Shown here: one piece after another, positions 1 to 50,928 of the stretch | Position numbering within the stretch: position 1 is the first letter of the stretch | How the letters are laid out: the number at the start of each line of letters is the position of its first letter | Source of the DNA: Planctomycetota bacterium | GTDB taxonomy: Bacteria > Planctomycetota > UBA1135 > UBA2386 | DNA: 50,928 nucleotides | Direction: 5' to 3' | Assembly: GCA_036160175.1 (NCBI GenBank) | Contig: JAYYEE010000118.1 | Location: forward strand, 1 to 50,928 | Position numbers and translations under genes: made by a program | Notes under the pieces: model-generated | The model's database searches: none | What the model saw: the letters and a program-made list of their open reading frames with translations, nothing else | Told to the model about the DNA's origin: nothing

Positions 1-1
1 G

Positions 2-352
2 AGCCCGGTCTACTCGATGAACGACGAGGGCGGCGCGTCCTTCGCGGACGTCATCGAGGACACGAACACCCCGTCGCCCGAGGAGACCATCCTCGAAGCG
101 ATGGAGATCGGCCGGATGCACGAGCTCCTGGAGAAGCTTGATACGCGCGAAGCGCGCATCCTCCGCTTGCGGTTCGGGCTCGGGAACAACGAGCCGATGA
201 CCCTTAAGGCGATCGGCAAGCGCTTCGGCTTGACCAGGGAGCGGGTGCGCCAGATGGAGAAGCAGGCCCTGGCGAAGCTCGGTGAGGTGATGTCGCGCGA
301 GTTCGGGGAGGAGCTCCCGGCGCCGCGCCAAGCCAAGAAGACCGCGCGCTGA
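2..352 (+). CDS. Sigma-70 family RNA polymerase sigma factor, C-terminal part (5' end lies upstream of the window)
   Basis: Frame 2 is open from the window edge. The translation ...REARILRLRFGLGNNEPMTLKAIGKRFGLTRERVRQMEKQALAKLGEV is a textbook sigma-70 region 4.1/4.2 helix-turn-helix. Stop TGA at 350-352. Confidence 0.85.
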   Translation, partial: SPVYSMNDEGGASFADVIEDTNTPSPEETILEAMEIGRMHELLEKLDTREARILRLRFGLGNNEPMTLKAIGKRFGLTRERVRQMEKQALAKLGEVMSREFGEELPAPRQAKKTAR

Positions 353-378
353 CCTAGGACGGCGCGTCACGTAGGCTG

Positions 379-1524
379 TTGGTGATGCCTCGGTCGCTCT
401 ACGTGCACGTGCCGTTCTGTGTCGTGAAGTGCGGCTACTGCGACTTCAACTCGTACGTCGTCGAGGACCACGAAGCCCACGACCGCTTCCTCGACGCGCT
501 CGCAGCAGAGCTGGCGCAGCGGTGGCCGCGGGGCGAGCGCCCGATCTCGGTGTTCGTCGGCGGCGGCACGCCGAGCTTGCTCTCTGTCGACCGCTTGCGC
601 CGGCTGTTCGCGATCATCAGCGAGCGCGTCGACCTCGACGCGTGCCCTGAGGTCTCGATGGAGGCCAACCCCGAGAGCTTCACCGAAGACAAGGCGCGGG
701 CCGCGCGAGACGGCGGCGCGCGCCGGCTGAGCATCGGGGCCCAGACCTTCCACGCACACCACCTGCAGGCGCTCGATCGCGCCCACGACGCCGCGGGCGT
801 TGAGCGCGCGTTCGGGGCGGCGCGCGCGGCCGGCTTCGAGAACGTCAGCGTGGACCTGATGTTCGGGATCCCCGGCGAGACCTTGGACGAGTGGCGGAGC
901 GACCTCGAGCGCGCGCTGCAGCTCGGGACCGACCACCTGTCCTGCTACAACCTGACGTTCGAGCCTGGGACGCGCTTCGAGCGCGACCGTCGACAGGGAC
1001 GCGTCGCGCCCAACCCGCAAGAGCACGACCGGGCGATGTTCGAGCACACGCGCGCGCGGCTCGCCCAAGCGGGGTTTGAAGCCTACGAAGTCAGCAACTT
1101 CGCCGGGCGCGGTGGTCCCTGCCGGCACAACGACCACTACTGGCTGCAAGGCGACTACGTCGGCGTCGGCCCGGGCGCGAGCAGCCACCGCGCCGGCGTG
1201 CGCGCGACCAACCTCAAGGCGCTCGACGTCTGGGCGGACGCCGCGCTCGCGGGCCTGCCCTGCGCGGGCAGCGCGGAGACCCTGCGGCCGCTGCAGCGCG
1301 CGGCGGAGGCGCTCTGGCTCGGCGTCCGACGCACCGACGGCGTGGACGCTGCAGAAGTAGAGGCGCGGATCGGCGTGCCGGTGATGGAGCGGTTCGCGCC
1401 GATCTTCGCGCGCCAGCAAGCCTCGGGGTTGGTGGCGCTCGAAGGCAGCCGGGTCCGACTCGTCGGCGAGGGCCTGCTCTTGGCCGACCAAGTCGGGGGT
1501 GACTACCTCGAGGTCGCGATCTAG
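379..1524 (+). CDS. hemW: Radical-SAM HemN-like heme chaperone (HemW / oxygen-independent coproporphyrinogen-III oxidase-like)
   Basis: The N-terminus SLYVHVPFCVVKCGYCDFNSY carries the CxxxCxxC radical-SAM cluster in the HemN/HemW context. The 381-aa length is typical of HemW. The start could be TTG 379, GTG 382 or ATG 385. Confidence 0.85.
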   Translation: MVMPRSLYVHVPFCVVKCGYCDFNSYVVEDHEAHDRFLDALAAELAQRWPRGERPISVFVGGGTPSLLSVDRLRRLFAIISERVDLDACPEVSMEANPESFTEDKARAARDGGARRLSIGAQTFHAHHLQALDRAHDAAGVERAFGAARAAGFENVSVDLMFGIPGETLDEWRSDLERALQLGTDHLSCYNLTFEPGTRFERDRRQGRVAPNPQEHDRAMFEHTRARLAQAGFEAYEVSNFAGRGGPCRHNDHYWLQGDYVGVGPGASSHRAGVRATNLKALDVWADAALAGLPCAGSAETLRPLQRAAEALWLGVRRTDGVDAAEVEARIGVPVMERFAPIFARQQASGLVALEGSRVRLVGEGLLLADQVGGDYLEVAI

Positions 1525-1542
1525 CGGGAGCCCAAAATCAAT

Positions 1543-1567
1543 GCAGCCGGCCACGGGGGCCGGCTGC
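1543..1567 (-). terminator. Intrinsic-terminator-like hairpin between convergent hemW and the Met-rich gene
   Basis: Perfect 10-bp GC-rich inverted repeat GCAGCCGGCC-n5-GGCCGGCTGC. On the minus strand it is followed by ATTGATTTTGGG (U-rich tail), 24 nt after the stop of the 1591-3486 gene. Confidence 0.55.
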
Positions 1568-1590
1568 GCGTAGGCTTCGCCCGGGGCGGA

Positions 1591-3486
1591 TCAGAAGCCG
1601 CCGTCGAAGACCGAGCCGACCGCGACCGCGGCGACGAGCCCGCCCACGAGCATCGCGTAGGTCTCCGGCCCGAACGGCGAGACGCTGACGCTGACGCCGC
1701 CGTTGGCGTCGACCTTCGAGTAGCTCATCGACGCGAACAGGTGCTGCGTCAGTGACTCGGAGTCTGGGATCATCGACATGTCGAGCGGGACGTCCTCGGG
1801 CATCGGGACGAACGCGAGCACGCCGGTGAGCATCTGGTAGTAGCTCTCGAAGTTGGCCTTCCAGTCCATGAACGAGAGGCTGTTGATGCCTTCCGGGATC
1901 TGGTCGGCGACCGCCATGAACTCCTTGTTGGAGCGGATGTCGCCCTTCGGGTTGTCGTCCCGGCCCATGCGCTTGAACGTGCGCTTCACGTCGCTCGCCG
2001 AGAAGCCCATCACCATGTAGCCGTCCTTGAACGCGAACGTCGGCTGGAACATCTCCAGCGGGTTCATGCCCATGCCGTCCATCGGGTCGATGTTGACGAG
2101 CAGCTGGTAGCTCTTGAGGCCGCGCTTGGTCGCCTCCTCGAGCTCGACCATCCCCTGCGAGAGGGCGGCGATGTTCTTGAGCGCGCCGACCAGCTTCTCC
2201 TCGCTGTTCACCTTGACCAGGAGGGCCACTTCAGGCGCGGCCGAGATCGTGCCCATCGGCATCGACCAGCTGATGTAGTGGTCCCCGATCGAACCCAGCA
2301 GGTCGCCGCGGACGGTGAAGCCGAGCTGGCTCTCCATCTGCGCGAACTGCGCGAGCATCATCTCGGCCATGTTGGCGTCGTAGGCCTGGACGCCCTTGAC
2401 GATCATGTCGTAGATGCCTGCCGCGTCGAGCGAGCCCGCGCTGAACGAGACCGCGTCCTTCGGCACCCACTTGAGGAACGATGTGTCGACGGTGCGCGCC
2501 GCGCCCGTGGTGGCGGTGTTCGCCGCGTAGGCGTGCACGGACTTCGTGACCGACTTGCCGCTCTCGTAGCTCATCGACATGCCGAGCGTGCCCATGTCGG
2601 ACATGCCCATGGCCTTCATCGCGCGCTGGACGCCTTCGAAGTCGAGCATCGGCATTTCGACCATGCCGCCTTCGGTGGGGATGGCGCCGCCCATCTCGCT
2701 GAACATCTGCATCAAGCCCATGCCGCTGCTCATCAGCGAGTCGGGCGCCATGAACATGTGCAGCTCGGAGCCGTCCGTGTCGATCTGCTTGGCGGCCGCG
2801 GCGTAGCCTGCGGTCTGGCTCAGCACCGGCGTCTTGTTGACCCAGTTGGTGACGACGTCCTTGACGTCTTCGGTGAGCGTGCCGAGCACGATGCCGTTGG
2901 GGACCATCGCGACGTTCATCGACATCTCGAAGCCCGGCGGCGCGTTGTTCGGCGCCATGGTGACGGCCTTGACGTCGCCGATGCTCCACTCGGTCATCGT
3001 CATCTCGTCGCCGGCTTCTTGCTGCAGCATGCCCATCCCCATCTGGACGAGCGGCATCCAGGTCGCGGCCGCGTCGCCGAAGTCGAGGTGCACCAGCGTG
3101 CCGATCTTCGGCATCGGGCCGAAGTCGCCCATGCCGACCTCGATGTCGGTGACGGCGAGGGTGAAGCCTTGGACGCGCAGCTTCATCAGCGTGTCCGGGC
3201 TGATCGGCATCATCCCGGCCTCGTGCATCGCGCGCATCTCCTCCATGCCCTGGTCGATGCCCTCCATGGCCATCTCCATGACGTCGCCGATGAAGGCCTG
3301 CACTTCATCTTCGGCCCACATCTTGGCCATCGGCATCTGCTGGAACTCGGCCATCGACTTGGCCAGGTCCGGCGCCGTCATGGCCATCATCGTCTTCTTA
3401 GGCAGGTAAGGGAGCATGCCTTGCGCCGCCAGGGGGGCGGACAGCACGGCCATCGCGGTCAGGGAACGGATCGAGAACAGGTTCAT
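1591..3486 (-). CDS. Exported methionine-rich protein of unknown function
   Basis: 631-aa ORF. Signal peptide MNLFSIRSLTAMAVLSAPLAAQG. My manual count gives about 70 Met (about 11 percent) in MxM/MGMGM-type clusters, and no Cys. Hydrophobic C-terminal segment AMLVGGLVAAVAVGSVF. The alternative-frame ORFs over this region are Arg/His-rich junk. Confidence 0.8.
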   Translation of the reverse strand: MNLFSIRSLTAMAVLSAPLAAQGMLPYLPKKTMMAMTAPDLAKSMAEFQQMPMAKMWAEDEVQAFIGDVMEMAMEGIDQGMEEMRAMHEAGMMPISPDTLMKLRVQGFTLAVTDIEVGMGDFGPMPKIGTLVHLDFGDAAATWMPLVQMGMGMLQQEAGDEMTMTEWSIGDVKAVTMAPNNAPPGFEMSMNVAMVPNGIVLGTLTEDVKDVVTNWVNKTPVLSQTAGYAAAAKQIDTDGSELHMFMAPDSLMSSGMGLMQMFSEMGGAIPTEGGMVEMPMLDFEGVQRAMKAMGMSDMGTLGMSMSYESGKSVTKSVHAYAANTATTGAARTVDTSFLKWVPKDAVSFSAGSLDAAGIYDMIVKGVQAYDANMAEMMLAQFAQMESQLGFTVRGDLLGSIGDHYISWSMPMGTISAAPEVALLVKVNSEEKLVGALKNIAALSQGMVELEEATKRGLKSYQLLVNIDPMDGMGMNPLEMFQPTFAFKDGYMVMGFSASDVKRTFKRMGRDDNPKGDIRSNKEFMAVADQIPEGINSLSFMDWKANFESYYQMLTGVLAFVPMPEDVPLDMSMIPDSESLTQHLFASMSYSKVDANGGVSVSVSPFGPETYAMLVGGLVAAVAVGSVFDGGF

Positions 3487-3624
3487 GGTTGCTGCAGTCA
3501 GTTGGCAGGGAGGGCGCGGTGGACACCCGCGCAGGGCTTCATAGTAGACAAGGTAGCCGCCGATCCTGTCGCGACAACGGCCTCAGCCCCGCAAAAGAAC
3601 AGCGAAACGAGGCGCGCCAAGGGG

Positions 3625-4989
3625 TTAGCGGGCCTTCGAGATCAGCTTGTTGAGGTATTCAACGATGCTCTCCTGCTTGCTGTCGAGGAGCTTCTCGAAC
3701 CCGGTCAGGGCCTTGCTGGCGCTGCCCTTGCCGTCGGCGGACAGGGCGTTGGTGACGTTCATCAGGGCGTCGGTCGTCGTTTGATCGCCGCCGCGCATGC
3801 CATACGCGAGCATCAGGCCCGCTTGGTAGAGGTTGTAGTCGACCTCCTTCTGCGAGAGGTCCGGGCTGAGGTCGTAGTTGCTCAGCCATGACTTGATCGG
3901 GCCGACGCCGCCCTTGGCGAGGTGCTGCTTGCCGAAGCCGCCGGCGAGCTCGTCGTTCTCGAAGCGTGAGGTGAGCGTGCCGCAGCCGTGCACGAACCAC
4001 AGCGGCATGTCGGCGCCGGCTTCCGCGGCGACGGCGTTGACGTAGGCGATGGCCGCGGCGTGACGCAGCAGCAGCGGGCCCCAGTCCTTGCTCTCGAAGT
4101 TACAGACCGCGGGGCGTACGACCCCTTGATCGGGCAAGCGCATCTCGGCGTCGTCGCGGATCAGGAACGCGCCGACGATGTCGGTGCCGTCGCCGAGGCT
4201 GGTGCCCAGCTCGACGTACTCTGCGCGCGTCTTGGCGATGACGATGACCGGGCGGAGCGACGGCGGCAGCTCGCGTCCGCGGAACAGCGGCATCACGGTC
4301 TCTTGCCCCTGGTCGGCGAAGCGCTTGATCTCCTCGACCTTGTCGATGGGGAGCGTAGTGACCAGCGTGGCGTAGCTGGTGCGCACCATCCATGGGGTGC
4401 GGAGGTCGCTGTGGAACTTGTCGGCCTCCGCCTTATCGCCCCACTTGCCGCCTTCGAGCGGGAAGTAGCCGTTTTCGGCCTTGGAGAGGTCCTCCTTCTT
4501 GATGAACTGCCCCGTCACTGGGTGGCGCACCTTGCCGTTCTGGTAGGCGACCTTCTGATCCCTGGTGACCTTCTCGCCTTCGTGCCAGAACGTCCCCTTG
4601 CGCGCGTCCTTGACCTTCTCGGGCTCTACCCAGATGTCGTCGATCTTCTTGTAGCCCTTGGCGGAGTACTCGGCCTCGAGCGCCTTGGCCCGCAGCTTCG
4701 CGGCCTGCTTCGCCGGCATCCAGGCGCCGTCGACCTCCTCGTTCCCGAGCGCCTGGTTCGCGCCAGCGTGGTCCTTGTCGAACTTGAGCACGCGCTTGAA
4801 GATCTTCTCGGCCTCCTTCTCTAGGCCGTTCTCCTGGCCCCACTTGCCTGCCTCGAAGAGCTGGTCAGGGTCCTTCTTGGCGGCCTTCTCCATGGTCTTC
4901 AGCTCCTTCTTGAGCTTGGACTTGCTCTGGGCGGCTGCCGGGGCCGCGAGCAGCGAGAGGATGACGGGGATGCAGGTTGCGAGCTTCAT
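3625..4989 (-). CDS. Exported hypothetical protein (Lys/Glu-rich N-terminal helical part)
   Basis: 454-aa ORF with a clear signal peptide MKLATCIPVILSLLAAPAAAQ. The composition is protein-like, whereas overlapping ORFs are Arg/Pro-rich. I recognised no motif. Confidence 0.75.
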   Translation of the reverse strand: MKLATCIPVILSLLAAPAAAQSKSKLKKELKTMEKAAKKDPDQLFEAGKWGQENGLEKEAEKIFKRVLKFDKDHAGANQALGNEEVDGAWMPAKQAAKLRAKALEAEYSAKGYKKIDDIWVEPEKVKDARKGTFWHEGEKVTRDQKVAYQNGKVRHPVTGQFIKKEDLSKAENGYFPLEGGKWGDKAEADKFHSDLRTPWMVRTSYATLVTTLPIDKVEEIKRFADQGQETVMPLFRGRELPPSLRPVIVIAKTRAEYVELGTSLGDGTDIVGAFLIRDDAEMRLPDQGVVRPAVCNFESKDWGPLLLRHAAAIAYVNAVAAEAGADMPLWFVHGCGTLTSRFENDELAGGFGKQHLAKGGVGPIKSWLSNYDLSPDLSQKEVDYNLYQAGLMLAYGMRGGDQTTTDALMNVTNALSADGKGSASKALTGFEKLLDSKQESIVEYLNKLISKAR

Positions 4990-5030
4990 GGCGAGTTTGG
5001 GTGGCGGAGGGTCGCCGCCGGTTCAGGTGT

Positions 5031-5648
5031 CTAGCTTGGGTTCTTGCGACGGCGATGTTCGGGCATGAACCTGCTCCAAGAGTCCATCCGTTGGCTCGAG
5101 CGCAGGTTGAGGTATGGGGTCCAACGCGGACGGGAAGGCTCACGGAGCAGCCGCAGCCCGGCTTCTCTCGGCGTGCGGTCCGCCTTGCGCGCGTTGCATG
5201 CGACGCACGCCAGGACGCAGTTCTCCCAGGACGTCGCGCCGCCGCGCGAGCGCGGCCGCACATGGTCGACGGTTAGGTGGTCGACTTTGGCTTGGCGCCC
5301 GCAGTATTGGCAGGTGTCGCCGTCGCGGAGGAACAGGTTGCGACGGCTGAACGGCGCCTCGTGGCGCGGGACGCGGTTGTAGCGGGTCAACAGGATGACC
5401 TCGGGAGCGGCGATCAGCACGCCGGGCGCGCGGATCGCCGGCTCGCCGGGCGTCCCCGGCCGCTGGAGCCAAGCGTCGAAGTCATAGGTCGCCAGGGTCT
5501 CCGGGCAGATGACCCGCGCCGCGTCGCGGTAGACGGTGCAGAGGGCTCTCCGGACCGTCGTCACGTGGACGGGCTGCCAAGACTGGTTGAGCACGAGGGT
5601 GGCGCGCTCGAGCAGCTCGGCCCTTCGGACGGTCTCGGACACTTGCAT
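5031..5648 (-). CDS. HNH endonuclease (McrA-like, solitary)
   Basis: C-terminal CQYCGRQAKVDHLTVDHVRPRSRGGATSWENCVLACVACNARK is an HNH beta-beta-alpha-metal motif with CxxC...CxxC zinc ligands. The N-terminal LVLNQSWQPV region is typical of this small HNH family. Confidence 0.85.
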   Translation of the reverse strand: MQVSETVRRAELLERATLVLNQSWQPVHVTTVRRALCTVYRDAARVICPETLATYDFDAWLQRPGTPGEPAIRAPGVLIAAPEVILLTRYNRVPRHEAPFSRRNLFLRDGDTCQYCGRQAKVDHLTVDHVRPRSRGGATSWENCVLACVACNARKADRTPREAGLRLLREPSRPRWTPYLNLRSSQRMDSWSRFMPEHRRRKNPS

Positions 5649-5877
5649 GGCGGCGGGGACGGCCGACCACGGCCGCGTCGCTTCCTGAGTCTATGGCCCG
5701 GTCTAGGGTCGCGAAACCCTCACCGACGCATGTATCCTAGGCGCACGGTCGAGAGGCGGGGAACCGGGGTTCCCTGACGTTGCCTGTCCAAGCGGGCGTC
5801 GATAGACTTCTCGGCCCTCCAAATGCCACGTAGCGGCTCTACGCCGCTCGAAGTAGACGACACCTGAGGGAGCACCG

Positions 5878-6297
5878 ATGACGAAGATGCCTTGCTTGAT
5901 CGCCGCGATCGCGCTTTGCGGCGCGCTGATGCAGTCGTGCCAAATGGGCGCAAACCAGCCCGTAGAGGTCCATTCTCGGCAGTTTCAGGATTACATCGTC
6001 CCGTCTGGCTTCCGTCTACGTGACGACAACCACGAGAGCTACGCGCGCGAGGTCTCGTCGTGGCGCCATGGCCACTACATCTACTCTGGACGCAAGGAGG
6101 TCGCCGCGGCCGCGTCCTACGTCGAGGCCAACATGGGTCGCCACAGCTGGCGGCTCGTCGGCGCCGAAGAGGTCGACGGCAGCGGCAAGCGCTTGCAGTT
6201 CGAGCGCGGCATCTACACCACGGACTACTTGTTCCAGCGCGACGGCAACGTCACGCGCATGACCGTCGACTACAAGACCGACTACACCCGACTCTGA
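5878..6297 (+). CDS. Probable lipoprotein, unknown function
   Basis: 139-aa ORF. N-terminus MTKMPCLIAAIALCGALMQSCQ has a hydrophobic signal with Cys candidates for lipidation. GGGAG lies 6 nt upstream of the ATG. Confidence 0.6.
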   Translation: MTKMPCLIAAIALCGALMQSCQMGANQPVEVHSRQFQDYIVPSGFRLRDDNHESYAREVSSWRHGHYIYSGRKEVAAAASYVEANMGRHSWRLVGAEEVDGSGKRLQFERGIYTTDYLFQRDGNVTRMTVDYKTDYTRL

Positions 6298-6359
6298 TCG
6301 TCGAAGCCCGGTCCAGCAAGTGACGGGCAACGGCCGATAGTCCGCACTCGAATCCAATC

Positions 6360-7499
6360 ATGTCCGCCACTCCTCCTTCGAACCTGCAAGGCACCGAGAC
6401 GCCGAGCCCGTTTGAGGTCCTCTGGGAGCGATACAAGTCGCTCATCATGACCATCATCGCTGCCATCTTGATCGCCCTGGTCGGCAACTACGCCTGGAAG
6501 ACGATGGACCAGAAGGCGGTCGACGAGAAGTGGTCTAAGTTCTCTGCAAATATCGGCATTGCAGATACTTACGTAGATTTTGCCAAGGCCAATGAGTCGC
6601 TGACGACGGCCGTTGAGGGCATGGAGCTGGCGACGCTCGAGTCCGGTCTCGCCGGATCCGACGATACGCAGCGGCCCTACTTCCTGTTGGCGATCGCCCG
6701 CAAGGCGATGATCGACAAGGACTGGGATCGCGCGACGGCCGAGCTCACGAAGCTGGAGTCCGAGTTCCCGAGCCACTCGTTGGTCACCAAGACCAAGTCC
6801 CCGCCGCAGGGTCGGGATGAGATCAAGCCGGAAGACGGCGCGAAGCCGAGCGACATCCAGTTCGAGCCGAGCACCGAGGGAAGCGTCGTCTCGCTGATGC
6901 GCAACCAAATCGCCCAGGCCAAGGGCTTCGAGCGGCCGGCTGCGTTCCAAAAGCCTGAGGTGCCGGCAGACGCCGCTAAGGTCAAGATCACCTTCGGCGA
7001 CTACGGTTCGGCGACGTTCGCGCTCATGCCGCAGGCCGCTGAGCACACGAAGAAGTTCCTCGAGCTCGCGAAGCAAGAGGAGGGTGGCTTCTGGAATGGC
7101 CTGGCCGTGGACGAGATCCAGCGTGGCACGGAGAGCTTCGAGCGCCCCTACGCCATGCACTTTGGGTTCGCCTCCACCAGGGAGGATGACCGCACCAAGT
7201 GGACCACGACCGAGCCCAGCGAGAACCAGTTGGACTGGGAGGAAACGGGGCTCAGCCACTTTGAGGGCGCGATCGCGGCCCGCCAAGAAGCGGATGGCAA
7301 GTCCTGCGCGGACCGCATTTGGGTCTACATCGATGATCAGGCGAACCTCGACGGCAGCAACGTCGTCTTCGGCTACGTCGTCGAGGGCCTCGACGTGCTG
7401 CGGTCCATCTGCGAGGCCGGCATGTCGGCCGAAGAGGAAGACCGCGGCTTCGGCCGTCCGAGCGAGAACATCCGCGTCACCGCGGTGGAAGTCCTCTAA
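6360..7499 (+). CDS. Membrane-anchored cyclophilin-like domain protein (degenerate PPIase motifs)
   Basis: N-terminal TM helix LIMTIIAAILIALVGNYAW. The C-terminal 170 aa align by eye to the cyclophilin fold: KITFGDYGSATFALMPQAAEHTKKF..., ...LDGSNVVFGYVVEGLDVLRSI. However, the FHRVI and GSQFFI signature positions read FWNGLAV and ADRIWVYI. Confidence 0.6.
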   Translation: MSATPPSNLQGTETPSPFEVLWERYKSLIMTIIAAILIALVGNYAWKTMDQKAVDEKWSKFSANIGIADTYVDFAKANESLTTAVEGMELATLESGLAGSDDTQRPYFLLAIARKAMIDKDWDRATAELTKLESEFPSHSLVTKTKSPPQGRDEIKPEDGAKPSDIQFEPSTEGSVVSLMRNQIAQAKGFERPAAFQKPEVPADAAKVKITFGDYGSATFALMPQAAEHTKKFLELAKQEEGGFWNGLAVDEIQRGTESFERPYAMHFGFASTREDDRTKWTTTEPSENQLDWEETGLSHFEGAIAARQEADGKSCADRIWVYIDDQANLDGSNVVFGYVVEGLDVLRSICEAGMSAEEEDRGFGRPSENIRVTAVEVL

Positions 7500-7565
7500 G
7501 CTCTGCGCCGCGAAGCGCGCATCCACGCGCGCCGAGTGACCGGGCGCCCTTTGTGCTCGAGCGAA

Positions 7566-7603
7566 GCAGGGGGGCGCGGAAGCGCTGTGGCGCCCTCCCC
7601 TGC
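7566..7603. terminator. Imperfect GC-rich hairpin between convergent cyclophilin-like gene and parB
   Basis: GCAGGGGGGCGC ... GCGCCCTCCCCTGC inverted repeat (one or two mismatches) in the 110-nt convergent intergenic region. There is no clear U-tract. Confidence 0.3.
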
Positions 7604-7609
7604 CGATCT

Positions 7610-8353
7610 CTAGGAGTTCTTGAGCCTAGAGAAGAGCCGGTCGAGCTCCTCCCGGCTCCCGCACTCGATCACGATTTGGCTGCGCTTGCGCCCATACTTG
7701 ATCGTCACCGGAGTGCTGAGGGTGTCGACCAGCGTCTCTTCGAGCTCGTTGAGCCAGACAGGTCGGTCGCCCTTGCCCTTTGGCTTGCTGCCCGCGTCGC
7801 GCTCCTGCTTCGTGCCCTTCGAGCCTTCGAGCATGTCCTTCACCAGCGACTCGAGCGCGCGCACCGAAAGGTTCTGTTTGATGGTAGCGCCTGCCGTGAT
7901 CTCCATGGTCTCGTGATCGGGCAGCGCGAGCAGGCAGCGCGCGTGGCCCATCGAGAGTGTTCCACGTGAAACATGCGCCTGCACGGCTTGGGGGAGGTCG
8001 AGCAACCGAAGGAAGTTCGCGACGGTCGAGCGCTCGAAGCCGACTTGCTTGGCGACCTGTGCCTGGGTCGCTTGCATCTCGTCCATCAGCAGCTTGATGC
8101 CTTGCGCCTTCTCGATGGCGTTGAGGTCCTCGCGCTGGAGGTTCTCAACCAGCGCGAAGACGGCGCTCTCGTTATCCGACATGTCCCTGCAGAGGACCGG
8201 GACCTCCTGAAGACCTGCCATCTGAGCCGCCCGCCAGCGCCGTTCGCCGGCGACGATCTGGAAGCGATCTCCCACCTTGCGTGCCAGGATGGGCTGCAAG
8301 ATCCCGCTCTCGCGGATCGACTCCGCGAGCGTCTTGAGCTCGGCCTCCACCAT
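7610..8353 (-). CDS. parB: Chromosome partitioning protein ParB (as bounded by the first canonical start; the conserved N-terminal box continues in frame up to 8494, see findings)
   Basis: SGILQPILARKVGDRFQIVAGERRWRAAQMAGLQEVPVL is the ParB GERRxRA box, followed by the HTH region and GHARCLL. It lies directly downstream of parA. Confidence 0.9.
   Translation of the reverse strand: MVEAELKTLAESIRESGILQPILARKVGDRFQIVAGERRWRAAQMAGLQEVPVLCRDMSDNESAVFALVENLQREDLNAIEKAQGIKLLMDEMQATQAQVAKQVGFERSTVANFLRLLDLPQAVQAHVSRGTLSMGHARCLLALPDHETMEITAGATIKQNLSVRALESLVKDMLEGSKGTKQERDAGSKPKGKGDRPVWLNELEETLVDTLSTPVTIKYGRKRSQIVIECGSREELDRLFSRLKNS
7958..7973. promoter_or_regulatory. parS centromere-like site
   Basis: TGTTCCACGTGAAACA matches the 16-bp parS consensus TGTTNCACGTGAAACA at every defined position. 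It lies inside the parB coding sequence (codons HVSRGT). Confidence 0.85.
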
Positions 8354-8537
8354 CTCTTTGCGAGGCTGGTATGGGTTGGGATCGAGCGACGCGACCGGGA
8401 CCTTCGCGACCTCCTCACCGCGTGGCTGAGCCGGTGTAGCCTCTGCCGCTTGCGAGCTGGCTTGGGGCTTGCTGGCATCTGCGGCGGGCTTGCGCTAACC
8501 GGACAAGAAGAAATCGAGACCTCTACCTAAACGACGA

Positions 8538-9251
8538 TCAACCATGAATGATCTCCTGTACGAGCTCCGCATAGCAAAGAGCTCCTTTGGACCAGGGACT
8601 GTGTACGAACGCGGATGTCCCGTGACTCGCCGCTTCTACCAAGCTCGAGTCGCGGAAGATGACGGATTGAAGGAGGAGGTCGCCGAGGTTCTTGCGCAGG
8701 TCTTCTAGGACCTCGGCTGCGATCTCCTCGCGGGTGTCGACCATCGTGGGGAGGACGCCTCGAAGCCGGCCCTTTCCAGGGAATCGCTGCGCAGCCTCCT
8801 CAAGCGAGGCCATCATCTGCGACAACCCGTGCATGGAGAAGAACTCGGCCTGGACAGGAATGAGGACCTCATCGCAAAGCTGGACGCCTGCCCATCCCCA
8901 TTCGTCCATGCGAGGAGGCGAGTCGACCACCAGGGTGTCGATGTCGTCAGCGAGACCTTTCACGACGTCTTCGAGCTTCGCAGTGTCGAGGCTCGCCTGG
9001 TCGCCTGGTCCGTTCGCGCCTGCTGATGGGGCCAGCCAGAGACGTTCGGCGATCGGCGTCATCCATTCGTGGGCCGTCTTGGAGGCGCCTGCATCGCGCA
9101 TTCCTTGCACGGCTACGGTGGCGTTGCCTTGCGGATCCAGGTCCATCAGCAGCACCCGATGACCTGCAATGGCGAAGCCATGAGCCAAGTGGATGGCGGT
9201 CGTCGTTTTGCCGACGCCGCCTTTCTGATTTGCCAGGACGATCGAGCGCAA
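8538..9251 (-). CDS. parA: Chromosome partitioning ATPase ParA/Soj
   Basis: The N-terminus RSIVLANQKGGVGKTTTAIHLA carries the deviant Walker A KGGVGKT, followed by LLMDLDPQGNAT. TTG start at 9251. 237 aa. Confidence 0.9.
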   Translation of the reverse strand: MRSIVLANQKGGVGKTTTAIHLAHGFAIAGHRVLLMDLDPQGNATVAVQGMRDAGASKTAHEWMTPIAERLWLAPSAGANGPGDQASLDTAKLEDVVKGLADDIDTLVVDSPPRMDEWGWAGVQLCDEVLIPVQAEFFSMHGLSQMMASLEEAAQRFPGKGRLRGVLPTMVDTREEIAAEVLEDLRKNLGDLLLQSVIFRDSSLVEAASHGTSAFVHSPWSKGALCYAELVQEIIHG

Positions 9252-9378
9252 GGTTCCCTAACCAGGCAGACTGACCAGCTGCCGTGTTCGGCCGATTGTG
9301 CGGGCTGTGCCATTCTGAATCCAGGGCTTGTCCTGAGACATGCGGCCTAGGATATAACAGCGCTAGGTCGCCGAACTC

Positions 9379-9966
9379 ATGCATCGCCAATTGCGCATCC
9401 TATGGCTTCTATCCTTGGCCCGGCTTCGGTCGGCAGGCTGGGCTCCATGGCTCCTGCTGCTTGGATGGTTGGGGTTCGCTGCTGTGCAAGAACCGCGCAT
9501 GCTGCGTAGGTTTGGGATCCACTTGATCGACGACGCTGCTTGGGTTGGCGGCCTCCTGATGCTGTGCATCCTGCTCGCTGCTCAGCGTCGACTGCCGAGG
9601 GGAGGCGCGGTCGCGGCCAACTTGGTGACGGTCGCGGTGCTCGGCTTGCTCGTGATGCTGCTAAGTCGCGTGGTGGATGTAGATCCCTGGGCCGAAGGGG
9701 TCGCCGCCCGAATATACGATGCCACCGGATTCCTGGCGGCGTGGTCGCCGTTTGCCATCTGCGCGGCGCGTGCACCGGTCGGCGGTCGAGGCGCCGCGAT
9801 CCTGCACGCCACGCTCGTGCTTGCTTCTCTCATGACGGGTAGCATGCTGGCGGCGGCCCTGCGGGCAGAGCCATCCTTGAAGTGCTGGTGCGCTGCGGGC
9901 CTCGCATCGCTCGCATCATGCCTCTGGCTGGCTTGCCTAGAAAGTGTAAATACCTGTCGTAAATGA
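9379..9966 (+). CDS. Hypothetical polytopic membrane protein
   Basis: 195-aa ORF with 4-5 hydrophobic segments. Its stop overlaps the next gene's ATG (ATGA at 9963-9966), which suggests real co-translation. Codon usage is somewhat atypical and I found no motif. Confidence 0.5.
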   Translation: MHRQLRILWLLSLARLRSAGWAPWLLLLGWLGFAAVQEPRMLRRFGIHLIDDAAWVGGLLMLCILLAAQRRLPRGGAVAANLVTVAVLGLLVMLLSRVVDVDPWAEGVAARIYDATGFLAAWSPFAICAARAPVGGRGAAILHATLVLASLMTGSMLAAALRAEPSLKCWCAAGLASLASCLWLACLESVNTCRK

Positions 9967-10703
9967 AGATAGGGGTATTAGGCGACATCCACGGGAACCT
10001 CGACGCGCTGGAGGCCGTCGTGGCGGCGCTGCGGCGCGAGGGAGTGGACGTGTGGGTGCAGGTCGGCGACATCGTCGGTTACGGACCTCAGCCTTCTGAG
10101 TGCATCGACCTCGTGCGAGAGCTCGGATGTGTGACGTGCATGGGCAACCACGACGCCGCGGTCCTCGGACGGCTGGACACCGCCTATTTCAACAACGTTG
10201 CGCGCACGGCGATCCACTGGACCGCGCCGCAGCTGCGCCCTGCTGACCGAGAGTTCCTCAGCTCGCTCGCCTTCGTGGAGCAGCGCGACGTCTACACGGT
10301 CGTGCACGGGACGCTGCACATGCCGGAGAAGTTCGGCTACGTGCTCAGCGTCGTCGAGGCGCTGGAGTCGTTCGAGCACCAGCAGACACCGCTGTGCTTC
10401 GTGGGTCACAGCCACGTGCCGGCCATCTACCTCCGCCGATGCGAGAGCCCGCGCGACATCCACGTCGTCCCGCACTCCGAGGCCGAGATCAGCTACCAGG
10501 GATTCGATCAGCTGCTGATGAACGTCGGCAGCGTCGGCCAGCCGCGGGACGAGGATCCGCGCGCTGCCTATGGGCTCGTCGACACGGACCGGCAGATCGC
10601 CAGCATCCGGCGGGTGCACTACGACATCGAAAACGTGCAGCGCAAGATCCGCGAGGTCGGCCTGCCGGACGTCCTCGCCAACCGGCTCACGTTGGGGGTG
10701 TGA
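9963..10703 (+). CDS. Metallophosphoesterase (calcineurin-like, YfcE/MJ0936-type)
   Basis: The motif series is VLGDIHGN, QVGDIVGYG, MGNHDAA, FVGHSHV, then GSVGQPRD. 246 aa. Confidence 0.85.
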   Translation: MKIGVLGDIHGNLDALEAVVAALRREGVDVWVQVGDIVGYGPQPSECIDLVRELGCVTCMGNHDAAVLGRLDTAYFNNVARTAIHWTAPQLRPADREFLSSLAFVEQRDVYTVVHGTLHMPEKFGYVLSVVEALESFEHQQTPLCFVGHSHVPAIYLRRCESPRDIHVVPHSEAEISYQGFDQLLMNVGSVGQPRDEDPRAAYGLVDTDRQIASIRRVHYDIENVQRKIREVGLPDVLANRLTLGV

Positions 10704-10707
10704 TCTC

Positions 10708-13095
10708 GTGATCCGTTCGCTGTTCGCGCTCTCGTTGCTCGTGGCGACTTCCGCCGCGCAGGCTTGGCAAGAGACGCGCGGTCGCACGCCGGCGGGCTTG
10801 CTCGCGATGCGTCAGGCTGCGCGCGACGCCAGCCAGGATTCGCTCGTCCTGATCGTCGCGTCGCACCCTGACGACCGCTACATCCTGCCGGCGATCTGGC
10901 TGCGGAGGACGTTCGGGCTCCGCGTCGCGGTGTTGTTGGCGACGCGCGGCGGGGGCGGCCAAAACACGCTCGGTCCGGAGACGGGTGACGCGTTCGAGCG
11001 CATCCGAACTCTTGAGACCGAGGCTGGCTGCGCGATGGCGGACGTCGACGCCTGGTACTGGAACCGGCCCGACGGCGGCTACCGGCGGTCAGCTGCGGAG
11101 ACCTTCGCTGAGTGGGGTCGCGAGGAGGCCATGCGCGAGCTCGTGCGATTGCTGCGCGAGATCCGACCAGACGCGGTGCTGACGACGCACCACGCAGAAG
11201 AGCGGCACGGCCACGACCTCGCGGTGGTCGACCTGCTCCCGCAGGCGCTCCGGATGGCGGCCGACCCTGCCGTAGACGTCGGCGGCGCGCCGCACCCTGT
11301 CGGCGTATTTTTGATGGGTGCGGGCAGCACCGTCAGTCAGCGAGCGCTGCGCGTCGACGCCGACAAGCTGGACCCTGACCGGGGCCTCGCGCTCCGTCGC
11401 AGCGCGTACGACATCTTGCGCGTCGCGCATGTCAGTCCTGGGCCGCCAAGAAAGCTGGACGACGTGTTCGGTCCCGTGCTCGCGTTTGAGCCGCAGACAC
11501 CGGCGCGCGTAACGCTCGACCAAGCGCGGCCGCTTGGCCTGCCTTCGGTGCTCGACGACGGTCGCTGGCCTGGCAGCCCCGAAGCGGCGCAGCGACTGCG
11601 GCAGCTCCTCGCGGAGAAGGTGCCGCAGATCGTGACGTCTGGCGCGCCCGAGCTGGGCGGGCTCGTAGATGTGCTCTCGGACCTACGGACCCTCCGCGGT
11701 CGCGCCGGGATCACGCGGGACGCGGCCGCGCGGCTGCAGCGCCGCATCCAGGCGCTGGAGGCCCTGGCGGTGACCGCCACTGGCGTGCAAATCGAGGTCG
11801 AGGCGCCGCCAGGCGCAGTTGCGATCGCGGGCGAAGAGCTCGCTTGTTCGGTCCGCCTGCTCTCAAGCAGCGCCCCGGTGCGCGTCGTACGCACCGAAGG
11901 GCTGGACGACCTAGAGGTCGCGTTGACGCCGCTCGGATCGCCTTCGCCGCGGGCCAGCAGCTCCGTCGCGGAGCTGCGCGTGCGGCTGCCGCTCGCCGCG
12001 GGCCGCCGCGGAGATCCGATTGCCGCGCGGTTTCACGCTGACCGCTTCGTCCCGCCAGTGCGCGCGCGCTTCTGGGTCGAGGTCGCGGGCGCGGAGATCC
12101 CGCTCGACGTGACCGTGCCCGTCGAGCAGCGCGCACCGGTCGAGCTGTCGCTGGTCCCGCGCATGTTGCTGCTCCCGTCGGCGCGCAACACCGTGCAGTT
12201 CAGCGTCGGCGTGCAGCGCAACTCCAGCCTCCCGGTCGAGGGGACGATCGAGGTGCGCGCGCCTGCAGGGTATGCGGTCAACGACGACCGCCACGACGTC
12301 AGCCTTCGGCAACAGCGCAGCGACCTGTTCGGCTTCGTCGTGGACGCGCCGCGTGAGCGCCGCACCGGCGTCGACGTGCTGCGTGTTCGACTCGGCGACA
12401 CCAAGGTCGCGCTGCCGGTTCACAAGGTCGACGTGTCTGTGCCCGAGCAGCTGCGCGTCGGCGTGCTCCGCAGCCTCGACGACACGCTGCCGAGCGTCCT
12501 CGGCGTCGGCGGCCTCGGCATCGACTGGTCCGAGCTCATCGACGCGGACATCGCTGCCGCGGACCTCTCCGCGTTTGACACCATCGTCGTGGACATCCGC
12601 GCCTTGCGAGGTCGATCGGACCTTCGCAACAGCTTCGGGCGTCTGCTGGACTTCGCGCGCGGTCGCGGTCACCGGCTCGTGCTCTTCTACCAGAAGGACG
12701 TCGAGTTCCAGCCGAGCGGGGACCCGTTCCGCGGGGCGCCGTACGACCCGTTCGAGATCGGCAAGAGCCGCGTCACGCGCGCCGACGCACCGGTCAAGGT
12801 GCTCCTCCCTGACCACGAGCTGATGCGCTACCCAAACGTGATCAGGCCGAGCGACTGGGACGGGTGGGTGCAGGAGCGCGCGCTCTACCTGCCTTCGGTT
12901 TACGCCGCCGAATACGAAGAGCTCCTCGAGCTCGGCGACCCTGGCCAGCCAAGGGAGCGCGGCGCGTTGCTGTACGCGCGGACCGGCGAAGGCGAATACG
13001 TCTACTGCGCGCTGGCGCTCTGGCGACAGCTGAAGACGCTGCACCCGGGCGCCGTGCGGATGCTCGTCAACCTGCTGACGCCCGGGCCCCGCTGA
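10708..13095 (+). CDS. Exported PIG-L/LmbE-family deacetylase multidomain protein
   Basis: GTG 10708 gives the signal peptide VIRSLFALSLLVATSAAQA. Then LVLIVASHPDDRYI...LLATRGGGGQN...HHAEERHGHD, the PIG-L zinc-deacetylase motifs. These are followed by about 550 aa of beta-rich sequence and a C-terminal FDTIVVDIRAL...RLVLFYQKD block (GATase1/ThuA-like by eye). The 10570 start in the track overlaps the upstream gene and gives Arg/Ser junk. Confidence 0.8.
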   Translation: MIRSLFALSLLVATSAAQAWQETRGRTPAGLLAMRQAARDASQDSLVLIVASHPDDRYILPAIWLRRTFGLRVAVLLATRGGGGQNTLGPETGDAFERIRTLETEAGCAMADVDAWYWNRPDGGYRRSAAETFAEWGREEAMRELVRLLREIRPDAVLTTHHAEERHGHDLAVVDLLPQALRMAADPAVDVGGAPHPVGVFLMGAGSTVSQRALRVDADKLDPDRGLALRRSAYDILRVAHVSPGPPRKLDDVFGPVLAFEPQTPARVTLDQARPLGLPSVLDDGRWPGSPEAAQRLRQLLAEKVPQIVTSGAPELGGLVDVLSDLRTLRGRAGITRDAAARLQRRIQALEALAVTATGVQIEVEAPPGAVAIAGEELACSVRLLSSSAPVRVVRTEGLDDLEVALTPLGSPSPRASSSVAELRVRLPLAAGRRGDPIAARFHADRFVPPVRARFWVEVAGAEIPLDVTVPVEQRAPVELSLVPRMLLLPSARNTVQFSVGVQRNSSLPVEGTIEVRAPAGYAVNDDRHDVSLRQQRSDLFGFVVDAPRERRTGVDVLRVRLGDTKVALPVHKVDVSVPEQLRVGVLRSLDDTLPSVLGVGGLGIDWSELIDADIAAADLSAFDTIVVDIRALRGRSDLRNSFGRLLDFARGRGHRLVLFYQKDVEFQPSGDPFRGAPYDPFEIGKSRVTRADAPVKVLLPDHELMRYPNVIRPSDWDGWVQERALYLPSVYAAEYEELLELGDPGQPRERGALLYARTGEGEYVYCALALWRQLKTLHPGAVRMLVNLLTPGPR

Positions 13096-13099
13096 CCAG

Positions 13100-13468
13100 C
13101 TACGGCAAGCGCGGGAAGCGCATGGTGGCGCGCTGCGTGCGGACGAGGCGCACGTCTCGCGTTGACCCGTTCTTGCGCAAGATGTGCATCGCTTGGGCGT
13201 CGATCAGCGAGTAGTCGCCGTTGTCGTACAGCAGCTCAAGGCGGACGCTGTCGGCGTGGTCGTCGAACAGGCGGATCTCGACGACGTTGGCCGCCGGGAC
13301 GGTCTTCTTGTTCCCCTGTTGATCGACGTATTGGAGGTCCGAGATCGACAGGACCTTGATGTTCTCTGGCGCCGGATCCTGCGGATCTTGGCCAGGCCGA
13401 GCGGGCGCCGGCGCGAACGCGAGGGCGGCGGCGATCGGGAGAGAGAGGCACAACAGGGCTGCTTTCAC
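13100..13468 (-). CDS. Small exported protein, unknown function
   Basis: GTG 13468, with GGAG 8 nt upstream, gives VKAALLCLSLPIAAALAFAPAPA (signal peptide). About 122 aa. No motif recognised. Confidence 0.55.
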   Translation of the reverse strand: MKAALLCLSLPIAAALAFAPAPARPGQDPQDPAPENIKVLSISDLQYVDQQGNKKTVPAANVVEIRLFDDHADSVRLELLYDNGDYSLIDAQAMHILRKNGSTRDVRLVRTQRATMRFPRLP

Positions 13469-13523
13469 GCGGTTCTCCAAGGGTTGGTTCGTGGTTTGCG
13501 TCACACTATGACGGCGAGGCGCC

Positions 13524-14546
13524 GTGTTCCTGCCAAGGTTCTTGTCCATACTGTTGTTCGCGCTGTGCGCGGCAGGCTGCGGCCATGTTGACCCTCCGCC
13601 TCGGCAGCGGCTCGAGGTCGCGCAGGTGGTCGCGGGGACCGGCGAGGTCGACCCCCAGCTCGCGCGCCGGGTGGCGGACGTGGTCGCCCTCGAGCTCTAT
13701 GAGCTGCGTGAGCTCTTCGGCGGCGACGACGTGGCGCCGTTCTTCGTGCACGTGCACGCCGCGCGCAGCGACATGCCAGACGCGCTCGTCGCGGGGGTCC
13801 ACGAAGACGCGCCAGGCTTCGCGCTGCTGGGCCGTCACCAGATCCACCTCGTGGTCGACGCGCTCGCCCGGACCAACACGAGCCTCGTAGGCGTCATCCG
13901 GCACGAGCTGGCGCATGAGCTGCTCGACCAACACTGCGGCGCGAACGGACGCTACATTCCTCGGTGGTTCCACGAAGGGCTGGCGCAGGTGCTCGCAGGC
14001 GACACCTACCTCGGCGCGAGCGAGGAGGACCTGGTCTGGCGCGTGACGAGCGGCAGCCTGCGCTCGATCGACACCCTCGAGGACCGCTTTCCGTCGGGCA
14101 CCGTCCAACGCCGCACGGCGTACGGCCACAGCTACTCGTATGTCGCGTGGCTCGAGCGCTCGTACGGCTTGTCCGCGCTGCTGCGGGTCGCTCGCAACAC
14201 CGACGCCTTCACCTCATTCTCGCGCGCGTTGGTCGGCTACACCGCGCTGTCGACGCTCGAGCTCGAGGAGGAATGGCGGGCGTATGTCGTCCACGGCTCT
14301 GGGGCGCGCTGGCGCTCGATCCTGTCTAACTGGTTTGGTTTGGTGCTGATCATGAGCCTGCCGGTGCTGGTGTTGGCGCTGAAGCGGCGCCTCCGATTGG
14401 AAGAGCGCGCGGGGCGCCGAATGGCGCAGCGCGCCGCGGCCGAGCGCCGGGCCGCTGAGGCGCGCGAACAAGCGCAGGCGACTTTGCGTGAAGATGCACT
14501 CGGTCTTGACAGCTTGGACCACGACGGCGAGCCGCCAGCCGGTTAA
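13524..14546 (+). CDS. Gluzincin (peptidase-MA-like) lipoprotein with C-terminal TM anchor
   Basis: N-terminus MFLPRFLSILLFALCAAGCGH (lipobox-like). IRHELAHELL (HExxH) with WFHEGLAQVL about 20 aa downstream as the third-ligand Glu motif. TM helix WFGLVLIMSLPVLVLAL followed by an Arg/Glu/Ala-rich tail. Confidence 0.75.
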   Translation: MFLPRFLSILLFALCAAGCGHVDPPPRQRLEVAQVVAGTGEVDPQLARRVADVVALELYELRELFGGDDVAPFFVHVHAARSDMPDALVAGVHEDAPGFALLGRHQIHLVVDALARTNTSLVGVIRHELAHELLDQHCGANGRYIPRWFHEGLAQVLAGDTYLGASEEDLVWRVTSGSLRSIDTLEDRFPSGTVQRRTAYGHSYSYVAWLERSYGLSALLRVARNTDAFTSFSRALVGYTALSTLELEEEWRAYVVHGSGARWRSILSNWFGLVLIMSLPVLVLALKRRLRLEERAGRRMAQRAAAERRAAEAREQAQATLREDALGLDSLDHDGEPPAG

Positions 14547-14556
14547 AACGCTAGGC

Positions 14557-14865
14557 GTGTACAAGTCTCCGCTGTCTCGCGCGTGCATGCTCGCGCTCAC
14601 CCCCTTGCTGCTGACGTTCGCTGCTGGCTGCGCGCACCACCGGCACTCTGTTGGCCTGGGCGCGACTGGCACCGGCGAGCAGCAAGCGCGGCAATACTAC
14701 GTGCTGTTTGGGTTGTTCCAGACCAACGACGTGAGCGCGCAGCGGATGGCAGACGGCCTGACGAGCTATACGGTCGAGACCCAGTACTCGCTCTGGGATC
14801 TGATGATGCAGCCGCTGCTGTTGCCGCTGACCATGACGTCGCGCACTGTCACGGTGCGCACCTGA
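14557..14865 (+). CDS. Bor/Iss-family-like lipoprotein
   Basis: Lipobox LLTFAAGC. The mature part QYYVLFGLFQTNDVSAQRMADGLTSYTVETQYSLWDLMMQPLLLPLTMTSRTVTV parallels lambda Bor (HHFFVSGIGQKKTVDAAKICG...VKTETQQTFVNGLLGFITLGIYTP...). The start is GTG 14557 or ATG 14587. The 14488 start overlaps the upstream gene. Confidence 0.6.
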   Translation: MYKSPLSRACMLALTPLLLTFAAGCAHHRHSVGLGATGTGEQQARQYYVLFGLFQTNDVSAQRMADGLTSYTVETQYSLWDLMMQPLLLPLTMTSRTVTVRT

Positions 14866-14893
14866 TCACGGCCGAACAGCCCAGCCGGGGACG

Positions 14894-15691
14894 GTGATGA
14901 TCGCGTTCACCAAGATGCACGGCTGCGGCAACGACTACGTGCTGGTCGACGACGTCGCCGGCGGCTTCCCGGTCGCGCGCGCTGGCGAGCTGGCGCGGCG
15001 GTGGTCCGATCGCCGCTTCGGCGTGGGCGCCGACGGCGTCATCTTGCTGACCCGCGACGACGGCGGCGGCTTGCGGATGCAGATGTGGAACGCCGACGGC
15101 TCGAGGGGCGCGATGTGCGGCAACGGGCTCCGCTGCGTCGCGCGGTTCGCGGCGGCGGGAGGCCACGAGACCGCGCCGTCGTTCGTGATCGCGACGGACG
15201 CGGGCCCACGCCGGGTCGAGCTCTTGAGCGGCGCCGACGGCGGCGTGCGCGCCGAGATGGGTGTCGTCACGGTGACCGCGGCGCGTACTTTGGAGGTCGC
15301 GGGTCGCCGCCTAGACTTCACGCTCGGTTCGGCGGGCAACCCGCACGCCGTGACCTTCGTTGAGGACGTCGACCGCGCGCCCGTCAGCGCGGTCGGCGCC
15401 GCGATGCAGGAGCACCCGGCCTTTTGCGACGGCGTCAACGTCGAGTTTGTAGAGCGCGTCGGTGAAGGTCGGCTACGACAGCGCACGTATGAGCGCGGCA
15501 GCGGGGAGACGCTCTCGTGCGGCACGGGGGCTGCCGTATCGGCGCTCGCGGCCCGCCGCGCGGGCTTCGTCAAGGGTGATCGCGTCTGTGTGGCGCTCCG
15601 CGGCGGCGCGCTCACGGTCATCGGATCAGGCGCGTCTCTTGTCATCGAGGGGCCGACCCGTACCGTGTTCACCGGCGCGGTCGAACCCTAG
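14894..15691 (+). CDS. dapF: Diaminopimelate epimerase
   Basis: [16 protein letters not shown]-terminus. Both catalytic Cys contexts are present ([10 protein letters not shown] and ETLSCGTGA), as is NPHAVTFV. The start is GTG 14894 or ATG 14897. Confidence 0.9.
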
Positions 15692-15744
15692 CCATCGGAT
15701 TCGGCGCAGGTTTGAGCGCCGCGCTAGCGCATCGAGGTATTGAA

Positions 15745-16308
15745 ATGGAATACGTCATCATCCCCGTCGCAATCGTGGTCGTGCTCGGGCTCGTCTTTAT
15801 GAGCCTGTACAACGGCCTCGTCAGCCGACGTAACGAGACCAAGAACGCCTGGAGCCAAATCGACGTTCAGCTCAAGCGCCGCTACGACCTGATCCCCAAC
15901 CTCGTGGAGACGGTCAAGGGCTACATGAAGCATGAGAAAGAGACGCTCGAGAACGTCATTAAGGCGCGGCAGCAAGCGGTCGACCTGCAGAACGCAGGGA
16001 ACATCGGCGAGCTGCTGAAGGCCGACGGCGCGCTCACGCAGTCGCTGGGCCGCTTGTTCGCGGTCGCGGAGAGCTACCCCGACCTCAAGGCGAACCAGAA
16101 CATGCTCAGCCTGCAAGAGGAGCTCGCCTCCACCGAGAACCGGATCGGCTTCTCACGCCAGGCATACAACGACGCCGTCATGAAGATGAACAACGGCATC
16201 GAGCAGTTCCCATCCAACATTGTCGCTGGGATGTTCAGCTTCAAGCAGGGTGAGTTCTGGGAGATCGAGAAGCCGGAAGAGCGCGAGAACGTCAAGGTCT
16301 CGTTCTGA
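15745..16308 (+). CDS. lemA: LemA family membrane protein
   Basis: ATG 15745 preceded by GAGG. N-terminal TM helix, then [47 protein letters not shown], the LemA signature region. Confidence 0.85.
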
Positions 16309-16380
16309 CGCCGGTCGCGGCGTGGGCGCGCTGATGTGCGCTCTGGGGCTGTTGTCCATGCGCCCCGCGGGCTAAAAGCA

Positions 16381-17397
16381 ATGGGTATGTGCTGGCCCAC
16401 GACAGACGCGCGCGGCGGTTCGCTCTACGCGGCGCTCAGCCTGCTCGCGTCGGCCCCGGTCCCCGCCCAGGGTCCGGTCGAGCCCGCCGCGGCCATCGAG
16501 CGTTGGCTCGCCTCGGAACACACGTCTGAGTCCCTGATGACAGCGACGGTCGAGGCGGTCTGTGACGCGCCCGACGGGCTCAAAGTGCTCGGGAAGAAGC
16601 TGCAGGCGCTGCAGGTCACGCCCGGCGAGCCTCGCAGCAAGGGGCTCCGCAGCCTGATGCCGAAGGTCGCTCTGGAGCACCTGCGGCGGACCTACAAGAG
16701 CGGGATGACCTACGCCGGCCAATACGGCGGGCTCGCATCGCTGGAGCCGTGGATTGGCCCGTTCTTGTTCGGCCTGCTGCTCGACACCCCCGAGTGGTAC
16801 CCGCTCACGTTTCGGGTTCGCCTCGTCCCCGCGATCCGAGACCTGCAGCAGCAGCTCCCCGACGCCGCGCGCGTCGCTGGGATCACACGGCTCGTAGAGG
16901 ACGAGCGCGAAGCGACGGATCTGCGCCGCGCGCTCGCGGCGGCGCTCTGGCAGTGGGGCAGGCCGCGACACGCTGTGGAGTTCATCCGCGAGCTGCAGTT
17001 GGCTACGACCGAGGGCGACGGCGAAGACCGCGTCAACGCGACGCTGCTGCTCGCAGACTACTTCAACCTGCTGCGCGAATATCGCCGCGCGGCTGCAGCG
17101 CACCGCGCCGCGCAGGCCCTGGCGCGCGGCGCCGGCGTCGAGCTGCTGCCGGTCGCGTGGTATTCCGCCGCGTGCGTCCACGCCCTCAATGGTGATCAGG
17201 AGCGCGGGTTGGAAGCGCTGCGTCGCTGCGCAGAGATGCACGCCTCCCCACACCTCGACAAGTCTCGCCGCTTGGAGCGTAAGCTCTTCGAGCAGGACCC
17301 CGAGATCGCGTCGCTGCGCGCGGATCCGAGCTTTGGAGAGCTGCTGGAGCTGGCCTTCGGCGAGCGCGACGACGAAGACGGAGAAGGCGGCCGCTGA
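16381..17397 (+). CDS. Hypothetical exported helical protein (TPR-like C-terminus)
   Basis: ORF between lemA and the M48 gene. It has a weak signal peptide ...LYAALSLLASAPVPAQG. The C-terminal FEQDPEIASLRADPSFGELLELAF resembles the end of TPR-containing proteins. The start is uncertain (16336 or 16381). Confidence 0.55.
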   Translation: MGMCWPTTDARGGSLYAALSLLASAPVPAQGPVEPAAAIERWLASEHTSESLMTATVEAVCDAPDGLKVLGKKLQALQVTPGEPRSKGLRSLMPKVALEHLRRTYKSGMTYAGQYGGLASLEPWIGPFLFGLLLDTPEWYPLTFRVRLVPAIRDLQQQLPDAARVAGITRLVEDEREATDLRRALAAALWQWGRPRHAVEFIRELQLATTEGDGEDRVNATLLLADYFNLLREYRRAAAAHRAAQALARGAGVELLPVAWYSAACVHALNGDQERGLEALRRCAEMHASPHLDKSRRLERKLFEQDPEIASLRADPSFGELLELAFGERDDEDGEGGR

Positions 17398-17400
17398 TCC

Positions 17401-19197
17401 TTGTCGCTGCCGCTGCCGTTCTTGGCTGGTCTGTTGGTCGTGGTGGGACACCGCGAGTTTGGCGGCGCGTTGCCAGGGCAAGGCGTCGTCGACGAGCTCG
17501 CCTGGGCGCTCTGCCTATTGGTCGCGCCCTGGGCGCTGGCCGCTGCGGCGCGCGCTGCGGCGCTGCGATCGCTGCTAAGCGGGCGCCGTCCTGCGGCGCC
17601 GATGTCGGCGATGCTGCGTCTCTCCGCGATCGCGACGCCGCTCGCGCTGCACGCGCTGTTCGAGCTCGGCTGCTACAGCGACTGGATCGACCGCGCGGCG
17701 CCATCGAGCCACGCGCTCCGCGCGGTCCTCGCGTTGCTCCCGCTGTATGTGGCGGAGTTGCCGCGCCTCGCCGTCGCGACGATGGCGGCGGCGCTCGTCG
17801 AGGCGCGCTTCGAGTCACGGGCCGCGCTCCGGGTCTCGTCGGTTTACCTGCCGAGCTGGCGCGATGTGTGGCCTTCGGTCCGACTCCAGTTTGGTTGGCC
17901 ACTGCTCGCGCTCATGCCCGCTTTGCTCTACGGCGCTGGCATGGATCTCTTGGAGCTCTGGCGTGACGGCTACGTGTTCGTCGTCGCGACCGCGGCGGGC
18001 ATGTCGCTGGCGGCCATGGGATATCTGTTGGCGGTCGCCGCGCTGCTCCCGTTCTGGTTCCGGGTCGCGTTCGCTGTGAGTGACCGGCTCCCCGAGTCAC
18101 ACGCCGACTCGCTCCGCGCGACCGCCGAGCAGCTCGGGTTCTCGCCGCGCCGCTTGTTCGTGTTGCCGACGGGATCTCGCGCCGTGAACGCGATGATGGT
18201 CGGTCCGCTGCCCTTTGGTCGGATGCTCTGCTTCACCGACGGCATCCTTGAGATGCTCGACCCGCGCTCGCTGGCCGGCGTCCTCGCGCACGAGGTCGGC
18301 CACGCGCGGATGGGACACCCGGGCCTGCTAGCGCTCTTGGGGCTGGTGGTGCCCGCGATGTTGCTCTCGCCGCTGCGCTTGCTCGACGTCGAAGGCGACG
18401 ACGTGGTCACCGCGCTCCTGGTCATGGCTGTCGTCATGACGACGCTCTGGTTGGCGCTGCGCGCGCTCGCGCGCCGCTTTGAGCATGAGGCGGACGTCTC
18501 GACCCTTCAGGTGCTCGGGGCTGAGCCGTGCAGCCGCGCGCTGATCACGGTCTCGCAATCCACCCTGCCTGTCGGCGGCTTCTTTCGTAGCCGGGTGCTC
18601 AGCCTGCACCCCGAAGAGCGCGCGCGCCTGGAGACGATGCGCCGCTACGAGGTTGAGCCGGAGTTTCGCGCGCGCTTCGACCGCGGCTCGGCGAACCTGC
18701 GGCGCGCGCTGGCAGCGGTCTTGATGACCAGCATCGCGGTCGGGGCGTGGTTCTGGAGCGTCGACTGGCCGAATGAACGTGTCGCCGTGCAGTTCTACCG
18801 GGGCGACTTCGCCGCCGCGCGGCGTTCGCTGGATGCGATCGAGTCCGTCCCCGAACGCTGGCGTGAGCCGCTGCAGCGGATCCGTAGCCAGCTGGACACC
18901 GCTGACGAGCTGCAGCCTGGCCTGGAGCGCTGGCGAGATGTGCAGCGCGCGCTGGTGCCAGCAGCGTGGCGGCGCGGCGAAGAGGTGCTGATCCAGGACG
19001 GCCCAGCGGCCGCCTATCCCTGGTTGGCGCTCGCGGTCACCGCGATGCCGGCGCCGACGACGACCGAGTATGCGATCTACGAATACGCAAAGGCGGCGGC
19101 GGAGCGCGACCCCGACCGGATGGCCGCGCTCGCGAGGATCGTGTGGCGCCTCGGTGTGCCGGCGTCGCTCGCCGAGGTCTTCGGCGGCTATCAGTAG
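17401..19197 (+). CDS. M48-family (HtpX/Ste24-like) membrane zinc metallopeptidase with C-terminal extension
   Basis: Several N-terminal TM helices. VNAMMVGPLPFGRMLCFTDGILEML...LAGVLAHEVGHARMGHP (HExxH) and downstream RRFEHEADV (third-ligand Glu, M48 pattern). The start lies 3 nt after the upstream stop. Confidence 0.8.
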   Translation: MSLPLPFLAGLLVVVGHREFGGALPGQGVVDELAWALCLLVAPWALAAAARAAALRSLLSGRRPAAPMSAMLRLSAIATPLALHALFELGCYSDWIDRAAPSSHALRAVLALLPLYVAELPRLAVATMAAALVEARFESRAALRVSSVYLPSWRDVWPSVRLQFGWPLLALMPALLYGAGMDLLELWRDGYVFVVATAAGMSLAAMGYLLAVAALLPFWFRVAFAVSDRLPESHADSLRATAEQLGFSPRRLFVLPTGSRAVNAMMVGPLPFGRMLCFTDGILEMLDPRSLAGVLAHEVGHARMGHPGLLALLGLVVPAMLLSPLRLLDVEGDDVVTALLVMAVVMTTLWLALRALARRFEHEADVSTLQVLGAEPCSRALITVSQSTLPVGGFFRSRVLSLHPEERARLETMRRYEVEPEFRARFDRGSANLRRALAAVLMTSIAVGAWFWSVDWPNERVAVQFYRGDFAAARRSLDAIESVPERWREPLQRIRSQLDTADELQPGLERWRDVQRALVPAAWRRGEEVLIQDGPAAAYPWLALAVTAMPAPTTTEYAIYEYAKAAAERDPDRMAALARIVWRLGVPASLAEVFGGYQ

Positions 19198-21473
19198 CGA
19201 TTGACCTCGACGGCCCAGGTCATCTCCTGCTGCCAAACATCGTTGCCGTAGCGGTCGAACTCACGCACGCGAGTGTTCTCCGCGACGATGGTGTTGCCGT
19301 TCGGCAGGCGGTCGGCGTCGGACGGTGAGCTAAGCCCTGTGAGCTCGAACACCACCTTGCCGGCGCGATCGATCTCAATCACGGCGCCCTTGTTGCGGAG
19401 TGTCACCAACGTGTTGCCGTTGGGCAGGCGGTCGGCGTCGTGCGCGTTAGGGAGCCCCTTACCCTCCCAGACGATCTCCCCGGCGGGGCTGACCTCGAGG
19501 ACCCGGTCATTGAGGACGTCTGCGATCAAGGTGTTGCCGTTTGGGAGGCGGTCGACGTCAAACGGTCGGACGTTCTTCGAGTATGACCAAACGATCTGGC
19601 CTTCGCGATCGACCTCGATGACCCGACTCGCGAACGTGTCCGCGATCAAGGTGTTGCCGTTCCGGAGCCGGTCGGCGTCGTACGGGTTCTTGAGGTCCTC
19701 GTATTGCCAGACGGTCTCGCCCTCACGGTTGACCTCCTGGACCTTGCTGACAGAAAACTCGGTGATCAGCAGGTTGTCGTTGTCCAGGCACTCCGCGTCC
19801 CACGCGCCGAAGATCTCGTCGAGCACGAACACCGTTCGGCCTTGGTCATCGACCTCGATGATGCGGTTGTCGGAGTAGTCCGCGATCAAGGTGAAGCCCC
19901 ACATCGCGCCGCCGCCGACGCCGAGCTCGACGTGGTGGACGTCCTTCCAAGGCATCGCAGCGGCGCCGAGGCTCGGCACGGTGACCCCGACGCTGCCAGC
20001 CGAAACTTCGGCGAGGAACCCGATGAGCCGCTCTCCCGTAGTCAGGTCGAGGCGCGCGTAGCTGATGCTCTCAGGCGTGGGCATGCGCGGGCGGGTGAAG
20101 AGGACGCCGGCGACCTCGTCGATCGGGATGTTGTCCTTGTTCTCAGTTTGGACGCGCCCGCTGTCCAGGCGCAGGAGGTCGCCATCGAGGATCTCGCCGG
20201 AGCGCAGGCGGACGCGGTCATGGTCAACCGAGGCGCCGACGAGCCGGTCGAGCTCCGGGTCAAACGCGATCCCTTGCACGTCGCCGCGCGGCAACTTGAG
20301 CTCGCCGAACAGCGTGGTGAGGAGGCGCACCGACTCGGCGTTGATCTCTAGGACTTCGCCCGCGATGCGGCTGCCTTGGTTGAGGAACACCATCGACTGC
20401 TCCGACCTCTCGACTACGTGCGCCGGGAAGTCGAACGACGAGCAATCTGTGAAGGACAGCTCGGCGACCGGCAGCCCGGCGAACGCGCCGTCAACGACGA
20501 ACGAGTCGCCGTAGATCGCGACGAGGGCCCCCCGGGCTTCGGAGCGGTCGGGCAGCGACAGCACCACCTCGGCGCTGGGCGCGTCTTTGGGCAACTGGAC
20601 GCTCGCGCCGCCAGCGATCACCGGATCCGGGTGCTTGCCGAGCTCGTCGAGCAACGCCGCGACGTCCGCGTCGCTGCTGGCGCGCGTGCGCAGCGCGCGG
20701 ATCATCGCCATCATCTCGGCGCGATCCAGCGTGACGTCTGCGAGCGGTCCCGTCTGCTTGCGACCCATCAGCAAGCTGCGGCAATCGCCGAGCGCAGTCG
20801 GTGACTTCATGCGCGCGAGCGCGCTCAGCGCGATCGGGCGGTGCAGCCCGGATTTGAACGTGACCATCGGCGCGACGGCGCCTGCCTCGCCATCCCCACC
20901 TTGCCGCCCCAGCGCGCGGATCGCGCCGCCGGCGACCGCAGCGTCGGTGTGGCCTAGCGCGCTGCGCAGCGATCGCAGGAGCCGGCTGTCGGCCTCCAAG
21001 TAGATGGCCAGCCGGACCAGCCCTTGCAGCAGACGGCGTTCGCGGTCCTCCTGCTCGGTGCCCTTCGCGGCGAGCGCGTCGAGGATCCGAGAGCAGCGGA
21101 TGCTCTGCTCGAGGACCTCGTATTCCTTCCGCCGCTTCTCGATCACGGCGAGCGCGCGGCCACCGATCTCCACCAGCGTTCGCTCGGCGTTCTCGCGGAC
21201 TTGCCAGTTCGGGTCGCTCAGCTCTTCGAGGAGCCGGTCGATTTTGAGTCGGTACTCACGGTAGTCCCCGTGCAGCCGCGCGACCACAGGAGTGAACGCG
21301 CGGTCTTGCTGCTCTAAGAGGCTGCCGACCTGCTCCATCTGGACCGTCAGCGAAGGCTGTTGAAACCCCTTCGCGCGTTCGAGGAGCTCTGCGTCCGTCC
21401 AGTCTTGTGCGTACAGGCACGCGCTCGTGAGCGCGCCGATCGGCAGGAGACGCCACTTGGAGAGGGGGTTCAT
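19191..21473 (-). CDS. Exported HEAT-repeat protein with C-terminal 6-bladed beta-propeller
   Basis: Signal peptide MNPLSKWRLLPIGALTSACLYAQ. HEAT-like units (DPNWQVRENAERTLVEIG, LGHTDAAVAGGAIRALG, LGKHPDPVIAGGA). The C-terminal 235 aa are six 40-aa repeats of the form D(A)DRLPNGNTLIAD...RV(I/L)EVD..G(E/Q)IVW. Confidence 0.8.
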   Translation of the reverse strand: MNPLSKWRLLPIGALTSACLYAQDWTDAELLERAKGFQQPSLTVQMEQVGSLLEQQDRAFTPVVARLHGDYREYRLKIDRLLEELSDPNWQVRENAERTLVEIGGRALAVIEKRRKEYEVLEQSIRCSRILDALAAKGTEQEDRERRLLQGLVRLAIYLEADSRLLRSLRSALGHTDAAVAGGAIRALGRQGGDGEAGAVAPMVTFKSGLHRPIALSALARMKSPTALGDCRSLLMGRKQTGPLADVTLDRAEMMAMIRALRTRASSDADVAALLDELGKHPDPVIAGGASVQLPKDAPSAEVVLSLPDRSEARGALVAIYGDSFVVDGAFAGLPVAELSFTDCSSFDFPAHVVERSEQSMVFLNQGSRIAGEVLEINAESVRLLTTLFGELKLPRGDVQGIAFDPELDRLVGASVDHDRVRLRSGEILDGDLLRLDSGRVQTENKDNIPIDEVAGVLFTRPRMPTPESISYARLDLTTGERLIGFLAEVSAGSVGVTVPSLGAAAMPWKDVHHVELGVGGGAMWGFTLIADYSDNRIIEVDDQGRTVFVLDEIFGAWDAECLDNDNLLITEFSVSKVQEVNREGETVWQYEDLKNPYDADRLRNGNTLIADTFASRVIEVDREGQIVWSYSKNVRPFDVDRLPNGNTLIADVLNDRVLEVSPAGEIVWEGKGLPNAHDADRLPNGNTLVTLRNKGAVIEIDRAGKVVFELTGLSSPSDADRLPNGNTIVAENTRVREFDRYGNDVWQQEMTWAVEVNRY
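19194..19898 (-). repeat. Coding tandem repeat, 120-bp period (propeller blades)
   Basis: Near-identical 30-mers GTGTTGCCGTTnGGnAGGCGGTCGGCGTCG at 19291, 19411, 19531 and 19651 (plus strand), with a degenerate copy at 19771. The 120-nt spacing equals 40 codons. Confidence 0.85.
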
Positions 21474-21716
21474 ACGTAGAACAGTCTATGCAACGCGGAC
21501 ACCGCGTTGTGGTTCGTTCCACGTCCGAGTTTGCGCGGTATTCCGCGACGCGGGAACGCTGCCTGAACCCGGGAGTTCGCTGCTAGGGAATGAGTCGGGG
21601 CCCTCGCCGTCGGCGGTCTGAGTCTTTAGAGTCGCCCCAACCCTCCTCGCGTCGCTGTCGTTCGGAAAGGTCCTGCTGGCCGCCGATCGGTCGAGCACAC
21701 CCAAGAACGAAGCCCT

Positions 21717-24452
21717 GTGTCGTTGTCAACGTCATCCCTGACGCGCGCCCTGACGTGCGCCGTGCTCGCGGCCCTTGCGCTACCAGCGCAGCAGGTGCGC
21801 GTCGCGCCTGGCCTCGGCGTCCTGGCACCAGTTGGCCAAAGCGGCGCCGACGAAGACCCCGGCAAGCCCGTGGAGATGTTCGAGAACTCGAACCTCGACA
21901 ATTACTTGCGTCGCGCGCGCGGGCTGTTGGAGCGCGGCGACTTCACGGGCGCGATCGAGCTCCTCCAGGAAGTCATCGAAGGCAAGACCGTCGAGGTGGT
22001 GGCCATCTCTGCGACGGGTGATCCAGCCCCAGGTGGCGAAGACGCGCCGCGGCCGACGGACGGTTTGGCCGCGTCCACAGGCGGCGCCAGGGAGGACCTC
22101 AGCGCGCGCAATGCGGTCTTCAGCCAAGACGGGCGGCTCTACAGGCCAGTCCGCCGCTTGTGCCACGAGCTGCTCGCGCAAATGCCCGAGGTCGGGATCG
22201 AGCTCTACCGAACGGCCTACGAGTATGCGGCCGAGGAGCTGTTGCAGCGCGCGCTCAAACGCGGCTCAACTGCCGACCTAGAAGGCGTCGCGAACCGCTA
22301 CTTCATCACGTTGCCTGCGGGGCGCGCGATGGTCCTGCTCGCAGATCGCTTGATGCACGCCGGCCGGTATCGCGGCGCAGTCCAGGTGCTCCGAGACCTC
22401 CTCGACACCTACCCCGCCGCCAACCGCGCGCGGCTCGGCATCCGGGCCGTGTGGTGCGAGTTCAAGATCGCGCTGTGCCTGCGGCTCGCGGGCGAGCGGA
22501 ACGAGGCCCGCCGCGCGGTCGAAGACCTCGCGGAAGAGCACGCCGAGGAGTCGCTCCGTATCCTCGGGCAGCTCGAGTCGGTGCGCGACCTCCCAGACAG
22601 CGCGCTGTTCGCGCGAGACACGGTCGTGATCGACGGCGCGGTGGCCGGGGCCGAAGCGTCGTGGCTAGACGATGGTCTGCCGGGCCTGTTGCCGCTGTGG
22701 CAGTATCGCTTCGAAGACCCGCAGCCGTACCGAGATCCCCAGCCCAGCAAGAACAACCGGGGCGGCATCTGGCTGGATAGCGGCGTGCAGACGACCGCGA
22801 TGCCGTTCGCAAAGCGCTATGGTCCAGCAACTTGGGTTGCATTCAGTGAGGATCGCCGCGGCGCCTTCGTCGAGCCGCGCGCGCTGTTCTTGGAGCACTT
22901 CCGCCTGCGGATGACCGACGCGGCGTCGGGGCTTTTGTTGCAGGCGGGCGACGGGGCGAACGCTCCTCCCAAGCCGCGCGAGAACTACCCGCGCGTGCGC
23001 ATCGCGGCGGTCGACCACGCCTTGCTGCGCCCGGTCGAAGACGAGCAGCGTCGCTACGTGGTGTCCGGTTACTCGGGGAACGTGACCAACACGGAGGCGG
23101 CGCTCAAGTCGACCGAGCTGGTCGCCTACGACCGCGAGACCTGGGAGCGCGCGTGGTCTAGCGTCACCTGGCTCGCTGGGGAGGACGGCCTGCGGGACGT
23201 GACCTTCTTGGCCGCGCCGACGGTCTTCGCTGAGCGCTTGCTGCTGCCAGCGCTGCGCGGAGGCTCCTACACCCTTGAGTGCTTGGATCGCCGCACCGGC
23301 GAACCGCTATGGCACGCGCCGCTGCACACGGGCGGCTCACCCTTCTATAAGGCGCCGGGTACGCAGGTCGCCGTGTCTGGCGGGGTCGCCTTCGTCGCGA
23401 CCAACGCAGGCTGCCTCGCGGCGGTGGACGCCTTCTCCGGAGACCTCCGTTGGATCCGACGCTACGAGCGCCTCGATCCGATCCACGGCGCCGGGCGCCG
23501 TAAGGGGAAGTCCAGCAGCGGCAACCGGGGAAACTGGGGCCGGCGACAGCAGTTCACGCAGGAGGCCCTCGGCTCCTTCGAGCCGGCGGACCTCGTGTTA
23601 CACGGCGGCCGCGTCATCCTCGCGCCGTGCGACGGGGACGTGCTGATATCCGTCGACGCGACGACGGGAGAGCCGGTTTGGATGCTCGACGCGGACTCGA
23701 TCCACGCGCCCTACGGGCGGCTCGTGCAGGTCATCGGCGCGGGTGACGGCAAGCTCTTCGTCGCGTCACGATCGCACCTCGTCTGCGTCGAGCTCGCAGG
23801 CGGCTTGGTGAGGTGGATGAAGCAGATACCAACTTGGTTGGGGCCAAAGCACTCGGGGCGCGGCCGAGGCGCGGTCGTTGGGTCGACGGTCATCGTCCCC
23901 AACATGCGCGAGCTGCTGCTGTTTGACGCCAACAACGAGTCGCCGATGCGCCGCCTGCCGCTGCCGTCGTTTGACGAGGGCAGCGAGCCGCTGCAGGGGC
24001 CGTGCAACGTCGTGGTTCGCGGGGCGTGGCTCGCAGCGGGGTTCGCTGGCGGGGTCGAGGTGTTCAGCACCGCGGCTGCGCTCGGCCCGCTCGCGGAGAC
24101 GTCCGAGGACCCGTTGCGTCGCGCCTCCTACCTCGCGACGCTCGGGGACGGTGAGGCCGCTGAAGAGACGCTCGCCAAAGTGATGCAGGGCAGCGAGGAC
24201 CCTGCGGTGCGCGCGCGCGCTGGACGCCGGCTGTTGTCATTGATCCGGGAGAGAGCGTTCAGGGTCGCCTTAGAAGGGGGGCTGCCGGCTGGCCTGGCCG
24301 CGATGGACAAGGTGCGAGAGCTGCTGCCACAGCGGGAGCTGCGCATGCATTGGCACCTCGCGCGGGTCGAGCTGTGTAAGGCGGCGGGGGATCTGCGGGC
24401 GCACGAGGCAGAGCAGCAGCGCCTCTACGATTACATGGAGGGCAGGGGATGA
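21717..24452 (+). CDS. Exported TPR + PQQ-like (BamB-like) beta-propeller repeat protein
   Basis: GTG start. Signal peptide ...LTCAVLAALALPAQQ. N-terminal helical/TPR part, then repeated G(E/D)xxW propeller signatures (GEPLWHAPL, GDLRWIRRY, GEPVWMLD, GGLVRWMKQ). C-terminal helical repeats. 911 aa. Confidence 0.75.
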   Translation: MSLSTSSLTRALTCAVLAALALPAQQVRVAPGLGVLAPVGQSGADEDPGKPVEMFENSNLDNYLRRARGLLERGDFTGAIELLQEVIEGKTVEVVAISATGDPAPGGEDAPRPTDGLAASTGGAREDLSARNAVFSQDGRLYRPVRRLCHELLAQMPEVGIELYRTAYEYAAEELLQRALKRGSTADLEGVANRYFITLPAGRAMVLLADRLMHAGRYRGAVQVLRDLLDTYPAANRARLGIRAVWCEFKIALCLRLAGERNEARRAVEDLAEEHAEESLRILGQLESVRDLPDSALFARDTVVIDGAVAGAEASWLDDGLPGLLPLWQYRFEDPQPYRDPQPSKNNRGGIWLDSGVQTTAMPFAKRYGPATWVAFSEDRRGAFVEPRALFLEHFRLRMTDAASGLLLQAGDGANAPPKPRENYPRVRIAAVDHALLRPVEDEQRRYVVSGYSGNVTNTEAALKSTELVAYDRETWERAWSSVTWLAGEDGLRDVTFLAAPTVFAERLLLPALRGGSYTLECLDRRTGEPLWHAPLHTGGSPFYKAPGTQVAVSGGVAFVATNAGCLAAVDAFSGDLRWIRRYERLDPIHGAGRRKGKSSSGNRGNWGRRQQFTQEALGSFEPADLVLHGGRVILAPCDGDVLISVDATTGEPVWMLDADSIHAPYGRLVQVIGAGDGKLFVASRSHLVCVELAGGLVRWMKQIPTWLGPKHSGRGRGAVVGSTVIVPNMRELLLFDANNESPMRRLPLPSFDEGSEPLQGPCNVVVRGAWLAAGFAGGVEVFSTAAALGPLAETSEDPLRRASYLATLGDGEAAEETLAKVMQGSEDPAVRARAGRRLLSLIRERAFRVALEGGLPAGLAAMDKVRELLPQRELRMHWHLARVELCKAAGDLRAHEAEQQRLYDYMEGRG

Positions 24453-25489
24453 TGATCTGTCGAGGGTGGTTTCGGTGCTCGGTGAGCGCGCTCGCCGCAG
24501 CGGCGCTGGGCGCGCAGCAGCCGAGCTACCCGCCAGGGGTGACCGCGGAGGTGCACGCCGCGATCCAGAGCGGGCTCAAGTGGCTCTCCAAGAACCAGGC
24601 CAAAGATGGCAGCTGGCGCAACTCTGGCGGCTACGGCAGCTACCCAGCCGCGATGACGGGGCTCGCCGGCATGGCGTTCATCGCCAGCGGGTCGACGCCG
24701 ACGCGTGGTCGCTACTGGCGGGAGGTGCGGCAGAGCGCGAGCTTCTTGCTCAAGCACAGCAACCCCGAGAACGGCGTCATCTCCGTGCCCGAAGAGGAAG
24801 GGCGGAGCATGTACGGCCACGGCTTCGCGACGCTCTACCTCGCCAGCGTCTACGGCATGGAAGAGGGCCTGCGCCAGCAGGAGCGGCTCAAGCGCGCGTT
24901 AGACAAAGCGGTGAAGCTGATCGCCTCGGCGCAGTCCACCGCCGGCGGTTGGATCTACACGCCGGACTCGAACAGCGACGAGGGCAGCGTCACGGTCACC
25001 CAGATCCAGGCGCTGCGCGCCTGTCGAATGGCTGGGATCGTCTGCGACAAGAAGGTCATCGACAAGGCCGTCGACTACATCAAGCGCTGCCAGAACGCAG
25101 ACGGGAGCATCCGCTACAGCCTGCGATCCGGCGGCGACGGTCGCCCCGCGATCACGGCGGCCGGGGTCGCGGTGCTTTACAACGCGGGCGTCTATGACGA
25201 TCAGCCGTTCGTGACGAAGGCGGTCGACTACTGCAAGAAGCAGATCAAGGTCACCGTCAACAGCACGGGGCACCACTACTATGCGCACCTCTACTGGTCG
25301 CAGGCGCTCTACCAGCGCGGCGGCGACGACTGGGACGAGTACTACCAGCAGGCGTGCCAATACTTGCTCCGTCAGCAGCGCAAGGACGGCAGCTGGCAAG
25401 GCGACGGGGTCGGCACGGTCTACGGCACCGCGATCGCGTTGACTATCCTCCAGCTGCCGTACGCGTACGCGCCGATCTACCAGCGCTGA
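24449..25489 (+). CDS. Exported prenyltransferase/squalene-oxidase-repeat (alpha/alpha toroid) protein
   Basis: ATGA overlap with the upstream stop. Signal peptide, then recurring QxxDGSW/GGW repeat motifs (QAKDGSWRN, QSTAGGWIY, QNADGSIRY, QRKDGSWQG) typical of the terpenoid-cyclase/prenyltransferase toroid. I saw no DxDD motif. Confidence 0.75.
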   Translation: MMICRGWFRCSVSALAAAALGAQQPSYPPGVTAEVHAAIQSGLKWLSKNQAKDGSWRNSGGYGSYPAAMTGLAGMAFIASGSTPTRGRYWREVRQSASFLLKHSNPENGVISVPEEEGRSMYGHGFATLYLASVYGMEEGLRQQERLKRALDKAVKLIASAQSTAGGWIYTPDSNSDEGSVTVTQIQALRACRMAGIVCDKKVIDKAVDYIKRCQNADGSIRYSLRSGGDGRPAITAAGVAVLYNAGVYDDQPFVTKAVDYCKKQIKVTVNSTGHHYYAHLYWSQALYQRGGDDWDEYYQQACQYLLRQQRKDGSWQGDGVGTVYGTAIALTILQLPYAYAPIYQR

Positions 25490-25525
25490 GCGACGCCTCC
25501 CCTACCACATGTCGATAACGCTGCG

Positions 25526-27778
25526 ATGAGCGGGTTGGCCTTCTTCAATCCGCTGCTGCTGTGGGCGCTGCCGCTAGCGGCAGTTCCGATCATCATCCAC
25601 ATCCTGAACCGCCGACGGTTCCAGAAGGTCCCTTGGGCGGCGATGGAGTTCCTGCTTCGCGCGATGAAGCGCAACCGCAAGCGCCTGCGGATGGAGCAGT
25701 GGCTCGTGCTGTTGCTGCGCGTGTTGGCGGTCCTGCTCCTCGTGTTCTTGGTGAGCCGCCCGCAGCTCGGCAGCGGCGGGTTGCTGGGCGGGCGGACGCA
25801 CCACGTGGTGATCCTCGACGACAGCCCGTCGATGACGCAGCGAAGCGGCAGCACGGACCTGTTCGAGAAGGCGCAGGACAAAGCGCGACAGCTGGCCGAC
25901 GACCTCGCGCAGCGCCGCGCCGGTGACCTCTTTTCGATCGCTAGGACCAGCGCGCCGATGGAGTGGGCGATGGCGCCGCAGCGGGTCAGCGGCAGCTTCG
26001 GTCGCGTCGCAGGCGCCACGCTCAAGGAGATGCAGGTCAGCGACCTGCCGTCGGATCTCGGCAAGGCGTTGCAGATGGCTGTGACCCGCAGCGGCAAGGT
26101 CGAGGACGCCGCACGGACGGAGTACTACTTGATCGGCGATCGCCGCGCGTGGGACTGGGCGACCGAGGACGAGAAGCCGCGAGCAGATTTGGCGAAGAGC
26201 CTCGCTGGCCTCGACAAGGAGCGCGAGCACGTGACGGTGCTCAGCGTCGGGGGCCAGCACGACAACCTCGCCGTGGTCGACGTCAAGCTGCAGGATCGGC
26301 TCGCGATCGCGTCGGTGCCGGTCACGCTCGGCGTCGACGTGAAGAACTTCGGCCTCGACCCCGCGCCGCCTACGACCGTCGCCATCGAGGTCGACGGCCA
26401 GACCAGCATCAACCAGGACGTGCCGCAGCTAGCCCCAGGGGAGCGCGTCACGTTGCCGTTTGACTACACCTTCCACAGCGGGGGCTCGCACCGTGTCCGG
26501 GCGATGCTCGAGCCCGGGGGCACCCACGCCTTCGATGATCGCCGCACGCTCGCGTTGCGGGTGCGCGACAAGAGCCGCGTGTTGTTGATCGACGGGGACC
26601 CGGACAGCGGGCAGGGGGAGACGTTCTTTCTACAGGCGACGCTCGATGTCCCCGAGTCGGGCATCGAGGCGCAGGTCGTCACCGAGTCTGGCTTTGACGA
26701 GGTCAACCTCGGCGCGTTCGACATGGTGTGGCTCTGCAACGTGCAGGCGCCGACGCAGCAGGCCTCGGCGCGGCTTGAGGCGGTCGTTCTGTCTGGCGGC
26801 GGCCTCGCGGTGACCCTCGGCCCGCTGGTAGACGCGGCACGCTACAACGAGCTGCTCTGGCGCGGCGGCGACGGCCCGCTGCCGCTGCCGATCGGCGAGA
26901 TCGACGGAGACCCCGACCGGCCTGAGCCAGCGTTCCTCGCGTCCATCGACCATCCGATGTGCGAGGGCGTCGCCGAGCTGTTCCAGCTCGTCCTAGGCAA
27001 CTGGGTTCAGGTGAAGCGGTGGCTGACCCTCGAGGAGCCCGAAGGGCGCGAGGCCGCCGTGGTCGCGCGGATCCGGGACGCCGACGGACCGCCGATGATC
27101 GCGACGCGGACGTTCGGCGGCAAAGGCGGAGAGGTGGCGCTCTTCGCGATCACAGCGGATCGTTTCTGGAGCAACTTGCCCAGCACAGACCTGTTCCTCG
27201 TCGTCACGCACCAGCTGCATCACTTCGCGGCGCGACGCGATGACCCGCGCCGGCAGAACCTCGGCACGGACGGGGTCTGGCGCCAACAGCTCGACCCTGG
27301 GGTGTATCGCCCCGACGTTACGCTGCGCGCGACCGAGGGCGATGACGAGCGCACCTACACGGCCGCGGCGCCGGCGAGCGAGAGCGCGCCCGCGCAGGGC
27401 GACGCGAGGCCCGGCGTCGACGCCGCGGAAGGCGCGCCGCAGGGCGAGGAGCTCGCCCTCGAGGTCGTCGCCGACCTGCGCGAGCTGTCGGCCCGCGGCG
27501 CCTATGAGGTCGAGCTGCGTCGGCACGACGGCGTGCCCGCGACGCGCATGATCGCGCGGAACGGGCCGGTCGAAGAGGGGCGGCTGGTCGGTTTCGACGA
27601 AGCGGCCTTCAAGAAGCTCTACCCGGCCTCGTCGCACGACGTGGTGACCTTCGTCCGTGACGAGGGCAGCGTGGGCAGCGCGGCGATGGAAGGCGAGGCG
27701 TGGCCCCTGCTCGCGTCGCTGTTGCTCGCGGGTCTCCTGCTCGAATCCCTGCTCGCGTGGAGGTTCGGTCGCCGCTGA
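25526..27778 (+). CDS. BatA-type N-terminal double-transmembrane protein (large periplasmic region, C-terminal TM)
   Basis: The N-terminus FFNPLLLWALPLAAVPIIIHILNRRRFQKVPWAAMEFL is the aerotolerance-regulator (BatA) double-TM signature. It ends with the TM helix WPLLASLLLAGLLLESLLAWRFGRR. 750 aa. Confidence 0.8.
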   Translation: MSGLAFFNPLLLWALPLAAVPIIIHILNRRRFQKVPWAAMEFLLRAMKRNRKRLRMEQWLVLLLRVLAVLLLVFLVSRPQLGSGGLLGGRTHHVVILDDSPSMTQRSGSTDLFEKAQDKARQLADDLAQRRAGDLFSIARTSAPMEWAMAPQRVSGSFGRVAGATLKEMQVSDLPSDLGKALQMAVTRSGKVEDAARTEYYLIGDRRAWDWATEDEKPRADLAKSLAGLDKEREHVTVLSVGGQHDNLAVVDVKLQDRLAIASVPVTLGVDVKNFGLDPAPPTTVAIEVDGQTSINQDVPQLAPGERVTLPFDYTFHSGGSHRVRAMLEPGGTHAFDDRRTLALRVRDKSRVLLIDGDPDSGQGETFFLQATLDVPESGIEAQVVTESGFDEVNLGAFDMVWLCNVQAPTQQASARLEAVVLSGGGLAVTLGPLVDAARYNELLWRGGDGPLPLPIGEIDGDPDRPEPAFLASIDHPMCEGVAELFQLVLGNWVQVKRWLTLEEPEGREAAVVARIRDADGPPMIATRTFGGKGGEVALFAITADRFWSNLPSTDLFLVVTHQLHHFAARRDDPRRQNLGTDGVWRQQLDPGVYRPDVTLRATEGDDERTYTAAAPASESAPAQGDARPGVDAAEGAPQGEELALEVVADLRELSARGAYEVELRRHDGVPATRMIARNGPVEEGRLVGFDEAAFKKLYPASSHDVVTFVRDEGSVGSAAMEGEAWPLLASLLLAGLLLESLLAWRFGRR

Positions 27779-27791
27779 GCGGCGCGTCGCC

Positions 27792-30287
27792 ATGGAAGAC
27801 ATCTTGCGATGGTTGGCAGTGTGGCGCGGCGTCGAGGTCGAGCCCGGCGCCGAGCTGCAGTTTGAGTTCGCCAGCTTCCCGGCAGGCGGCCTCGGCTTGC
27901 TCGTGCTGCTCGGTATGGCGACAGCCATCGTCGCCATTGGCTTCCTCTATCGTCGTGACGGCAAGCAGCTCAAGGCGTGGCAGCGCCTCGTGCTCGGGAC
28001 GCTGCGCGCGCTCGCCGTGCTCGCGGTCATGCTGCTGCTGCTCGAGCCCAACATCGTGTCGGTCGAGCGCGACGTCCGCGAAGGCCACACCATCCTGCTG
28101 GTAGACACGTCGCAGTCGATGACGCACGTCGACGCTTGGCGGCGCGACGAGGTCCAGCCTGCGAAGGCGGCTTGGGGCGAGGTCGGCGTCGACGACCCTG
28201 CAGCGGGGTCTCGCTTGGACCTCGTCAAGGCGCTGCTGGCCCACGCGGACCAAGCGTTGGTGCGGAAGCTCGCCGCCAAGAACCAGGTCAAGCTCTATCG
28301 CTTCGCCGGCTCGATCTCGGACCTCCCGATCGTGCCGTCGGCGCCGGCAGTAGAGCCGGACGGCGAGCCGCTGCCCGCTGGGCCAGATCCGGACGCGCCG
28401 CCGCCCGAGCTGGACCTCGACAAGCTCATCGCCGACGGCCGCTCGAGCGATCTTGGGGGCTCGCTGCACACAGCGCTGGACCGCAGCCGGCCGGCCGAGA
28501 TCGCCGCGGTCGTGCTCGTGACCGACGGACGCCGCACCGCCGGGCCTCAGGGCGCCGAGGTCGCGCGCTTGCTTGAGCAGCGCAAGGTCCCCCACACGTT
28601 CGTGCTCGGCGTCGGCGACCCCTCGGAGACGCAGACGATCACGCTGACGCGCATGGAGGCGCCCTCGAAGGTCTTCCAACGCGACCCCTACGAGCTGAAG
28701 GCCACGGTGTCTTCGCAAGGCTATGACGGCGTCGCCGTGACCGCGCGCCTCGTGCGCGTCGACGAGCAGGGAGCCGAGACGGTGGTCGCGACGCAGCAGG
28801 TGCAGATCGGTGAGAGCCAACAGGCGCCGATCTTCTGGAAGGACCTGACCAGCGACGCGCCGGGCCGCTTCATCTATCGCACTGAGATCCTGCCGCCCGA
28901 CGGCGAGCCGATGATCGCCGAGCGACACACCAAGACGGCGGCGGTCGAGGTCCTCGGGGAGCGCCTCCGCATGCTGCTGCTCGCGGGCGGCTCAAGCCAC
29001 GAGTTCCAGATCCTGCGCAACCTGTTGATCCGCGACAAGACCATCGACGTCACCTGCTGGCTGCAGAGCGCGGACGAGAACTTCCCCCAAGAAGGCAACG
29101 AGGACGTCCGGATCACGCGCCTCCCCGAAGGTCGCGCTGAGCTGGAGCCGTACGACGTCGTGGTCTTGATCGACCCGGACCCGCGCAAGCTGACGACCCG
29201 CTTCTGCCAGGGGCTCAGCGAGCACATCGTCGAAGGCGGCTGCGGCATGTGGTGGGTCGCGGGTGAGCAACACACGCTCGACGCGCTCCGACCCAACGCC
29301 AGCACGCAGCCAATCGCCGACCTGCTCCCGATTCAGCCAGACGTCGAGTTCGCGGAGCGCAAGATGCTCGGGCTCGGCAAGGCGTTCCCGCGCCCGTGGC
29401 GCTACCGGCTGACATCAGACGCCGTCGACGGGATCGGGGCGAAGCTGATGCGCTTGGACGACGACAAGGACACCAGCAACCTGCTCTGGGAGCGGATCCC
29501 CGGGTTCCACTTCTGGTTCCCCGTCGCCGGACTCAAGCCCATCGCGACGGCGCTGGCGGGGCACCCGAGCCCTGAGTTCCGCGTCGCGGGCGAGGATATG
29601 CCCATCATCGCCGTGCAGAAGCTGGGTGCTGGGCGTGTGTTGTTCCTCGGGACCGACGAGACCTACCGCTGGCGGTCTCTCTATGAGGACGCCTACAACC
29701 GCTTTTGGATCAACGGCGTCCGCTACCTCTTCGAGGGCCGCCTGCAAGCGGGCAACAGCCGGCTGCGCCTGCTCAGCAGCGACGACAAGATCGACCTCGG
29801 CGACGCCGTCGAGCTCGTCGCCGAGGTCAAGGACGCCTCGCTGCAGCCGCTGATCGCGGCGGCGTTCCCCGTCGCGGTCGAGCGCGAGGGAGAGGTCGTA
29901 GAGACGGTAGACCTCGCGCCGGTCGAAGCGTTGCCCGGCAGCTACTCGCTGCGTTACCGCCCGACCCAGCTCGGCACCTACCGGGTGCGACCCGTCGAGA
30001 AGAGCGGCAAGGCCGTCGAGCTCTCGTTCCAGGTCGTGCCCGCCCAGGTCGAGTCCCAAGGGCCGATGGAGCGAAGCAACCTCGCGGCCATCGCGGGCGC
30101 GGACGGTGCGCAGCTGTTCGACGACCCGGCTGCGCTGCTGCGCGCGCTCGACGACGTGCCGTCGCGCTCCGCGACCGACACGTTCCGCACCCCACACGCC
30201 CTCTGGGACGGCTGGCCTACGATCACGCTGGTGCTCGTGTTGCTGTCGATCGAGTGGATCCTCCGCAAGCGCTTCAACCTGCTATGA
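27792..30287 (+). CDS. Membrane-anchored von Willebrand factor A domain protein
   Basis: ATG 27792 (the 27657 start overlaps the upstream gene). Two N-terminal TM helices. The MIDAS motif is HTILLVDTSQSM with AAVVLVTDGRRT. A later block LRMLLLAGGSSHEF...YDVVVLIDPDP is GATase1-like by eye. C-terminal TM helix WPTITLVLVLLSIEWIL. Confidence 0.8.
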   Translation: MEDILRWLAVWRGVEVEPGAELQFEFASFPAGGLGLLVLLGMATAIVAIGFLYRRDGKQLKAWQRLVLGTLRALAVLAVMLLLLEPNIVSVERDVREGHTILLVDTSQSMTHVDAWRRDEVQPAKAAWGEVGVDDPAAGSRLDLVKALLAHADQALVRKLAAKNQVKLYRFAGSISDLPIVPSAPAVEPDGEPLPAGPDPDAPPPELDLDKLIADGRSSDLGGSLHTALDRSRPAEIAAVVLVTDGRRTAGPQGAEVARLLEQRKVPHTFVLGVGDPSETQTITLTRMEAPSKVFQRDPYELKATVSSQGYDGVAVTARLVRVDEQGAETVVATQQVQIGESQQAPIFWKDLTSDAPGRFIYRTEILPPDGEPMIAERHTKTAAVEVLGERLRMLLLAGGSSHEFQILRNLLIRDKTIDVTCWLQSADENFPQEGNEDVRITRLPEGRAELEPYDVVVLIDPDPRKLTTRFCQGLSEHIVEGGCGMWWVAGEQHTLDALRPNASTQPIADLLPIQPDVEFAERKMLGLGKAFPRPWRYRLTSDAVDGIGAKLMRLDDDKDTSNLLWERIPGFHFWFPVAGLKPIATALAGHPSPEFRVAGEDMPIIAVQKLGAGRVLFLGTDETYRWRSLYEDAYNRFWINGVRYLFEGRLQAGNSRLRLLSSDDKIDLGDAVELVAEVKDASLQPLIAAAFPVAVEREGEVVETVDLAPVEALPGSYSLRYRPTQLGTYRVRPVEKSGKAVELSFQVVPAQVESQGPMERSNLAAIAGADGAQLFDDPAALLRALDDVPSRSATDTFRTPHALWDGWPTITLVLVLLSIEWILRKRFNLL

Positions 30288-32515
30288 CCACGACGACGAC
30301 GCACGAGCGACCGCTCGGTCAAGAGCTGCGAGACGCCCGCGCGCGGCTCCGCAAGCAGCGCGACCGCGTTCGCTATGGGCTCTGGGTCGAAGCCGTCGGG
30401 GTGGCTGCGCTGTTGTTGATCGCTTACGCGCTGTCGACGCTCCTTGTCGACCGCTTGCTGCGGCTGGAGTGGGCCTTCCGCGCTGGCCTGCTGTTGGTCT
30501 TTGTCGCAGCGGTCGCGCGCGTCTTCGTGCGGCGGCTGCTGCGTCCGATGCGCGTGCACCTGAGCGACGAGGAGCTCGCGCTCGCCGTCGAGCGGCAGTG
30601 CCCGCAGCTCGACCAGCAGCTGATCAGCTCGCTACAGTTCGATGAGGAGCTGTCCAGTGACGGGGAGTCCGCGTCGATCGAGTCGCGCGAGATGAAGGCC
30701 GCGGTCGTGCAGAACCTCCGCGACCGACTGCAAGCGGTCCCGTTCGCGCAGGCGGTCGACGCGATGCGCGTGACGCGGTTCTCGCTCTGCGTCTGCTCGA
30801 TGATCATGTTCTTCAGCGCGTGGGCTGGCTTCGACCGCGCCTCGCTAGGGACCTGGGCGGCGCGGAACGTCTTCTTGGCCGACGTCGACTGGCCGCGCTA
30901 CACCGCGCTCTCGTTCGTCGGCGGCGGCGATGAGGTCCGGCTGCCGCAGGGGGACGCGCTGACGGTGCGCGTCCGCGCCGACGGCGTCGTCCCTGACCAG
31001 CTGTTCGTCGACTACGCGTTCGCCGACGGCGACCTGGGCGTCGCGCCGATGAGCCTCACCGGAGACGGAGAGTTCTCCTGGACGATCGACTCCGTCGTCA
31101 GCGACGTCGACCTCAGCGTGCAGGGCGGGGACTCGCTGCCCGTCACGCTCAGCGTCCGCATCGTCGAGCGCCCGAACGTCGGGGACCTCGCGATCCGCGT
31201 CCGCTTCCCCGCGTACATGGAGCGCGACCCCTACGACGTGCCGCCGACTGAGGGCGAGCTGTGGCTGCCGTCAGGCGCCGAGCTGATGGTCTCGGGGCGG
31301 AGCAGGAAGCCGCTGCGAGAGGCCTTCTTGCTGTTCGGTGATGACGAGAAGCTGTCGCTCACGGTCGGCGAGGACCAGCGCGCGTTCGCGGGGACGTTCG
31401 CGCCGACCGACTCTGGGCTGATGGTCGTCGACGTCATCGACCGCGACAGCCTCGGCGCGGGCGCGCCGCCCAAGCTGTTGCTGCGGGTCGGCGCGGACAA
31501 GGCGCCGACCGTCGACTTCCGACTCCGCGGCATCGGCTCCTCGATCACCTACGAGGCCCGCATCCCGGGCGCGCTGCGGGTCCGCGACGACTTCGGGCTG
31601 CGCGCCGTGCGGGCGGAGATGCGCTACCAGGACGACAACCCCGCAGACCGCGGCGACGGGACGTCGCCGCTGCCGGAGATGCCCTGGGCCGACGCGAAGG
31701 CGATCTTCGACGCCCAGCTGCAGCGGAGCGCGCTGCGCTACGAGGCGGAGGCGAGCGTCGACCTGCTCACTTGGAACAAGGTGCGCGATCAGAACTCCAA
31801 GGAGAACCCGATCCGGCCGGGCATGCTGTTCTCGCTGCGCTACGGCGCGACCGACAACTTCGGGCCTGGCGACCCACACCAGGGCTACGGCGAGGCGATG
31901 ACGTTCCGGGTCGTGCCGCGGGACCAGTTGATCGAGGAGCTGCGCCGCCGCCAGATCGAGCAGCGCCGCGAGCTCCAGCAGATCGCCAACGCAGAGGCGT
32001 CCGGGACGATCGAGCTGCGCGAGACGGTCAACCCGCGCGAGGCCGGGGACAAGCAGCAGCAGGCCGCCGCCAAGTTCCGCGTCTACGCCCGCCGGCAGCA
32101 AGCGCTCGGGCGGCGCGTGCGGTTCGTTGGGGAGGCCTACCAGCGCATCCTCTGGGAGCTCGAGAACAACCGCTTGATCGAGGACAACAAGGTCCGACAG
32201 ATCGAGGCGGTGATCACCGCCCCTCTGCAGCAGCTCGCGAAGGAAGCATTCCCGTCGACGGCGCGCCTGGTGAGCGACTTCGTCAACACCGGCGAGGAGT
32301 CCTTAAGGCAAGCTGCAATAGATGGTTATAAGGACATCAGCCGTCGCCTCGCCGAGATCATCAAGGCGATGGAGCAGGCCGAGACCCTGGCCGCCCTACT
32401 CGAAGAACTCCGGAATGTGATTAATCTGGAGACGGACGCGATCTCCGACGTCAAACGACGGATCAAGGATCGTGAGGACAGCCTCTTCCAGCGGAAGAAG
32501 CCGAAGAAGAAGTGA
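30284..32515 (+). CDS. Large two-TM membrane protein with coiled-coil C-terminus (DUF4175-like by eye)
   Basis: ATGA overlap with the upstream stop. N-terminus MTTTTTHERP..., TM helices VEAVGVAALLLIAYALSTLLV and AGLLLVFVAAVARVFV, a beta-rich middle and a long E/R/Q-rich helical tail. 743 aa. The family assignment comes from memory of the architecture only. Confidence 0.65.
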   Translation: MTTTTTHERPLGQELRDARARLRKQRDRVRYGLWVEAVGVAALLLIAYALSTLLVDRLLRLEWAFRAGLLLVFVAAVARVFVRRLLRPMRVHLSDEELALAVERQCPQLDQQLISSLQFDEELSSDGESASIESREMKAAVVQNLRDRLQAVPFAQAVDAMRVTRFSLCVCSMIMFFSAWAGFDRASLGTWAARNVFLADVDWPRYTALSFVGGGDEVRLPQGDALTVRVRADGVVPDQLFVDYAFADGDLGVAPMSLTGDGEFSWTIDSVVSDVDLSVQGGDSLPVTLSVRIVERPNVGDLAIRVRFPAYMERDPYDVPPTEGELWLPSGAELMVSGRSRKPLREAFLLFGDDEKLSLTVGEDQRAFAGTFAPTDSGLMVVDVIDRDSLGAGAPPKLLLRVGADKAPTVDFRLRGIGSSITYEARIPGALRVRDDFGLRAVRAEMRYQDDNPADRGDGTSPLPEMPWADAKAIFDAQLQRSALRYEAEASVDLLTWNKVRDQNSKENPIRPGMLFSLRYGATDNFGPGDPHQGYGEAMTFRVVPRDQLIEELRRRQIEQRRELQQIANAEASGTIELRETVNPREAGDKQQQAAAKFRVYARRQQALGRRVRFVGEAYQRILWELENNRLIEDNKVRQIEAVITAPLQQLAKEAFPSTARLVSDFVNTGEESLRQAAIDGYKDISRRLAEIIKAMEQAETLAALLEELRNVINLETDAISDVKRRIKDREDSLFQRKKPKKK

Positions 32516-32584
32516 CGACCGAGCGACCGAGAACCCCGACCCTGCACAACCGGCCCTGCCCAGGGTCGACCCACTGAGGTGCCC

Positions 32585-34231
32585 ATGATTCCAAGAGTTG
32601 TCGCCGTCTTGACGGCCCTGCTGATGGCGGCGTTGACGCCGACGTGCTCGCCATTGCGCGCCCAGCAAGATCCGCCGTCCGCGGCCCAGAGCAAGCAGCT
32701 CCTCGCGGAGGGCAAGTTTAAGGAGCTGACCGACCGCATGCAGAAGCTCATGGTCGTCCTCCAGCAGGACGAGCCGGAGGAGAGCAAGCTGTTGGGCGCG
32801 GGCCTGCGATACGTGCAAGAGAAGCAGCTGCACCAGCGGCTGGAGCTCGCCGGCGCCATGCTCAAGCAGGAGCGTTGGGACGAGGGCCTAGTGCTCATGG
32901 GCAAGCTGCGCGAGGACCTCCGCGCGCTGCTCGAGCTGCTGCAGAACCGCAACGGGGACCTCCGCAAGCTGCTCGAACGGATCGATCAGCTCGAGGGGTT
33001 CAAGGATCGAGTCGACGAGCTCACCGAGGAGCAGCAGCAAGAGAAGGAGGACTCCGCGCGCGCCGAGGCCGTGCAGAAGCACTTAGAGAACATCGAGGCG
33101 CAGCGCCAGCGGGCGGAGGAGCTCCGCAGCCAGCAGCAAGCGCTGCGTGACCAGACCAACCAGCTACCGCTCGACGCCGCAGAGGGCCAGACCGCGCCGC
33201 TCGAGCGGCGGGAAGGCGAGCTGAAGTCAGCAGCCGACGAACTGTCAAAGGATCTGCGCGACCTCGACGTGAAAGACGCCGAGCTCAAGGAGGCGGCCGC
33301 GTCCAAGGACGGCGAGCCGTCCACGCCCAAGCAGACCGAGGGTGCGCCGTCGGGGGGCGCATCGAGCAGCAGCGCGGGCAAGGCGGCCGAGTCCATGGGC
33401 AAGGCGCAGCAGCAGCTCGGTGACAAGCAGCCAGAGTCGGCGCTCAAGGATCAGGACCAGGCGATCGAGGCGCTCGACCAGGCGATCAAGGAGCTCGACG
33501 CGATGGCCGAAGAGGCCCGACGCGAGCTGCTTAAGCTGCCGTTCGACGAGCTCGCCAAGAAGCAGGAGCAGACCCAGCAGGCGACCGACACCTTGGCCAA
33601 GGACATGGAGAAGGCGGAGCAGGGCGAGCAGGGCGCCGAGGGCGAACCGACGCCTGGCAAGAACAAGGTGCAGCAGGCGGTGCCGAAGCAGCGCGCCGCC
33701 GCCGGGCAGCTCAAGGAGCTCAAGCCTGCGAAGCAAAAGCAGCAGGACGCCAAGGACGACCTCGAGGCCGCCAAGGAGGCGCTCGAAGAGGCCCTCAAGC
33801 AGCTGCGGCAGCAGCTCCAGGACGAGGTGTTGCGCGCGCTCGAGGAGCGCTTCACGGCGATGCTCGCGCGTCAGCGCGAGTTGACCATCATGACCAAGAC
33901 GGTCGACGCCTCGCGCAAGAACATCCTGACCGCGGACGGTCAGCTGCCGGCAGCGCTCGTGAGCAAGATCGACGCGCTGGCCGAGGGTGAGGGTGAGCTC
34001 GAGCTCGAGACGATCGACGCGCTCAAGCTGCTCGAGGAGGACGGCACGACGGCGGTGTTCCCGCCGATGGTCGAGCAGCTCCGCGATGAGCTCCACGACG
34101 TGGGCGTCGGCCTGCGAGCGCGGCGCACTGGCGCGGGGATGAACCAGGCGCAGAAGGACGTCGAGGACCTCCTCGAACTACTCATCAACGCGCTGCGACG
34201 GACGATCGAGAAGAAAGAAGGCGGAGGTTGA
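32585..34231 (+). CDS. Exported/anchored coiled-coil protein (E/K/Q/A-rich)
   Basis: ATG 32585, 5 nt after GAGG. N-terminal hydrophobic segment VVAVLTALLMAALTP. About 500 aa of heptad-like charged helix. Ends KKEGGG-TGA. Confidence 0.7.
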   Translation: MIPRVVAVLTALLMAALTPTCSPLRAQQDPPSAAQSKQLLAEGKFKELTDRMQKLMVVLQQDEPEESKLLGAGLRYVQEKQLHQRLELAGAMLKQERWDEGLVLMGKLREDLRALLELLQNRNGDLRKLLERIDQLEGFKDRVDELTEEQQQEKEDSARAEAVQKHLENIEAQRQRAEELRSQQQALRDQTNQLPLDAAEGQTAPLERREGELKSAADELSKDLRDLDVKDAELKEAAASKDGEPSTPKQTEGAPSGGASSSSAGKAAESMGKAQQQLGDKQPESALKDQDQAIEALDQAIKELDAMAEEARRELLKLPFDELAKKQEQTQQATDTLAKDMEKAEQGEQGAEGEPTPGKNKVQQAVPKQRAAAGQLKELKPAKQKQQDAKDDLEAAKEALEEALKQLRQQLQDEVLRALEERFTAMLARQRELTIMTKTVDASRKNILTADGQLPAALVSKIDALAEGEGELELETIDALKLLEEDGTTAVFPPMVEQLRDELHDVGVGLRARRTGAGMNQAQKDVEDLLELLINALRRTIEKKEGGG

Positions 34232-34264
34232 ACGGGTACTTGAGGCGGGAAGAACCCGCCGCTC

Positions 34265-34474
34265 GTGCCCGTGTCGGCAGAGCTCAAGATGTTGAAGTTC
34301 CTCCAAGAGCGCGTGAACAAGAAGACCAAGCAGGTCGAGGCGCTGGGCGCTGACGACGGCGCGAAGCAGGCAGACTACGACCAGGTGTCCAAGAAGCAGG
34401 ATCGGGTCAAAGAGCTGATGCGCCGCCTCGCCGAGAAGCTCGGCAAGGAAGACGAGGGCGAGGGGGACACCTGA
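34265..34474 (+). CDS. Small charged protein, or detached C-terminal module of the preceding coiled-coil gene (same frame)
   Basis: GTG 34265 opens a 69-aa ORF (PVSAELKMLKFLQERVNKKTKQVE...). It is in the same reading frame as 32585-34231 and separated from it only by TGA-ACG-GGT-ACT-TGA plus 7 sense codons. Its stop overlaps the next ATG (TGATG). Confidence 0.5.
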   Translation: MPVSAELKMLKFLQERVNKKTKQVEALGADDGAKQADYDQVSKKQDRVKELMRRLAEKLGKEDEGEGDT

Positions 34475-35526
34475 TGCGTCCACAACGCGTCATCGCGCTC
34501 TTCGTCGCGGTCGGGCTCGTCGCTGGGGCTCGCGCCCAAGTGCAGCTGCCAGGAGAAGGCGTGCTGCCTGAGGCGCACATGCCCAAGGTCACGCCCGTCC
34601 AGGTGCAGAACCCGTTCAAGCCGTTCGACCAAGCCAAGTACGAGGCGGCTGTGCGCGCGCTAGGTGGCACGCGGCTGCAGCTCAAGACCTTCGCCGAGGA
34701 GGTCGAAGAGCTCGGCGCCGCGCGCGCCGGCGACGACCTGCTGCGCAAGGTCTCTCCGGCGTTTGGCGAGGCGGTGTTGGCGGCCGAGGACGGCGACCCA
34801 AAGGCCGCGCTGATGCTCACCAAGGTGCTGGTCGACGCCGAGTCGCCCGTGCTCCAAGCGCACGCTCGCTACCACCTCGCGCGCTTCTTCCTCGACAGCG
34901 ACGACCCTGAGCGCGCGATCGAGGTGCTCAACGAGTATCTGTCGCGCAACGTCAACGTGTCCCCGCTCGACGGCGAGGTGGCCTACTTCTACGCCCAGTC
35001 GTTGGCGGAGGTGCCGATGCTGGACGCCGCGATCCCGCGGTTCCGCGCGTTCCTCGCGTGGTTCCCCGGGGCGAGCGAGCGGCTTCGTTCCGCCGCGCAC
35101 CAGCGCGTGCTGGAGCTCGAGCGTCAGCGCGAGAGCCGGCTGCACATGCTCGCGGACGGCATGAAGAAGACGACGCGGGACCTGCGAAAGAAGAAGACCG
35201 ACAAGCCCGTCCAGCTCGACCAGGAGACCTACATCGAAGAGCTCGACCAGCTGATCGAGATGTTCGAGGAGATGGAGAACCAGTCGTCAGGCCCGCCGTC
35301 CGGCAACGGCCCCTCGAGCAACCCTGCGGCGAACAGCGCCTTGCCCGAAGGCGAGGGCAGCGTCGGCGAGCTCAAGAACCGCCCGTCGCTCGCGGACCGC
35401 TGGGGTGACATGCGTGACAGCGAGCGCAAGAAGATCATGGCGGACGTGCAGAACACCATGCCCCCGCAGTATCGGAAGATGCTCGAGGAGTACTACAAGA
35501 AGCTCGGCAAGGCCGACCGCAAGTGA
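34474..35526 (+). CDS. Exported helical (TPR-like) protein with conserved basic/aromatic C-terminus
   Basis: Signal peptide MRPQRVIALFVAVGLVAGARAQ. Helical-repeat middle, low-complexity linker, and C-terminus MPPQYRKMLEEYYKKLGK. 350 aa. Confidence 0.7.
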   Translation: MRPQRVIALFVAVGLVAGARAQVQLPGEGVLPEAHMPKVTPVQVQNPFKPFDQAKYEAAVRALGGTRLQLKTFAEEVEELGAARAGDDLLRKVSPAFGEAVLAAEDGDPKAALMLTKVLVDAESPVLQAHARYHLARFFLDSDDPERAIEVLNEYLSRNVNVSPLDGEVAYFYAQSLAEVPMLDAAIPRFRAFLAWFPGASERLRSAAHQRVLELERQRESRLHMLADGMKKTTRDLRKKKTDKPVQLDQETYIEELDQLIEMFEEMENQSSGPPSGNGPSSNPAANSALPEGEGSVGELKNRPSLADRWGDMRDSERKKIMADVQNTMPPQYRKMLEEYYKKLGKADRK

Positions 35527-36740
35527 GCGCATCCCCGACCACGCGCGCGCTGATCGGCTGCGTACTGGTGTGCGCGACGTTGAGCGGCCAGGCGAGGGGC
35601 GTCGTGCGCACGATCGACGGCCGCGCGCTGACCGGCGCATTGACCGTGTCCGATGGCGGTCGCGCGGAGGTGATGACCGAGGGTGGCAAGGTCGAGGTCG
35701 GGGTCGCGGACCTCGTCGCGTTCGAGCCTGAGGGTCAGGCAGCTCGGACCGTGCGCACAGAGCACCAGGTCTGGCTTCGTTCTGGCGCGGTCCTGCCGGC
35801 GAAGAAGATCTCTGGCCGCGCCAGCGCGGACTCCAAGCCATCGGTGCTGCTTGTCACGCTGCCTTGCGGCGAGGTCTTGGAGCTGCCGATCGGTACGCTG
35901 CGCGCGATTCGTCATGGCGGGCTGATGCGCCCGAAGCCAGCGCTCTTCGACCAAGACCTCGCAGCGCCCCCGGCCAACGAAGACGTCATCTACGTCGTCG
36001 GCGATGGCAAAGCGCAGCGTTCTATGGTGACGCTCACAGCGGTCCGCGCGGACGCGGTCGACTTCTTGCTACGTGGCGAAGAATATGAGTTCGGCCTCGA
36101 GGGGTTCGCCGGCGTCGTCTTCGGGCAGAACACGGGCTTCGCCCCCGATCGCCAGGGGCGTCCACGCACGGTGGTCACGTTGACGACGGGCGAACGCATT
36201 GAAGGTCGGCTCTTGAGCCTCGAAGCCCGGCTGCGCTGCCGGCTTGACGAGGGATGCGTCCTCGACGTCCCCGTCAGCCGCCTGCATAAGCTGGAGGTCT
36301 CGAGCGACAAGCTCGTCTGGCTCACAGACTTGACCCCAGCGGTCGAGCAGACCCCCGCGTTCGATCGAACGTGGCCATGGCACAACAACCGCTCGGCGGC
36401 CGGCCCTGGTTTTGTGTTGGCGGGGCGGCGCTATGACCGCGGCGTTGGCCTCGTGCCGCGCACGCGGCTCACCTACACGCTGGACGGCCGCTTCGACGTC
36501 TTCGAGGCGGCCATCGGCATCGACGACCGGGGCGGCCCGGCGGCCCACGCGGTCTTTCGGGTCTACGTCGACGGCGTGAAGACGTTCGAGTCTGAGCCGA
36601 TGAGGCTCGAGCAGCCGCCGCAGGAGCTGCGCGTCGCGCTGAACAAGGCAAAGACGCTGACCATCGAGGTCGACTTCGGAAAGAACTACGACCTCGGCGA
36701 CTTCTGCGCGTTCGCCGATGCGCGTGTCGTGCAGCGGTAG
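35523..36740 (+). CDS. Exported protein with C-terminal NPCBM-like (carbohydrate-binding-module-like) domain
   Basis: GTGA overlap with the upstream stop. Signal peptide. The C-terminal GPGFVLAGRRYDRGVGLVPRTRLTYTLDGRFDVFEAAIGIDDRGG...VFRVYVDGVKTFES...LTIEVDFGKNYDLGDFCAFADARV has the NPCBM/NEW2 pattern (G..Y..GlG.h..s...y.l.g.f..F....GiDd). Confidence 0.7.
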   Translation: MSASPTTRALIGCVLVCATLSGQARGVVRTIDGRALTGALTVSDGGRAEVMTEGGKVEVGVADLVAFEPEGQAARTVRTEHQVWLRSGAVLPAKKISGRASADSKPSVLLVTLPCGEVLELPIGTLRAIRHGGLMRPKPALFDQDLAAPPANEDVIYVVGDGKAQRSMVTLTAVRADAVDFLLRGEEYEFGLEGFAGVVFGQNTGFAPDRQGRPRTVVTLTTGERIEGRLLSLEARLRCRLDEGCVLDVPVSRLHKLEVSSDKLVWLTDLTPAVEQTPAFDRTWPWHNNRSAAGPGFVLAGRRYDRGVGLVPRTRLTYTLDGRFDVFEAAIGIDDRGGPAAHAVFRVYVDGVKTFESEPMRLEQPPQELRVALNKAKTLTIEVDFGKNYDLGDFCAFADARVVQR

Positions 36741-36770
36741 TCTGCGACGCAGCCTCGCCCCACCCACCTC

Positions 36771-38594
36771 ATGACCTTGCTCGCTGCGATGATCTGCTGC
36801 TCGATGCAGGACCCTGCCGCGGCGGTCGCCGCTGCGGAGGCGCGCCGCGTCGCGGTGATCGAGCGTTGCTCGCGGGCCGTGTGCTCCGTGATGTCGATGG
36901 ACGCGCCCGGCGGCGGCAGCGGCGTCATCTTCGACCCAGCTGGCTTGGTGCTGACGAACTATCACGTCGTCGGGGAGCCGGACAAGGACTACCGACCGCC
37001 CGAGCCGCCGGAGCCGCCCGCGTCGGTGCTCGCCGACTTGCGCGCCGGCTACGACCCCGAGACCGCGGACGCCGGCAAGCAGTGGAACGAGGCGGTCGCG
37101 ATCCAGCAGTGGCAGGAGCGCTGGCGCCGCGAGCACCTGCCTGCGGGCAAGGCGCACTACAAGAACAAGAAGATCGGGCTCCCGGACGGAAGGCTCTACG
37201 AGGGCGTCGTGCTCGGGATCGACCCCGGTAGTGACCTCGCCGTGATCCGCATGCTCCCCAAGGAGAGCGGCCAGACGTGGCCCTACTGCGACCTCGGGGA
37301 CAGCGACGAAGTGTTGGTCGGCGAGACGGTGTTCGCGATGGGCAACCCGTTCCTGCTCGCGACGGACTTCAAGCCGACCGTGACGTTCGGCATCGTCTCG
37401 GGCACCCACCGATACCAGGAGGGCCAAGGCGGCCGCATGCTCGTCTACCCGGACTGCATCCAGGTGGACGCGCCCGTGAACCCGGGCAACTCCGGCGGCC
37501 CGCTGTTCAACGAGCGCGGCGAGGTCATCGGCATCAACGGCCGCATCTCGATCGGCGACCGCGGCCGCGTCAACGTCGGCGTCGGCTTCGCGATCGCGTC
37601 GAACCAGATCCGCAACTTCCTCGGTGAGCTAGTCGCGGGTCGCCACGCAGAGCACGGCACGCTCGACATGAGCGCGTGGTTCATGACCTCGCGTGAGGGC
37701 AAGGAGAAGCGCCGCGGCGTCTTCGTCCAGCAGATGTTTCAGGACTCGGTGACCGCCGCCGCCGGCGTCGGGCTCGGGGACGAGATCACCCGCTTCAACG
37801 GCGTCGACGTGCGCTCAGCCAACCAGCTCGCGACGATGGTCGGCGTCCTGCCTGCAGGGACCTGGGTGACGCTGCGACACCGCCCGCTGCTCGAGGACGG
37901 CGGGTTCGGCGACGAGCGGGAGGTCACGGTCCAGTTGGCCACGCTCGACACCGGCTCCAGCCGCGACGGCACGGGCGACGACGCGCGGCTGGGCAGCCGC
38001 GTCGACCGGCGGATCGTCACCGATCAGCTGGTCGACGCCTGGGCGGCGCAGCCTGCAGCGGCCGAAGAAGGGCCGGTGGTCAAGTGGTCGCGGCGCGGCC
38101 CGACCGGCGACACGTTCGGGCTCATGGCCTTCGGCGACCGCGTGGTCCTTGACGTCGCCGGCGTGTCCTACGCGCGCCTTGGAGACGGCGCCGCCCTCGT
38201 CTTCGTCCCCGGCGAAGACGCCAGCGGCGGCGTCGTCGAGATGACCGTCGACGAGCGCGAAGGCATGCGCCGCGAGCTCGCCGCCAACCCGATGCTCTGG
38301 CGCCGCAGCGAGCTGCGCGAGCGGCTGAAGGGCGCGTTGCTGATCGGCGGCGTGCACGTGCTCGGCCGGCCTGGCTACCGCTTCGCGATCCCTGGCGCGG
38401 GCGACTGCGAGGCGTGGTTCCTGCTCGACGGCACCCCGGCGGGCTACGCCTACCGAGACCCGATGCGTAAGGCGCACGTCGCCTACCACGTGCGCGGCGA
38501 GCAGCTGCGGGTCGTCGTGGACGGTGCGCTCGAGCCCGGCTGGACGGCCGGCGCGCGGGAGTTCGGTGAGTTCGATCAGCAGGGAGGAAAGTGA
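36771..38594 (+). CDS. S1C (HtrA/DegP-like) serine protease with PDZ domain and about 200-aa C-terminal extension; catalytic triad intact
   Basis: His context GLVLTNYHVV, Asp context SDLAVIRM, Ser context PVNPGNSGGPLFNERGEVIGING. PDZ-like GVFVQQMFQDSVTAAAGVGLGDEITRFNG. An insertion of about 60 aa lies between His and Asp. Confidence 0.85.
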   Translation: MTLLAAMICCSMQDPAAAVAAAEARRVAVIERCSRAVCSVMSMDAPGGGSGVIFDPAGLVLTNYHVVGEPDKDYRPPEPPEPPASVLADLRAGYDPETADAGKQWNEAVAIQQWQERWRREHLPAGKAHYKNKKIGLPDGRLYEGVVLGIDPGSDLAVIRMLPKESGQTWPYCDLGDSDEVLVGETVFAMGNPFLLATDFKPTVTFGIVSGTHRYQEGQGGRMLVYPDCIQVDAPVNPGNSGGPLFNERGEVIGINGRISIGDRGRVNVGVGFAIASNQIRNFLGELVAGRHAEHGTLDMSAWFMTSREGKEKRRGVFVQQMFQDSVTAAAGVGLGDEITRFNGVDVRSANQLATMVGVLPAGTWVTLRHRPLLEDGGFGDEREVTVQLATLDTGSSRDGTGDDARLGSRVDRRIVTDQLVDAWAAQPAAAEEGPVVKWSRRGPTGDTFGLMAFGDRVVLDVAGVSYARLGDGAALVFVPGEDASGGVVEMTVDEREGMRRELAANPMLWRRSELRERLKGALLIGGVHVLGRPGYRFAIPGAGDCEAWFLLDGTPAGYAYRDPMRKAHVAYHVRGEQLRVVVDGALEPGWTAGAREFGEFDQQGGK

Positions 38595-39658
38595 TGCGCG
38601 CGTTGCTGTTCGCGCTCTCGCTGGCGCTCGCGCTGCCCTCGCAGGGCGAAGCCGCGCCGCGCGCGATCGACTATGGCGAAGCGTACTCGTTCGACGAGCG
38701 CGCGCCCAAGACGCGAGTCGAGCAGACCATCGACAAGCTGCTCCCCAGCGTGGTCAAGGTCTTCGGCGCGTCGGGCCTCGCGACGATCAAGCCCTACGCT
38801 ACCGGCGTGATCGTGAGTGATCGCGGCCACATCCTGACGCTGGACCAAGTCCTGCTGCAGAAGGGCCGCACGCGCGTCGTGCTCTACGACGGCTCGGTGC
38901 ATCCAGCGACCCTCTACGCCGCCGACGAGAAGCTCGGCGTGCGCATCCTCAAGATCAGCGCAGAGGACGTCGACGGCCCGCTCCAGCCGCTGTGGCCCCC
39001 GAGCGCGGAGACCGCTCGGCGCCGCAACGGCCAGTTCGTCGTCAGCTTGGGCAACTGCTTCCGGCTCGCAGAGTTCTCTGAGAAGGTCAGCGCGACCTTC
39101 GGCGTCGTCGTCGGGACGGCGAACACGGCGCTGCGCTACCGGATGGCCGACGTGAAGTACGACGGCGACATCATCCTGACCGACGCGTGCAACAACCCGG
39201 GCCACTACGGCGGCGGACTGTTCACGCTCGACGGCCGCTGGATCGGGCTCAACATGCGCCTGCTCGACAGCAAGGAGACCAACACGATGCTGTCGGCGGC
39301 GATCCCGTCGCGCGACCTGCTGCCCTACCTTGAGGAGATGGTGCTCGGCAAGGCGCGCGTCGAGGTCGAGGTCGCCAACGTCCCGGTCTGGACCGGGGTC
39401 AAGCTGTTCGAGTCCGCGGGCCGCAAGTCCCCGCCGGCGTACGTCGAGCGCGTCAAGCGAGGATCGCCTGCGCGCGCGCTCGGCTTGCGCATCGACGACC
39501 TCATCGTGCGCATCGACGACTTCTCGGTCCGCAGCTGCACGGAGTTTCGGCGCGTGCTCGAGAAGTACAAGCCGGGCGACACGGTCAAGGTCATGTGGAA
39601 GCGCGGCGCCCGCGTGATGACGGGCGAGATGACCCTCGCAGAGGAGCCGAAGAAGTGA
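38591..39658 (+). CDS. S1C-like/PDZ protein with all three catalytic positions substituted (pseudoprotease)
   Basis: GTGA overlap. Signal peptide MMRALLFALSLALALPSQG. Fold-defining blocks are kept, but the His site reads HILTLDQVLL (Gln), the Asp site EKLGVRILKI, and the Ser site CNNPGHYGGGLFTLDGRWIGLN (Tyr). C-terminal PDZ-like RGSPARALGLRIDDLIVRIDD. Confidence 0.75.
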   Translation: MMRALLFALSLALALPSQGEAAPRAIDYGEAYSFDERAPKTRVEQTIDKLLPSVVKVFGASGLATIKPYATGVIVSDRGHILTLDQVLLQKGRTRVVLYDGSVHPATLYAADEKLGVRILKISAEDVDGPLQPLWPPSAETARRRNGQFVVSLGNCFRLAEFSEKVSATFGVVVGTANTALRYRMADVKYDGDIILTDACNNPGHYGGGLFTLDGRWIGLNMRLLDSKETNTMLSAAIPSRDLLPYLEEMVLGKARVEVEVANVPVWTGVKLFESAGRKSPPAYVERVKRGSPARALGLRIDDLIVRIDDFSVRSCTEFRRVLEKYKPGDTVKVMWKRGARVMTGEMTLAEEPKK

Positions 39659-40845
39659 GGGTCGTCGCGCTGATCGTAGCGAGCGCGTTGTCGCTGCCGC
39701 TCTGCGCCCAGCGCGACGACGAGTTCGTCCAGTTGGAGCCGGTGCTGCAGGCCGCGCTGAAGAAGGCTGGCCCGTTCGTGGTCACCGTCGAGACCTTCGG
39801 CGGGACGCGGCGCCTGATGGGCAAAGAAGGACCGATGGATGGCCCGGCGCCGCCGCGGCCGCGGCCGAAGCCCAAACCGAAGAAGAAGGACCCCGACGAC
39901 GAAGACGGCGAGCGCAAGAAGCCCAAGCTCCCGCTGGTCGCCGGCGGGTTCCAGCAGGCGCAGGGTAAGACGTCGGGCGTCGTCCTGACGTCGGACGGGT
40001 GGATCCTGATCTCGCGGTTCGCGCTCAACCTCGACCCGACGACGGTCCTGGTCACGGTGCCGGGCAAGGGCACGTTCACCGCGCAGCGCGCCGGCGAGGA
40101 CACGAGCCGCGGCGTCGCGCTGGTCAAGATCGACGCTGAGGGGCTGACGGTGCCGACCTTCGTGCCGCCACGAGACGTGCGGGTGGGCCAGTGGGCGTTC
40201 GCGCTCGGCCGGACGTTCGCGCAGGAGGAGCCGACCGTGCACCTGGGCATCGTCAGCGCCAAGGACCGGATCTACGGTCGCGCGCTGCAGGTCGACGCCT
40301 ACACGTCGCCCGCGAACTACGGCGGCGCGGTCGTCGACATCTACGGCCGCGTGCTCGGCGTCGCGGTGCCGCTCTCGCCTTCAGGTCGGAACGCGGGCGT
40401 CGAGTGGTACGACTCGGGGATCGGCTTCGCCACCACGATCGCGGACATCGCGCCGCTGCTCGAGCGCATGAAGGCCGGCCAAATCCTGCAGCGGGCGTGG
40501 CTCGGCGTGCAGCTGTCTTCCAAGCACCTCGGTCCGGGCGCGAAGGTCACGGGTACGCCCAAGGACGGCGCCGCCGCCAAGGCCGGCGTGCGCAAGGGCG
40601 ACGTCATCATGAAGGTCGACGGCGTCGACGTGCTCAACGGCCCCCACTTCCAGATGCTGGTCAGCTCGCGCCTCGGCGGCGACACCTGCACGTTGCTGGT
40701 GAAGCACCGCCGGACCGACGAGCTGCGCGAGGTCGGGCCCGTCACGCTGAAGAACGCGCCCTGGTCCGAGCAGACCAAGGGCGAAGAGTCGCTGCCGGCT
40801 TCGTTCTCGTTGCCTGAAGCCGAAGGCGGCGGCGACAAGCGCTGA
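39655..40845 (+). CDS. S1C-like/PDZ protein with substituted catalytic positions and Pro/Lys-rich insert (pseudoprotease)
   Basis: GTGA overlap. Signal VRVVALIVASALSLPLCAQ. The His site reads GWILISRFAL (Phe), the Asp site SRGVALVKID, and the Ser site YTSPANYGGAVVDIYGRVLGVAV (Tyr). Insert PAPPRPRPKPKPKKKDPDDEDGERKKPK. PDZ-like GAAAKAGVRKGDVIMKVDG. Confidence 0.75.
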   Translation: MRVVALIVASALSLPLCAQRDDEFVQLEPVLQAALKKAGPFVVTVETFGGTRRLMGKEGPMDGPAPPRPRPKPKPKKKDPDDEDGERKKPKLPLVAGGFQQAQGKTSGVVLTSDGWILISRFALNLDPTTVLVTVPGKGTFTAQRAGEDTSRGVALVKIDAEGLTVPTFVPPRDVRVGQWAFALGRTFAQEEPTVHLGIVSAKDRIYGRALQVDAYTSPANYGGAVVDIYGRVLGVAVPLSPSGRNAGVEWYDSGIGFATTIADIAPLLERMKAGQILQRAWLGVQLSSKHLGPGAKVTGTPKDGAAAKAGVRKGDVIMKVDGVDVLNGPHFQMLVSSRLGGDTCTLLVKHRRTDELREVGPVTLKNAPWSEQTKGEESLPASFSLPEAEGGGDKR

Positions 40846-40851
40846 GTTCGG

Positions 40852-41181
40852 CTAGTTGAGCGGGATCGGGATCCAGAGCAGGTGCAGGTAGTCGGCGCCG
40901 TCGCCGCTCTCGGGCTCGGTCTGGCGGTCTCGGTGGTAGAGCTCGGCGTTGCTGGTCGTGGTGGCGACCAGCGGCGCGAAGCAGATGGGCAGGCAGGCAA
41001 ACTCCTGCTCGAACTCGTCGGTGCCGCTGGTGTGCGTCGGCTTCGCGCTCGTCTTGAGGTAGTCGAGGTCGATATCGCAGAGGTCACCTTCGACATGGAG
41101 CGAGCGAGCGCGGCCGCCCGCGCACGACGCCAACAGGCAGCACAGCGAGAGGAGGAGAGTGGCGGAGGTCTTCATGGTCAT
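40852..41181 (-). CDS. Small lipoprotein, unknown family (short paralog; C-terminal LHLLWIPIPLN)
   Basis: MTMKTSATLLLSLCCLLASCAGG has a good lipobox (LLASC). Three blocks are shared with the neighbouring 41297-41929 product. Confidence 0.65.
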   Translation of the reverse strand: MTMKTSATLLLSLCCLLASCAGGRARSLHVEGDLCDIDLDYLKTSAKPTHTSGTDEFEQEFACLPICFAPLVATTTSNAELYHRDRQTEPESGDGADYLHLLWIPIPLN

Positions 41182-41261
41182 CAGGCAGGTTGGCGCCGCC
41201 TAAGAGGGCGGCGGGTAATGGATTCACACCCTGCCTATGCACGACGCCCGCTCGCTGTGAC

Positions 41262-41293
41262 GTGCCCTCGGGATTATTTCTCGCCGAGGGCGC
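41262..41293 (-). terminator. Hairpin just downstream of the 41297-41929 gene
   Basis: About 10-bp stem (core CCCTCGG / CCGAGGG perfect) with a 12-nt A/T-rich loop, starting 4 nt after the stop codon. There is no obvious U-tract. Confidence 0.3.
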
Positions 41294-41296
41294 CTG

Positions 41297-41929
41297 CTAC
41301 CAGATCGGGATCGGCAGCCAGAGCAGGTGGAGCGTGCTCTGGTGCTCGTCGCCCGTGTAGCCGAGCAGCCCCCTTAGGAACTTGGCGCTGCGGTGGTTGG
41401 CCAGCCCAGGCGAGTCTCCCGAGCGCTCGTAAGAGAAGACGAGCCCCCAGCCGACGCCGAAGGAAGACTGCCAGCGAACGAGCGCGCCGTCGGGGTCCCA
41501 GCTGCCGATCCGCTGGTTGTAGAGCGCGGCGCCCAAGGCGACGGCCCCGCCGCTCCGGTGCTCGTAGCCGCTGATCGGCGCGAGGGCCTCCTCCTCTTCG
41601 TTGAGCTGCACCTCCCCGCGGTGCAGGGAAGTCGACGTGTCGAAGCTGGCGGTGGCCAGCGGCGCGAAGCCGAATGGCAGGCCCGAGATCCGCCCCTCGA
41701 TGGTCTCAGTGTTCTCCGCAGAGAGCGGCTCTGCCTGCTGCTTGAGGTGATGGAGGTCGAGGCCGCTCAGGTGCTGCTGCGTGTCGATCTCTCGCGCGCT
41801 GCCGACCGTGCAGGAGGGCAACGTGAAGGCGCAGGCGAGCGCGAGCGCGGTAGCGGCGCGCAGCGTCCGCGAGGCGGGCGCGGACGGGGCGTTGTCGTGG
41901 GGTTGTGAGCTTGGAGCGTGGGGATTCAT
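41297..41929 (-). CDS. Lipoprotein, unknown family (long paralog; C-terminal LHLLWLPIPIW)
   Basis: 210-aa ORF. ...AATALALACAFTLPSCTVGS is a signal with Cys. It shares the blocks DL(D/H)xLK, LP(I/F)xFAPL and LHLLW(I/L)PIP with the 40852-41181 product. Confidence 0.65.
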   Translation of the reverse strand: MNPHAPSSQPHDNAPSAPASRTLRAATALALACAFTLPSCTVGSAREIDTQQHLSGLDLHHLKQQAEPLSAENTETIEGRISGLPFGFAPLATASFDTSTSLHRGEVQLNEEEEALAPISGYEHRSGGAVALGAALYNQRIGSWDPDGALVRWQSSFGVGWGLVFSYERSGDSPGLANHRSAKFLRGLLGYTGDEHQSTLHLLWLPIPIW

Positions 41930-42181
41930 GGTCGTACCGGATTCTAGGGCGGATCGCCTGCGCGCGGCATGGCCGCAGCGGAACTGGCGTCATTAGCGGG
42001 CCTTCCGAGTTCCCGTTGCATCAAAGCGCTAGGAAATCCGATCACCACAGGCGTTATTCCCGGGCGCGGCTTTTGGTTGCGGGTCCGCGAGGTCTAGTCA
42101 TGATGACGCCGTGCATGTCCAAACGACCGTGCTCTCATCTGCTGGGCAGTCTCTGTTCTCAGCGAGGCAGGAGCTACCCGC

Positions 42182-44026
42182 ATGAGTAGCAAGGCTGACT
42201 GCTTGATCGTCGGCGGCGGCCCCGCTGGCCTCACCACCGCATACGAGCTTGGTAAGTACGGCAAGTCGTCGCTCGTCCTCGAAGGGGGCGACGACGTCGG
42301 CGGGCTGTCCAAGACCTGCGAATACAAGGGCTACCGGTTCGACATCGGCGGCCACCGCTTCTTCACCAAGGTCGACTACGTCCAAGAGCTCTGGCTCGAG
42401 ATCCTCGGCGACGAGTTCCTGAGCCGGCCTCGCCTGTCTCGCATCTTCTACCGCGGGAAGATGTTCGACTACCCGCTCAAGCCGCTCAACGCGCTGCGGG
42501 GGCTCGGCTTGTTCGAGTCGTTCCGCATCGGCATGAGCTACCTGCGGGCGTCCTTCTTCCCGTCGCGAGAAGAGCGGAACTTCGAGCAGTGGGTCTCGAA
42601 CCGCTTCGGTAAGCGGTTGTTCCAGATCTTCTTCAAGACCTACACCGAGAAGGTCTGGGGCATTCCGTGCGATCAAATCAGCGCGGAGTGGGCCGCGCAG
42701 CGGATCAAGAACCTCGACCTGCGCGCTGCGGTCATCAACGCGTTCCTCGGGGCCCGCAAGAAGGGCGGCAAGGAGGTGATCACGACGCTGATCGAGCGCT
42801 TCCAGTACCCGCGCTTTGGTCCAGGTCAGATGTGGCGTGCTTGCGCAGACAAGCTGCGCGCGCAGGGCAACTCGGTCGAGCTTGGCGCGATGGTCACGCG
42901 CCTGCGGCATGATGGAACGCGCGTGCTCTCCGCGACGGTGACGCGCAAGGACGGCAGCCAGGAAGAGGTCGAGGCCCCGAACTTCGTCTCGACGATGCCG
43001 GTGCGCGACCTGCTGCGCGCGCTGGATCCGCCGCCGCCGCCGGAGATCATCGCGGCCAACGACCGCCTCCGGTACCGCGACTTCCTGACGGTCGCGGTGA
43101 TCGTTGACGCCGCCGAGTTGTTCCCGGACAACTGGATCTATATCCACGCCCCTGACGTCAAGGTCGGCCGCATCCAGAACTACAAGAACTGGAGCCCGGA
43201 CATGGTGCCGGACCAGAGCAAGACGGCGCTCGGTCTCGAGTATTTCGTCCAGGAGGGCGATGACCTCTGGACGATGTCGGACGAAGACCTCGTCGCTCTC
43301 GCGACCAAGGAGTGCGAGCAGCTCAAGCTCATCCCCGCGGGGACGGTCGAAGGCGGTTGCGTGATCCGCGAGAAGAAGGCCTACCCGGTCTACGACGACG
43401 TCTACAAGGAGGCGCTCGAGGAGCTCCGCGCGTATCTCGGCAAGCTCGAGAACCTGCAGCTGGTCGGTCGAAACGGCCAGCACCGCTACAACAACCAGGA
43501 CCACTCGATGATGTCTGGCGTGCTCGCGGCGAGGAACATCGCCGGCGAGGAGCACGACGTCTGGGCTGTGAACGTCGAGCAGGACTACCACGAGGAGAAG
43601 CGGACGGAGCAAGGCAGTGGCGCCACGGGTGAGCGCCTAGTCCCGGGCCGCGTCAGCGAGCGCGAGATCGACGAGGTGCTCGACGCCACCTTCGCGCGCC
43701 ACGACCCTGTCGCCCTCGGCGTCGCGGTCGCGGTGGTCGCCGGTGTCTGCCTGTTCCTCGCGACGGCGGTGTTGCTGCTGCGCGGCGGCGAAGGGGTCGG
43801 CCACAACCTCTCGGTTCTCGGCAACTACCTCTACGGATACAGCGTCAGCTGGACGGGAGCGGTGATCGGCTTCTTCGAGGCGGCGGCCGTGGGCTTCGCT
43901 CACGGGTGGCTGATCGGCAAGCTGGCGAACGCGATCGTCGGCCGGGAAGAGCGCCGCTTGAAGACCCTCATCGCCGCTGCGGCGGCGTCACCCGACTCTC
44001 TCGCCAGGGGAGACTCAGAGCGATGA
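42182..44026 (+). CDS. NAD(P)/FAD-dependent oxidoreductase (amine-oxidase/UDP-galactopyranose-mutase-like fold) fused to a C-terminal two-TM module
   Basis: The N-terminus DCLIVGGGPAGLTTAYELGKYG...VLEGGDDVGGLSKT...YRFDIGGHRFF has the Rossmann GxGxxG plus the conserved downstream motif. The last about 107 aa (from nt 43703) form two hydrophobic helices around LLLRGGEGVGHNLSVLGNYLYGYSVSWTGAV. Confidence 0.8.
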   Translation: MSSKADCLIVGGGPAGLTTAYELGKYGKSSLVLEGGDDVGGLSKTCEYKGYRFDIGGHRFFTKVDYVQELWLEILGDEFLSRPRLSRIFYRGKMFDYPLKPLNALRGLGLFESFRIGMSYLRASFFPSREERNFEQWVSNRFGKRLFQIFFKTYTEKVWGIPCDQISAEWAAQRIKNLDLRAAVINAFLGARKKGGKEVITTLIERFQYPRFGPGQMWRACADKLRAQGNSVELGAMVTRLRHDGTRVLSATVTRKDGSQEEVEAPNFVSTMPVRDLLRALDPPPPPEIIAANDRLRYRDFLTVAVIVDAAELFPDNWIYIHAPDVKVGRIQNYKNWSPDMVPDQSKTALGLEYFVQEGDDLWTMSDEDLVALATKECEQLKLIPAGTVEGGCVIREKKAYPVYDDVYKEALEELRAYLGKLENLQLVGRNGQHRYNNQDHSMMSGVLAARNIAGEEHDVWAVNVEQDYHEEKRTEQGSGATGERLVPGRVSEREIDEVLDATFARHDPVALGVAVAVVAGVCLFLATAVLLLRGGEGVGHNLSVLGNYLYGYSVSWTGAVIGFFEAAAVGFAHGWLIGKLANAIVGREERRLKTLIAAAAASPDSLARGDSER

Positions 44027-44328
44027 GCCCATCCGAACGTGAATTGATCGGTCACGCGATCGCCAGGATGCGCTCGCGCATCATGGCGACGACCTGCGCG
44101 ATCCTCGGCGGTTCGATCTTGTGGATCGCCACCATGCTGCACCTCGGGCGCGAGCAGGCGCCGGGGTCGATGGACATCGCGCTGCTCGCGAATTACCTGC
44201 CCGGATACTCGGTCAGCTGGGGGGGCGCTCTGTTGGGCCTCATCTACGGCGCCGTCTTGGGCGCGCTCGTCGGCGGCGTGTTCGCGTGGGCCTACAACCG
44301 GCTCTCGCCCAGAGAACCGCTGGCGTGA
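44023..44328 (+). CDS. Small two-TM membrane protein (YLPGYSVSW module, free-standing copy 1)
   Basis: ATGA overlap with the oxidoreductase stop. 101 aa. ...ILWIATMLHLGREQAPGSMDIALLANYLPGYSVSWGGALLGLIYGAVLGALVGG. Confidence 0.7.
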   Translation: MSPSERELIGHAIARMRSRIMATTCAILGGSILWIATMLHLGREQAPGSMDIALLANYLPGYSVSWGGALLGLIYGAVLGALVGGVFAWAYNRLSPREPLA

Positions 44329-44398
44329 GGCGCATGTCGACGAGCTCGAGTCGACGCGGCCGTCGGCTGGGTCCGCTGTCGGCGTCAGGGGCCGTCAG

Positions 44399-45319
44399 AT
44401 GAGCCGCGGCCTGTCGGTCGTGATCCCCACGCATCGGCGACCCGAGCGGCTCGCTGGGTGCCTCGCGGCGCTCGCGGCCTCGGAGTATCCGCACGGCCCG
44501 CTTGAGGTCGTGGTCGTAGAGGATGGAGGACCGACGAAGGAGCTCGACGCGCTGCGTGGACGGACCTTCGACTCGTTAGAGCTGGTGTGGCTGGATCAAC
44601 CCCACAGCGGCCCGGCCGTCGCGCGGAACCTAGGCGCGCAGCGCGCGACCAGAGACCTGATCGCGTTCACGGACGACGATTGCAGGCCGCGGCCCGACTG
44701 GGCGCGCCGCCTCGACGCGGCCCTCAGAGCGTCGCCAGGCGCGGTCGTCGGCGGCCGCACCGTCAACGCGCTCGCCGAGAACCTCTGGTCTAGCGCGAGC
44801 CAGGCCCTCGTCACCTACATCACCGCGCGCGGCCAGGAGGCCGGCGGGGAGCCGTTCTTCGCGTCGAACAACTTCGCGCTCGAGCGCGACGTCTTCTGCC
44901 GTCTTGAGGGCTTCGACGAGGGGTTCCCGCTAGCTGGCGGCGAAGACCGGGACATGTGTCGGCGGCTGGTGGAGGACGGCCGCGATCTCGTCTGGGTGCC
45001 GGACGCGGTCGTCGACCATTACCACGACCTGAGCGCGAAGCGGTTCTGGCAACAGCACTTTCGCTACGGCCGGGGCGCGTATCAGTATCACTGCGCGCAG
45101 GGCCTGCGCGCGGACCCGACCGACCAGAACCCGAGCCGCGGCGTCTGGAACATGCGCGCGAAGTTCTACCTGGACCTCGTGCGCTCGCCATTTCGGTACC
45201 GCGACGCGCCGCAGCGGCTGCGGATCGCGGCCCTGTTGCTGTTCTCACAGCTGCCGAACGCGCTGGGTTTCTTCGCCGAGCGTCGCCGCGACCGCGAGTC
45301 ACGCGGCGACCACGCGTAG
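44399..45319 (+). CDS. Glycosyltransferase family 2 (soluble type)
   Basis: LSVVIPTHRRPERLAGCLAALAAS...VVVVEDGG...ARNLGAQRATRDLIAFTDDDC...GGEDRD: the GT-A fold with DxD (DDD) and ED motifs. Confidence 0.85.
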   Translation: MSRGLSVVIPTHRRPERLAGCLAALAASEYPHGPLEVVVVEDGGPTKELDALRGRTFDSLELVWLDQPHSGPAVARNLGAQRATRDLIAFTDDDCRPRPDWARRLDAALRASPGAVVGGRTVNALAENLWSSASQALVTYITARGQEAGGEPFFASNNFALERDVFCRLEGFDEGFPLAGGEDRDMCRRLVEDGRDLVWVPDAVVDHYHDLSAKRFWQQHFRYGRGAYQYHCAQGLRADPTDQNPSRGVWNMRAKFYLDLVRSPFRYRDAPQRLRIAALLLFSQLPNALGFFAERRRDRESRGDHA

Positions 45320-45322
45320 CCC

Positions 45323-46840
45323 TCAGCGGCTTCGATGAAGCAGGCGACGGAGCGAGGCGCGGTCTTCAGGTCCGAGCCCGAAGATGGCGTAGAGGGCTAG
45401 CCAGCCCGCCGCGAGCGCCAGGAGCGCGCCGACCCATCCCAGGATCCCGCCGAGCGCGTCGTGGATCGGCTGCGCGAACGCACAGATCGCGCCTGCCGCG
45501 AGCAGCGCGACGCCGCTGTCGAGCGACCAAGGGTGGATCCCGAACGACCACCAGACCTGGGCGGCTTGCGCGAGCCGCACCGCGGTGAGCGCGGCCATCG
45601 TCGCGCACGCCGCGCCATACGCGCCGTGCTCGGGGATCCAGAGCAGGCTGAGCGCGGTGTTGAGGCTGAGCATCACGATCACGTTGATCATGTTCTGGCG
45701 GACGCGCCCCATCGCGATCAGCGCCTTGCCGCACGACCCAGTCATGGCTGTAGACGCGTGTCCAAGCGCGAGCATCGCGAGCGTCGGGCCACCTGCCGTG
45801 AACTCTGGCCCGAACAACCCGAGGATCTCGCCCCCCCAAACAACGAACATGAGCGCGGCGCCGGTCGCGGACCAAATCGACCACCGCCCAGTCCGCTTGT
45901 ACAAGGCGCTGAGCCCCTCCATGTCGCCTGCGACGAAGCGCTCGCTGGCGTGAGCGTAGAAGAGCTGGGCGGCGCTTTGATGAACGATGAAGACGACCGG
46001 GAGCATGCGGGCCGCCGCGCCGTAGACGCCGACTTCGAACGGCTCGTTGAGCACGCCGAGCAGCACGATGTTGACGCTTGAGAGCGCGAACGCGACCAGG
46101 GCGGAGCCGAGCAGCGGCCAGCAGGTGCGGATCAGCGGCCACGCCGGCAACGGCGCCGTCGGGGCCCCCGCGCTGAGCGCCCCTGGGACGCGGGCGTTCA
46201 CGAAGCCGACGCTGCATGCGAGTCCGGTCGCTGGACCGAGCAACGTCGCGGCGAGGACGCCTGTCAAGCCGAGCTCAAACCACCACGCTGCAGCCAGGCC
46301 GGCGAGCGTCGCGACGACGGTCACGACCTTCTCGATCAACGCGTGGGCGCGCATCGCCTTGAACCCCTGGGCGATCGCCAGGGACCCGAGCATGACGGCC
46401 GTGAGGACGATGATCGGTCCGAACCAGCGCAGGATCGGTTCGAGCGCGGGGTCGTCGTAGACGGCGCGCGCGAGCCATGGCGCGAGCAGCACGACTGCGA
46501 TCGCCGTGATCAAGGAGGCGACGAGCGTGACCACCCAGGTCGCGCGCACGACGGCGCGGAGCCTCGGGGCGTCGTCATCGAGCCGCGCCCGAGCGACCGA
46601 GGGCACGACGCCTGGCACCAAGCCGAGCGTCGCGGTCATGCTGAGCAGCTGCGCGATGGTCTGCGCCTGCACGTAGCTCCCGAACAGCGCGACCCCGAGG
46701 ATGCGCGTCGTCAGCACCGCCGCGACATAGCGGAGCGCCATGCCGGCGACGCTAGCGAGCACCGTGAAGCTGACTTGGCGACCGGCCTCGTCGACCTGGG
46801 GCGGCGCAGCTCCTTCAGACGGTTCTTTGTCGGTCGCCAT
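45323..46840 (-). CDS. Polysaccharide/oligosaccharide flippase (Wzx-like, MOP superfamily)
   Basis: 505 aa, about 12-14 TM helices. The N-terminal pattern ...LRYVAAVLTTRILGVALFGSYVQAQTIAQLL is typical of polysaccharide biosynthesis (Wzx/RfbX) proteins. Confidence 0.75.
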   Translation of the reverse strand: MATDKEPSEGAAPPQVDEAGRQVSFTVLASVAGMALRYVAAVLTTRILGVALFGSYVQAQTIAQLLSMTATLGLVPGVVPSVARARLDDDAPRLRAVVRATWVVTLVASLITAIAVVLLAPWLARAVYDDPALEPILRWFGPIIVLTAVMLGSLAIAQGFKAMRAHALIEKVVTVVATLAGLAAAWWFELGLTGVLAATLLGPATGLACSVGFVNARVPGALSAGAPTAPLPAWPLIRTCWPLLGSALVAFALSSVNIVLLGVLNEPFEVGVYGAAARMLPVVFIVHQSAAQLFYAHASERFVAGDMEGLSALYKRTGRWSIWSATGAALMFVVWGGEILGLFGPEFTAGGPTLAMLALGHASTAMTGSCGKALIAMGRVRQNMINVIVMLSLNTALSLLWIPEHGAYGAACATMAALTAVRLAQAAQVWWSFGIHPWSLDSGVALLAAGAICAFAQPIHDALGGILGWVGALLALAAGWLALYAIFGLGPEDRASLRRLLHRSR

Positions 46841-46884
46841 CGGGGTGCTCCGACCTTATACGATGTGCCGACCCCTCGCGATCG

Positions 46885-48171
46885 ATGCAGCTAGATGACG
46901 AACGTCCGATGAACTCTCCCGCAACACGAGGTCCGCAGCCGCCGGTCAGGTTCGGCGGCGCTCGGTGGCTCAACGTCGCGCTCGCCGCGATGGGCTTCCT
47001 CGCGCTCGTTTGGCTCGGCTACCAGACCTGGCGACTCCTGTTTCAGGCGGCCCCCAAGGGCGCGGTCGACCTCCTCCTGCGCCACGGGGAGTGTCAGGAG
47101 TGGTTCCGCGGCGTCGCAATCTACGAGACGCGGGTCGACGCGGTGTATCCGCCGGCGAGCTACCTCGTGCTGTGGCCGCTGCTCGGCTGGTCGAGCACTG
47201 GGTTCGTGCGCGTCTTTTGGCTGGCGCCGACCATCTTATCGACCGCGTGGCTGTGTGCGTTGGTCGCGCGCCACAGCGGCGCTCTCGACGCGTCTCGGCG
47301 CCGCCTGCTCTGGGTGTTACCGCTCGCGAGTTACCCGATCGGCGCGAGCGTCGGCAACGGCCAGCTGTCGATCCTCGTCGTCGCCTGCGTCGGCGCGGGC
47401 GTGATGCTAGTCGCCGACGCGCCGCGGTCTTGGCGCCGGGACCTGTCGATTGCGGCCTTGATGCTGGTGGCGCTCGTCAAGCCTTCCATGTCGGCGTACT
47501 TCTTCTGGATCCCGCTGCTCATCCCGGGCGGCTTCCGCGCGGCGTGCCTCGTAGTCGCGGGCTACGCGCTGCTGACCGTCGCAGCGTGCGCCGCGCAGCC
47601 ACATGGCCCCGTCGACCTGATCGAGCAGTGGCTGAGCCGGGCCGCCGCGGGCGTACGATATGGCGCCTCCGTCGGCGGCGGCGCGATGCCACTCGCCAAA
47701 GGCTCGAGCATCACCGGGATCAACCTGCACAGCGTCCTGATCGCGCTCGGCCAAGGCGCTTGGATCCGCATGCTGTCGCCGGCGCCGCTACTACTGCTCG
47801 GGGCCTGGGTCTTCATGCGCCGCCGCGCCGACGTGCTGATTTTGCTCGGGGTGGCCGCGATCGTCGCGCGCTTTGCTTCGTATCACGGCTGGTATGACGA
47901 CGTGCTGCTGCTCATGCCGCTCGTCGCGCTGATCCGCTGCGCGCGCGTCGCCGAAGCTCCCCGCGCGCGCGCCGTAGCGGCGTGGCTGGCGTTGGTCGGC
48001 GGGCTCTTCCTGCTGGCGCCGGGTGGGACGCACTTGGGCCGGCTGGGGCTGCCGACCTTGGCTAACGTCTACGTGGTCTCCCAGGCGGTCTTCTGGGTCG
48101 TCGCGATGGTCTTCTTGGCGCGCGCAGCGCGAAGTCCCGTTCCGTTGGCACACGCTGTTGCTTCTGCCTGA
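46885..48171 (+). CDS. Polytopic membrane glycosyltransferase, GT87/DUF2029-like (GT-C fold)
   Basis: About 10 TM helices. The first periplasmic loop DLLLRHGECQEWFRGVAIYETRVDAVYPPASYLVLWPL matches the DUF2029 pattern (D...y.....G..iY......YPP). The start is ATG 46885 or 46909. Confidence 0.6.
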   Translation: MQLDDERPMNSPATRGPQPPVRFGGARWLNVALAAMGFLALVWLGYQTWRLLFQAAPKGAVDLLLRHGECQEWFRGVAIYETRVDAVYPPASYLVLWPLLGWSSTGFVRVFWLAPTILSTAWLCALVARHSGALDASRRRLLWVLPLASYPIGASVGNGQLSILVVACVGAGVMLVADAPRSWRRDLSIAALMLVALVKPSMSAYFFWIPLLIPGGFRAACLVVAGYALLTVAACAAQPHGPVDLIEQWLSRAAAGVRYGASVGGGAMPLAKGSSITGINLHSVLIALGQGAWIRMLSPAPLLLLGAWVFMRRRADVLILLGVAAIVARFASYHGWYDDVLLLMPLVALIRCARVAEAPRARAVAAWLALVGGLFLLAPGGTHLGRLGLPTLANVYVVSQAVFWVVAMVFLARAARSPVPLAHAVASA

Positions 48172-48198
48172 CCCCCCGCCTACGACGAAGCACCAACC

Positions 48199-48495
48199 AT
48201 GACCGAACTACCCGCGCGGCGAAGATACGTTCAACTGCGGACCGGAACGATGGCGTCGTTGTTCGCGGCGTTCGGCGCGTTGGCGCTGTTCGTCGCGACG
48301 AGCGTGCTCTTGCTCCGCGGCGGGCAAGACGTGGGCAAGCACCTGCAGCTGCTGCGCTACTACCTGCCCGGCTACTCGGTCAGCTGGACAGGCGCGCTGC
48401 TGGGCCTCCTCTACGGCGCGCTGCTCGGGGCGCTCATCGGCGCGTCGATCGCGAAGATCTCCAACGCGGTCACCGCGCGCCGGCACCGCTCGTGA
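48199..48495 (+). CDS. Small two-TM membrane protein (YLPGYSVSW module, free-standing copy 2)
   Basis: 98 aa. ...ALALFVATSVLLLRGGQDVGKHLQLLRYYLPGYSVSWTGALLGLLYGALLGALIGAS. The stop overlaps the next gene's GTG. Confidence 0.7.
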   Translation: MTELPARRRYVQLRTGTMASLFAAFGALALFVATSVLLLRGGQDVGKHLQLLRYYLPGYSVSWTGALLGLLYGALLGALIGASIAKISNAVTARRHRS

Positions 48496-49475
48496 GCGTC
48501 ACCGTCAGCGCCGTCGTCCCGGTGTTGGACGGCAAACACCAGCTCGAACGTAGCCTGCCGCCGCTGCTCGCGGCGAAGGACGCTGGTCAGCTGCTGGAGG
48601 TCTTGGTGGCAGACGACGGCTCGGCCGACGGCTCCGGCGACTACGCCCGCGCGCTGGGCGCGACGGTGGTCACGACGGATCGTCGCGCGAGCGGCCCGTC
48701 GCTAGCGCGCAACGTGGCCGCCGCGCAGGCTCGCGGCGACGTGCTGCTGTTCGTCGACGCGGACGTGGTCGTGGACGACGACGCCGTCAGGCGGGTCCGC
48801 GCGACGTTCGATGACCCGGCGGTCGGGTCCGTCTATGGCAGCTACGACGACGCGCCCGACCATCGCGGATACGCGAGCCTCTACATGAACCTGCGCCACC
48901 ACTTCGGTCACCGGGGGCGGCGCGACGACGTAGACACGTTCTGGGCTGGCCTCGGCGCGATCCGGCGCGACGTGTTCGACGAGGTCGGGGGGTACGACGT
49001 CGACGCGTTCCCCTACCCGAGCGTGGAAGACATCGACCTCGGACGTCGCCTCCGGGCGGCGGGCGCGAAGATCCGCCGCGACCCAGAGATTCGGGGCAAG
49101 CACCTCAAGCGTTGGACCTGGTGGCAGGTCATGCACACCGACGTGATGCGCCGGGCGGCGCCGTGGAGCCGCCTGATGCGCCAATACCCGGGCGCGTTCC
49201 GCGACCTGAACGTCTCCCACAAGGAGAAGTTCAAGGCGCTGCTCGCGCTCGCGTTCGTCGTCAGCGGCCCTTTGGCGGCGCTCGGACTCGCGCCGCTTTG
49301 GGCTTGGCTCGTCTGCGCGGCGGGCATCGCGGTCGCCAACGCGGGCCTGATGGGCGTGTTCCTCCGGTGCGGCGGCCCGCTATTCGCGGTCGTCGGCGTG
49401 GTCTTTCACCAACTCCACCTCTGCTATAGCGCGGCCACTTTCGTCGCCTGTCGACTGCTACCGCTGCCGCGGTGA
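48492..49475 (+). CDS. Glycosyltransferase family 2 with two C-terminal TM helices (polyprenyl-phosphate sugar synthase-like, GtrB/DPM1 architecture)
   Basis: VSAVVPVLDGKHQLERSL...VLVADDGSADGS...ARNVAAAQARGDVLLFVDADV (DxD). The C-terminal hydrophobic segments are ALLALAFVVSGPLAALGLAPLWAWLVCAAGIAVA and LFAVVGVVFHQLHLCYSAATFV. Confidence 0.8.
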   Translation: MSVTVSAVVPVLDGKHQLERSLPPLLAAKDAGQLLEVLVADDGSADGSGDYARALGATVVTTDRRASGPSLARNVAAAQARGDVLLFVDADVVVDDDAVRRVRATFDDPAVGSVYGSYDDAPDHRGYASLYMNLRHHFGHRGRRDDVDTFWAGLGAIRRDVFDEVGGYDVDAFPYPSVEDIDLGRRLRAAGAKIRRDPEIRGKHLKRWTWWQVMHTDVMRRAAPWSRLMRQYPGAFRDLNVSHKEKFKALLALAFVVSGPLAALGLAPLWAWLVCAAGIAVANAGLMGVFLRCGGPLFAVVGVVFHQLHLCYSAATFVACRLLPLPR

Positions 49476-49494
49476 GGCCCGGAGGTGGCCGGGG

Positions 49495-50928
49495 TTAGCG
49501 GTTCGGGATCGACGCGAGCGCCCGCTCGATCTGCGCCCGCAGCTGCGGGTTGGCGCGGAGCTTCGGGACGCGCAGCGCCGTGCTGAAAGCCTGGCGCGCC
49601 TCCTGTCGCTGGCCGCGCCCGGCGTAGATGCGTCCGAGCGTCGCCAGCGCCATCGGCTCGCGTTGGCCGGTCGCCCGCACCGTCAGCTTGGCGAGCAGGA
49701 GGCCCTGCTCGCGTTGCGGCGTCGACTGCCCGTTAGACGCTGCTTGGAGCGCCATCCCGCTCAGCCTGCTGAGCCGATCTGGGTCGAGCGCGAGCGCCTT
49801 GCGCAAGTGCTCCTCGGCCTCCTTGTAGAGCTTGAGCGTCGGCGCGAGGCACTTCAGCGCCCACTCCTCCTGGATCGACGGGTTCTTCGGCGCCAGCCTC
49901 ACGGACTTGCGAAATGCCTTTATGGCGCGCTCGCGCAGGTTCATCTTCAGGCACAGTCGACCCATTTGCTGGTGGGCCTTGGGGTCGCGCTTGCGCAGCT
50001 TGAGGCACGCCTCGCAGCGCTCGAGCGCGCCCTGCATGTCGCCGGTCTCAAAGAGCATCTGCGCGAGCTTCCAGCCGGACTCGAAGTCGGGTCGGAGATC
50101 AAACGCGCGCTGGGCGTGGTGCATCGCGCCCTCTTTGTCGCCGGCTTCCAGGTTGGGCTGCACGAGGCAGAGGTGCGCGCGCCAGTTGTCAGGCTGCACG
50201 TCGAGCGTGGACTCCCAAACGCTGAGCTCGCTGCGGAAGTCCCAGTTCCGCGCGATCGAGAGGCCGCTGAGGATGGCGATGACGACGGCGAGGAGTGGCT
50301 TCGTCGAGATCTCTAGACGCGCGCACAGGCGCCGCCCGCCCGCGACGCCGAAGGCGATCACCGCGATGAGGGGCAGGTACATCCGGTACTCGCACATCAG
50401 GTCGTTGATCACGATGAAGCTCGACGTCGGCGCGAGGACGAGGAAGAACGCCGCGCGGGCGACGCCTTGCCAAGAGCGCTTCAGCAGCTGCCGGATGGTG
50501 AACGCCAGCAGCGCGCCGAGCGCGAGCGACGGCAGCGCGACGTCGAGGCCCCCCTCGGCTGGCTGCAGCCCCCAGTCGAAGCAGAGCGGATACGGGGTGA
50601 CCGCGAGGCGGAGGTAGTCGAGCACGACGCCCGGCTGGCTGCTCGCGTACTCCCAGGTCTTGAAGTCGCCGCGGCTCGTCGGTGTGCTCGGCCAGTAGAC
50701 GAAGACGCCGTACAGGAGGACAGCTACGAAGATGCTGTAGAGCGGCAAGCGTGCAAGGAGGGCGCCGCGCAAGGAGCCGCTGATCAGCACCCAGTCGTAG
50801 AGCAGCAGGACCGGGATCACGGTGACCATGGTCTCCTTGGTGCCGAAACCCAGCAGGCAGCACGCGATCGTCAGCAGGGGCCAGCGGCGTTGCTGCGGCG
50901 ACTCGTGCGCGCGCAGCGTGGAGTAGAT
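49495..50928 (-). CDS. TMTC/PMT-like GT-C membrane domain fused to C-terminal TPR repeats (N-terminus beyond the window)
   Basis: The frame stays open to the window edge (IYSTLRAHESPQQRRWPLLTIACCLLGFGTKETMVTVIPVLLL...). TM-rich part with GxxxKE(T) and E(Y)RMYLP motifs typical of DUF1736/PMT_2-type enzymes, then at least 5 TPR units in the last about 240 aa. Confidence 0.75.
   Translation of the reverse strand: MYSTLRAHESPQQRRWPLLTIACCLLGFGTKETMVTVIPVLLLYDWVLISGSLRGALLARLPLYSIFVAVLLYGVFVYWPSTPTSRGDFKTWEYASSQPGVVLDYLRLAVTPYPLCFDWGLQPAEGGLDVALPSLALGALLAFTIRQLLKRSWQGVARAAFFLVLAPTSSFIVINDLMCEYRMYLPLIAVIAFGVAGGRRLCARLEISTKPLLAVVIAILSGLSIARNWDFRSELSVWESTLDVQPDNWRAHLCLVQPNLEAGDKEGAMHHAQRAFDLRPDFESGWKLAQMLFETGDMQGALERCEACLKLRKRDPKAHQQMGRLCLKMNLRERAIKAFRKSVRLAPKNPSIQEEWALKCLAPTLKLYKEAEEHLRKALALDPDRLSRLSGMALQAASNGQSTPQREQGLLLAKLTVRATGQREPMALATLGRIYAGRGQRQEARQAFSTALRVPKLRANPQLRAQIERALASIPNR

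Follow-up and report, generated by a model that had tools for sequence, protein, structure and literature searches.

The window analysed here, a stretch of 50,928 nucleotides, carries between positions 21717 and 40845 a compact cluster of + strand genes, numbered ORF1 to ORF12. A first-pass annotation of this DNA had listed twelve ORF starts, six start/stop overlaps and gaps of no more than about 69 nt; all the starts and all six overlaps (ATGA at 24449 and 30284, TGATG at 34472-34474, and GTGA at 35523, 38591 and 39655) have been confirmed, and the widest gap measures 69 nt. The short starts picked for ORF4 and ORF5 also give lengths that agree with those of the orthologs. The number of genes, on the other hand, has to be corrected from twelve to 11, since ORF6 and ORF7 constitute a single gene. 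This merging also explains why ORF7, taken alone, was the one exception to the statement that signal peptides or TM helices are found in all the products. Equivalents of all twelve ORFs have been found with identical order and strand in 29 related Planctomycetota loci, and the same order and strand are partly kept in about 27 truncated loci, with identity falling to 38%. Because the arrangement recurs in these 29 complete and ~27 truncated loci, it is far beyond chance. The recurrence of the 12-gene order in relatives, which had been proposed as a check, is thus very strong, and junction spacing and overlaps are also kept; for example, 31 of 39 loci retain the ATGA overlap between ORF1 and ORF2. 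The region is best read as a single 11-gene operon that is conserved across an uncultured Planctomycetota group. Locally, a 3.5-kb insertion separates ORF8 from ORF9 in one locus (L039), and the protease trio ORF10-12 is not obligatory in cis, as it is missing at the locus in three species (L001, L007, and L008) that retain ORF1-9.

Upstream of the cluster, gene U (19191-21473, - strand) codes for a protein of 760 aa with a signal peptide, HEAT repeats and a C-terminal arylsulfotransferase-like beta-propeller (Pfam). It occupies this same divergent position in 26 of the related loci, with identities of 42-72% (31% in L058); it is a possible additional member of the cluster and, as regards the operon, probably its twelfth member. 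When 27 intergenic regions between U and ORF1 were aligned and scanned for motifs, they revealed a conserved promoter-like block in the leader (21587-21634, + strand), with the pattern GGAAT..N..CTCGCCGTC..N..(C/T)(G/T)TAGA(G/T)TC. Fifteen loci and the window share its CTCGC.GT core, 111-161 nt upstream of the ORF1 start, and a GTAGAT or GTAGAG block is present in most of the loci without this core. A scan of the leader for the sigma-70 consensus gave no match. This block may act as a promoter.

The first two genes code for secreted proteins whose earlier description, a TPR/PQQ propeller followed by a prenyltransferase-like toroid, has been borne out by Pfam. ORF1 (21717-24452, 911 aa) has a signal peptide, a TPR region (TPR_6) and a BamB-like beta-propeller (PQQ_2, 54 bits), and is syntenic in relatives at 34-69% identity. 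ORF2 (24449-25489, 346 aa) is a secreted alpha/alpha toroid of the prenyltransferase/squalene-hopene-cyclase type, matching SQHop_cyclase_C, SQHop_cyclase_N, and Prenyltrans; its PDB sequence matches are limited to SHC repeats, and there is a weak match to the pectate lyase model TIGR02474 (E 3e-4). It shows the highest conservation within the cluster (61-92% identity in relatives) and is present as a tandem duplicate in L015; the same ORF2-ORF3 spacing points to a duplicated ORF2 in 8 further loci. Further downstream, ORF8 (34474-35526, 350 aa) is composed of a signal peptide, a TPR-like region with sub-threshold Pfam matches, a disordered linker and a C-terminal tail, MPPQYRKMLEEYYKKLGK. This tail matches weakly the C-terminus of a long DUF4175-type protein (P0394), and matches an 83-aa protein that ends a distant cluster, L065 (hhalign 90.8%, E 1.2e-6). 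ORF9 (35523-36740, 405 aa), also syntenic in relatives, has a signal peptide and an N-terminal region of 266 aa in which the Pfam search found no match, while residues 265-402 form a carbohydrate-binding-type NPCBM domain (89.8 bits), so that the NPCBM-like protein of the first-pass annotation is confirmed.

The membrane core begins with ORF3 (25526-27778, 750 aa), which contains a BatA_N double-TM segment, a VWA-like domain with a DDSPS MIDAS, CARDB/Ig and GATase1-like domains, and a C-terminal TM helix. Pfam BatA (68.4 bits), TIGR02226 (74.7 bits), and CARDB are all matched. Across orthologs, D98 and S102 of the MIDAS are invariant and S100 is at least 90% conserved, and the motif in the cytoplasmic loop of BatA_N (HxLNRRRF, W37, and further invariant positions) is fully conserved. 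ORF4 (27792-30287, 831 aa) has two TM helices, a VWA domain, Ig-like and GATase1-like domains, and a C-terminal TM helix. ORF3 and ORF4 are evidently paralogs, judging from their hhalign alignment (96.9% probability, E 1.3e-10, 380 columns). ORF4 remains below the Pfam VWA threshold (14.7 bits vs 23.8), and its assignment is based on this paralogy, on the DxSxS (D105-S107-S109) and TDG (244-246) motifs, invariant among orthologs, and on the PGAP names of the latter. Its AF2 model (pLDDT 83) shows an alternating alpha/beta structure, and the Foldseek matches are multidomain glycoside hydrolases with TM-scores of ~0.12, consistent with the sharing of beta-sandwich and Rossmann pieces only. ORF5 (30284-32515, 743 aa) is predicted to contain an N-terminal TM hairpin, Ig/MG-like beta-sandwiches (~208-543) and a C-terminal bundle of long helices; for its AF2 model (pLDDT 83), Foldseek returned only tandem Ig/MG folds. 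There is no direct match of ORF5 to Pfam DUF4175. However, one of the 8260 representative relatives recovered with the ORF5 profile, P0389, passes the DUF4175 threshold, and ORF5 is considered DUF4175-like because this protein bridges both profiles. The profile-HMM searches suggested at first pass detected BatA_N in ORF3, whereas VWA in ORF4 and DUF4175 in ORF5 miss the curated thresholds. The Bat-like character of the core holds, but not its description as a pair, since it comprises ORF3, ORF4, ORF5, ORF6/7, and the tail of ORF8.

ORF6 (32585-34231) and ORF7 (34265-34474) had been taken as separate ORFs, and the redox motif at their junction was missed. Both lie in the same frame with only in-frame TGAs intervening, and the alignment of these TGAs with Cys indicates one gene of 629 codons (32585-34474), coding for a signal peptide, a long coiled coil, the motif GGG-U-TGT-U-GG and a conserved C-terminal helix. 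The two UGA codons (34229-34231 and 34241-34243, + strand) correspond to Cys in 15-17 orthologs that have a single continuous ORF, and the homolog in L065 is also a Cys form; in ~40 loci the site is TGA, never TAA or TAG. As six other genes of the cluster normally stop at TGA, the recoding would be specific to this site, and the genetic code itself would be the usual one. Sec decoding is known from some Planctomycetes (PMC4807772). Together, these data indicate that ORF6/7 is a predicted, previously unrecognised coiled-coil selenoprotein with a Sec/Cys redox motif. A SECIS-like RNA structure (34229-34283, + strand) has been identified at the site, with a lower stem starting at the first UGA, an upper hairpin at 34244-34260 and a second hairpin at 34261-34283. 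Its MFE is -28.8 kcal/mol (z = -4.1), with none of 200 shuffles equally stable; its consensus helices carry compensatory changes, 91.7% of cells are paired (35-60% in slid controls), and the observed score was reached by 0 of 500 shuffles. The second hairpin is present in all two-UGA genes. Characterised bacterial SECIS elements typically have G/U in the apical loop. The first hairpin lacks these in the two-UGA genes and so departs from the textbook loop; besides, it is hard to see one SECIS serving two Sec codons 9 nt apart, which also counts against the prediction. Automatic gene callers, in turn, split the gene, as would be expected if TGA terminated ORF6 and re-initiation yielded a separate peptide of 60-70 aa devoid of selenocysteine. 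This alternative is very improbable, considering that the two parts are always in frame and the stop between them is always TGA, that Cys takes its place in at least 15 orthologs with a continuous ORF, and that a structured RNA with covariation lies downstream. Moreover, the 6-19 codons between the TGA and the nearest start keep their peptide through synonymous changes, and the candidate ORF7 start itself is not conserved and varies between species.

The last three genes belong to the HtrA family, as previously proposed, and triad analysis resolves them into one active protease and two pseudoproteases. ORF10 (36771-38594, 607 aa) is an HtrA/DegP-type serine protease (Trypsin_2, 108 bits; TIGR02037, 207 bits) with a weak PDZ match, a C-terminal extension of ~230 aa and a short lipoprotein-like leader. 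Its triad (H65, D155, and S241) is intact in 40 of 40 orthologs, by which it is predicted to be an active protease. ORF11 (38591-39658, 355 aa; Trypsin_2, 67 bits; PDZ_2, 43 bits) has Q/G/Y at the triad positions, with Gln in 38 of 39 sequences and His, Asp, and Ser in none; its identity (53-82%) is above that of the active paralog. ORF12 (39655-40845, 396 aa; Trypsin_2, 61 bits, plus PDZ) has a Pro/Lys-rich insert near the N-terminus and F/G/Y at these positions in 39 of 39 orthologs. In an unrelated contig, a DUF4175-like gene is followed by two HtrA-like genes.

Within the Bat-like core, ORF3, ORF4 and ORF5 are colinear with a module that directly follows MoxR and DUF58 genes in two other loci. 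In L064, the order is a MoxR fragment, DUF58, BatA/VWA, and proteins of 807 and 744 aa, colinear with ORF3-4-5 (tblastn E 8e-57, 9e-100, and 3e-62, respectively), and the homology of ORF4 is full-length. In L063, the MoxR fragment and DUF58 are followed by a BatA/VWA gene homologous to ORF3 (E 5e-36), a DUF4175 gene homologous to ORF5, and a VWA/GATase1_like gene homologous to ORF4. The backbone (ORF3, ORF4, ORF5, ORF6/7, and the ORF8 tail) is thus a homolog of the membrane portion of a module that is led by MoxR and DUF58 in both of these contigs. In the present cluster the DUF4175-type protein seems, from weak matches, to have been divided among three genes: ORF5 for the membrane/Ig part, ORF6/7 for the secreted coiled coil, and ORF8 for the TPR protein that bears the tail. 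The reading that we favor, at slightly better than even chances, is that of an inner-membrane-anchored, periplasm-facing complex derived from a Bat-type module with lineage-specific additions. Its backbone would be formed by two paralogous anchors (double-TM, MIDAS VWA, Ig, GATase1-like, and C-terminal TM) and the DUF4175-type protein, to which the propeller, the toroid, the NPCBM protein, and the protease with its two pseudoproteases would have been added in this Planctomycetota lineage. In Borrelia, the BatA+VWFA protein BB0173 sits in the inner membrane and exposes its VWFA domain to the periplasm (PMC5700661); by analogy to this mapped topology, the VWA domains would face the periplasm. 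The products would build a periplasmic scaffold anchored in the inner membrane, with MIDAS sites that may bind ligands, either proteins or glycans. As neither an outer-membrane beta-barrel nor a lipid-anchor component was recognised, the single envelope-spanning assembly suggested at first pass is at most a possibility drawn from the operon. The Sec/Cys pair (UxxxU here), read through two UGA codons, might be a redox-reactive switch or cross-link, and the HtrA paralogs might assemble as a mixed trimer, with the two inactive subunits regulating the only active protease or targeting it. Taken together, these activities would control the quality of envelope components, or process them, in response to redox conditions, and such redox-linked envelope quality control may be the function of the cluster.

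A rather different function would be a glycan-handling or surface-adhesion apparatus, in which polysaccharide, either captured or from the cell wall, is bound or processed by the NPCBM protein, the pectate-lyase/terpenoid-cyclase-like toroid, the propellers, and the Ig/GATase1-like domains, with the VWA domains serving as adhesins. The 90-bit NPCBM of ORF9, the TIGR02474 match of ORF2, the glycoside-hydrolase matches of the ORF4 model and the polysaccharide-synthesis genes downstream of the cluster in the window fit this idea, which is nevertheless unlikely, as no member reaches the threshold of a catalytic glycoside-hydrolase or lyase family. The TM-scores of the ORF4 matches are the low ones mentioned above, and the downstream glycosyltransferase genes are not syntenic, relatives carrying FecCD/ABC genes there. 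It is also quite unlikely that a Bat-like module, a redox protein and housekeeping HtrA proteases are simply co-transcribed for convenience and do not form one machine. The three species without proteases at the locus, the variable copy number of the toroid gene and the insertion tolerated in L039 would agree with such looseness, but 29 loci keep order, strand, and start/stop overlaps down to 38% identity; pseudoproteases cannot be housekeeping enzymes and yet are among the most conserved members; and the linkage of DUF4175-like and HtrA-like genes is found even in an unrelated contig. More serious, with a probability somewhat short of even, is the view that this is a standard Bat-type system that depends on MoxR, its ATPase and DUF58 genes having been relocated to another part of the genome, the difference being one of location and not of mechanism. 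ORF3 keeps the BatA_N loop motif, the only cytoplasm-facing part open to a cytoplasmic ATPase, and MoxR and DUF58 are directly upstream of the homologous genes in both L063 and L064. The absence of both from the 51-kb window, claimed at first pass, has been corroborated, with no AAA_3 or DUF58 in any plausible gene (Pfam/NCBIfam; tblastn), and none was found within ±10 kb of ORF5 in ~58 relatives; since this is the span covered and both may be encoded elsewhere in the genome, absence near the locus does not equate to an ATPase-free system. Against relocation, the inspected flanks of more than 50 species-level genomes contain neither gene, two different secreted proteins stably occupy the place in front of the BatA gene, and it is unusual for obligate partners to be uncoupled so stably.

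In comparison with known systems, the cluster is, by a narrow preference, a variant of the Bat/MoxR-associated membrane module with no ATPase gene nearby. No member maps to an unrelated, already characterised pathway, which would have counted against the first-pass annotation, nor did any other contrary finding named there turn up; its view that this extended composition is undescribed is in line with literature searches on Bat/MoxR/DUF58 and on DUF4175, which gave no description of it. In the distant cluster L065, genes for an ORF4-like protein, an ORF5-like protein, a coiled coil with CxxC, and a tail protein follow one another in the same order. L063 and L064 have MoxR and DUF58 immediately in front of the homologous genes, whereas in the present cluster this place is occupied by the ORF1 propeller and the ORF2 toroid.

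The + strand cluster of the window (21717–40845) includes three membrane proteins, ORF3, ORF4, and ORF5, with homologs in the three membrane proteins of the MoxR/DUF58-associated module, in an order identical to that found in L064, a remote relative. In L064, a MoxR fragment and a DUF58 gene are followed by a BatA/VWA gene and then by genes for proteins of 807 and 744 aa, these three being colinear with ORF3–ORF4–ORF5 (tblastn, E 8e-57, 9e-100, and 3e-62); the alignment with ORF4 is full-length. A second remote relative, L063, carries a MoxR fragment, DUF58, BatA/VWA, DUF4175, and VWA/GATase1_like, and its DUF4175 gene matches ORF5 with E 6e-17. ORF3 contains the BatA_N domain (PF07584, 68.4 bits, cut-off 25.9; TIGR02226, 74.7 bits, cut-off 23.05) together with CARDB, and is a paralog of ORF4 (hhalign 96.9%, E 1e-10, 380 columns). 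In both proteins, two N-terminal TM helices and one C-terminal TM helix flank an alpha/beta domain carrying DxSxS and a TDG/GD motif, Ig/CARDB domains, and a GATase1-like domain. In ORF4, residues D105, S107, S109, and the TDG motif are invariant; in ORF3, invariance holds for D98 and S102, S100 being at least 90% conserved. The orthologs are named "VWA domain-containing" by PGAP, and the Pfam VWA match of ORF4 is sub-threshold (14.7 bits, cut-off 23.8). Sequence searches of the PDB with ORF4 (single sequence and profile) and with the ORF3 profile returned nothing significant, the profile matches of ORF4 to VWA structures having E 0.1–0.8. For ORF5, no direct Pfam match to DUF4175 (PF13779) was obtained. 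A search of 1.84 billion cluster representatives with its profile gathers 8260 of them at E ≤ 1e-3, including (E 4e-66) the protein P0389, which scores 38.8 bits against PF13779 (cut-off 27.3). In the structural model of ORF5 (pLDDT 83), a TM helical hairpin at the N-terminus leads into a series of Ig/MG-like sandwiches, and the C-terminal part is a long helical bundle. Foldseek searches with the full-length models of ORF4 and ORF5 gave generic tandem Ig/MG and GH2/GH3 matches with TM-scores of ~0.1–0.2, and these were not used for function. The MG-like domains of ORF5 and a weak TED match in ORF2 also prompted the idea of an alpha-2-macroglobulin-like protease trap, which was dropped because the ORF2 match reaches 22 bits over 27 residues and no thioester motif of the CGEQ type is seen in ORF2.

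Together with ORF6/7 and ORF8, ORF5 appears to correspond to a DUF4175-type protein that would be expressed here as three polypeptides, one of them Sec-containing. A tail of the form PP(Q/E/G)Y..(L/M)(L/V)EE(Y/F)Y..L is common to the C-terminus (35420–35523) of the TPR-like protein ORF8, to the 83-aa protein of a third remote relative, L065 (6312–6563), and to the C-termini of P0394 (1134 aa) and the related P0395 (1141 aa), two DUF4175-type proteins that both end in this ORF8-like tail. From this shared tail, DUF4175-type proteins would seem to be ORF5, the coiled coil, and the tail in fused or split form. The L065 locus encodes, in this order, an ORF4-like protein, an ORF5-like protein, a secreted coiled coil of 471 aa, and proteins of 93 and 83 aa. 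This coiled coil carries ...GGCKGC...LVSELSVVRMLE, and the ORF6/7 profile aligns with its N-terminal domain (92%, E 6e-7); the tail of the 83-aa protein, FPPGYEKLLEEFYLRL, matches that of ORF8 (91%, E 1e-6). Because the matches of the ORF6/7 coiled coil to P0394 by BLASTP and hhalign are weak and perhaps compositional, the support for the proposed split comes from L065 and from the matches of ORF5 and of the tail.

ORF6 and ORF7, treated as separate genes in the first-pass annotation, are one gene (32585–34474) for a predicted Sec/Cys coiled-coil protein, since they lie in the same frame and are split merely by in-frame TGA codons at 34229–34231 and 34241–34243, 9 nt apart. Gene callers split it in two, and no matching family for its protein was found in Pfam or NCBIfam. 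Among 57 sequences, the interrupting codon is TGA in all cases and never TAA or TAG. The TGA form is present in ~40 loci, and 15–17 orthologs have an uninterrupted ORF in which Cys codons stand at the aligned positions; the motifs seen across orthologs include QCNC, CNGQC, U-TS-C, C-U, CGH-U, and U-TGT-U. The stretch from the "stop" to the supposed start of ORF7 (GGxxPPLVPVSAELK...) has been kept through synonymous changes, and the nearest start codon after the ORF6 "stop" varies between species. TGA serves as the stop codon of six other genes of the cluster, which points to local recoding in ORF6/7 and not to a variant genetic code. At the RNA level, a hairpin with two helices (-28.8 kcal/mol, z = -4.1) lies 3' of the first UGA, its upper stem beginning 12 nt past the codon. 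Both helices are kept in the consensus of 31 distinct sequences, with compensatory changes (U-A in 19 versus C-G in 9); paired cells amount to 91.7%, as against 35–60% with slid partners, and the observed score was reached by none of 500 shuffles. The mean folding energy is -22.7 kcal/mol for the TGA form versus -18.7 kcal/mol for the Cys form, the former being the more stable. A second hairpin, GCUCGUGCC-CGUGUC-GGCAGAGC (34261–34283), directly follows the first in genes with two UGA codons; it is also found in L005, L006, L008–L013, L015, L028, and L057, the UGA pairs being 9–12 nt apart. In many relatives the apical loop is GGUCA, similar to the GGUC loop of E. coli fdhF. The first hairpin of the window itself has a loop that is not the textbook one (AAGAA), and no RNA family, the SECIS model included, was detected in the window by Rfam at gathering thresholds. 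The atypical loop could be set beside a reading in which ORF6/7 contains no Sec at all; with the restriction to TGA, its exchange with Cys, and the conserved hairpin on the other side, we regard that reading as very improbable. Sec decoding has been documented in some other Planctomycetes (PMC4807772).

Another component of the cluster is a trio of HtrA-like paralogs, ORF10–12. ORF10 reaches 108 bits for Trypsin_2 and 207 bits for TIGR02037, under the 416-bit cut-off of that subfamily, and its triad (H65, D155, S241) is intact in 40 of 40 orthologs. The triad positions are occupied by Q/G/Y in ORF11 and by F/G/Y in ORF12, and the catalytic His, Asp, and Ser are all missing from every ortholog of both; by these residues both are predicted pseudoproteases that retain the fold and the PDZ domains. 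They are conserved at least as well as ORF10. HtrA proteases are trimers and the three paralogs are co-translated, so that a mixed trimer of ORF10–12 can be proposed, and the presence of two pseudoproteases per active enzyme suggests a 1:1:1 composition. The association with DUF4175-type proteins is not unique to this lineage, since on the unrelated P0307 contig (JGI 3300072015) a distant DUF4175-like gene is directly followed by two HtrA-like (Trypsin_2+PDZ) genes. Three species (L001/L002, L007, and L008) keep ORF1–9 without the trio at the locus; in L001, whose gene table was read, a Peripla_BP_2/FecCD/ABC transporter lies directly past the ORF9 equivalent, a position it occupies past ORF12 in other relatives. 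ORF10 orthologs also start with a very brief leader, closed by L-A-S-C or a similar sequence (36771–36900 in the window), possibly a lipoprotein signal, and a conserved Cys pair, RC-x4-C-SVM, just ahead of the protease domain.

All these genes belong to a compact and conserved arrangement. The twelve + strand ORFs of the first-pass annotation are present where it had placed them in the window (G+C ~68%), and its account of their junctions also stands, with 4-nt overlaps at 24449, 30284, 35523, 38591, and 39655, a 1-nt overlap at 34474, and other gaps of 13–69 nt; the shorter starts picked for ORF4 and ORF5 match the lengths of their orthologs. Its domain calls for ORF1, ORF2, ORF3, ORF9, and ORF10–12 were borne out by Pfam and NCBIfam profile searches, which assign to ORF1 TPR repeats and a PQQ_2 propeller, to ORF2 a prenyltransferase/squalene-hopene-cyclase-like toroid, to ORF9 an NPCBM domain (PF08305, residues 265–402; 89.8 bits, cut-off 23.9), and to ORF10–12 Trypsin_2 plus PDZ. 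No family above threshold was obtained in the Pfam scan for ORF4, ORF5, ORF6, ORF7, or the N-terminal part of ORF9, and an exact-sequence look-up of ORF3 gave no match. Homologs of ORF5 (52–91% identity) come exclusively from uncultured Planctomycetota MAGs of marine, freshwater, and other origin, one record being labelled CL500-15. The gene tables of two relatives list the same genes with their order kept, including the divergent upstream HEAT/propeller gene. A survey in which one genome per GTDB species was scanned yielded 58 loci; tblastn with all 13 window proteins detected the complete set, with matching order and strand, in 29 of them, and most of the others are cut by contig ends. Among syntenic loci, ORF5 identity falls as low as 38%. 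The start/stop overlap between ORF4 and ORF5 is kept in 46 of 51 loci and that between ORF10 and ORF11 in 39 of 40, the most conserved members being the toroid ORF2 (61–92% identity) and the pseudoprotease ORF11 (53–82%).

Other features of the locus and its surroundings were also recorded. Upstream of ORF1, the divergent gene U (19191–21473, - strand), coding for HEAT repeats and an arylsulfotransferase-like propeller, keeps its synteny with the cluster across 26 loci. It lies outside the interval of the first-pass annotation and may be part of the same system. The intergenic region between U and ORF1 contains, in ~26 loci, a leader block, GGAAT...CTCGCCGTC...CGTAGA(T/G)TC...TGATCCCTC (21587–21634 in the window), located 111–161 nt before ORF1 where matched. 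This block is a candidate promoter/leader element common to the lineage, of ECF type or otherwise, and resembles ECF-type promoters of the form GGAAT-N16-CGTC. A scan of the window for sigma-70 promoters and terminators was uninformative (0 promoters; 11 terminator-like sites versus 7.2 expected), and no tRNA gene was found in it by ARAGORN. In nine loci, ORF2 and ORF3 are ~1.1 kb further apart, and this additional stretch was considered as a place for the missing MoxR gene. This was ruled out in L015, where direct reading revealed a tandem duplication of the toroid gene (copy at 4028–5068) that yields two secreted paralogs of 346 aa; the other eight loci (L012, L013, L028, L032, L036, L037, L040, and L057) probably carry the duplication too. 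Further upstream (13524–19197), the window codes for a Peptidase_MA_2/DUF1570 protein, a DAP epimerase, LemA, a 353-aa ORF without assignment, and an M48 peptidase, LemA and the adjoining M48 peptidase being another small envelope-associated pair. Downstream (42182–49475), an amine-oxidase-like flavoprotein, two GT2 glycosyltransferases, a Wzx-type flippase, and a GT87-like protein form a polysaccharide-synthesis island without synteny to the cluster in relatives.

The cluster products would assemble into one inner-membrane-anchored periplasmic scaffold, with the VWA domains in the periplasm by analogy with BB0173 of Borrelia, whose VWA domain faces that compartment according to its mapped topology (PMC5700661). 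The Sec/Cys pair could act as a redox switch or cross-link, ORF11 and ORF12 might regulate or target the active protease, and the whole could serve, in response to redox conditions, the quality control or processing of envelope components. We hold the structural and evolutionary account as a whole to be somewhat better than an even proposition, and this specific functional reading to be tentative and rather doubtful. Several alternatives bear on it. The first-pass annotation had stated that neither MoxR (AAA_3) nor DUF58 (PF01882) is present in the window, and none was found when every plausible gene was scanned; tblastn against the window and related loci (±10 kb around ORF5) gave no match better than E 0.36 for a MoxR fragment (~60 related loci) and a best E of 0.47 for a full DUF58 protein. 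The ATPase and DUF58 could nevertheless be encoded at another place in the genome and act in trans, a serious possibility that falls a little short of even and is compatible with most of the main reading. A glycan-handling or adhesion apparatus, of which the NPCBM protein would be a member, seems unlikely. It is also rather improbable that the genes, kept together as they are in many species, form an operon of convenience. Returning to the redox-responsive reading, its furthest-reaching version is an ATPase-independent Bat/MoxR descendant that would work as a periplasmic redox-gated proteolytic machine, in which the selenoprotein (UxxxU or CxxU), as a sensor or relay of oxidation, would govern a VWA/MIDAS-docked 1:1:1 HtrA heterotrimer (one active, two dead); we consider this version speculative and improbable. 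If it is true, the Bat-type link to oxygen tolerance would gain its first mechanistic handle in the Sec/Cys motif.

Bat/MoxR-associated VWA membrane modules have been connected, in several bacteria, with tolerance of oxygen and of stress, and to our knowledge no mechanism has been described for them. They are widespread, the ORF5-type protein alone having more than 8000 representative relatives, and the present cluster is a case of such a membrane module long conserved with no ATPase gene linked to it. The cluster also associates the module with an HtrA protease accompanied by two conserved pseudoproteases, and the putative Cys/Sec redox pair in a core subunit, with CxxC in the distant cluster L065, leads to a concrete chemical hypothesis of redox function that can be tested. 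In addition, ORF6/7 is an unannotated predicted selenoprotein family, which matters for the annotation of marine and freshwater Planctomycetota MAGs.

Different parts of the cluster can be compared with known systems. In bacterial selenoproteins with a Cys/Sec pair (CxxU, UxxC), UGA is likewise interchangeable with Cys across orthologs, beside a second Cys or Sec, and a hairpin lies directly 3' of the UGA, as the predicted one does in ORF6/7. However, the host protein here is a signal-peptide-bearing coiled coil, whereas known pairs occur in thioredoxin-fold and related families, and many ORF6/7 members differ from these in having two UGA codons merely 9–12 nt apart. Another example is the MamE/MamO pair of magnetotactic bacteria, where an active HtrA stands beside conserved HtrA-fold paralogs without a triad, as in ORF10–12; control of an active partner by a pseudoprotease is plausibly a logic common to both. 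The NCBIfam matches to MamE/MamO in the cluster are weak (105 and 31 bits, against an equivalog cut-off of 800), and the window differs in its lack of a magnetosome context, in that no magnetochrome domain was found, and in having two pseudoproteases per active enzyme. With respect to the MoxR–DUF58–BatA/VWA–VWA/GATase1_like–DUF4175 module of L063 and L064, the window neighborhood is without the ATPase and DUF58 genes, and the cluster has gained five or six lineage-specific genes.

A further comparison is with the Bacteroides aerotolerance (Bat) operon and its spirochaete counterparts, BB0170–BB0176 of Borrelia and batABD of Leptospira. These share with the window the BatA_N double-TM segment and the C-terminal TM helix, and their MIDAS-bearing VWA domain has a predicted equivalent in ORF3 and ORF4, as well as paralogous VWA membrane proteins side by side and TPR proteins in the operon. 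On the other hand, BatA and BatB have ~330 aa, whereas ORF3 and ORF4 have 750–830 aa with added Ig and GATase1-like domains, and Bat operons have adjacent MoxR and DUF58 genes, both absent from the window cluster. Pfam scans of the twelve products gave no match to BatD or SH3 (BatE-type), the TPR-bearing ORF1 and ORF8 being present. As regards the ATPase, DUF58, and BatD-type partners, the cluster thus falls outside the Bat operons. We know of no Bat counterpart for the propeller, the toroid, the selenoprotein coiled coil, the NPCBM protein, or the HtrA trio, and literature searches on Bat/MoxR/DUF58 and on DUF4175 found no description of the extended cluster. The function of Bat itself is given as unresolved in one study (PMC3557215). 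On balance, we lean modestly toward the view that the cluster descends from, and works like, a Bat/MoxR-associated VWA membrane module. New with respect to the known systems are its stable uncoupling from neighboring MoxR/DUF58 in more than 50 species, the apparently split DUF4175-type protein with its predicted Sec/Cys motif, the addition of propeller, toroid, and NPCBM proteins, and the set of one active HtrA with two putative pseudoproteases.

Follow-up and report, generated by a model that had tools for sequence, protein, structure and literature searches.

In the dolichol-phosphate-mannose synthase of eukaryotes, DPM2 and DPM3, which are proteins of about 85-95 residues with two transmembrane (TM) helices, combine into a heteromer in the membrane, and this complex keeps a soluble GT2 catalytic subunit stable and bound at the cytoplasmic face. 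GtrA and ArnE/ArnF are small flippase candidates of lipid-phosphate-sugar pathways. They are encoded together with a GT2, which attaches a sugar to a lipid carrier, and with GT-C enzymes that use the product outside the cytoplasm. Known UDP-galactopyranose mutases (UGMs) are soluble. Small membrane proteins also stand beside membrane GT2 enzymes in the pairs IcaA/IcaD and PgaC/PgaD, and the activity of PgaC depends on PgaD (PMC8461298).

The window analysed here, the whole 50,928-nucleotide stretch of Planctomycetota DNA, carries a glycosylation cluster in which a first-pass annotation had noticed three copies of a small two-TM module, one fused to an "FAD oxidoreductase" and two free-standing. 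The module was proposed to act in membrane tethering or oligomerisation, or to be a small, GtrA-like subunit of the lipid-linked-sugar machinery. On balance, we lean towards a form of the first idea, in which modules of two types, A and B, would build a heteromeric membrane core that tethers a mutase-like flavoenzyme beside a membrane GT2.

Organization of the Locus

Table 1. Genes and modules of the cluster, in window coordinates.
Feature	Coordinates	Strand	Evidence
Flavoenzyme catalytic part, PRK07208 family, UDP-galactopyranose-mutase-like (whole protein 614 aa)	42182..43651	+	NF005548, 700 bits
Type-A two-TM module, C-terminal tail of flavoenzyme (copy 1)	43652..44026	+	Profile match 43670-43954; tree clade A
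Free type-B module, 101 aa (copy 2)	44023..44328	+	Profile scores; two TM segments
Soluble GT2, 306 aa	44399..45319	+	Pfam Glycos_transf_2, E 2e-21
MOP-family flippase candidate (Polysacc_synt, Wzx-like)	45323..46840	-	PF01943, E 3.7e-19; eleven hydrophobic segments
GT87-type GT-C glycosyltransferase	46885..48171	+	PF09594, 31.9 bits (cut-off 25)
Free type-B module, 98 aa (copy 3)	48199..48495	+	Profile scores; two TM segments
Membrane GT2 (GT2b), C-terminal helices	48492..49475	+	PF00535, E 5e-21; TM at residues 249-291
PMT_2/TPR GT-C-like protein, cut by window end	49495..50928	-	Strong TPR family matches, weak PMT_2 match

All three peptide strings quoted for the copies are present where they had been placed, and a profile search of the window returned exactly these three modules. 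The copies are true paralogs, with 24 invariant positions in about 95 aligned columns, including the motif Y-L-x-G-Y-S-V-S-W. BLASTP aligned copy 1 with copy 3 (E 3e-17) and with copy 2 (E 5e-12), and the two free copies with each other (E 4e-9). The similarity of the free copies extends to their DNA, as had been noticed: the 27-mer TACCTGCCCGGMTACTCGGTCAGCTGG occurs at 44194 and 48361 with 26 of its 27 bases identical, and 100 shuffles gave no such repeat as the chance expectation. The overlap coupling of both free modules is likewise real, with the flavoenzyme stop and the start of copy 2 sharing ATGA (44023-44026), and the stop of copy 3 and the GTG start of GT2b sharing GTGA (48492-48495). 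Copy 3 begins 27 nt 3′ of the GT87 gene. A hydropathy scan found no hydrophobic or TM segment in the soluble GT2, and a full-length ortholog (632 aa) of the truncated PMT_2/TPR protein is carried by another locus (L001).

A Widespread Module of Two Types

Profile searches recovered 1093 representatives of the module family (clusters at 50% identity, E<=1e-3), 468 of them at E<=1e-10, from at least eight phyla. The source records name these proteins only "hypothetical protein", without a precomputed Pfam domain, and none of the Pfam or NCBIfam models scored above its cut-off, in agreement with the initial impression that the domain has no name. Two models of similar length and two-TM layout gave weak but reproducible matches below their curated cut-offs. 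DUF5676 (Pfam, 2TM family) reached 18.5 bits against a cut-off of 27.6 and covered TM2 only. NF037947 (NCBIfam, "bacteriophage holin") aligned with every copy across nearly all of its 75 profile positions, scoring 15.7-22.9 bits for single copies and a summed 62.7 bits (E 3e-17) for an A-B-B triple, against a cut-off of 70. The module was not found in PHROGs, in 50,697 phage genomes searched by tblastn, or in the viral contigs of IMG/VR.

A FastTree phylogeny of 162 copies, with SH-like support, separated type A from type B across the midpoint root that defines the split (support 0.97). Leave-out profile scores assigned the fused copy to type A (111 versus 88 bits for B), and copies 2 and 3 to type B (89 versus 76 and 97 versus 80 bits, respectively), so that the window modules read A, B, B; the view of a single module in triplicate holds for their paralogy, but not for their equivalence. 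To judge from these sequences, the module is a widespread, unnamed family of predicted two-helix membrane proteins in two apparently ancient types.

The pairing of types was examined in 66 loci from Planctomycetota, Acidobacteriota, Gemmatimonadota, Myxococcota, Verrucomicrobiota, Spirochaetota and beta/gamma-Proteobacteria, recruited by the pattern Y[LM]PGY[ST]V[ST]W and hence biased to motif-keeping members. At least two modules were found in 63 loci. One A accompanied by one to three B was the rule in all 64 untruncated loci (34 AB, 29 ABB, 1 ABBB), and no AA or B-only locus was seen, apart from three loci in which a single module was found. Modules are also joined within single proteins, with 77 B-B doubles and 67 A-B-B triples among 310 retrieved proteins.

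Enzyme Partners and Genomic Context

The fusion partner is indeed a flavoenzyme, for which "UDP-galactopyranose-mutase-like" is a better name than "FAD oxidoreductase". Its best phmmer matches in the PDB are the eukaryote-type UGMs 3UKA/3UTE (E 2e-26), and 4DSG was matched with an E of 3e-20. Across 56 orthologs, twelve residues equivalent to those of the UGM active site never vary (H63, F66, Y104, Y162, W167, R182, W315, Y317, R327, R447, Y453 and N457 in A. fumigatus UGM numbering); their functional roles are taken from the UGM literature. The pocket departs from characterised UGMs at Af Y334, which is invariantly W, and at Af N163, which is T or S. Neither Pfam GLF nor TIGR00031 reached its cut-off with the flavoenzyme, and the NCBI models of the PRK07208 family are labelled "hypothetical protein". 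On this sequence evidence the enzyme is UDP-galactopyranose-mutase-like and a putative mutase.

The second partner is GT2b. Its orthologs, found in most loci, share 35-45% identity with a GT2b-A fusion protein (P0124), and a set of 40 shows little or no variation in the motifs DDG, DxD, ED and H-L-K-x-W. The structure predicted for a GT2b-A fusion homolog, rather than for the window protein (pLDDT 89.3, pTM 0.77), was closest to BcsA (TMq 0.46), hyaluronan synthase (TMq 0.50) and PcManGT, with TM-scores of 0.46-0.50 that are borderline and mostly owed to the GT-A domain. The model suggests a minimal cellulose-synthase-like fold.

Type A is recurrently fused C-terminally to the flavoenzyme; of 64 type-A copies sampled for the tree, 26 have this arrangement and one is fused to a GT2. 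Among the 310 retrieved proteins, 26 exceed 420 aa and have a single module, which in every case is of type A. It also occurs C-terminally on GT2b-type enzymes in three proteins (P0124, P0147, L032). B-B doubles precede the flavoenzyme N-terminally (P0046, L024, L065), three modules precede Wzy_C (P0017), and in one case an A-B-B triple gene lies directly upstream of an Amino_oxidase gene. A flavoenzyme homolog is present in 60 of the 66 loci and a related GT2 in 51, and GT4, MOP flippases, PMT_2 and sugar dehydrogenases are over-represented among the neighbouring genes. The tabulation of partners revealed a strong association with glycosylation beyond this cluster, and no previously described domain matched above its cut-off. 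The near-constant fusion or adjacency to the flavoenzyme and a membrane GT indicates that the module is most likely the membrane core of this sugar pathway. Some loci with A and B (L032, L039, L049, L053) lack a flavoenzyme within 10 kb, showing that a mutase gene need not lie nearby.

Of the glycosyltransferases first put forward as partners, GT2b is conserved, and the GT-C enzymes are not. The GT87, PMT/TPR and MOP genes of the window are lineage-specific additions; by phmmer the MOP gene recurs in only 6 of the 66 loci, yet MOP/MatE genes recur near other systems, and a GT87 gene also adjoins the GT2-A fusion of the Opitutaceae locus L032.

Topology and Predicted Structure

Hydropathy supported two TM segments in copy 2 and likewise in copy 3; in the fused copy one clear TM segment and a weaker, Gly-rich one were seen. 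In the fused type-A module a pre-TM helix (FARHDPVALG) is followed by TM1, which an outer loop (NLSVLGNYLYGYSVSW) connects to a Gly-zipper TM2. Lys and Arg are dense in the flanks (1.5-1.6 per 10 aa, versus 0.41 in the loop), and each module would be an N-in/C-in hairpin, with a P-G-Y-S/T-V-S/T-W turn and a short, outer-face amphipathic helix as the probable link between its two TM helices. Every fusion order leaves the attached enzymes cytoplasmic. TM2 presents small residues with i, i+4 spacing (G66-G70-G74-G78-G82-A86-N90 in profile numbering), a face suited to very tight helix packing.

AlphaFold2 modelled a homologous A-B-B triple, not the window proteins themselves, from a 109-sequence alignment with a pLDDT of 86.6 and a pTM of 0.85. 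The pTM and the six long predicted helices point to a six-helix bundle, for which no PDB counterpart was found (best Foldseek E 1.1, with no transporter or channel match).

Proposed Role of the Module

The one-A-plus-B composition, the natural B-B and A-B-B fusions and the confident model of one A-B-B homolog lend indirect support to the tethering or oligomerisation idea. A single A hairpin would assemble with up to three of type B, and at least one, into a heteromeric core of four to eight helices, six in the window. This core would be the membrane subunit of a conserved system with three parts: a cytoplasmic mutase-like flavoenzyme, a minimal cellulose-synthase-like membrane GT2, and the A/B core. 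In the window the flavoenzyme is covalently tethered through A, and GT2b is translationally coupled to the second B. By holding the mutase against GT2b at the inner membrane face, the core could allow a thermodynamically disfavoured NDP-furanose to be used at once in glycosylating a membrane-bound acceptor. In this marine Planctomycetota lineage the system is part of a larger cluster, whose soluble GT2, MOP flippase and two GT-C enzymes would serve to use the product beyond the cytoplasm or to extend it there.

A competing explanation, which we regard as unlikely though worth serious thought, is that the A/B helices, alone or with those of GT2b, provide a membrane path for a lipid-linked sugar or nascent glycan, as functional analogues of GtrA, ArnE/F or the channel half of a synthase, with mutase tethering secondary. 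The conserved loop faces outward, T35, N90 and the Gly face are conserved within the membrane, and glycine-zipper helices typically line channels. The core systems contained no GtrA-like gene; the Wzy_C protein fused to three modules is active on the outer face; and the GT2b-A model lies nearest to the channel-forming BcsA and hyaluronan synthase, and to the minimal PcManGT, with D, DxD, ED and H-L-K-x-W placed like the synthase D, DxD, TED and QxxRW. However, those TM-scores mainly reflect the GT-A domain, the six-helix model resembles no transporter or channel, the recurrent MOP/MatE-type transporters could flip instead, and for a type-A module joined covalently to a soluble enzyme of the cytoplasm, anchoring is the simplest role.

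It is rather improbable that the modules are subunits that the GT2 needs for its stability or catalysis, perhaps as a point of regulation, in the manner of PgaD/IcaD or DPM2/DPM3 and with no part in coupling it to the mutase. The GT2-A fusions, the coupling of the second B to GT2b and the A+B pairs that have a GT2 but no flavoenzyme nearby (L032) fit such a role, as does the PgaD precedent. Against it, type A is fused far more often to the flavoenzyme, the gamma-proteobacterial modules abut the flavoenzyme gene with the GT2 0.1-5 kb downstream, and Pfam shows no sequence relation to PgaD, IcaD, DPM2 or DPM3.

That the hairpins are independent, passive anchors that do not assemble, and are similar through duplication alone, appears very unlikely. 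For the fused copy, an anchoring role towards a soluble enzyme is obvious, and Gly-rich TM helices are common, but free-standing copies have nothing to anchor, and neither the invariable one-A-plus-B composition nor the abundant B-B and A-B-B fusions, with the high pTM of the triple, would be expected. The loop motif is kept across phyla, and this outer-face conservation, with polar T35 and N90 inside the membrane, exceeds the needs of a passive anchor and hints at an additional function. Holin-like pore formation is scarcely credible, since the near-full-length NF037947 matches and the topology shared with class II holins (two TM, N-in/C-in, Gly zipper) are outweighed by sub-cut-off scores, absence from the phage collections, neighbours that are always glycan enzymes and never lysis genes, and covalent fusion to metabolic enzymes.

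Comparison with Known Systems

The flavoenzyme has in common with the eukaryote-type UGMs of A. fumigatus (3UKA/3UTE) and T. cruzi (4DSG) the GGH histidine loop, three arginines and the Tyr/Trp/Asn pocket. It differs from the soluble UGMs in that its family ends in two-TM modules or adjoins their genes. The window shares the pathway logic of GtrA and ArnE/ArnF, in that a GT2, small TM proteins, GT87 and PMT/TPR are encoded together, whereas a single GtrA chain spans the membrane with four helices and belongs to a separate Pfam family that does not match the module, and MOP transporters also occur in module systems. PgaD (with PgaC) and IcaD (with IcaA) resemble the module as small membrane proteins beside a membrane GT2, and the predicted fold and motifs of GT2b are synthase-like; however, PgaD is a single, c-di-GMP-regulated protein, and the modules come as one A with B copies, mostly attached to the mutase instead of the GT2. 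The module resembles DPM2/DPM3 in small two-TM size and, in its proposed role, as a heteromer that tethers an enzyme. In contrast to that eukaryotic pair, the module would tether mainly a mutase-like flavoenzyme, and it is a bacterial system of A/B paralogs, found in several phyla and marked by a conserved outer loop motif of its own.

Three related two-TM modules in a glycosylation cluster

The final ~125 residues of the flavoenzyme were found to align with the two small proteins of the cluster over ~95 columns, in which 24 positions are invariant, including the motif YLxGYSVSW. BLASTP comparisons of the copy pairs gave E values of 3e-17, 5e-12, and 4e-9, hydropathy analysis revealed two transmembrane (TM) segments in each free copy, and a profile search of the window returned exactly three modules. 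The alignment, BLASTP, hydropathy, and profile search together confirm the three related two-TM copies described in the first-pass annotation, and the DNA-level likeness that it reported for the free copies is upheld by a 27-mer, at 44194 and 48361, with one mismatch and zero occurrences expected by chance. The whole cluster is kept, in unchanged order, in close relatives of the window organism, an uncultured marine planctomycete, and sequence near-identical to the stretch 42182-49475 was detected in marine or seawater metagenomes of ~11 studies (at least 20 runs). The runs containing it are all DNA, and the stretch is absent from the one metatranscriptome of the same sample.

Features of the window and of other module loci
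Feature	Position	Strand	Remark
Small ORF upstream of flavoenzyme gene	41905-42189		52-aa gene call in module locus L001
Conserved upstream block	~41990-42025
Flavoenzyme, 614 aa	42182-44026
Module copy 1, fused to flavoenzyme	43652-44026
Free module copy 2, 101-aa ORF	44023-44328		ATG overlaps flavoenzyme stop (ATGA at 44023)
Soluble GT2	44399-45319		Pfam
MOP-family flippase	45323-46840	minus	Pfam
GT87-type GT-C protein	46885-48171		Pfam
Free module copy 3, 98-aa ORF	48199-48495		Stop overlaps GTG start of next GT2
Second GT2 (GT2b)	48492-49475		Pfam
PMT_2/TPR protein		minus	Pfam; incomplete at window end
Halioglobus operon and following genes	L044:9959-16203
Halioglobus operon and following genes	L054:9908-16860
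Gene adjoining A+B pair	L039:10202-11638	minus
Gene adjoining A+B pair	L053:2507-4066	minus
Gene adjoining A+B pair	L049:10243-11586	plus
Gene adjoining A+B pair	L037:10533-12311	minus
1710-aa protein with GT4- and GT2-type domains	L071:11280-16412
Divergent GT87 and GT2-A fusion genes, Opitutaceae MAG	L032:6990-8321; 8533-9918	minus; plus

A conserved block, TTCCCGTTGCATC, lies ~150 nt upstream of the flavoenzyme start codon; it reads TTCACGTTGCATC in relatives, and is conserved across three related contigs. The block is probably a promoter or 5′-UTR element, rather than part of the small ORF proposed by the gene caller, which was treated as non-coding because the relatives differ there by indels with lengths that are not multiples of three.

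Spread and neighborhood of the module family

The profile search and the tabulation of fusion partners and neighbors proposed in the first-pass annotation were carried out with a family profile built from the three copies and close relatives. Among representatives of clusters at 50% identity, 1093 matched at E<=1e-3 and 468 at E<=1e-10. Single modules are ~100-150 aa in length, and the best 150 matches include ~30 two-module proteins, two three-module proteins, and several modules fused to larger proteins. Scanning one genome per species for the pattern Y[LM]PGY[ST]V[ST]W, and thus with a bias toward members that keep this motif, yielded 66 loci, which come from Planctomycetota, Acidobacteriota, Gemmatimonadota, Myxococcota, Verrucomicrobiota, Spirochaetaceae, and beta- and gamma-Proteobacteria (mostly Halioglobus/Halieaceae). 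The system is contained in the complete chromosome record of Halioglobus sp. Uisw_031 (NZ_CP159826.1; locus L044).

The loci, in which gene calls are heuristic, were searched in all reading frames with the module profile and the window proteins. At least two modules were detected in 63 of the 66 (34 with two, 27 with three, and 2 with four). A flavoenzyme homolog is present in 60/66 and a related GT2 in 51/66, so that the association with glycosylation genes elsewhere, on which the first-pass annotation had made its reading depend, is clearly present. Homologs of the window GT87, PMT/TPR, and MOP proteins are rare (2, 4, and 6 of 66 loci, respectively), which defines the conserved core as the flavoenzyme, a TM-bearing GT2, and two or three modules; the GT-C part of the window is an addition of its own lineage. 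Among 126 other neighbors in 30 diverse loci, the commonest Pfam assignments were GT4 (nine proteins), GFO/IDH/MocA sugar dehydrogenases (eight), Polysacc_synt MOP transporters (seven), PMT_2 (five), and further GT2 proteins (four).

The order of the core genes varies. The enzyme-MOD / MOD order (MOD, module) occurs in Planctomycetota, Acidobacteriota, Myxococcota, Spirochaetaceae, and one Gemmatimonadota locus, MOD / enzyme-MOD in some Acidobacteria, MOD / MOD-MOD / enzyme in gamma-Proteobacteria, MOD / MOD-MOD-enzyme in two loci (L024, L065), and GT2-MOD / MOD in Opitutaceae (L032). In the fusion proteins, Pfam scans placed the module behind a GT2, on either side of the flavoenzyme, and, in three copies, ahead of a Wzy_C domain.

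Several loci carry further genes. In the Opitutaceae MAG, the GT2-A fusion is followed by a free B module, a GFO/IDH/MocA dehydrogenase, and an Acyl_transf_3 gene, with no flavoenzyme nearby; the divergent GT87 gene beside the fusion shows that the GT87 association of the window recurs in another phylum. In two Halioglobus loci, the operon goes on with two GT4 genes, the GT2, a PIG-L-type de-N-acetylase, a MatE transporter, and a DAGAT/PlsC-like acyltransferase, a set that looks like a glycolipid pathway. The 1710-aa gene of L071 lies ~600 nt downstream of an A-B-B triple / Amino_oxidase pair, with a 73-aa ORF between. In four loci (L039, L053, L049, and L037), an A+B pair without an adjacent flavoenzyme adjoins a gene for a protein of 447-592 aa with no Pfam match at E<=1e-4, which may be another, undescribed module partner. 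The Wzy_C (O-antigen ligase/polymerase-like) fusion, P0017 (780 aa), in which all three modules score as type B, links the module to an enzyme that works at the outer face of the membrane.

Composition of module loci: types A and B

A maximum-likelihood tree of 162 module copies, rooted at the midpoint, was found to split into two clades with SH-like support of 0.97, taken as two ancient types. Clade A comprises all copies on a flavoenzyme C-terminus, copy 1, and, of the gamma-proteobacterial trios, the first free copy; copies 2 and 3 fall in clade B, together with the free partner copies and the two halves of MOD-MOD doubles. In multi-module loci, the A module is always single and is accompanied by one, two, or three B (34 AB, 29 ABB, and 1 ABBB); outside this rule are only three loci, in each of which a single B was found. 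Profiles of the two types, built without the window and its close relatives, assigned copy 1 to type A (111 bits with the A profile, 88 with B), and copies 2 (76 and 89 bits) and 3 (80 and 97 bits) to type B. The 310 retrieved proteins included 77 B-B doubles, 67 A-B-B triples, and zero A-A, and the single-module proteins longer than 420 aa among them were type A in 26/26 cases. This one-A-plus-B composition is the pattern expected of an obligate heteromer, in which A would be the enzyme-attached subunit and B its partner, often present twice. With the composition A+B+B, the "triplication" in the window is therefore the common A+B+B set, and the placement of its two B copies in one B sub-clade traces them to a duplication inside the planctomycete lineage.

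Although tree and profile both put copy 3 in type B, its closer match is copy 1, of type A (49% identity, E 3e-17), and copy 2, the other B, is more distant (36%, E 4e-9). Its C-terminal end, IAKISNAV, resembles the IGKLANAI of copy 1, and it is without the B-typical Tyr preceding the conserved Asn. Gene conversion or co-adaptation inside the genome may account for this likeness.

Comparison with named families

The first-pass annotation recognized no named domain, and no Pfam or NCBIfam model reached its threshold. For DUF5676 (PF18926, 2TM family; cut-off 27.6 bits), the best copy scored 18.5 bits (E 0.004), with the match confined to positions 51-82 of the 82-position profile, which correspond to TM2; the other copies scored 16.6 and 11.5 bits. 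Other Pfam matches of the copies, to Gly-zipper families and by chance to families such as Ost5, were all sub-threshold. Lycopene-cyclase-type small membrane domains were also considered, and gave no Pfam match. GtrA-like, DPM2, DPM3, PgaD, and IcaD families were absent among the Pfam matches of the three copies up to E=10, and the likeness to these partners is one of functional analogy only. Where names are given in the sources, they read "hypothetical protein", none of the module proteins carries a precomputed Pfam domain, and literature searches on PRK07208, membrane UDP-galactopyranose mutases (UGMs), small two-TM GT partners, and Planctomycetes galactofuranose turned up no account of the module.

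The NCBIfam model NF037947 (holin_4, "bacteriophage holin"; cut-off 70 bits) matched the window copies at 20.5, 21.1, and 15.7 bits. The match is reproducible, and the A-B-B triple P0018 reached 62.7 bits as the sum of three stretches. A holin reading was rejected: the module had no match in PHROG at E<=0.1, tblastn against 50,697 phage records gave none at E<=1, and no relatives were found in IMG/VR viral contigs.

Module anatomy and structural models

Types A and B share T35 in TM1, L52-L53, Y56, G59-Y60, V62, S/T63, and W64 in the loop, and G66, G70, G78, G82, and N90 on one face of TM2. Type A has in addition a pre-TM helix, F-A-R-x-D-x-x-A-L-G. The repeated small-xxx-small pattern on one helix face that defines a glycine zipper is present in TM2, where profile positions 66, 70, 74, 78, 82, and 86 are Gly/Ala at 42-100% in both types and G78 and G82 reach 100% in type A; in copy 3, this stretch reads GALLGLLYGALLGALIGASIA. 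Basic residues number 1.5-1.6 per 10 aa in the flanks, compared with 0.41 in the loop, and every fusion order leaves the flavoenzyme or GT2 catalytic domain and the two module termini on one side of the membrane. The basic-residue distribution and the fusion orders thus indicate an N-in/C-in hairpin with the conserved loop facing outward.

Both structure models are of homologs (P0018 and P0124) rather than of the window proteins. The P0018 A-B-B fusion (344 aa; 109-sequence alignment) was modeled with a mean pLDDT of 86.6 and a pTM of 0.85, each module consisting of TM1, a loop helix of ~10 residues, a turn, and a long TM2. Foldseek found no PDB match to this model at E<=0.001 (best E 1.1), and the fold thus offers no clue to function. 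One A-B-B triple gene lies directly upstream of an Amino_oxidase gene.

The flavoenzyme and the membrane glycosyltransferase

The flavoenzyme belongs to NF005548 (PRK07208.1-4, NCBIfam; labeled "hypothetical protein"), which it matches at 700 bits, and its nearest solved structures are the eukaryote-type UGMs 3UKA/3UTE (E 2e-26) and 4DSG (3e-20). The features that define a UGM, namely the FAD Rossmann fold, the GGH histidine loop, and active-site Arg/Tyr/Trp/Asn residues, are all present. With Aspergillus fumigatus (Af) numbering mapped through an alignment to 3UKA, the equivalents of H63 (GGH loop), F66, Y104, Y162, W167, R182, W315, Y317, R327, R447, Y453, and N457 are invariant in 56 orthologs, whereas Y334 is replaced by an invariant Trp and N163 by Thr/Ser; the roles of these residues are those given in the UGM literature. 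Scores with Pfam GLF (21.8 bits; cut-off 26.3) and TIGR00031 (37.5 bits; cut-off 303.75) are below threshold. Given the nearest structures and the invariant site, the flavoenzyme is best read from its sequence as a mutase of the pyranose/furanose type, with a sugar pocket particular to the family, and not as an oxidase. The fusion of a module to the "FAD oxidoreductase" of the first-pass annotation stands, and UGM-like flavoenzyme is the better name for that enzyme. A carotenoid/hopanoid glycoside pathway, with a CrtI/HpnE-like flavoenzyme and a CruG/HpnI-like GT2, was rejected, since those models reach 30-41 bits compared with 700 for PRK07208 and the UGM active site is intact.

A dedicated search found only three GT2-A fusions. 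One of these, P0124, was modeled with a pLDDT of 89.3 and a pTM of 0.77 from an alignment shallow in paired information, and this pTM is not in itself proof of a docking of A on the GT2 helices. Its best PDB matches are cellulose synthase BcsA (E 1.5e-11, TMq 0.46), hyaluronan synthase (TMq 0.50), and PcManGT, a minimal archaeal enzyme (TMt 0.56), with TM-scores of 0.44-0.56 to these folds. In 40 orthologs, including the window protein, the GT2b motifs DDG, DxD, ED, and H-L-K-x-W are invariant or nearly so, with D42, D89xD91, and E179-D180 invariant. The H204-L-K206-x-W208 segment occupies the expected place of QxxRW, an equivalence judged by position, with Q and R unkept. GT2b is proposed from the model to be a minimal synthase-like GT2.

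A proposed membrane core and its alternatives

The paralogy of the copies, the A/B rule, the fusions and linkage, the conserved mutase site, and the confident homolog models are observed, and they are consistent with a reading that we consider somewhat probable, in which the mutase-like enzyme is tethered at the cytoplasmic face, next to the minimal synthase-like GT2, by an A/B membrane core. This core would consist of a single A hairpin and one to three B hairpins, packed together through their Gly faces. The disfavored NDP-furanose might then be consumed as it is formed, with glycosylation of a membrane-bound acceptor. In the window, the MOP transporter and two GT-C enzymes could take the chemistry to the outer side.

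It appears unlikely, if worth considering, that A and two B (six helices) represent the detachable TM half of a split, minimal cellulose-synthase-like glycosyltransferase. The A+B+B set would then surround the few GT2 helices as a membrane path for a furanose-containing lipid-linked sugar or polymer, and the same core would dock the UGM-type mutase and feed the unstable NDP-furanose straight into the active site. If true, bacteria of at least eight phyla would possess a class of furanoside synthase-translocase not known before. Equally doubtful is a translocation path or flippase formed by the modules: the outward loop is conserved, polar residues lie within the membrane, a GtrA gene is absent, and the GT2 is synthase-like, but MOP transporters are recurrent in the loci and no transporter-like fold was matched. 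The activity of PgaC depends on the small membrane protein PgaD (PMC8461298), and a PgaD/IcaD-style activation of the GT2 by the modules is quite improbable. The A/B rule, together with the fusions and the free copies, makes independent passive anchors very improbable, and a holin-like pore, absent from phages and at odds with neighbors that are glycan enzymes, is scarcely credible.

Significance and relation to known systems

The system is unnamed yet widespread, with more than 1000 sequence clusters in many environmental phyla. A membrane heterocomplex of defined make-up is predicted by the strict rule of one A plus B and by the naturally occurring fusions, and predictions of this kind from sequence are rare. 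The flavoenzyme of the proposed A/B core, if a furanose mutase, would be the first membrane-tethered one, and would suggest that the envelopes of Planctomycetota, Acidobacteriota, Gemmatimonadota, and marine gamma-Proteobacteria contain unrecognized glycans or glycolipids with furanose. No description of the module family, of its A/B organization, or of the membrane-tethered mutase was found in the libraries and literature searched. Enzymes of glycan synthesis with small membrane subunits are of a known kind and, although they are not relatives, DPM2/DPM3, PgaD/IcaD, and GtrA or ArnE/F are nearest to the modules in their way of working.
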